Notes under the pieces: model-generated
Database searches by the model: none
Seen by the model: the letters and a program-made list of their open reading frames with translations, nothing else
What the model was told of the DNA's origin: nothing
Position numbers and translations under genes: made by a program
In this document: positions 1-64,000 of the stretch, one piece after another
Layout: each line of letters starts with the position of its first letter
Position numbering within the stretch: position 1 is the stretch's first letter
Source: Paragordius varius
Lineage: Eukaryota; Animalia; Nematomorpha
Direction of reading: 5' to 3'
NCBI GenBank assembly: GCA_964247055.1
Contig: OZ176052.1
Coordinates: 11,222,001-11,286,000, forward strand
DNA: 64,000 nt

Positions 1-941
1 TTCCGTTGCACAAAAATAACCTGGAATTCTTACATAAAATTATAGTTAGTTAGTTCCCCAACAAATATTATATTTTCTATTCCGCAATATTATATATATT
101 CATTTCTTTCATCAAAAATTTATAAAATGACAAAATAATAATAAAAACATATATTACAAATGTCATATTGTTTGTTTTTAAGAAGGGAAATATCTACGCA
201 TCCGCTAAACTCTTCGGACCAGGCGCCATCTGGTTAACATATCTTCGCGTATATGGCAGACACTAATTTTGATGGCATCGGGAAATAGCTTGACAAATGG
301 TTTGTCTTATAGGACACTCTTTTTCTGACACTGCGCTCATATATTACCTGAGAGATGGGCGAAATGTGCAGAATCCGATAGAAATATTTTAAATAAAATA
401 TATAAATGGTTTCATTACTGAAAAACAGTTAATACTTATCACTAAACCTGATGGTATATGAAAGGCAATGAGGATAATGGTAAGTTCGCCCACCTCATTT
501 TTAATATACACATGTTTAACATTTAAATTAATCTATCCTGTTTCCAATAAACGATTTTTTCATATCAACCTCCCTTCAAAAATAGACTAAATGACAGCAG
601 GCTTTTATATTTAAAAGAAACCAAGAGTTAATTAAAATGCAATGATCACAAAAATGTTGGTTACTGCCTTTTATTATAATAAAGTTCCATGATTAGAAGA
701 AAACTTTAACTTAAAAACTATGTGGATAATTTTGATTGGAAAAATGAGTGAAGCATTTATTTCTGGTTAAAAAACATTTTTTAATATATCTACCAAACAA
801 TACAAAGTTTTTGATTTAATAAGGTTAAAGTTTTAGAATGGTCAAACTTCTTAATTTTAAAACTTACATAAATAAAAATATATAATAAAACATGAGTTTT
901 TTATATTTATTTATTTTTATTACATATTGATAATTATTAAA

Positions 942-1612
942 TTATGGAAATGTCTTCCATATCATAGGACCCATATTCATATATTCGAATCTCCTCGCAC
1001 CATTTTTCATCGGACTTTTAGTTTTTAAACTGGACACAAAAGTTGAATTGCATACTTTATCCATCTTTTGCAGACGACAAAACTTGATGGGATCTATATA
1101 TTGATCTATTTAAAAATACTTGTAATTGATTATTAACACAGAATCTCTTTATATAAATTACCTTTTGTCTCACTGGGCCATAATTCGCCGGATTCATTCA
1201 AGGAAAAGAAAAAAGTAAATTCCTTTTTGGGAGATATTTTTTGAATCGGTGATAAATTTTCGACAGCATTCGTATTGTCTACCACACTCTCTACAGAGGA
1301 TTGGGATTTTTTTGAATTTTGCGACCAAGACATATTCACACTGAGACTATCAATGGCTGAATTTTCGACAGAAGTGTTTAGGTTCAAATGTAGATTGGAA
1401 TCTAATAAATAAATGAATAAGTAGTAATACAAAATTCATTTTAGTTTGAAAAGTATAATAATATGAATACTAGATATTGAAAGTAGTTGATTGCTTTCAG
1501 ACTCTGGTTTAAAACAAGAGAATCTTGAGAAAAGCGAAATAAACCAATGATAATTGCGTTTTCCACACTCAACGTTTTTTGTGTGATATTTCCTTTTCCC
1601 AAACATTTTCAT
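942..1612 (-). CDS. Array gene copy 1, three-exon orphan protein of ~177 aa, intact
   Basis: Exons 1612-1471, 1401-1162 and 1093-942 join in frame across GT-AG introns of 69 and 68 nt: MKMFGKRKYH...WFISLFSRFSCFKP...FTFFFSLNESGELWPSETKDPIKFCRLQ...RRFEYMNMGPMIWKTFP*. AATAAA lies shortly after the stop. Across copies, indels fall in introns rather than exons (one exception, copy 3). Confidence 0.75.
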
Positions 1613-2422
1613 AGTCAAAAGACGATGTTTTAGTTTTAGAATATAGTTAGTTTTAATAGTTGTAAATGTTTAAGAATTTTAAATGATTAACCAAAATGAT
1701 TGTTGTATGATATTGGTTGTTCTATTTTATATTATATAGGTTTGACATAAAAATACTTTTTAAAATTTTATTATTAATTTAGATTTCTTTTTAAGTTCAT
1801 AATATGTAGTTTATCATTCTTAGTTAAGGATTGTTAGAGTTAATATTGGATAAGAGGCGTTTTTAGTACTTTTTTATTAATTTAATAATTAAAGTTAGAT
1901 ATAAATATCAATCCATTTTTATATAATCTATATATATTAGTATGAACAAGATCGCTTCCGGTTTAAAAAATTGGTTCCCATGAAAAGGAAACCGTTTTGA
2001 TTCGGTTAAAAACCGAGTTATATTTTTAAATTTTTTTGTGGTAAAGATATTGTAAAAAAGTTTTCAAATATTTTGTCACGTATATTTAGCTATCATAAAA
2101 ATGGAAAATAAACTTATTTTGTGTGTATTTTGGGTAAAAAGTATACATATTATATTATACGGTAAAAGGCGCACGTGTTCAATCCTTATACCTTTCTGAT
2201 ACAAAAACACAATAAAAATTATAAATATCCCTTTTTGAAATAGAAGAAGGACCTTTTTTAAAAACGCACAAATACTTTGGTACTGTGCTCGCTATAATGA
2301 CTCGAATAGTAGGAAAAAACATGGCTCGTGATCCGCATAACCTCTTTCTTAGAATTTCTAATTAAAGTATTTTTGTATTATTAAACCAATTTTAATGTTT
2401 AGGGTTCCTAGTTTTAAATTAT

Positions 2423-4512
2423 TATTGTAGCAAAGATCGTTGTCGATTTATTGCTTTTTCGAAGGTGTATTTTCTCCAGTTTATTCGATTGTAAGTGACT
2501 GATGTTCGCTGTTGTAAAGAGAGATTGGTTTCTTTGGTTAGGTTTTCGATCCAACGCATCTTGCACCTTCCACGTTTCCTGGATCTTTCGACCTTGCCTG
2601 TCATTAGTTGGAATTCCAAGTCATTAGCTCTGGTAATGTGACCAAAGTATGATAATTTCATTTTGAGGCATATGCCAATCAGGTGTATCTCGGGGTTTAT
2701 TTTGTCAAGAATTACAGTGTTCTTTATTTTATCTTTCCAAGTGATTCGAAGTATCTTCCGCCAGCACCAGATTTCGAAGCGTTAATGTATTTTTCATCTA
2801 CCTTTTTTATTGTCCAGCTTTCTGATGCATATAGCATGCTAGGAAATATTAGGTCTTTAACTAAACGGATTTTTGTTTTAAGTTTGATGTCGTGTGATGA
2901 CCATAGTTTATTATATTTTATCATTTTTGTCTTAGCAATTCCTATTTTTTGATGTCCGGGGTGCTGTTGTTAGTTGTATTTATAAGACTGCCTAGGTAAG
3001 TGTATTGGGACACTACTTCTAGTTGTAAGTTGTGAAAAGATAAGTTGTTATAGTGGTTATGAGCGTTTATAATCATGATTTTAGTTTTTTTAAAGTTGAT
3101 CGTCAATCCAAATTTTTGACATTCGTTTGAGAATTCAGTTAAGAGTTTTTTTAGGTTGTCCACTGAGTTTGACAGCAGTATAGTGTCATCAGCATAGTGA
3201 AGTGATGATATAATATTGCCGGCGATGCGTATACCATTAGTTTTATCTATGTTCCGTAATACGCTTTCTATGCAAACGTTAAAAAGAGTGGGTGAAAGGA
3301 CGCATCCTTGTCGTAAACGATTGTTCATTTGTACCCAGTTACTTGTGCCATGTGGGGTTTTTATGTTTAGTGATAAATTGGAATAAAGGGATTTGATGAT
3401 GTTTAAAATGTGATCTGAAACTCCCATCTGAGATAGTGCCTTCCACAGCGTATCGTATTTCACGCTGTCGAAGGCTTTTGTAAAATCAATGAAGCAGATG
3501 TGGTTTCTTTCTGAAATTCAATTTGTTTTTCGAATATCCAAAGTATATTGCTGATCATGTCCCTGCATCCGCGATTGATTCTAAATCCCGCTTGGGTATT
3601 AGAAAGTTCGGCTTTAATTATGCCATGAATACGCCTGTGAATTATTTTGAGAAAAACTTTTGATGCTTGGTTGATTAGCGCTATAGTTCTATAGTTGTTA
3701 AATGATTTAGGATCGCCTTTTTTAAGATGGGGATGAGTATTGATTTGCACCAGTCTTGGGGGAATGAGGCGTGAGCAAATATCTTTTGGAATAAGTCAGT
3801 TAGGATATGAATTGGGATAAAACGAATGAGTTCGGTTGGATTATCGTTTACCCCTCAGATTTGTTGTTTGGGAAATGGTTGAGCGCCCATTCAACTTCTT
3901 CTTTGATGATCGGCGGGTCATGTTGATAGATATTACTGTTTTTATCGGCGTTCGATGGACTGGAGCCGTATAGTTTTAATACATATTGTTCCCATTGTTC
4001 CACCAGTGTTTTTTTGTCTGTGATGATATCTCCATCTTCATTTCTCATTGGGCCTTTGTAGATTTTAGACCTACGTGGAGCAATGTGATCTACTTCAGCA
4101 AAGTAGTTGTTGTTATGTTTAGCGTTTTCTAGTTTTAAGCACAGCTGATTGTAGTGAACGTTTTTGTCTTCCCGAGCGCTTTTTTGGAACTTTGCGTTAA
4201 GTGATTTGTATCTGCCGTTTTATTATTGCGTTTAGCTTGACGCCGTTTGTCCGCTAAATCTAAACTTTTTTGTGATAGTAATTTTGTTAAGATAGGATTT
4301 TTGGATAGGGATGCATTCTCTGGCTGTAGTACTAGTGATATTTTGTATTGTATTCCAAAGTTTTTCAGCGTCATCGTCTATTTCGAGTGTTTTAAATCTG
4401 TTTCAAGTAACAAAGGAAACTCGGGGGAGATCGCAGAAAAATCTAATTTAGGTTTATGCTGAAATCTTGGTTTGCGTGAGAGAACTGTTTTAATTTTTAG
4501 TTTAGCAGAAAA
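2423..4512 (-). mobile_element. 5'-truncated, frameshifted RTE-clade non-LTR retrotransposon
   Basis: Reverse transcriptase motifs QGCVLSPTLFN, YADD and YTYLGS, plus the RTE-type C-terminus LYASESWTIKK...LSYFGHI...MRW. (AAT)n-like 3' tail at ~2421. A 14 bp TSD TAGTTTTAAATTAT lies at 2409-2422 and 4586-4599. Confidence 0.9.
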
Positions 4513-4653
4513 AAAAATAACCACAACCTAGTTCTTTTGGGAGAAATAAATTGACTTTAAACAATTATAATTTAAAACTACAATGTAGTTTTAAATTATA
4601 ATTGTTTAAAGTCAATTTATTTCTCCCAAAAGAACTAGGTTGTGGTTATTTTT
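4513..4653. repeat. Perfect 141 bp palindrome (70 bp arms, 1 nt centre) at the LINE 5' junction
   Basis: 4513-4582 is the exact reverse complement of 4584-4653. The right arm is normal array spacer sequence. Confidence 0.95.
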
Positions 4654-5469
4654 AAGAAGTTAAAAATTTATCAATTTTTTAATTAGAAATTGTTCAATCG
4701 AATAGGTATTTATTTAAGTTTAAGATTACTGTTTATTAAACTAATTTTGGGGTAATTGTCATACTCTACTGTATTTTGGAAAAGGACTGCTATACAGTCC
4801 ACTTTACATATTAAAAGAATCTTGAACTGATCTAATTTTAATTTGAAATCCATTAAAAAAGATTTACGGTGTCAGATTTTACATTGAAAATAGAGGGGAA
4901 GATTTGTAACTAATAAGATACAACATATTTAATAAAGAACAGGTGTTAATTCTTGAAACGGTGATGATTGCTATAAATATTTGCAAAGCGTTTTGTGAAC
5001 AAACCAGCAACTTAAATTAAATTTTCCAGGCAATAAAAATAGCAACATATGAATCCCTTGGTTTTAAATTGCACAGACCAAAATTTATATACTATTTTAC
5101 AAAAAATTTGTCGTGTAATCAATTACTTATTATTAATTAGCTTATCTCTTTTTTAAAAAATTTAATGGATGCTAGTAACGGGATATGTTATATTTACCAG
5201 TTTGATTGTTCAATTAAAAAGTCCACAAAAATTTTAATTATATTGAGAAAAAATTGATTAACTAAATCTAAATTAAGCAAACGTGCACAAAATAAAATTC
5301 TTGGAATTCTTATATAAAATTCTAGTTAGTTAGTCCCGAACAAATATTATATTTTCTATTCCGCAATATTATATATATTTCTTTCATTACACTACACACA
5401 TTTCAAAAAATCTATAAAATGACAAAATAATAATAAACACATATATTACAAATGTCATATTGTTTGTTT

Positions 5470-5730
5470 TTAAGAAGGGAAATATCTACGCAACGGCTGA
5501 ACTCTTCGGACCTGGCGCCATCTGGTCAACATATCTTCGCGTCTATGGGAGACACTAATTTTGATGACATCGGGAAATAATTCGACAATTGGTTTGTCAA
5601 ATAAGATACTCTTTTTTCTGGCATTGCAGTCATATATTACTTGAGAGATGGGCGAATTGTGTAGAATCCGATAGAAATATTTCAAATAAAATAAATAAAT
5701 GGTTCCTTTACTAAAAAAAGCAGTAAAAAT
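5470..5730 (-). pseudogene. Decayed ORF-like block at the left edge of each unit (longest open version in unit 2)
   Basis: A relatively GC-rich block in all units. In unit 2 it reads ...YFYRILHNSPISQVIYDCNARKKSILFDKPIVELFPDVIKISVSHRREDMLTRWRQVRRVQPLRRYFPS*. Other units carry frameshifts, stops or deletions. Confidence 0.4.
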
Positions 5731-5741
5731 TTGCCTTTTAA

Positions 5742-6297
5742 CACTACGATTCAAATTGGGGTATCTAAATACCCCAGACCAAACTTGATTAAGGATTTTT
5801 GAATAACTAGGAAACGGTCCCAATTTAAATTTATGCTTCTATTATAATAAAAATCACATAAATATGGCAAAATATCTAAATATTGGAATAAATAGTTCCA
5901 TGTCAAACTACTTCGACGCCATTTTGATTTTACAAAATTTTTCCAAAATATCGTCTTCATTTAATTTTAAGGGTAAAATTAAAGCTAATTTTTGATATAA
6001 ATTACATCTAACATTGATAGAAATAGTAAAAGCGGTTTATTTTGTATTTTTTTTCAATTTTACGATTGCACAGATGTCACGTTGACTAATTTTTCACCTT
6101 TCGGTTGCTTAAAATAAGTAATATCAAGTATTTTTGAAGAAACTTTTTTATATATTACAGTTTATTAATGTTATATAAGTGCAAAATTTTGCCATGGTTT
6201 CGATTACATTTAAAAAATTTTATTTTAAACAGGCCTGGGGTATTTAACTACCCCAATTTGAATCGAAGGACTTAAATGAATGTGTTGTATCCAAGTG
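5742..6297. mobile_element. Non-autonomous piggyBac-like element (~556 bp)
   Basis: TTAA|CACTACGATTC ... GTATCCAAGTG|TAA termini with subterminal inverted GATTCAAATTGGGGTA motifs. A second copy lies at 42905-43469. Confidence 0.65.
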
Positions 6298-6566
6298 TAA
6301 TTATAATAGTTCCATGATTAGAAGAAAACATTAACTAAAAACTATGTGGATTATTTTAATTGGAAAAATGAGTGAAGCATTTATTTCTGGTTAAAAAACA
6401 TTTTTTAATATATCTACCAAAGAATACAAAGTTTTTGATTTAATAAGGTTAAAGTTTTAGAATGGTCAAACTTCTTAATTTTAAAACTTACATAAAAAAA
6501 TATAAAAAATAAAACATGAGTTTTTTATATTTATTTAATTTTTATTACATATTGATAATTAATAAA

Positions 6567-8363
6567 TTATGGAAATGTCTTCCATATCATAGGGCCCATA
6601 TTCATATATTCGAATCTCCTCGCACCATTTTTCATCGGACTTTTAGTTTTTAAACTGGACACAAAAGTTGAATTGCATACTTTATCCATCTTTTGCAGAC
6701 GACAAAACTTGATGGGATCTATATATTGATCAATTTAAAAATACTTGTAATTGATTATTAACACAGAATCTCTTTATATAAATTACCTTTTGTCTCACTG
6801 GGCCATAATTCGCCGGAATTATTCAAGGAAAAGAAAAAAGTAAATTCCTTTTCGGGAGATATTTTTTGAATCGGTGATAAATTTTCGACAGCATTCGTAT
6901 TGTCTACCACACTCTCTACAGAGGATTCGGATTTTTTTGAATTTTATGACCAAGACATATTCACACTGAGACTATCAATGGCTGAATTTTTGACATCAGT
7001 GTTTAGGTTCAAATGTAGATTGGAATCTAATAAATAACACTAGTCAACAAATTTGGACATTTTTGAGCACCACCACTCAAACTTTTAAATTATGACTAAT
7101 TTCAGTGTTTTAAAACCGAATGTAAAAAAATTTTTGATCCCGCCAATCAGAATTTTGAAATATTATAGGTTTTTCAATTTTTCAAAAACAAGAGAAAATC
7201 GAGAGAAAATTAAATATAACTTTATAATAAATTGTTATTATATTATAAACTTAATATCATTTAATAAAGCGTTTTAAACTCTATTTTTGAATATAAATGT
7301 GTCATTTAAATATCAGAGAGAAAAAAATATTACGGACTTAAACGTCATTTAGTCTTTTTCTTTCATGTGAATTTTTAATACGTATAAAAATTTTTTAAAA
7401 AAATACTAAAAAAGGCATTCTATGGTTTAAACCTTCGGCTTTTACATAGGCTATATTTTTTTTGTTACGAGTACTTATTAGGCTTTTTTTCTTGAGTTGG
7501 TTCTTACAAAAAATTCTTTATTTATACCTAGTGGATATATTTTATTTTTTAAAATTATTGGTTGTTTTGTATTTTTAATTTCAGATGGGTGTTGTGTAGC
7601 CACTTTTAGTAGAATTTACTATTATGGGATTGGACCATTTGTATTTAACTAATCTTTTTATTCAATTTAATTGTAGAATCTATCTAACTTTATTCTGTGA
7701 ATTGGTTAATTTAACATGTCAATTTGCCTGGATTTTGCTTGCAAGTCTCTCTTATCGGGCTTTACGATTACTTATTGTTATCTTTGCCATATCTGGCATA
7801 ATTGGATCGCTTGGGGGATATGCAGAGCTTGTGCAGCCGCCCGGATCTATCACACTATACATAAGCCCCTTTTAGATTTTTAATACTTTGGCTCTTAGCT
7901 TTAGTATCTTATTTAATGCCTATAATTTTGTTATTAATGCATGGAATATTACTTGTATTGACTTGTTCGTTTGAATATTTAAACATATGTACACGAGGAA
8001 TGATTGTTATTTTTAAATTAAATACAAATTTAAAAATTAAATTTCAAAAAATTCTATTGGTGGCCTCAATTTTCTTTTTTGTTTTGGCCTTTCCATGCCA
8101 TTAGGTGTCAGAAAATGCAAAAATAATGGGGTGGTACAAAACCTTGGTGAGCAGTGTAAATGAATAAGTAGTAATACATAATTCATTTTAGTTTAAAAAA
8201 GTATAATAACAATATGAATACTAGATATTGAAAGGTGTTGATTGCTTTCAGATTCTGGTTTAAAACAAGAGAATCTGGAGAAAAGTAAAATAAACCAATG
8301 ATAATTGCGTTTTCCACACTCAACATTTTTTGTGTGATCTTTCCTTTTCCCAAACATTTTCAT
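6567..8363 (-). pseudogene. Array gene copy 2, premature stop in exon 2 and a transposon in intron 1
   Basis: Exon 2 reads TCT TGG TCA TAA where other copies have TCG CAA. A 1119 bp element is inserted in intron 1 (7038-8156). Confidence 0.8.
7038..8156. mobile_element. Non-autonomous CMC/Chapaev3-like DNA transposon (1119 bp)
   Basis: Termini CACTAGTCAACAA / TTGGTGAGCAGTG with a 3 bp TAA TSD. Removing it restores intron 1 exactly as in other copies. Confidence 0.8.
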
Positions 8364-9941
8364 AGTCAAAAGACGATTTTTTAGTTTTAGAATATAGTTT
8401 GTTTTGATAGTTGTTTAAATGATTAACCAAAATGATTGTTGTATAATATTGGTTGTTCTATTTTCATTAATGGTATTTGACATAAAAATACTCTTTATGT
8501 TTTTGTTATTAATTGTAAATTTTTTTAAGTTAATCATAATATGTAGTTTATCATTCATAGTTAAAAATTGTTAGTGTCAATCTTGGATAAGAGGCATTTT
8601 GGCAGTGCTTATTTCATTAATAAAATAAATTTTAGTTAGATATGAGTATCAATCCATTTTTTATATGATCCATATATATTTAAGTATGAACATGATCGCA
8701 TTCATTTTCAAAAGGTTATAAAATAATAAGGAAACCGAATTGATTCGGTTTTTCCGAACTGTTGAAAATATAAAAAAGCCGATACAGTTATTTTTAAAAT
8801 TAGAGTAAAAACTCTTTTTATGCAGTAAAGATATTAAGAAAAAATTTCATAAAATAGTCATAATTATTAATTCAAATATTTTGTCATGTATATTTAGCTT
8901 GCATAAAAATGCAAAATAAACTTTTGTGTGCATTTGGGGTAAAAAGTATACCTATTATAGTATACGGTAAAAGGCGCACGGGTACAATGCTTATCCTTTC
9001 TGATTTCAATGCTAATTACAAAAACACCTTTAAAAATTATAAATATCTCATTTTAAATTAGAAGAAGGACCATTTAAAAAAAAACTGTGTATCCCTCGCT
9101 ATATGTAGGAAAAGATATGGTCGTAATCAGCATCCTAACCTCTTTTTTAGAATTTCTAATTATTTTTGTATTATATAACCTATTTTAATGTTTAGGGTTC
9201 CTTATTTTTAAATTATTGTTTTAAGTCAATTTATTCCCAAAAAACTAGCTTGTGGTTCTTTTTGAGAAGTTAAAAATTTATCAATCTTTTAATTAGATGT
9301 TATGTTCAATCGAAGCGATAGCTATTTAAGTGTAAGATTACTGTTTATTGATCCTATTATGAAGGGGTTAGGGTCATACGCCACTGTATTTTGGAACAGG
9401 ACTGCTATACCGACCACTTAACATAAAATCTTAAACTGATCTAATTTTGATAAACGTTTGGAAGCCTTTTCATAAACTAAAATCCATTTAAAAAATTACG
9501 ATGTCAGATTTTACATTAAGAACAGGGGGAAAATAATTAAGAGTTGTTATTTAATAAAGAACAGGTTAATTCTCAGAATTTTAAGAAACGGTGATGATTG
9601 CTAAAAATATTTGTAAAGCGTTTTGTGAGCAAACCAGCAACTCAAATTAAATTTTCCAGGCAATAAAAACTAAAACGTATGAATACCTTCGTTTTAGATT
9701 GCACAGAATTCAATTCTATTTTACAAAAAAATTGTCGTGTAATCAATTACTTATTATTAATTAGCTTATCTCTTTTTTAAAAATATAATGGAAATACTAC
9801 GTTTGCTTAATGTAGATTTAGTTAATCTTTAATTTTTTCAATATAATTATTTGTGGACTTTTTAATTGAGCAATCAAACTGGTAAATATAACATATTCCG
9901 TTGCACAAAAAAAATTCCTGGAAATCTCATATAAAATTATA

Positions 9942-11078
9942 TGCGATGATTTTGTTTTTTAAATTATTTTTTTCTAGAATATTTATTATTGAAGTAAAAA
10001 TTATGTCGTTATCACCGAGGGTAATAGAACTAAAATTTTAATTTCTACTCCGGTTTCTGGATAAAAATATCTTATTAAAGTGGGAAAAAATTTTGTTTCC
10101 ATGTGATTTGATGCAGCAGAGTATAGCGATATGAAATTAATTTTCAGCTTTTTGTATTTCAGAAAATTGTGGCGAAAGGACATTGCATATAATGACTTCA
10201 GCCTTTGTGCGGGCACATGTAAAATTTTTATTGAATAAGGTAAGAATAATCTGTTAGGTACAATCCATAGATCTAAAGGAATGATTGTGATTAACCGCGT
10301 GAAAAGATAAAACGCTTTCGGCTAGTGCCAAATTCTTTTCTTTCTATCCAAAAGCGGTTTTTCGATAAAAATCGCTCATTTTGTAAGATGATGCCGCCAC
10401 ATCTAAACAATTTTTATGTTTCTATGTTTTCATATGCTTTTTAATATCATGCTTGCCGCCATGTGCTAGGGTGAATTCCCCCTCGCATAAAGAACATTTA
10501 ATAAATGATTCATTCTTCGTTTTTTTTGATAAAAGGATATTCTTTGATTAATTCATTGTTGAATTAATAACCGCTTTTTGTACTCATATTTTTTTACTAA
10601 TATTAGTTTAAAAAAATATTACCTTAATTTTATGGAGTAAACGTATAACCTACCGATTTTTGGTATTAATTTGTCTTTTTGATAAGATTGGCAGGTAATA
10701 TAACTAAAATATTAGTATAAAAATATATTTTATTACCTTAAGTTTCTGAAGTTATATAAGCTACCGATTTGTGGTATTAATTAGTCGTTTTGATAATGTT
10801 GGTAGTAAGTGTAGGAAGTAAAGTGTATAATCACATGATATAAATTTGAAAAAAATATTAAAAAATTGTAATTTAAAATTGATTTAGATATTAAAGATAA
10901 TTAATGATAAAAAATTTAAACGAATAAAAAAAATAATTTTTTAAATAAATGTATTTAAAAAAACTTATTTTTTAAATAATCTTGAAAAAGCCGGACATTT
11001 CCAAAACGTAGCGGGACGCGGGACAAAGTGTGAAAAAGCAGGACTGTCCCGACAAAAGCGGGACGTCTGGTCACCTTA
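9942..11078 (-). mobile_element. 5' part of a formerly autonomous hAT (Blackjack-like) element with a decayed transposase
   Basis: Terminal TAAGGTGACCAGACGTCCCG read on the minus strand from 11078. Minus-strand translation gives HGGKHDIKKH..KH, HNHSFRSMDCT, CARTKAE and ASNH..KFFPTLIRYF...GVEIKIL, which are hAT transposase-like motifs. The other end and the TSD are missing. Confidence 0.8.
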
Positions 11079-11269
11079 GTCATACTGCACTGTATGTTGG
11101 AACAGGATTGCTATACAGTCCACTTTACATATTAGAAAAATCTTGAATTGATCTAATTTGATAACTGTTTTGAAGCCGTTTCTTAAACTAAAATCCATTT
11201 AAAAAAATTTACGGTGTCAGATTTTACATTGAGAATAGGGGTGAAATATTTAAGAGTTGCAACTAATAA

Positions 11270-12351
11270 CACTAGACAACAAATTTTAAGTTTTTTTAAC
11301 TGCCATTCTTGTAAATTTAAAATTTATTTCATTGTACATAATTAGTATATCTGAAAAGAAAATTGGTCTAGCATTCAAGAATTTTTTTATATTAGAGGTT
11401 ATCGATAGTTTTTGGCCCCGATTTAACATTAAACTCGAAATTTCGAAAATTAAAAGTTTTAGATATGAAGCCATGTATTTTATATCATTCGAAAGAGCGC
11501 AACTGCATCTTTTAAATGGTAGTAAGTCATTTAAATCAATCAGATGTAGAAGTTATTTGGATTTAAATGGTCGATAATTTTAATCCTTAAATAAGTCAAG
11601 AATTTTTACGGACAAACTAATTTTAAAATCATATAAATTATTTTAATATAATAGGGTTATATTAGTATTTAATTTTGAAAAAATGTTTGAAAAAGCTTTT
11701 GGTTTTTTTAATAAAAATTATTATTATCATAAATATTTTACCTGGATACTAAAATGCATAGTTACAACTGTAAATTTATTACATGGCTATAAAAGATCAA
11801 AAATACCTTAAACTTTTCGAAATTATCAGCCTAGTAAAGAAAATAAATTAATATTGACGAGATGGTTTTTTTTAAAAAACAAAAAACTAAAAATTGTTGT
11901 TTTGAGTGAAATAAAAGCAATAAAAAAATGTTGTAATCAAAAAAACTTTCTTGTGTTATCTTTTCTGGACATTCATCACCATCTAAACAAAGTTTGAGCT
12001 ATTTTCATCAATTAGTTTTAAAAATATAATAAAAATATAATTATTAAAAAAATGCTCTCGCTTCGCGCGTTTGTCGCTCTTTGTGTCCAATATTAACTCT
12101 CGATGTAATACATATTACTATGCATTTTATAGAGTTTTAATTACTCTTTCGAATGATATATAACAAATGAGCATTACTTGGATATTTTCAAAGAAATACA
12201 TTTTTGGTAAAAAAATTTTAAAGAGGGCGCATAATCAAAAAAATCAAATTATACAAAATTCTTCCATCGAGTTATAATTTTTATTTCAGATTTACTGTTA
12301 AAATGATACTAAATATCAGAAAATGCAAAAAACTAAAAATGTTGTCCAGTG
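11270..12351. mobile_element. Second Chapaev3-like non-autonomous element (1082 bp)
   Basis: Termini CACTAGACAACAAATTTT / AAAATGTTGTCCAGTG with a TAA TSD. It shares the subterminal TCAGAAAATGCAAAAA with 7038-8156. Confidence 0.8.
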
Positions 12352-12795
12352 TAAGATACAATATATTTAAAAAAGAACAGTGTTAATTCTCAGAATTTTA
12401 TGAAACGGTGATGATTGCTAAATATATTTGCAAAGCGTTTTGTAAGCAAACCAGCAACTTAAATTAAATTTTCCAGGCAATAAAAACAAAAACGTATGAA
12501 TCCCTTGGTTTTAAATTGCACAGACCAAAATTTTTATACTATTTTACAAAAAATTAATCTTGTAATCAATTACTTATTATTAATTAGATCTCTTTGTTTA
12601 AAAATATAATGGTTGCTAAATGTACTACGTTTGCTTAATCTAGAGTTAATCTTTAATTTTTTAATATAATTATTTGTAGATTTTTTAATTGAGCAACTGG
12701 TAAATATAACATATTCCGTTGCACAAAAATAAAATTCCTGAAATTCTCATATAAAATTATAGTTAGTTAGTTCCCCAACAGATATTATACTTTCT

Positions 12796-12957
12796 ATTAT
12801 TATATATGCTATTATATATCAACTAAAATTATATAAATTTATTGTAATATTTCTATTACTACATTTTAATATTTTACGTTTGACAAAGATTACTTGTAGT
12901 AATTGAAATATCATAGTAAATTTATATGATTTTAGCTGAAATTGCATATATAATAAT
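12796..12957. mobile_element. Small AT-rich foldback/MITE-like insertion
   Basis: Absent from other units. Imperfect inverted arms of ~60-65 bp (ATTATTATATATGC...ATTACTAC / GTAGTAAT...GCATATATAATAAT). Confidence 0.5.
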
Positions 12958-13173
12958 ACAATCACACTTCAGCGTAAACAATATCCATTATATATTCTAT
13001 TCCGCAATATTATATTTCTTTCATCACACTACCCATATTTCAAAAAATCTATAAACTGACAAAATAATAATAAAAACATATAATACAAATGTCATATTGT
13101 TTGTTTTCTAAGAAGGGAAATATCTACGCATCCGCTTAACTCTTCGGATCTGGCGCCATCTGGTTAACATATA

Positions 13174-14707
13174 CCATTTTTCATGCAAAAACATCATTTT
13201 TTCAAGCAAACGCACCATTTTTTTAAGCAAACGCAACATTTTTTCAAGCAAAGGCAACAATTTTTCAAGCAAATGCAACATTTTTTCAAGCAAAGACAAC
13301 ATTTTTTCAAGCAAACGCAACATTTTTTCAAGCAAACGCAACATTTTTTCAAGCAAACGCAACATTTTTTCATCCAAACGCAACATTTTTTCAACCAAAG
13401 ACAACATTTTTTCAAGCAAAAACAACACCTTTTTTAATATTACAAAGAATTACTATTTATTGTTAATTATAAATTATTTATTAAATTTTAAGTTAATGTA
13501 ATTTATTTTTAGCGTTGAATTATGATTTTTATCGTTTTATCATCAATATTTGATGGTAAAATGATTTTCAAACATTTTGAATTTGCCCATAAATTGCCTT
13601 ATTTATTTATATTAATTATATTTTTCCTTTACAATTTTTGTTTCGCCTAATCAAATTATTTAATTTGCACTTCAAGAGTGTCTTTGAAAGTTTAAAGTTG
13701 TCCTTCACTTCAAGTTGGTCCTTTGACTTTTTTGTTTTGTTTTTAACTTTTATTAATTAAATCGTAAATAATTTATCATTTTTATTGTTTTTAACCTATT
13801 TTCTATTATTTAACATAAATTTTAAATCGATATCATCTTTTAATCTTTGAGAAACCGTATATTAATTTCTCAAAATAATTTTAGATATTTATAACACGAA
13901 AAAAAATATATGAGTTTTCTGGGTTATTAAAAAATTTTCATTAAAAACATTAAAAGTTAATAATTTTGTTCAATTAAAAAAATATTTTGAAACAAAAAAG
14001 TGGTTTTTCAATAAAAATTTTTATTTTTAAATGGATAAATATATAATAAATAAAGAAAATTAGGTTAATAAATAATAATATATATTAAAAAATAAATGCA
14101 AAAATTAGGGTAAAACAAAATTTATATATTTTAAGGACCAACTTAAAGAGTTCAAGGACCAACTGGAAATGTTCAAGGACCAACTTGAAGTGTTCAAAGA
14201 CACTCTTGAAGTGCAAATTAAATAAATTGATTAGGCGAAACCAAAATTGTAAAAGAAAAATATAATTAATATAAATAAATAAGGCAATTTATGGGCAAAT
14301 TCAAAATGTTTGAAAATCATTTTACCATCAAATATTGATGATAAAACGATAAAAATCATAATTCAACGCTAAAAATAAATTACATTAACTTAAAATTTAA
14401 TAAATAATTTATAATTAACAATAAATAGTAATTCTTTGTAATATTAAAAAAGGTGTTGTTTTTGCTTGAAAAAATGTTGTCTTTGGTTGAAAAAATGTTG
14501 CGTTTGGATGAAAAAATGTTGCGTTTGCTTGAAAAAATGTTGCGTTTGCTTGAAAAAATGTTGCGTTTGCTTGAAAAAATGTTGTCTTTGCTTGAAAAAA
14601 TGTTGCATTTGCTTGAAAAATTGTTGCCTTTGCTTGAAAAAATGTTGCGTTTGCTTGAAAAAATGGTGCGTTTGCTTGAAAAAATGATGTTTTTGCATGA
14701 AAAATGG
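13174..14707. mobile_element. Foldback-type DNA transposon, 1534 bp, with ~515 bp near-perfect TIRs containing 21 bp tandem repeats
   Basis: TA|CCATTTTTCATGC ... GCATGAAAAATGG|TA. Arms at 13174-13688 and 14193-14707, each with about 12 copies of TTTTTTCAAGCAAACGCAACA. It replaces ~440 bp of the unit. Confidence 0.9.
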
Positions 14708-14956
14708 TATATAATAGTTCCATGATTAGAAGAAAACATAAACATAAAACTATGTGGATTATTTTGATTGGAAAAATGAGTGAGATTTCTGGTTAAAAAA
14801 CATTTATAAATATATTAACCAAAAATACAAGTTTTTGTAATTAGCTTAAAATTTTAGAATGGTCAAACTTCTTAATTTTAAAACTTGCATAAATAAAAAT
14901 AAAAAATGAGTTTTTTATATTTATTTAATTTTTATTACATATTTATAATTAATAAA

Positions 14957-15627
14957 TTATGGAAATGTCTTCCATATCATAGGACCCATATTCATATATT
15001 CGAATCTCCTTGCACCATTTTTCATCGGACTTTTAGTTTCTAAACTGGACACAAAAGTTGAATTGCATACTTTATCCATTTTTTGCTGAACACAAAACTT
15101 GATGGGATCTATATATTGATCAATTGAAAATACTTGTAATTGATTATTAAGACAGAATAGCTTTATATAATAAATTACCTTTTGTATTGCTGGGCCATAA
15201 TTCGCCGGATTCATTCAAGGAAAAGAAAAAAAAAATTCCTTTTTGGGAGATATTTTTTGAATTGGTGATAAAATTTCGACAGAATTCGTATTGTCTACCA
15301 CACTCTCTACACAGGATTCGGATTTTTTTGATATTTGCGACCAAGACACATTCACACTGAGACTATCAATGGCTGAATTTTCGACAGAAGTGTTTAGGTT
15401 GAAATGTAGATTGGAATCTAATAAATGAATGTGTATCAATACATATAAATTCCTTTTAGTTTAAAAAGTATAACAATATGAATACTAGATATTGAAAGGT
15501 GTTGATTGCCTTCAGACCCTGGTTTAAAACAAGAGAATCTGGAGAAAAGTGAAATAAAGCAATGAGAATTGCTTTTTCCACATTCAACATTTTTTGTGTG
15601 ATCTTTCCTTTTCCCAAACATTTTCAT
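14957..15627 (-). pseudogene. Array gene copy 3, 1 bp frameshift in exon 2
   Basis: At ~15226-15235 a run of 10 A replaces the 11-base AAAAAAGTAAA of other copies. The ORF track splits exon 2 into two frames. A homopolymer assembly error is possible. Confidence 0.6.
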
Positions 15628-18099
15628 AGTCAAAAGACGAGTTTTAGTTTATAGTTAGTTTTGATATTTGTATATGTTAAAGAATTTTAAATGATTAACC
15701 AAAATGATTGTTGTATAATATTGGTTGTTCTATTTTTTATTATAAAAATGGTATTTGACATAAAAAATTCTTTATGTTTTTGTTATTAACTGGGATTTCT
15801 TTTTTAGTTAATCATAATATATAGTTTATCATTCATAGTTACAGATATTTAGAGTCAATCTTGGATAAGAGGCGTTTTCAGTACTTATTTTATTAATTTA
15901 ATAATTAAAGTATGATATAAATAACAATCCATTTTTTATATAATCTATATATATTAGTATGAACAAGATCGCTTCCGTTTTAAAAAATTGGTTCCCATGA
16001 AAAGGAAACCGTTTTGATTCGGCTAAAGCCGACTTATATTTTTAAATTAGAGTTACTCTTTTTATGCGGTAAAGATATTGTGAAAAAGTTTTCAAATATT
16101 TTGTCATATATATTTAGCAAGCATAAAAATGGAAAATAACCTTATTTTGTGTGATAATTATTTGGGGTAAAAAGCATAACTACTATACTATACGGTAAAA
16201 GGCGCACAGGTTTAATGCTTATACCTGTCTGATTTCAATGCTAAATAGAACAAAAACACTATAGAAATTATAAATATCTCATTATAAAATAGAAGAAGGA
16301 CTATGTTTAAAAAACGCACAAAAAACTGTGTATCCCTCGCTATAAAGACTCAAATTGTATGAAAAGATATGGTCGTAATCTGCATCCTAACCTCTTAATT
16401 ATAATTTCTAATTAAATTATTTTTGTATTATATAACCAATTTTGATGTTTAGGGTTCCTAATTTTTAAATTATAATTGTTTGAAGTCATTTATATCCCCC
16501 AATAGAACTAGGTTGTGGTTATTTTTGAGAAGTTAAAAAATCAATTTTTTAATTAGAAATTATTAAATCGAATAGGTAGCATCATTGAAATTTAAAATTA
16601 CTGTTTATTAAACTTATTATGACGGGATTAGGGTCATACTCCACATTTTGGAAGAGGACTGCTATACAGAACACTTTACATATTAAAAAAAATCTTCAAC
16701 TGTTGATGACCGTTTTGAAGCCGTTTCTTAAACTAAAATCTATTTAAAAAAAATACAGTGTCAGATAGACATAAAATATTTAATAGTTGTAACCGATAAG
16801 ATGCAACATATATTTTTATAAATAACAGGCGTTAATTCTCAGAATTTTATGAAACAGTGATGATTGCTAAAAATATTTGCAAAGCGTTTTGTGAGCAAAC
16901 CAGCGACTATTAAATTTTCCAGGCAATAAGAAGAAAAACGAATCAATCCTTTGATTTTAAATTGCACTGACCAAAATTTATATACTATTTTACAAAAAAT
17001 TTGCCGTGTAATCAATTACTTATTATTAATTAGCTTATCTCTTTGTTTTAAAATATAATGGTTGCTAATTACCACGTTTGCTTAATTTAGATTTAGGTAA
17101 TCTAATTTTTTTTTAATATAATTATTTGTGAACTTTTTAATTGAGCAATCAAACTGGTAAATATAACATATTCCATTGCACAAAATAAAATTCCTGGAAT
17201 TCTTACGTAAAATTATAGTTAGTTAGTTCCCCAACAAATATTATATTTTCTATTTCGAAATATTTTTCATCACACTACACACAAAAAATCTATAAAATGA
17301 GAAAATAATAATAAAAACATATATTACAAATGTCATATTGTTTGTTTTTAAGAAGGGAAATATCTACGCATCCGCTGAACTCTTCGGACCTGGCGCCATC
17401 TGGTTAACATATCTTCGCGTCTATAAGAGACACTAATTTTAATGACATCGGGAAATAGCTTGACAAATGGTTTGTCTCATAAGACACTCTTTTTCTGGCA
17501 TTGCGCTCATATATTACCTGAGTGATGGGCGAAATGTGTAGAATCCGATAAATATTTTGAATAACATATGGTTCCTTTACTAATAAACCAGTAAAATCTT
17601 ATCACTAAACCTGATGGTATATGAAAGACAATGAGAAAAATGGTGACAAAGTTCGCCCGTCTCATTTTTAATGTCTACATGTTTAACATTTAAATAAATG
17701 TATCCTGTTTCCAATAAACGATTTTTTAATATCAATATCCCAAAAATAGACTAAATGACAGCAGGCTGTTACATTCAAAATAAACCAAGAGTTAATTAAA
17801 ATGCGATGATTTCAAAAATGTTGGTTAGTGCCTATTATTATAGTTCCATGAGTAGAAGAAAACATAAATAAAAACTATGTGGATTATTTTAATTGGAAAA
17901 ATGAGTCAGGCTTTCCGTTTTTATTTCTGGTTAAAAAAAATTTATAAATATATTTACCAAAAATACAAGTTTTTATAACTAGGTTAAAGTTTTAGAATGG
18001 TCAAACTTCTTAATTTAAAAACTTACATAAACAAAAATATAAAAAAACGCGAGTTTTTTATATTTATTTAATTTTTATTACATATTGATAATTAAGAAA

Positions 18100-18773
18100 T
18101 TATGGAAATGTCTTCCATATCATAGGACCCATATTCATATATTCGAATCTCCTCGCACCATTTTTCATCGGACTTTTAGTTTTTAAACTGGACACAAAAG
18201 TTGAATTGCATACTTTATCCATCTTTTGCAGACGACAAAACTTGATGGGATCTATATATTGATCAATTTAAAAATACTTGTAATTAATTATTAACATTGA
18301 ATAGCTTTATATAATAAATTACCTCGTGTGTCGCTGGGCCATAATTCGCCGGATTCATTCAAGGAAAAGAAAAAAGTAAATTCCTTTTTGGGAGTTATTT
18401 TTTGAATCGGTGATAAATTTTCGACAGCATTTGTATTGTCTACCATACTCTCTACAGAGGATTCGGATTTTTTTGAATTTTGCGACCAAGACATATTCAC
18501 ACTGAGACTATCAATGGCTGAATTTTCGACATCAGTGTTTAGGTTCAAATGATGATTGGAATCTAATAAATAAATGAATAAGTAATACATATAAATTTAT
18601 TTTAGTTTAAAAAGTAAAACAATATGAATACTGGATATTGAAAGGTGTTGATTGCTTTCAGACTCTGGTTTAAAACAAGAGAATCTTGAGAAAAGTGAAA
18701 TGAACCAATGATAATTGCGTTTTCCACACTCAACATTTTTTGTGTGATATTTCCTTTTCCCAAAGATTTTCAT
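18100..18773 (-). CDS. Array gene copy 4, intact
   Basis: All three exons are open and the splice sites are conserved. The second Met codon is mutated (ATC), which supports the first ATG (MKIFG) as the start. Confidence 0.75.
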
Positions 18774-21209
18774 AATCAAAAGACGATTAGTTTTAGAATA
18801 TAGTTAGTTTTGATAGTTGTATATGTTAAAAAATTTAAATGATTAACCAAAATGATTGTTGTATAATATTGGTTGTTCTATTTTTATTATATAAATGGTA
18901 TTTGACATAAAAATACTCCTTAAAACTTTTTATTATTAATTGAGATACTCTTTTTAAGTTAATCATAATATGAAGTTTATCATTCATATTTACAGATTGT
19001 TGTGTCAATCTAGGATAAGATGCGTTTTAGCAATGGTAATTTTATTAATTATTAAATTTAAGTTAGTTATTATGCTTCCGTTTTCAAAAATTTGGTTCTT
19101 ATGTAAAAAGGAAACCGTTTTGATTCGGTTTTTCCGAAATGTTGAGAGCACAAAAAAGCCGATACAGTTATATATTTAATTACAATTAAATCTCTTTTTA
19201 TTCGGTAAAGATATTGTAAAATAGTTTCATAAAATGATTATTAATTCAAATATTAAGCATAAAAATGGAAAATAAACTTATTTTGTGGGAAAATATTTGG
19301 GGTAAAATATATACCTACTATACTATACGGTAAAAGGTCCACAGATTTAATGCTTATACCTGTCTAATTTCAAAGCTAAATATAACAAAAACACTATAAA
19401 AACTATATTTTAAAAAAGAAGAAGGACCATTTTTAAAAAACGCACAAAAAACTGTGTTTCCCTCGCTATAATGACTCAAATTGTAGGGAAAGATATTGTC
19501 GTAAACTGCATCCTAACCTCTTACTTGGAATTTCAAATTATTTTTGTATTATATAACCAATTTTAATGTTTAGGGTTCCTAATTTTTAAATTATAATTGT
19601 TTAAAGTCAATTTATTTCCCCCAAAAGAACTAGGTTGTGGTTATTTTTGAGAAGTTAAAAATTTATCAATTTTTTATTTATAATTGTTAAATCAAATAGG
19701 TAGCATTATTTAAATTTAAAATTACTGTTTATTAAACTTATTATGATGGGATTGGGGTCATACTCCACTGTATTTTGGAACAGGGCTATACAGACCACTT
19801 AACATATTAAAAAAATCTTCCGTTTTAAAGCAGTTTCTTAAACTAAAATCCATTAAAAAAGATTCACGGTGTCAGATTTTACATTGAAAATAGGGGGAAG
19901 AGTTGTAACCGATAAGATACAACTATTTAACAAAGAACAGGTGTTAATTATCAGAATTTTAAGAAACAGTGATGATTGCTAAAATGATTAGTAAAGCGTT
20001 TTGTGAGCAAACCAGCATCTTAAATTAAATTTTCCAGGCAAGAATAAAAACGTATGAATCCGTTGTTTATAAATTGTACAGGCCAAAATTTATATACTAT
20101 TTTACAAAATATTTGTCGTTTAATCAATTAGTTATTAATTAGTTCACTTTGTTTAAAAATTTAATGGTTGCTAATAACTACGTTTGCTTAATCTAGATTT
20201 AGTTAATCTTTAATTTTTTCAATATAATTATTTGCTTTTTAATTGAGCAATCAAACTGGTAAATATATTTTGTTGCCCAAAAATAAAATTCCTGGAATTC
20301 TCTCATAAAATTCTAGTTAGTTAGTTCCCCCAACAAATATTATATTTTCTATTCCGCAATATTATATATATTTCGTTCATCACACTACAGACATTTCAAA
20401 AAAATGACAAAATAATAAAAAAAACATATATTACAAATGTCATATTGTTTGTTTTTAAGAAGGGAAATATCTACGCATGCGCTGAACTCTTCAACCTGGC
20501 GCCATCTGGTTAACATATCTTCGCGTCTATGGCAGACAGTAATTTTGATGACATCGGGAAATAGCTTGACAAATGGTTTGTCTTATAAGACACTGTGTTT
20601 TATGGCATTGCGCTCATATATTACTTGAGAGATGGGCGAAATGTGTAGAATCCGATAAAAATATTTTGAATAAAATAAATAAATGGTTCCATTACTTAAA
20701 AAACAAGTAAAAACTTATCACTAAACCTGGTATATGAAAGTCAATGAGAAAAATGGTGACAAAGTTCGCCCACCTCATTTTTAATAAACACATGTTTAAT
20801 ATTAAAATAAATCTATCCTGTTTCCAATAAACGATTTTTTCATATCAATATCCCAAAAATAGACTAAATGACAGCAGGCTTTTACCTTTAAAATAAACCA
20901 AGAGTTGATTAAATGCGATGATCACAAATATGTAGGTTACTGCCTTCTATTATAATTGTTCCATGATTAGAAGAAAACTTTAACTTAAAACTATGTGGAT
21001 TATTTTAATCGGAAAAATGAGTGAGGCTTTCAATTTTTATTTCTGGTTAAAATACAATTATAAATATTTTTACCACAAGTTTTTATAATTAGCTTAAAGT
21101 TTTAGAATGGTCAAACTTCTTAATTTTAAAACTTACATAAATAAAAATATAAAAAATAAAATATTTTTATATTTATTTAATTTTTTATTACATAAATATA
21201 ATTAATAAA

Positions 21210-21888
21210 TTATGGAAATGTCTTCCATATCATAAGACCCATATTCATATATTCGAATCTCCTCGCACCATTTTTCATCGGACTTTTAGTTTTTAAACTG
21301 GACACAAAAGTTGAATTGCATACTTTATCCATCTTTTGCAGACGACAAAACTTGATGGGATCTATATATTGATCAATTTAAAAAATACTTGTAATTGATT
21401 ATTAAACATAGAATAGCTTTATATAATAAATTACCTTTTGTATCACTGGGCCATAATTCGCCGGATTCATTCAAGGAAAAGAAAAAAGTAAATTCCTTTT
21501 TGGGAGATATTTTTTGGATCGGTGATAAATTTTCGACAACATTCGTATTGTCTACCACACTCTCTACAGAGGATTCGGATTTTTTTGAATTTTGCGACCA
21601 AGACATATTCACACTGAGACTATCAATGGCTCAATTTTCGACATCATTGTTTAGGTTCAAATATAGATTGGAATCTAATAAATAAATGAATGTGCATCAA
21701 TACATAATTCATTTTAGTTTAAAATAAAGTATAACAATATGAATACTAGATATTGAAAGATGTTGATTGCTTTCAGATTCTGGTTTAAAACAAGAGAATC
21801 TTGAGAAAAGTGAAATAAACCAATGATAATTGCGTTTTCCACACTCAACATTTTTTGTGTGATATTGCCTTTTCCCAAACATTTTCAT
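21210..21888 (-). pseudogene. Array gene copy 5, premature stop in exon 2
   Basis: Exon 2 reads GAA AAT TGA where other copies have GAA AAT TCA (~21631). Confidence 0.8.
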
Positions 21889-22987
21889 AGTCAAAAGACG
21901 AGTTTTAGTTTTAGAATATAGTTAGTTTTGATAGTTGTAAATGTTAAATAATTTTAAATGATTAACCAAAATGATTGTTGTATGATATTGGTTGTTCTAT
22001 TTTTATTATATAGTTTTGACATAAAAATACTCTTTAAAATTTTTTATTATGAATTGAGATTTCTTTTTAAGTTAATCATAATAATAAAGCTTAACATTCA
22101 TAGTTAAAAATTGTTAGTGTCAATCTTGGTAAAATAAATTTTAGTTAGATATGAGTATAAATCCATTTTTTATATTATCTATATATATTTTAAGTATGAA
22201 CATGATCGCTTCCATTTTCAAAAATTTGGTTACATGTAAAACGGGAACCGTATTGATTTTCCGAACTGTTAAAAATATAAAAAAGCGGATACAGTTATTT
22301 TTAAAATTACAATAAAAACTCTATTTATGCAGTAAAGATATTAAGAAAAAGTTTCATAAATAGTCATAATTATTAATTCAAGTCATGTATATGTAGCTAG
22401 TATAAAAATGGAAAATAACCTTTTTTTGTGTGTATTTGGGGTAAAAAGTATGTATACATATTATATTATACGGTAAAAGGCGCACGGGTTCAGTGCTTAT
22501 ACCTCTCTGATTTCATTGCTAAATATAACAAAAACACCATATAAAAACTTAAATATCCCATTTTAAAATAGAAGAAGGACCATTTTTTAAAAAGGCACAA
22601 AAAACTGTGTATCCCTCGCTATAATGACTCAAATTGTAGGAAAAGACATGGATCTGCATCCTAACCTAATGTGACCAGATAGGCTGTTTTTCGCAGTACA
22701 GTACTGGATTTTCAGAAAAAAACGGCGACTGTACTGCGCTCATTTTTGTACTGCTTTTTGAAATTAAAAAATATTTTTTTTAATATATTAATTACCTTTT
22801 ATTTATTTAAAAAAATTATTTTAGAATTTAATATAGTACCCTCTGTAAAAATAACCCCATCATATATAAAGAAATGGTTCATTTTGCGGTAAACAAAGAT
22901 TGCCTTTTTTTAATTGGTTAATATTTTATTTTTTGCTCGAATTATACATAAAATTGGGTTTTGGATCGGTCACTCCGCTTATTAGGA

Positions 22988-24461
22988 TAATGTGACCAGA
23001 TATTTTTAACTCGGACGCAGTACAAAATTAAAACATACTTTGCATGTTTTTACACCATCGGTGTTGTATTTTACAAAGTTTCCACAAAAAAATATTCTGA
23101 TGAAATGTATATTCTGATAGGAATATATCAGGATTATCATGGCGTTTTAACCTTTACGAGTTATTAAAGAAAATTATTTACACTTTTGTGGTAGGTGTTC
23201 CGTATAAAATTGCAAAAGGTGCGCAATTTTTTCATATATATTTTTTGGTGAAAGAAGTGTTTTATTTCAAAAAATATCACTAAAATATATAAAGCATATA
23301 TAAGAAACAAAACTATATTAAAATTTTTTAAATTGTTGGATGTGGGCTCTGAAAGTCCCAAATTTTTTGGCTTTTTTAAAATGGACTGTTCTCTCAAAGA
23401 AAACGCAATAATTCCGACATTTTGAACAATTTTAAATATAAGCTAAATTTTGATATCAACTAAAATATTTTTCAAAAACTTTCAAAAATTTATTTTTCAA
23501 AATTTTGTTGAAGCGTACTTCATACTATTTTCAGCATGATGGAAACGTAAACGGTTGAGATGTTATAAGACTTTATATATATATTTCGATAATGGTATAC
23601 GTTTTCCTCTCTCAGAATTATTGTGTTTTACAAATATTCACCAAAATTTCTTTAAATTACCTATAGTAATGTTCAACATCATCGAATTATTTAGAAAAAG
23701 GGTTTAATTATATATTATAGCGTTAAACCGTTTCCATCATTCGTCCAAAGTACGCTTCAACAAAGAATCTCAAATTTGTTTATGCAAAAAATAAGAAAAC
23801 TAATAAAAATTAAAGTTTAGGAAAAACATTAAGAAATATCATACCTCCCACCTAATCAGTATAGAAAACGTAAAAAATTCAATTTTTTAATGCGAAAACA
23901 TATGCCATATATAATAAATTTTGAATAATATGTTACGGGAATACAATTTTCTATATAATTTCCCATTTGATAATTTTAACAAAAAATGAACTTTCTCAAC
24001 CTGATCAAAAATTTATTATATCATAAATTAATTTTATATTAAATTTTGAGGCCTCTTTTTGCGGAGGCCCTGAGTGAAAAATCCTTTAGCCTCAATCTTA
24101 CGGTGGAATGGGAGATTTATAGTTTCGCCACTGCACGAAAAGCTGCAATCTTTAGCGGTTTGACCGATCCAAAATCCAATATGTATAATTCGAGCAGAAA
24201 ATAAAATATTAACCAATTAAATAGACCAATCTTAGTTTTTACCGTAAAATGAACCATTTCTTTACAAATTATGGGGTTATTTTTACAGAGGGTACTATAT
24301 TAAATTCTAAAATAATTTATTTCAAATAAAAGGTAATTAATATATTAAAAAAAATATTTTTTAATTTCAAAAAGCAGTACAAAAATGAGCGCAGTACAGT
24401 CGCCGTTTTTTTCTGAAAACCCAGTACTGTACTGCGAAAAACAGCCTATCTGGTCACATTA
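22988..24461 (-). mobile_element. Same-family hAT element (inner, E2) inserted in inverted orientation inside E1
   Basis: Same TIRs, with an 8 bp TSD TATTAGGA / TGTTAGGA. Its reverse complement aligns along E1. Confidence 0.85.
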
Positions 24462-25039
24462 TGTTAGGATTGCACCCTTTGGCGCAGTGGCGAAACTTTA
24501 AATCTCCGACTCCACCGTAGGATTCAGGCTAATGGCTCTTTCACTCAGGACTTCCGCAAAAAGAGGCTTCAGAATATCATAAATTAACAAAATAATTTAT
24601 TTTAATAAATGTTTGATTAAGTTTAGAAAGGTTATTTGTTAAATTATCAAACGGTAGATTATATAAAAAATTATATTCCCATAACATATTATTTAAAATT
24701 TATTATACATGTTAATAGTTTTTACGTTTTCTATGCTCATAGGTAGGAGATATTATTTCTTGTTTTTTCTTTAACTTTGATTTTTATTAGTTTTCAATTT
24801 TTTTTGAATAAACAAATTTGAGATATTTTTTTAAAGCGTACTGTAAACTATTTTATAGCATAATCGGAAACAGTATAACGCTTTAAAATATAATAAAACC
24901 CTTTTTCTAAATAATTCGATGATTTTGAACATTATTATTGGTTGAGAATTTTAATTTGGTTTGTTTGCTTTCAAATTTTGGTGAATTTTTGTAAAAAACA
25001 CAATAATTCTGAGTGATAAAAATGTTTAAAATTATCGAA

Positions 25040-25600
25040 TCTATATATTTATAAAAATGGAAAATGCTGGCTTTGTGATCTCTTTCCGGAAAACCGGGAG
25101 ACCCATTCAAATCCAAATATCGAAAAAATATAATTATTAATGGGTGTCCCGACAATATCTTCGCCCTTTTTTGAATTAGGCCTCCAGTTCGGGCCCACCC
25201 CGTGTAAAAAAAGGGTTTTTTTGAAAACAGAAGTCCACAAAAATCTTTTCTTTGAGACAATTTTCCGGAGAACGTGTTGGATCATTTAATTTCAAATATA
25301 ATTTTTGTTTAGTTATTTTCGATTGCGCCGAACATATTCGGCTCGCTTTTTTAATTAGGCCCTCTTTTTACCCGCTCCCCCGTAAATTGCCATTTTTTTC
25401 AAAAAACAAAGTCCACAAAAATAATTTTTTAAATCTATTTTCCCCCCAAGTAAACAATAAATTGGTATGAATGCACCGTTTTAAAATTCCTATGAAATCA
25501 TAGCTAATAGATAATGTTTTGTTTTATTGTCGCTCCCCCCCCAGCCCCAGAAGTCCGAAGAACTTCCTCGGGCTGCGTAGCAGCACGAGATTTACGCTAG
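25040..25600 (+). mobile_element. Non-autonomous Helitron nested in E1
   Basis: 5' A|TCTATATATTTATAAAAATGG; 3' hairpin CTCGGGCTGC-GTA-GCAGCACGAG (25567-25589) followed by CTAG|T at 25597-25601. No TSD. Absent from the homologous position of E2. Confidence 0.85.
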
Positions 25601-27629
25601 TTATATATATAAATGGTTTAACTTAACCGTTTATATCGTTTCCATCATGGACAAAATAGTATGAAGTACGCTTTACAAAATTTTGCTAAAAATTGAATTT
25701 TGATAGTATGCATTTTTTAAAAATATATTTAGTCGATATCACAATATAGCATATATTTAAAATTATTGAACAATGGAGAACAGTCCATTTTAAAAGAGGC
25801 AAACAGTTTGGGACTTTTAGGGCCTACATCTAAAAATTTGAACAAAAGGCACCATGATAATCCTGATATTTTCCTATCAGAATAAATATATTTCATCTGT
25901 ATATTTTTTTATGGAAATTGTGTAATATACCACACCGATGTAAAAACAAACCAAGTATATTTTAATTTTGTACTGCGTCACAGTTTAAAATATCTGGTCA
26001 CATTATCCTAACCTCTTTATTTGAATTTCTAAATTAAATTTTTTTTGTATTTATAACCAATTTTAATGTTTAGGATTCCTAATTTTTAAATTATAATTGA
26101 TTGAAGTCATTTAATTTCCAAAAGAACTAGGTTGTGGTTCTTTTTAAGAACTAAAAATTAACAATTTTCTATTAGATGTTGTTCAATCGAATAGGTATCT
26201 ATTTAAGTTTAAGATTACTGTTTATTAAACTTATTATGGGGTTAGGTCATCCTATATTGTATTTTGGAACACGACTGCTATACAGTCCACTTTACATATA
26301 AAAGAATCTTGAACTGATCTTTTGATAACAGTTTTGAAGCCGTTTCTTAAATCCATTTAAACCAATTCACAGTGTCAGATTTTACATTGAGAATAGGATA
26401 GGGGGAAATAATTAAGAGTTTTAACTGCTAAGATACAACATACTTAATAACAGGTGTTAATTCTCAGAATTTTAAGAAAAAATGATGATTGCTAAAATGA
26501 TTTGTAAAGCGTTTGTGAGCAAACCAGAAACTTTATGAATCCGTTGGTATTTATTTTTTTACAAAAAATTTGTCGTGTAATCAATTACTTATTATTAATA
26601 ATTGGTTAGTTTATCTCTTTGTTTAAAAATATAATGATTGCTAATTACTACGTTTGCTTAGATTAATGTAGATTTAGTTAATCATTAATTTTTTCAATAT
26701 AATTATTTGTGGACTTATAATTGAATCAAACTGGTAAATATAACATTTTCCGTTGCATAAAAATTAAATTCCTGGAATTCTTACATAAAATTATAGTTAG
26801 TTAGTTCCCTAACAAATATTATATTTTCTATTCAGCAATATTATATATATTTATTTCATCACACAACACACATTTCAAATCTATAAAATGACAAAATAAT
26901 AATAAAAACATAGATTACAAATATCATATTGTTTGTTTTTAAAAAGGGAATATCTACGCATTCGCTGAACTCTTCGGACCTGGCGCCATCTGGTTAACAT
27001 ATCTTCGCGTTTATGGGAGACACTAATTTTGAGGACATCGGGAAATAGCTTGACAAATGGTTTGTTTTATAAGACACTCTTTTTTCTGGCATTGCGCTCA
27101 TATATTACCTGAGATATCGGCGAAATGTGTAGAATCGTATAAAAAATGTTTTGTATAAAATAAATAAATTGTTCCATTACTAACGAACCAGTAAAAACTT
27201 AACACACACATGTTTAACATTTAAATAAATATATTGTTTCCAATAAACGGTTTTTTCATATCAATATCCCTTTAAAAATAGACTGAATGACAGCAGGCTG
27301 TTACATTTAAAAGAAACCAAGAGTTGATTAAAATGCGATGATCACAAATATGTAGGTTACTGCCTTCTATTATAATTGTTCCATGATTAGAAGAAAACTT
27401 TAACTTAAAACTATGTGGATTATTTTAATCGGAAAAATGAGTGAGGCTTTCAATTTTTATTTCTGGTTAAAATACAATTATAAATATTTTTACCACAAGT
27501 TTTTATAATTAGCTTAAAGTTTTAGAATGGTCAAACTTCTTAATTTTAAAACTTACATAAATAAAAATATAAAAAATAAAATATTTTTATATTTATTTAA
27601 TTTTTTATTACATAAATATAATTAATAAA

Positions 27630-28308
27630 TTATGGAAATGTCTTCCATATCATAAGACCCATATTCATATATTCGAATCTCCTCGCACCATTTTTCATCG
27701 GACTTTTAGTTTTTAAACTGGACACAAAAGTTGAATTGCATACTTTATCCATCTTTTGCAGACGACAAAACTTGATGGGATCTATATATTGATCAATTTA
27801 AAAAATACTTGTAATTGATTATTAAACATAGAATAGCTTTATATAATAAATTACCTTTTGTATCACTGGGCCATAATTCGCCGGATTCATTCAAGGAAAA
27901 GAAAAAAGTAAATTCCTTTTTGGGAGATATTTTTTGAATCGGTGATAAAGTTTCGACAGCATTCGTATTGTCTACCACACTCTCTACAGAGGATTCGGAT
28001 TTTTCTGAATTTTGCGACCAAGACATTTTCACACTGAGACTATCAATGGCTGAATTTTCGACAGAAGTGTATAGGTTCAAATGATGATTGGAATCTAATA
28101 AATAAATGAATAAGTAGTAATACATAATTCATTTTAGTTTAAAATAAAGTATAACAATATGAATACTAGATATTGAAAGGTGTTGATTCCTTTCAGACTC
28201 TGGTTTAAAACAAGAGAATCTTGAGAAAAGTGAAATAAACCAATGATAATTGCGTTTTCCAAACTCAACGTTTTTTGTGTGATCTTTCCTTTTCCCAAAC
28301 ATTTTCAT
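27630..28308 (-). CDS. Array gene copy 6, intact
   Basis: Three open exons with conserved GT-AG sites. Exon 3 ends MGLMIWKTFP. Confidence 0.75.
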
Positions 28309-30016
28309 AGTCAAAAGACGATTTTTTAGTTTTAGAATATAGTTAGTTTTGATAGTTGTAAATGTATGATTAACCAAAATGATTGTTGTATGATATTGGT
28401 TGTTCTATTTTTTATTATATAGTTTTGACATAAAAATACTCTTTAAATTTTTTTATTATTAATTAAGATTTCTTTTTAAGTTAATCATAATATTTAGTTT
28501 ATCATTCATAATTACAGATTGTTAGAGTCAATCTTGGATAAGAGGCGTTTTGGCAGTGCTTATTTTATTAATAAAAAAAATTTTAGTTAGATATGAGTAT
28601 ATATCCATTTTTTTTTATAATCTATATATATTTTAAGTATGAACATGATCGCGTTCGTTTTCAAAAACTTGGTTAGTTCATAATAAGAAAACCTTTTTTA
28701 TTCGGTTTTTCCGAACTGTTGACAATATAAAAAAGCCGATACAGTTATATTTCTAAATAACAGTTAAAACCTCTTTTTATGCGATAAAGATATTAAGAAA
28801 AGGTTTCATAAAATAGTCATAATTATAAATTCAAATATTTTGTCATCATGTATATATATAGCTAGTATAAAAATGGAAAAAAACCTTATTTTGTGTGTAT
28901 TTGGGGTAAAAAGTATACCTATTATACTATACGGTAAAAGGCGCACGGGTTCAATGCTTATACCTTTCTAATTTCAATGCTAAATATTACAAAAACACTA
29001 TAAAAATTATAAATATCCCATTTTAAAATAGAAGAAGGACCATTTTTAAAATAGGCACAAAAGACTGTGTATCCCTTGCTATGACTCAAATTGTAGAAAA
29101 GACATGGTCGTAATCTGCATCCAAACCTCTTACTTATAAAATTTCTAATTAAAGTATTTTTGTATTATATAACCAATTTTAATGTTTAGGGTTCCTAATT
29201 TTTAAATTATAATTGTTTGAAGTCATTTAATTTCTCCCAAAAGAACTAGTTTGTGGTTATTTTTTAGTTAAAAGTTTATTAATTTTTTAATTAGATATTG
29301 TTCAATCGAATAGGTAGCATCATTTAAATTTAAAATTACTGTTTATTGGACTTATTATGAAGGGGTTAGGGTTATACTTCACTCTATTTTGGAACATGAC
29401 TGCTATACAGTCCACTTAACATATTTAAAAAAATCTTAAACTGATCTAATTTTGATGACCGTTTTAAAGCCGTTTCTTAAACTAAAATTCATTTAAAAAA
29501 ATTCACGGTGTCAGATTTTACATTGAGGATAGGGGGAATATTTAAGAGTTGTAACTGATAAGATACAACATATTTAATAAAGAACAGGTGTTAATTCTCA
29601 GAATTTTATGAAATAGTGATGATTAAAAAGATTTGTAAAACGTATGTCAGCAAACCAGCAACTTTATGAATCCCTTGGTTTTATATTGTACAGACCAAAA
29701 TTTATATAATATTTTACAAAAAATTTGTCGTGTAATCAATTACTTATTATTAAAAATTGGAGTTTATCTCTTTATTTTAAAATATAATGGTTGCTAATGA
29801 TATACGTTTGCTTAATCTAGATTTAAGTCATCATTCATTTTTTCTTAATATAATTATAATTTTTTGTGGACTTTAATTGGGCAATTAAACTGGTAAACAT
29901 AACATATTCCGTTGCAAATAAAACTGGAATTCTTACATAAAATTTTAGTTAGTTCCCCAACTAATATATTATATTTTTTATTCCGCAAAATTATATATTT
30001 TCTTTTCTCTCATCAC

Positions 30017-30643
30017 TAGGGTTGTGCTGACTAAGTGATGACCAGGTCAGTGACTATTTATTTTTTGACCATGGTCATTTAAAAAAACACCTGTTGTTTG
30101 AAAAATTGCTGGTAAATTATTTTGGAAGAGAGATAGTAAGATTTTATTGTTTTTTATATATTTTTTAAAAATTATAAACAAAATATTTAATTATGATTAT
30201 TTAACAATAATTGTTAAACATGCATCCTTATAACATTAGCATTTAAGTATATCCAGTTATTTAGAAAAACAATCAAGCACTTTGCAAAATATGCAGTTAT
30301 TCCATATATGTGAATTAATAAAATGAAATAACATTTTATAATTGAATATTTTAGTGATAAACGAAAATGTAAAACTAGAAAATTTTATTCGAAATATCTG
30401 GTATTAAAAGCTATGTATTTGAAGATTTAAAAGGCCACAAAAACAAAATTATTGTATAAATTTGATTGAAAATATTTGTAAATAAATATCAAAAATATGT
30501 ATAATACAAACTTTAAAGAAAAAACATGACATAAGTGAAACGCAAGTGTCGTTAAAACATTATTTTCACAATCCTGGTCATGACCATGGTCTGACTGGGC
30601 CTGAGTGGACTTTTTTGAAAAAGCAGTCAAATGCACAACCCTA
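30017..30643. mobile_element. Non-autonomous hAT-like element (627 bp) without TSD
   Basis: TIR TAGGGTTGTGC / GCACAACCCTA. The two flanks come from different positions of the unit spacer. Confidence 0.8.
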
Positions 30644-31929
30644 GATACAACATATGTAATAAAGAACAGGTGTTAATTCTCAGAGTTTTATGAAACGGTG
30701 ATGATTGCTAAAAATATTTGCAAAGCGTTTTGTGAGCAACGAGCAACTTATATTATATTTCCAGGCAATAAAAATAAAAACGTATAAATCCATTTGTTTT
30801 AAATTACATAGACCAAAATTTATATACTATTTTACAAAAAATTTGTCGTATAATCAATTACTAATTAATAATTAGCTTATCTCTTAGTTTAAAAATATAA
30901 TGGTTGCTAAATACTACGTTTGCTAAATCTAGATTTAGTTAATCTTTAATTTTTTCAATATAATTATTTGTGAACTTTTTAATTGAGCAATCAAACTGGT
31001 AAATATAACATATTCCGTTGCCTAAAATAAAATTCCTGGAATTCTTACATAAAATTATGGTTAGTTAGTTCCCCAACAAATATTATATTTTCTATTCCGC
31101 AAAATTATATATATTCCTTTCTCTCATCACACTACACACACACATTTCAAAAAATCTATAAAATGACAAAATAATAATAAAAGCATATATTACAAATGTC
31201 ATATTATTTGTTTTTAAGAAGGGAAATATCTACGCATCCACTAAACCAGGCGCCATCTGGTTAACATATCTTCGCCCCTATGGAAAACAGTAATTTTGAT
31301 GACATCGGGAAATAGCTTGACAAATGGTTTGTCACATAAGACACCCTTTTTTCTGACATTGCGCTCATATATTACTTGAGAGATGGGCGAAATGTGTAGA
31401 ATCCGATAGAAATATTTTAAACAAAATAAATAAATGGTGCCTTTACTAAAAAACCAGTATAACCTATCACTAAACCTGATGTTATATGAAAGTCAGTGAG
31501 GAGAATGGTAAGTTCGCCCGCCTCATTTTTAATGTCCACATGATTAACATTTAAATAAATCTATCCTGTTTCCAATAAACGATTTATAGACTAAATGACA
31601 GCAGAATGTTATATTTAAAAGAAACCAAGAGTTGATTAAAAATGCGATAATCACAAAAATGTAGGTTACTGCCTTTTATTATAATAGTTTTATGATTAGA
31701 AGAAAACATAAACTTAAAAACTATGTGGATTATTTCAATTGGAAAAATGAGTGAGGCTTTCCGTTTTATTTCTGGTTAAAAACAATCATAAATATATTTA
31801 CCAAAAATACAAGTTTTTATAATTAGGTTAAAATTTTAGAATGGTCAAACTTCTAAATTTTAAAACCATAAATAAAAATATAAAAAATAAAACATGAGTT
31901 TATATATTTATTTAATTTTTATTAATAAA

Positions 31930-32603
31930 TTATGGAAATGTCTTCCATATCATAGGACCCATATTCATATATTCGAATCTCCTCGCACCATTTTTCATCG
32001 GACTTTCAGTTTTTAAACTGGACACAAAAGTTGAATTGCATACTTTATCCATCTTTTGCTGATGACAAAACTTGATGGGATCTATATATTGATCAATTTA
32101 AAAATACTAGTAATTGATTATTAACACAGAATCTCTTTATATAATAAGTTACCTTTTGTATCACGGGGCCATAATTCGCCGGATTCATTCAAGGAAAAGA
32201 AAAAAGTAAATTCCTTTTTGAGGGATATTTTTTGAATCGGTGATAAATTTTCGACAGCATTCGTATTGTCTACCACACTCTCTACAGAGGATTCGGATTT
32301 TTTTGAGTTTTGCGACCAAGACATATTCACACTGAGACTATCAATGGCTGAATTTTCGACATAAGTGTTTAAGTTTAAATGAGGATTGGAATCTAATAAA
32401 TAAATGAATAAGTTGTAACACATAATTCATTTTAGTTTACAAAGTATAATAATATGAATACTAGATATTGAAAGGTGTTGATTGCTTTCAGACTCTGGTT
32501 TAAAACAAGAGAATCTTGAGAAAAGTGAAATAAACCAATGATAATTGCGTTTTCCACACTCAACATTTTTAGTGTGATATTTCCTTTTCCCAAACATTTT
32601 CAT
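31930..32603 (-). CDS. Array gene copy 7, intact
   Basis: Three open exons with conserved GT-AG sites. Confidence 0.75.
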
Positions 32604-34236
32604 AGTCAAAAGACGATTTTTAGAATATAGTTAGTTTTGATAGTTGTAAATGTTAAAGAATTTTAAATGATTAACCAAAATGATTGTTGTATGATATTGG
32701 TTGTTCTATTTTTTATTATATAGTTTTGACATAAAAATACTCTTTAAATTATTTTATTATTAATTGAGATTTCCTTTTAAGTTAATCATAATATGTAGTT
32801 TATCATTCATAGTTACAGATTGTTAGATTCAATATTGGATAATTTATTTATTAATTAAAGTTAGATATAGGTATCAATCCATTTTTTATACAATCTATAT
32901 ATATTTCAAGTATGAACATGATCGCTTCCGTTTTCAAAAACTTGGTTCTCAGTGAAAAGGGAACTGTTTTGATTCGGTTTTTTCGAACTGTTGACAACTC
33001 AAAAAAGCCGAGTTATATTTTTAAATTAGAGTTAAATCTCTTTTTATGCGGTAAAGATATTGTGAAAAAGTTTTGAAATATATTGTCTTGTAGATTTAGA
33101 GCATAAAAATGGAAAAAAACCTTATTTTGTGTGTATTTGGGGTAAAAAGTATAACTATTATACTATACGGTAAAAGGCGCACGGGTTCAATGCTTATACC
33201 TTTCTGATTTCAATACTAAATATTACAAACACCTTATAAAAATTATAAATATATCATTTTAAAATAGAAGAAGGACTATTTTTAAAAAACGCACAAAAAA
33301 TGTATCCCTCGCTATAAAGACTCAAATTGTAGGAAAAGATATGGTCTTAATCTGCATCCTAACCTCTTACTTAGAATTTCCAATTAAATTATTTATGTAT
33401 TAAATAACCAATTTTAATGTTTAGGGTTCCTAATTTTTAAATTATAATTGTTTGAAGTCAATTTATTTCTCCCAAAAAACTATTTTGTGGTTATTTTTAA
33501 GAAGTTAAAAATTTATCAATAATTAGATATTGTTAAATCGAATAGGTAGCATCATTTAAATATAAGATTACTGTTTATTAAACTTATTATGATGGGATTA
33601 GGGTCTTGCTTCACTGTATTTAGGAACAGGACTGCTATACAGACCACTTAACATATTAAAAAAATCATCAACCGTTTTAAAGCCGTTTCTTAAACTAAAA
33701 TCCATTTAAAAAATTCATAGTGTCAGAACATTGAGAATAGGGGGGAAATATTTAATTGTATCTAATAAGATACAACATATTTAATAAAAAAGAGGTGTAA
33801 ATTCTCAGAATTTTATGAAACAATGATGTAAAATGATTTGTCAAGCGTTTTGTGAATAAACCAGCATTTCCAGGCAATAAGAATAAAAACCTATGAATTA
33901 TTTGGTTTTTAATTGTACATGCCAAAATTTATATACTATTTTAAAAATTTGTCGTGTAATCAATCACTTATTAGTAATGATTGATTAGCTTATTTCTTTG
34001 TTTAAAAATATAATGGTTGCTAATTACCACGTTTGCTTAATTTAGATTTAGGTAATCTAATTTTATTTTAGTATAATTATAATTTTTTGTGGACTTTAAT
34101 TGGGCAATTAAACTGGTAATAACATATTCCGTTGCAAATAAAACTGGAATTCTTACATAAAATTTTAGTTAGTTCCCCAACTAATATATTATATTTTTTA
34201 TTCCGCAAAATTATATATTTTCTTTTCTCTCATCAC

Positions 34237-34877
34237 TAGGGTTGTGCTGACTAAGTGATGACCAGGTCAGTGACTATTTATTTTTTGACCATGGTCATTT
34301 AAAAAAACACCTGTTGTTTGAAAAATTGCTGGTAAATTATTTTGGAAGAGAGATAGTAAGATTTTATTGTTTTTTATATATTTTTTAAAAATTATAAACA
34401 AAATATTTAATTATGATTATTTAACAATATACAATTGTTAAACATGCATCCTTATAACATTAGCATTTAAGTATATCCAGTTATTTAGAAAAACAATCAA
34501 GCACTTTGCAAAATATGCAGTTATTCCATATATGTGAATTAATAAAATGAAATAACATTTTATAATTGAATATTTTAGTGATAAACGAAAATGTAAAACT
34601 AGAAAATTTTATTCGAAATATCTGGTATTAAAAGCTATATATTTGAAGATTTAAAAGGCCACAAACTTATTTGAAAACAAAATTATTGTATAAATTTGAT
34701 TGAAAATATTTGTAAATAAATATCAAAAATATGTATAATACAAACTTTAAAGAAAAAACATGACATAAGTGAAACGCAAGTGTCGTTAAAACATTATTTT
34801 CACAATCCTGGTCATGACCATGGTCTGACTGGGCCTGAGTGGACTTTTTTGAAAAAGCAGTCAAATGCACAACCCTA
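34237..34877. mobile_element. Second copy of the same hAT-like element, with identical junctions
   Basis: Same TIRs and the same flanks (CTCATCAC| and |GATACAAC) as 30017-30643. Confidence 0.8.
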
Positions 34878-36103
34878 GATACAACATATGTAATAAAGAA
34901 CAGGTGTTAATTCTCAGAGTTTTATGAAACGGTGATGATTGCTAAAAATATTTGCAAAGCGTTTTGTGAGCAACGAGCAACTTACATTAAATTTTCCAGG
35001 CAGTTTTAAATTACATAGACCAAAATTTATATACTATTTTACAAAAAATTTGTCGTATAATCAATTACTAATTAATAATTAGCTTATCTCTTAGTTTAAA
35101 AATATAATGGTTGCTAAATACTACGTTTGCTTAATCTAGATTTAGTTAATCTTTAATTTTTTCAATATAATTATTTGTGAACTTTTTAATTGAGCAATCA
35201 AACTGGTAAATATAACATATTCCGTTGCCTAAAATAAAATTCCTGGAATTCTTACATAAAATTATGGTTAGTTAGTTCCCCAACAAATATTATATTTTCA
35301 ATTCCGAAATATTATATATATTCCTTTCTCTCATCACACTACAACACATTTCAAAAAATCTATAAAATGACAAAATAATAATAAAAGCATATATTACAAA
35401 TGTCATATTATTTGTTTTTAAGAAGGGAAATATCTACGCATCCACTAAACTCTTCGGACCAGGCGCCATCTGGTTAACATATATTCGCCCCTATGGAAAA
35501 CAGTAATTTTGATGACATCGGGAAATAGCTTGACAAATGGTTTGTCACATAAGACACTCTTTTTCTGGCATTGCGCTCATATATTACCTGAGAGATGGGC
35601 GAAAGTGTAGAATCCGATAAAAAATATTTTTAATAAATAAATGGTTCCTTTACTGAAAAACCAGTAAAAACTTATCACTAAACCTCATGTTATATGAAAG
35701 TCAATGAGGAGAATGGTGACAAAGTTCGCCCGTCTCATTTTTAATATATATATGTTTAACATTTAAATAAATAGGCTGTTACATTTAAAATTAACCAAGA
35801 GTTGGTTAAAAATGCGATGATCACAAAAATGTAGGTTACTGCCTTTTAATATAATAGTTCCATGATTAAAAGAAAACATAAACTTAAAATCTATGTGGAT
35901 TATTTTGATTGGAAAAATGAGTGAGGCTTTCCGTTTTTATTTCTGGTTAAAAAACATTTATAAATATTTTAGCCAAAAATACAAGTTTATAATTAGTTAG
36001 AATTGTCAAGCTTTTTAATTTTAAAACTTACATAAATAAAAATATAAAAAATATATATGTTTTATATTTATTTAATTTTTATTACACATTGATAATTAAT
36101 AAA

Positions 36104-36780
36104 TTATGGAAAAGTCTTCCATATCATAGGACCCATATTCATATATTCGAATCTCCTCGCACCATTTTTCATCGAATTTTTAGTTTTTAAACTGGACACA
36201 ATAGTTGAATTGCATACTTTATCCATCTTTTGCTGATGACAAAACTTGATGGGATCTACATATTGATCAATTTAAAAATACTTATAATTGATTATTAACA
36301 CAGAATCTCTTTATATAATAAATTACCTTTTGTATCACTGGGCCATAATTCGTCGGATTCATTCAAAGAAAAGAAAAAAGAAAATTCCTTTTTGGGAGAT
36401 ATTTTTTGAATCGGTGATAAATTTTCGACAGCATTTGTATTGTCTACCACACTCTTTACAGAGGATTCGGATTTTTTTGAATTTTGCGACCAAGACATAT
36501 TCACACTGAAACTATCAATGGCTGAATTTTCGACAGTAGTGTTTAGCTTCAAATGATTATTGGAATCTAATAAATAAATTAATAAGTAGTAATACATAAT
36601 TCATTTTAGTTAAAAAAGTATAATAACAATTTGAATACTAGATATTGAAAGGTGTTGATTGCTTTCAGACTCTGGTTTAAAACAAGAGAATCTTGAGAAA
36701 AGTGAAATAAACCAATGATAATTGCGTTTTCCACACTCAACATTTTTTGTGTAGTCTTTCCTTTTCCCAAACATTTTCAT
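36104..36780 (-). CDS. Array gene copy 8, intact
   Basis: Three open exons with conserved GT-AG sites. Confidence 0.75.
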
Positions 36781-38924
36781 AGTCAAAAGACGAGTTTTAG
36801 TTTTAGAATATAGTAAGTTTTGATAGTTGTTAATGTTAAAAAAATTTAAATGATTAACCAAAATGATTGTTGTATAATATTGGTTCTATTTTTTATTATA
36901 TAAATGGTATTTGACATAAAATGACTCTTTATGTTTTTGTTATTAACAGAGATTTCTTTTTAAGTTGATCATAATATGTATTTTATCATTCATAGTTACA
37001 GATTGTTAGAATCAATTTTGGATAAGAGGCGTTTTGGCAGTGCTTATTTCATTAATAAAATAAATTTTTGGTAGATATGAGTATCAATTCATTTTTTATA
37101 TAATCAATATATATCTCAAGTATGAACATGATCGCTTTCGTTTTCAAAAACTTGGTTCCCATGCAAAAAGGAAACCGTTATGATTCGGTTTTTCCGAAAT
37201 GTTGTCAGTCAATATAAAAAACCGATACAGTTATATTTCTAAGTACAGTTAAATCTCTTTTTATGTGGTAAAGATATTCTAAATAATTTTGTAAAATAGT
37301 TACAATTATTTCAAATAAATTGTCATGTGTATATTTAGCTAGCATAAAAATGGAAAATAAACTTTTTGTAAAAATATTTGGGGTAAAAAGCATACCTACT
37401 ATACGGTAAAAAACTCAAGGGTTCAATGCCTATACCTCTCTGATTTCAATGCTAAATATAACAAAAACAGTATGAAAATTATAAATATCCCATTTTAAAA
37501 TAGAAGAAGAACTATTTTAAAAAAACACACAAAAAACTGTGTATCCCTCGCTATAATGAATCAAATTGTAGGAAAAGACATGGTCGTAATCAGCATCCTA
37601 ACCTCTTACTTAGAATTTCTAATTATTTTTGTATTATATAACCAATTTTAATGTTTAGAGTTCCTAATTTCTAAATAATTGTTTGAAGTCATTTAATTTC
37701 TCTCAAAAGAACTAGGTTGTGGTTATTTTTGAGATGTTAAAAATTTATCAATTTTTTAATTAGATATTGTTCAATCGAATAGGTAGCATAATATAAATTT
37801 AAAATTACGTTTATTGGACTTATTATGATACGATTAGGGTCATACTCCACTATATTTTGGAACAAGACTGCTATACAGACCACTTAACATATTAGAAAAA
37901 TCTTGAACTGATCTAATTTTGATGAGCCGTTTCTTATACTAAAATCCATTTAAAACAATTTACGGTGTCAGATTTTACATTGAAAATAGGGGGGAAGAGT
38001 TGTAACCGATAAGATACAACTATTTAATAAAAAACAGTGTTAATTCTCAGAATTTTAAGAAACAGTGATGATTGCTAAACTGTTGTGTCAAGCGTTTTGT
38101 GCGTAAACCAGCAACTTTATGAATCCGTTGGTTTTAAATTGCACAGACCAAAATTTATATACTATTTTACAAAAAATTTGTCGTGTAATCAATTACTTAT
38201 ATTGATTAACTTATCTCTTTGTTTAAAAATTTAATGGTTGCTATTACTACGTTTGCTTAATTTAGATTTAGGTAATCTCTAATTTTTTCTCAATATATAA
38301 TTATAATTGTTTTTTGGACTTTTTAATGGAGCAATCAAACTGGTAAATATAACATATTCCGTTGCACAAAATAAAATTCCTGGAATTACATAAATTTTAG
38401 TTAGTTCCCCAAAAAATATTATATTTTCTATTCCGCAAAATATATATATATATATATATTCCTTTCTCTCATCACACTACACACACATTTCAAAAAATCT
38501 ATAAAATGACAAAATAATAATATAAAAACATATATTACAAATGTCATATTGTTTGTTTTTAAGACACAAAAAATACATAACAGCTTACAAAATGTATATT
38601 TTATTGGGAAAATTTTAATTTATATACATACATATAACAATCAATACATAACATATCAACCGTTGTGATATATACAAAACATTTTTTTTTTGCCTTATTG
38701 ATAATAATCAAATTTTTTTGCCTTCATCGAACTGAAATTATATTGGGCCAATATCATTTGCTCGTGTCAATAAAATACCTTTGGGCATTTTTTTAGCTAT
38801 ATATTAATTTTTTCAAAATCAATCAACATAACATTTTAAAAGTATGAAAATTAACATGATATATGCAAAAAACTAATTCATGTTTAAAATAATGGATATG
38901 TCATGTTCATTCATTTCAAGCAAC

Positions 38925-39255
38925 TCAATTTCGATTATCGACGTCATCGTTACGTAAAGCGCAAACTTTTGAAGAACAAACCATTTAAAGAGAAACTATA
39001 AAATAAAGATGAAATATGTCAAAATTTTTACGAAAGAAAGCATATTTAATCATGAATTCACGGGCTACTATGATGTAAATGGATAAAGTCAAAAAATATA
39101 TTTTTACTGTCTTCAAAATTCTATGAAATGGACACGTCAGAAAGCATGTCGATCACATACTAAAATGCAGTTTACATTTCTTTCTTTTGATCTCAAACGC
39201 TTAAGCCCAAGCGTTTTGCTTATTCACTCCATATAGTGTATTGATTGGCCATTAA
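38925..39255 (+). promoter_or_regulatory. Possible par-1 promoter elements
   Basis: A CpG-containing patch with a CRE-like GACGTCA (38940-38946) and a reverse CCAAT (ATTGG near 39244) upstream of the putative first exon. Motif-level evidence only. Confidence 0.2.
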
Positions 39256-39624
39256 ACGCAATAATATTGCATTTTGCCAAGTGTTTTTTTCTAAAACAAC
39301 TTTAATCACACCTTACTGTTACTTCTATATTCAATCATACCATTTATGATTTTACCATATCATTTACTTCTCATCAAATACGGGCAAAATATATATTATA
39401 TTTAAAGGAAATTATGCCAATTTTTTACCCAATTTCTAGTCACGGCATAATGACAATTCAATTTTCCACGCTTTCAAAGGAACAATAACAATTTTCGAAA
39501 AAATCTTTTGTTTAACAACTATACCCCATATATTCACCTTTTGTTTTAAAATAATTTTAAGTGAATACAAATGATATTCGACAAATCGATTATTGAACAA
39601 CAAACAACCTAAGTTAGTGATAAA

Positions 39625-63890
<24,266 letters not shown>

Positions 63891-64000
63891 GTCAGTTTTG
63901 AATTGTTATACTTTTGATTTCTCTAAATGTTATATTTATTACTATTTTTTATTGTTATTTGCCCAAATTGTGTCCTAACTCGTAAAACGTATTTAACAAT

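Follow-up and report, generated by a model that had tools for sequence, protein, structure and literature searches.

A tandem array of a putative lineage-restricted three-exon gene in a very AT-rich animal genome

Layout of the array

The window (the whole stretch of 64,000 nucleotides analysed here) contains part of a 52.5 kb tandem array, composed of 11 whole units placed head to tail in a very AT-rich animal genome: eight units lie in the window and three just upstream. In window coordinates the array extends from −13983 to 38564, with its left end at G000:C3:11208017, and its two edges coincide in unit register. The features located within the window are reported in Table 1.

Table 1. Coordinates of the gene copies, putative regulatory blocks, insertions and repeats (window positions)
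Feature	Position	Strand	Details and basis
Tandem array, window part (8/11 units)	1..38564	−	Exon BLAST, unit register
Copy c1, intact	942..1612	−	Exons 1471-1612, 1162-1401, 942-1093; exon BLAST, gene model
Copy c2, disabled	6567..8363	−	Exons 8222-8363, 6787-7026, 6567-6718; TAA at 6944-6946, exon 2
Copy c3, disabled, most diverged	14957..15627	−	Exons 15486-15627, 15179-15417, 14957-15108; 1-nt deletion at ~15233, frameshift
Copy c4, intact, reference copy	18100..18773	−	Exons 18632-18773, 18323-18562, 18100-18251; gene model
Copy c5, disabled	21210..21888	−	Exons 21747-21888, 21435-21674, 21210-21361; TGA at 21631-21633, exon 2
Copy c6, intact	27630..28308	−	Exons 28167-28308, 27855-28094, 27630-27781; exon BLAST, gene model
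Copy c7, intact	31930..32603	−	Exons 32462-32603, 32153-32392, 31930-32081; exon BLAST, gene model
Copy c8, intact	36104..36780	−	Exons 36639-36780, 36327-36566, 36104-36255; exon BLAST, gene model
Putative core promoter block, c4	18851..18894	−	TATATAAT, then AAATAGAACAACCAATA, then ACAACAATCA; recurs in every unit
Short 3′UTR, c4	18055..18099	−	AATAAA signals 22-40 nt past the stop; sequence
Tract of 606 nt, identical to 27331-27936	20911..21516		3′ part of the c5/c6 genes plus 300 nt downstream
Retrotransposon fragment, c1-c2 spacer	2428..4589	−	Reverse-transcriptase ORFs at 2942-3750; RVT_1, E 1e-22
Foldback element, c2-c3 spacer	13169..14712		532-nt arms, 98% complementary, made of 21-nt subrepeats
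Insertion of 3.3 kb, inverted-repeat rich, c5-c6 spacer	22667..26005		Unit comparison
Dispersed high-copy element of ~630 nt, c6-c7 spacer	30017..30645		489 first-look candidates genome-wide
Old short interspersed repeat, in every unit	17430..17570		Second conservation island of the spacer

A BLAST search with the three reference exons retrieved all three, in order, in eight window copies and in three upstream copies, in line with the original prediction of at least eight. The back-translated WFISLFSRF motif has eight sites, each time on the minus strand, and none in shuffled sequences; furthermore, repeat families with eight members confirm the unit. All 11 copies share the minus-strand orientation and none is inverted. 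The repeat had also been described as a ~3.1 kb unit placed head to tail: the basic unit of 3.1 kb and the orientation were recovered, but the spacing is not uniform. Indeed, consecutive window copies lie 5625, 8390, 3143, 3110, 6420, 4300 and 4174 nt apart (range 3110-8390), the values above 3.1 kb being due to transposon insertions.

The units are 4-15% diverged, each of them includes all three exons in order, and their transposon insertions differ. As far as the sequence can tell, this is a tandem array of protein-coding genes rather than a satellite or an artefact of assembly. No spacer sequence was found dispersed elsewhere in the genome, the spacer being unique to the array.

Traces of turnover are visible among the units. 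The following unit has a 98% identical copy of the ~630-nt element at the corresponding position (~34237-34884), so unit duplication continued after the insertion. Furthermore, the 606-nt tract is identical in c5 and c6 while the two units are otherwise ~90% alike, which makes it a gene-conversion tract. Besides this perfect tract, near-perfect tract(s) of ~850 nt are present between units otherwise 88-90% alike. The tree of the copies is star-like.

Gene model, predicted product and paralog

Each unit carries a gene of 177 codons, with exons of 142, 240 and 152 nt separated by two GT..AG introns of ~70 nt, both in phase 1 at the predicted junctions. The start codon, the splice sites and the stop of the model are conserved across copies. 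Intron 1 (GTATTC..TAG) is 68-72 nt long, except in c2, where an insertion of ~1.1 kb lengthened it to 1195 nt, and intron 2 (GTAAYT..TAG) is 68-73 nt long. In size and in their weak GT..AG style, these introns resemble those of the neighbouring MARK (MARK/PAR-1) gene. In the upstream copy cB the intron-2 acceptor is lost, and a new AG located 12 nt upstream is predicted to retain the frame.

The spliced minus-strand gene of three exons and ~177 aa that had been predicted was recovered in 8/8 window copies, and the peptide motifs quoted for it are present. Intron lengths vary among copies by non-multiples of three, as described, and the one exon indel corresponds to the 1-nt deletion in c3 at ~15233. 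The retention of the frame across copies, instead, stands for 5/8 window copies: the TAA of c2, the TGA of c5 and the frameshift of c3 had gone unnoticed, so that 3/8 window copies are disabled.

The putative promoter block is located 94-121 nt upstream of the ATG and is complete in the window copies, with the exception of c8, in which three bases are missing. Its 17-mer occurs exactly in 10/11 units and has 12 exact sites in the whole 110 Mb genome: ten in the array, one at a paralog on contig C6 (see below) and one elsewhere. The extra site, on contig C5, was rejected as another locus because no gene of the array family adjoins it. The 3′UTR block TAAATAAATATAAAAA of c4 is also kept in the C6 paralog.

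In the predicted protein (177 residues), the N-terminus is basic and leads into an amphipathic helix (WFISLFSRFSCF), the middle is acidic, rich in Ser and Asn and probably disordered, and the C-terminus carries the short conserved motif GPM[IL]W[KR]xxP. The helix prediction, of modest confidence, covers residues 12-31 in exon 1, and the per-exon structure models had low confidence (pLDDT 52-59). The protein starts with MKMFGKRK and, judged by eye, has no signal peptide; 22 mostly polar or basic residues precede its sole hydrophobic stretch, which is itself broken by Arg and Ser. We considered a neuropeptide or secreted-peptide precursor because of two GKR sites and of the one profile-search match (see below), and rejected it for the lack of a signal peptide and of peptide repeats. 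Composition and motifs suggest that the protein could be a small adaptor or regulator inside the cell, working via short linear motifs.

Homology searches were run exon by exon. Pfam returned no family at E values up to 10 for each exon of two copies, in agreement with the absence of a recognisable domain noted in the original prediction. A word-indexed search on 5.8 billion proteins, using the longest ORF over exon 2 (110 aa) and the exon-1 ORF of the C6 paralog (98 aa), gave no match. With exon 1 as the query, an exhaustive profile search on 1.84 billion representatives gave one match, a neuropeptide-precursor-like protein, which was discarded as low complexity (six short segments aligned to GKR(N/D/E)Y repeats). 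Searches on metagenome and viral contigs produced pattern matches only, none of which was confirmed; at the exon level, PDB sequence searches yielded nothing significant and the ESM Atlas no relative (scores ≤0.79). Neither Rfam nor tRNA scanning of the window returned a match, and the exon motif CAGCTG is not enriched there. A transposable-element gene was also rejected, since the gene is limited to the array and one paralog, its spacer occurs in the array alone and no Pfam domain was found. On these exon-level searches, the gene is an orphan, i.e. lineage-restricted.

Outside the array, the gene has one further relative in the genome, the diverged single-copy paralog on contig C6, as sought. 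In this paralog the start, the first 40 residues, the GPM[IL]W motif at the C-terminus, the promoter block and the 3′UTR block are preserved. Nothing in it matches the middle exon of the array gene, the similarity being limited to the ends, and a chimeric origin of the array gene is possible. An additional GPMLWR site at 9.36 Mb on C6 falls in retrotransposon-like debris without the N-terminal motif, and we took it as a chance occurrence.

Selection on the reading frame

The exons carry one indel in 534 nt versus 31-48 expected from non-coding rates, an expectation drawn from AT-rich, homopolymer-rich DNA that is more indel-prone than exons. Nonsense changes in the exons were two, versus 15.2 expected at the non-coding rate and 7.8 at the exons' own rate (P = 0.014). 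The p-distance is 0.040-0.056 for exons, 0.07-0.09 for introns and 0.11-0.15 for flanks, and part of the exon conservation could derive from gene conversion.

At the amino-acid level, dN/dS among copies is 0.53-0.58, and the rates relative to non-coding DNA are 0.51x for non-synonymous and 0.66x for synonymous changes; the synonymous excess was not significant in a spectrum-matched test (p = 0.08). The constraint on amino-acid identity is weak. The variable positions have a Poisson-like distribution, with no over-dispersion, no hypervariable residues and no site-specific diversification, a spread that suggests dosage rather than diversification.

Overall, the comparison of the copies supports the protection of the reading frame by selection. 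The depletion of indels and nonsense changes, the dN/dS values and the lack of outside relatives in the exon-level searches support the lineage-specific amplified family under selection for its frame that was originally proposed.

Possible origin and meaning of the array

The reading that we prefer, to which we assign a probability of about 0.6, is that a real, lineage-restricted protein-coding gene was amplified in place, with the array serving dosage and being homogenised by gene conversion. A 3.1 kb segment with one complete gene (promoter block, exons, introns and 3′UTR) would have been duplicated head to tail up to 11 units, presumably by unequal crossing-over. Since then, the units have turned over by gene conversion and further unit duplication, with some copies dying (a stop or a frameshift in 3/11) and transposons landing in the spacers and in one intron. 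The array may serve dosage and not diversification.

In general terms, the array resembles the tandem families of lineage-specific (orphan) genes, which are subject to birth-and-death and concerted evolution. Like them, it consists of complete head-to-tail units, each with its own promoter, and shows gene-conversion tracts, a star-like tree and pseudogenised copies here and there, and no relatives were found beyond the lineage; the difference is that the present protein has no known counterpart from which a function could be transferred.

An unlikely alternative is that the array is decaying: it would have been functional when amplified and now be redundant and eroding, with only one or two copies, or the C6 paralog, still of importance and the frame conservation being historical. 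The stop or frameshift in 3/11 copies, the transposon insertions in the spacers and in one intron, and the weak residue constraint are coherent with decay. Against it, eight copies keep the full frame despite 4-6% exon divergence, and nonsense and indel changes, summed over all branches, are far below the neutral expectation. Furthermore, the lost acceptor of cB is compensated in frame, and the promoter is largely preserved (block complete in all window copies but c8, 17-mer exact in 10/11 units).

We consider quite unlikely that the array is a genetic-conflict amplicon, in which an arms race would raise the copy number of a germline-expressed driver or suppressor, as in systems of the Stellate/Su(Ste), Slx/Sly or Dox type. 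The allusion to such amplicons in the original prediction is neither borne out nor contradicted by the analysis. The resemblance is of a general kind, namely a young, lineage-restricted, fast-evolving small protein under ongoing tandem amplification, with a diverged paralog on another contig. However, 11/11 copies are co-oriented, without inverted or antisense copies that could give hairpin RNA, dN/dS stays under 1 and no sites exceed the Poisson expectation in variability, and the genome has no second amplified partner family. Likewise, it is hardly probable that the array is one arm of such a conflict, as a newborn driver or suppressor of rising copy number, with the C6 paralog as progenitor or antagonist; to our knowledge, no germline-conflict system has been described in this animal lineage.

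The comparison with individual systems is partial in each case. In Drosophila melanogaster, Stellate is homologous to CK2-beta, and Su(Ste) works via antisense transcripts and piRNAs. As in that system, a small protein gene is tandemly amplified and a related copy is present at a second locus, but here the exons have no CK2 or other Pfam match (E up to 10), the copies have one orientation and the second locus (C6) is a single, much-diverged copy. Sdic, also of D. melanogaster, is likewise a newly formed gene in a young tandem array and is documented to be a chimera whose two parent genes are known, whereas the present gene matches the C6 paralog at the ends only and its middle exon matches nothing. 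The wtf poison-antidote genes of fission yeast are likewise fast-evolving, lineage-restricted and multicopy; unlike these multi-pass membrane proteins, encoded by dispersed genes often beside LTRs, the present protein has one short amphipathic stretch and no evident membrane spans, and the layout is strictly tandem.

Finally, it is very improbable that the conserved block is a non-coding RNA, a regulatory module of MARK/PAR-1 or part of a mobile element with a fortuitous ORF. The lack of a homolog, a domain or a confident fold would agree with this. Against it, the depletion of stops and indels is specific to the three exon blocks, the introns between them taking indels, and GC content is 31-36% in the exons versus 16-20% in introns and flanks. 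Furthermore, both ends of the protein are kept in the same frame in the C6 paralog, Rfam gave no match and dispersed copies of the spacer are absent from the genome.

On the preferred reading of an amplified protein-coding gene, the array is a clean and well-delimited example of the amplification and maintenance of a new gene, offering exact edges, dated transposon insertions, visible conversion tracts and an in-frame splice-site rescue. The diverged C6 paralog pinpoints the important parts of both the protein and the regulatory DNA. Unless a role specific to sex, stage or tissue emerges, the family stays an annotated orphan; with such a role, it would provide a handle on the lineage-specific biology of a poorly studied and extremely AT-rich animal.

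Extent of the array and gene model

The original prediction described a unit of about 3.1 kb present in at least eight copies. A back-translated probe for WFISLFSRF hit eight sites in the window, all on the minus strand (none in 100 shuffles), eight-member direct-repeat families confirmed the repeated unit, and BLAST with the three exons of c4, our reference copy, placed all three, in order, at eight window positions (copies c1 to c8). The same search found three further copies in the 14 kb immediately upstream. With the whole 3,110-nt unit as query, the array started at window position −13983 and ended at 38564, so that the predicted right boundary (38563) was essentially exact. Since, in the unit register, the right edge stops at the very point at which the left edge begins, the array consists of 11 whole units across 52.5 kb. 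The predicted unit spacing holds between some copies only; insertions stretch it to 4.2-8.4 kb between the others. The host assembly is that of an animal (110 Mb, 44 contigs, about 26% GC).

In all copies, an in-frame stop precedes the ATG. The spliced model joins exons of 142, 240, and 152 nt (TAA included) across two phase 1 introns (GTATTC..TAG, 68-72 nt, and GTAAYT..TAG, 68-73 nt) into 177 codons, in agreement with the predicted three-exon minus-strand gene of about 177 aa. An AATAAA-containing block lies 22-40 nt past the stop, and GC content is 31-36% in exons, against 16% in introns and about 20% in flanks. The model fits the local splicing style, as the neighboring MARK/PAR-1 gene has introns of similar size and equally weak GT donors. 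Independent support comes from cB, one of the upstream copies: its intron-2 acceptor is lost, and a 5-nt GATCA duplication provides a new AG 12 nt upstream, which keeps the frame and would add four codons.

Array dynamics, insertions, and neighboring sequence

The copy tree is nearly a star, with c5+c6 as the only supported grouping. These two copies share an identical tract in units otherwise about 90% alike, and about 850 nt are near-identical between the c6-c7 and c7-c8 spacers; these are tracts of gene conversion or recent exchange. Four insertions are private to one unit each. A roughly 630-nt dispersed element sits at matching positions in two neighboring units (98% identical), which indicates that unit duplication continued after it landed. 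Hundreds of copies of this element, 76-81% identical, occur across the genome (489 candidates at first look), and it probably represents a family of non-autonomous transposons. Apart from one old, short interspersed repeat that all units carry, the remaining spacer sequence was found in the array only, and the unit was thus rejected as a mobile element.

Features in and around the array (window positions unless L005, the C6 paralog locus, is named; negative values are upstream)
Feature	Position	Details
cB intron-2 acceptor	−9617 to −9629	AG to AA
Reverse-transcriptase-bearing fragment	2428-4589	private to one unit
Palindrome	4516-4650	perfect, 67 nt, arms 1 nt apart; edge of the reverse-transcriptase-bearing insertion in the c1-c2 spacer
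c2 lesion	6944-6946	TAA
c2 intron 1 element		1.1 kb, intron 1 = 1195 nt; private to one unit
Foldback	13169-14712	1.5 kb; arms 532 nt, 98% complementary, 480 nt apart; private to one unit
c3 lesion	near 15233	1-nt deletion, frame shifted
c5/c6 identical tract	20911-21516 = 27331-27936	606 nt
c5 lesion	21631-21633	TGA
Inverted-repeat-rich block	22667-26005	3.3 kb; private to one unit
630-nt element	30017-30645; about 34237-34884	
Ser/Thr/His-rich ORF	39625-40212	
MARK/PAR-1 family kinase gene	46578-64000	plus strand; N-terminal kinase-domain exon at about 46.6 kb
Dinucleotide microsatellite	49164-49253	long; L005:4855-4886 matches too
21/63-nt tandem repeat	57788-57990; L005:4500-4840	
KA1-domain exon	63611-63901	
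C6 paralog	L005:3452-4235	minus strand; two exons, about 152 codons

Each foldback arm carries about 12 copies of the 21-nt subrepeat TTTTTCAAGCAAACGCAACAT. Beyond the array, the KA1-domain exon of the MARK/PAR-1 gene has structural matches in human MARK1 and MARK3 (E 1e-26), and the Ser/Thr/His-rich ORF may be the first coding exon of this gene or a separate gene. The tandem repeat AGGGTGAATTTGAATTGTTTA recurs in the MARK introns at 53.2, 57.5-58.0, and 61.2 kb and also lies immediately upstream of the paralog of the array gene on contig C6; it is thus probably a dispersed satellite-bearing element.

Selection on the reading frame

Mean pairwise p-distance was 0.040-0.056 in exons, 0.07-0.09 in introns, and 0.11 in the 300-nt flanks, reaching 0.15 and 0.32 at 301-600 nt upstream and downstream, respectively. 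Counting each distinct variant once and scaling by the substitution spectrum of adjoining non-coding DNA, exon change ran at 0.51 (non-synonymous), 0.66 (synonymous), and 0.13 (nonsense) times the non-coding rate. Two nonsense changes were observed, against 15.2 expected, or 7.8 at the exons' own rate (P = 0.014). The single exon indel reported in the original prediction was recovered as one event in 534 nt, where the intron rate would predict 31 and the flank rate 48; as a caveat, AT-rich non-coding DNA takes up indels more readily than exons do. Mean Nei-Gojobori dN/dS was 0.58 when all pairs were compared and 0.53 when only intact copies were; the synonymous excess on its own was not significant (p = 0.08). 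Together, indel and nonsense depletion and dN/dS indicate that the integrity of the frame is strongly protected and residue identity only weakly constrained. Gene conversion also contributes to copy similarity. Variable residues follow a Poisson-like distribution, so nothing suggests hotspots of diversification.

Copies c1, c4, c6, c7, and c8 are intact, five of the eight in the window. The predicted selection on the frame stands, while the lesions in c2, c3, and c5 had been overlooked. Across the whole array, selection keeps the gene open in eight copies, and three have lost it. Alternatively, the array may be decaying.

The array may also be an amplicon born of genetic conflict. The array is not a member of Stellate/Su(Ste), having neither CK2-beta similarity nor antisense copies, nor of wtf, as its protein lacks evident membrane spans and its layout is tandem, whereas wtf genes are dispersed. 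A chimera similar to Sdic is possible, given that the ends of the protein match the C6 paralog and the middle matches nothing. Transposon families were rejected: the gene is confined to the array and a single paralog, the genome has no dispersed copies of the spacer, and the exons have no Pfam domain. In general terms, the array resembles tandemly amplified orphan genes, a class that undergoes concerted, birth-and-death evolution. The protein family is new and the phenomenon is of a known kind.

The protein and its C6 paralog

Homology searches and structure models were run exon by exon. No exon matched a Pfam family, as expected from the prediction of no recognizable domain. No relative was found among 5.8 billion clusters (natural ORFs spanning exon 2, and exon 1 of the C6 paralog), in metagenome and viral contigs, in the PDB, in the ESM Atlas, or by an exhaustive exon-1 profile search of 1.84 billion representatives, whose single match was rejected as a low-complexity hit to GKR repeats. 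The lack of outside relatives, with the nonsense and indel depletion and dN/dS, supports the proposed lineage-specific amplified family under frame selection.

The strongly basic N-terminus does not resemble a signal peptide, the spacing of the WFISLFSRFSCF stretch is that of an amphipathic helix, exon 2 encodes an acidic, Ser/Asn-rich segment with SP sites, and conservation is highest in the last 11 residues. Low-confidence per-exon AlphaFold models predicted two helices in the last exon of the C6 paralog and, in exon 1, a helix spanning residues 12-31, with a pLDDT of about 73 around WFISLFSRF.

The single-copy relative that the original prediction had proposed to look for was found: whole-genome six-frame searches, using both the individual exons and profiles built from them, returned the 11 array copies and the C6 locus, and nothing else. 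DNA searches with degenerate patterns of the N- and C-terminal motifs returned the same loci plus one evident chance match. Both genes begin with MK[LMI]FGKRK, have a second GK[RK] site and, inside the first 40 residues, WFIS and SCxKP, and end with GPM[IL]W[KR]xxP before the stop; no part of the sequence between these ends aligns. Their DNA is also alike around the start codon, in a 3'UTR block that includes the polyadenylation signal, and in a putative promoter block (TATATAAT, AAATAGAACAACCAATA, ACAACAATCA) that lies about 100-130 nt before the ATG. A 17-mer of this block has 12 exact genome sites, 10 in the array and one at the C6 paralog.

The array gene is complete, with its own conserved putative promoter and 3' end. 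It was amplified in place to 11 units, which gene conversion has homogenized. The product could be a small intracellular protein acting through short motifs: its N-terminus would be basic and amphipathic, its C-terminus would carry a docking motif, and a disordered linker would join the two. Nearly identical copies without hypervariable sites, with a dN/dS of less than 1, suggest that the array would raise dosage rather than diversity. The C6 paralog marks the parts of the protein and the control regions that have been retained over a much longer time.
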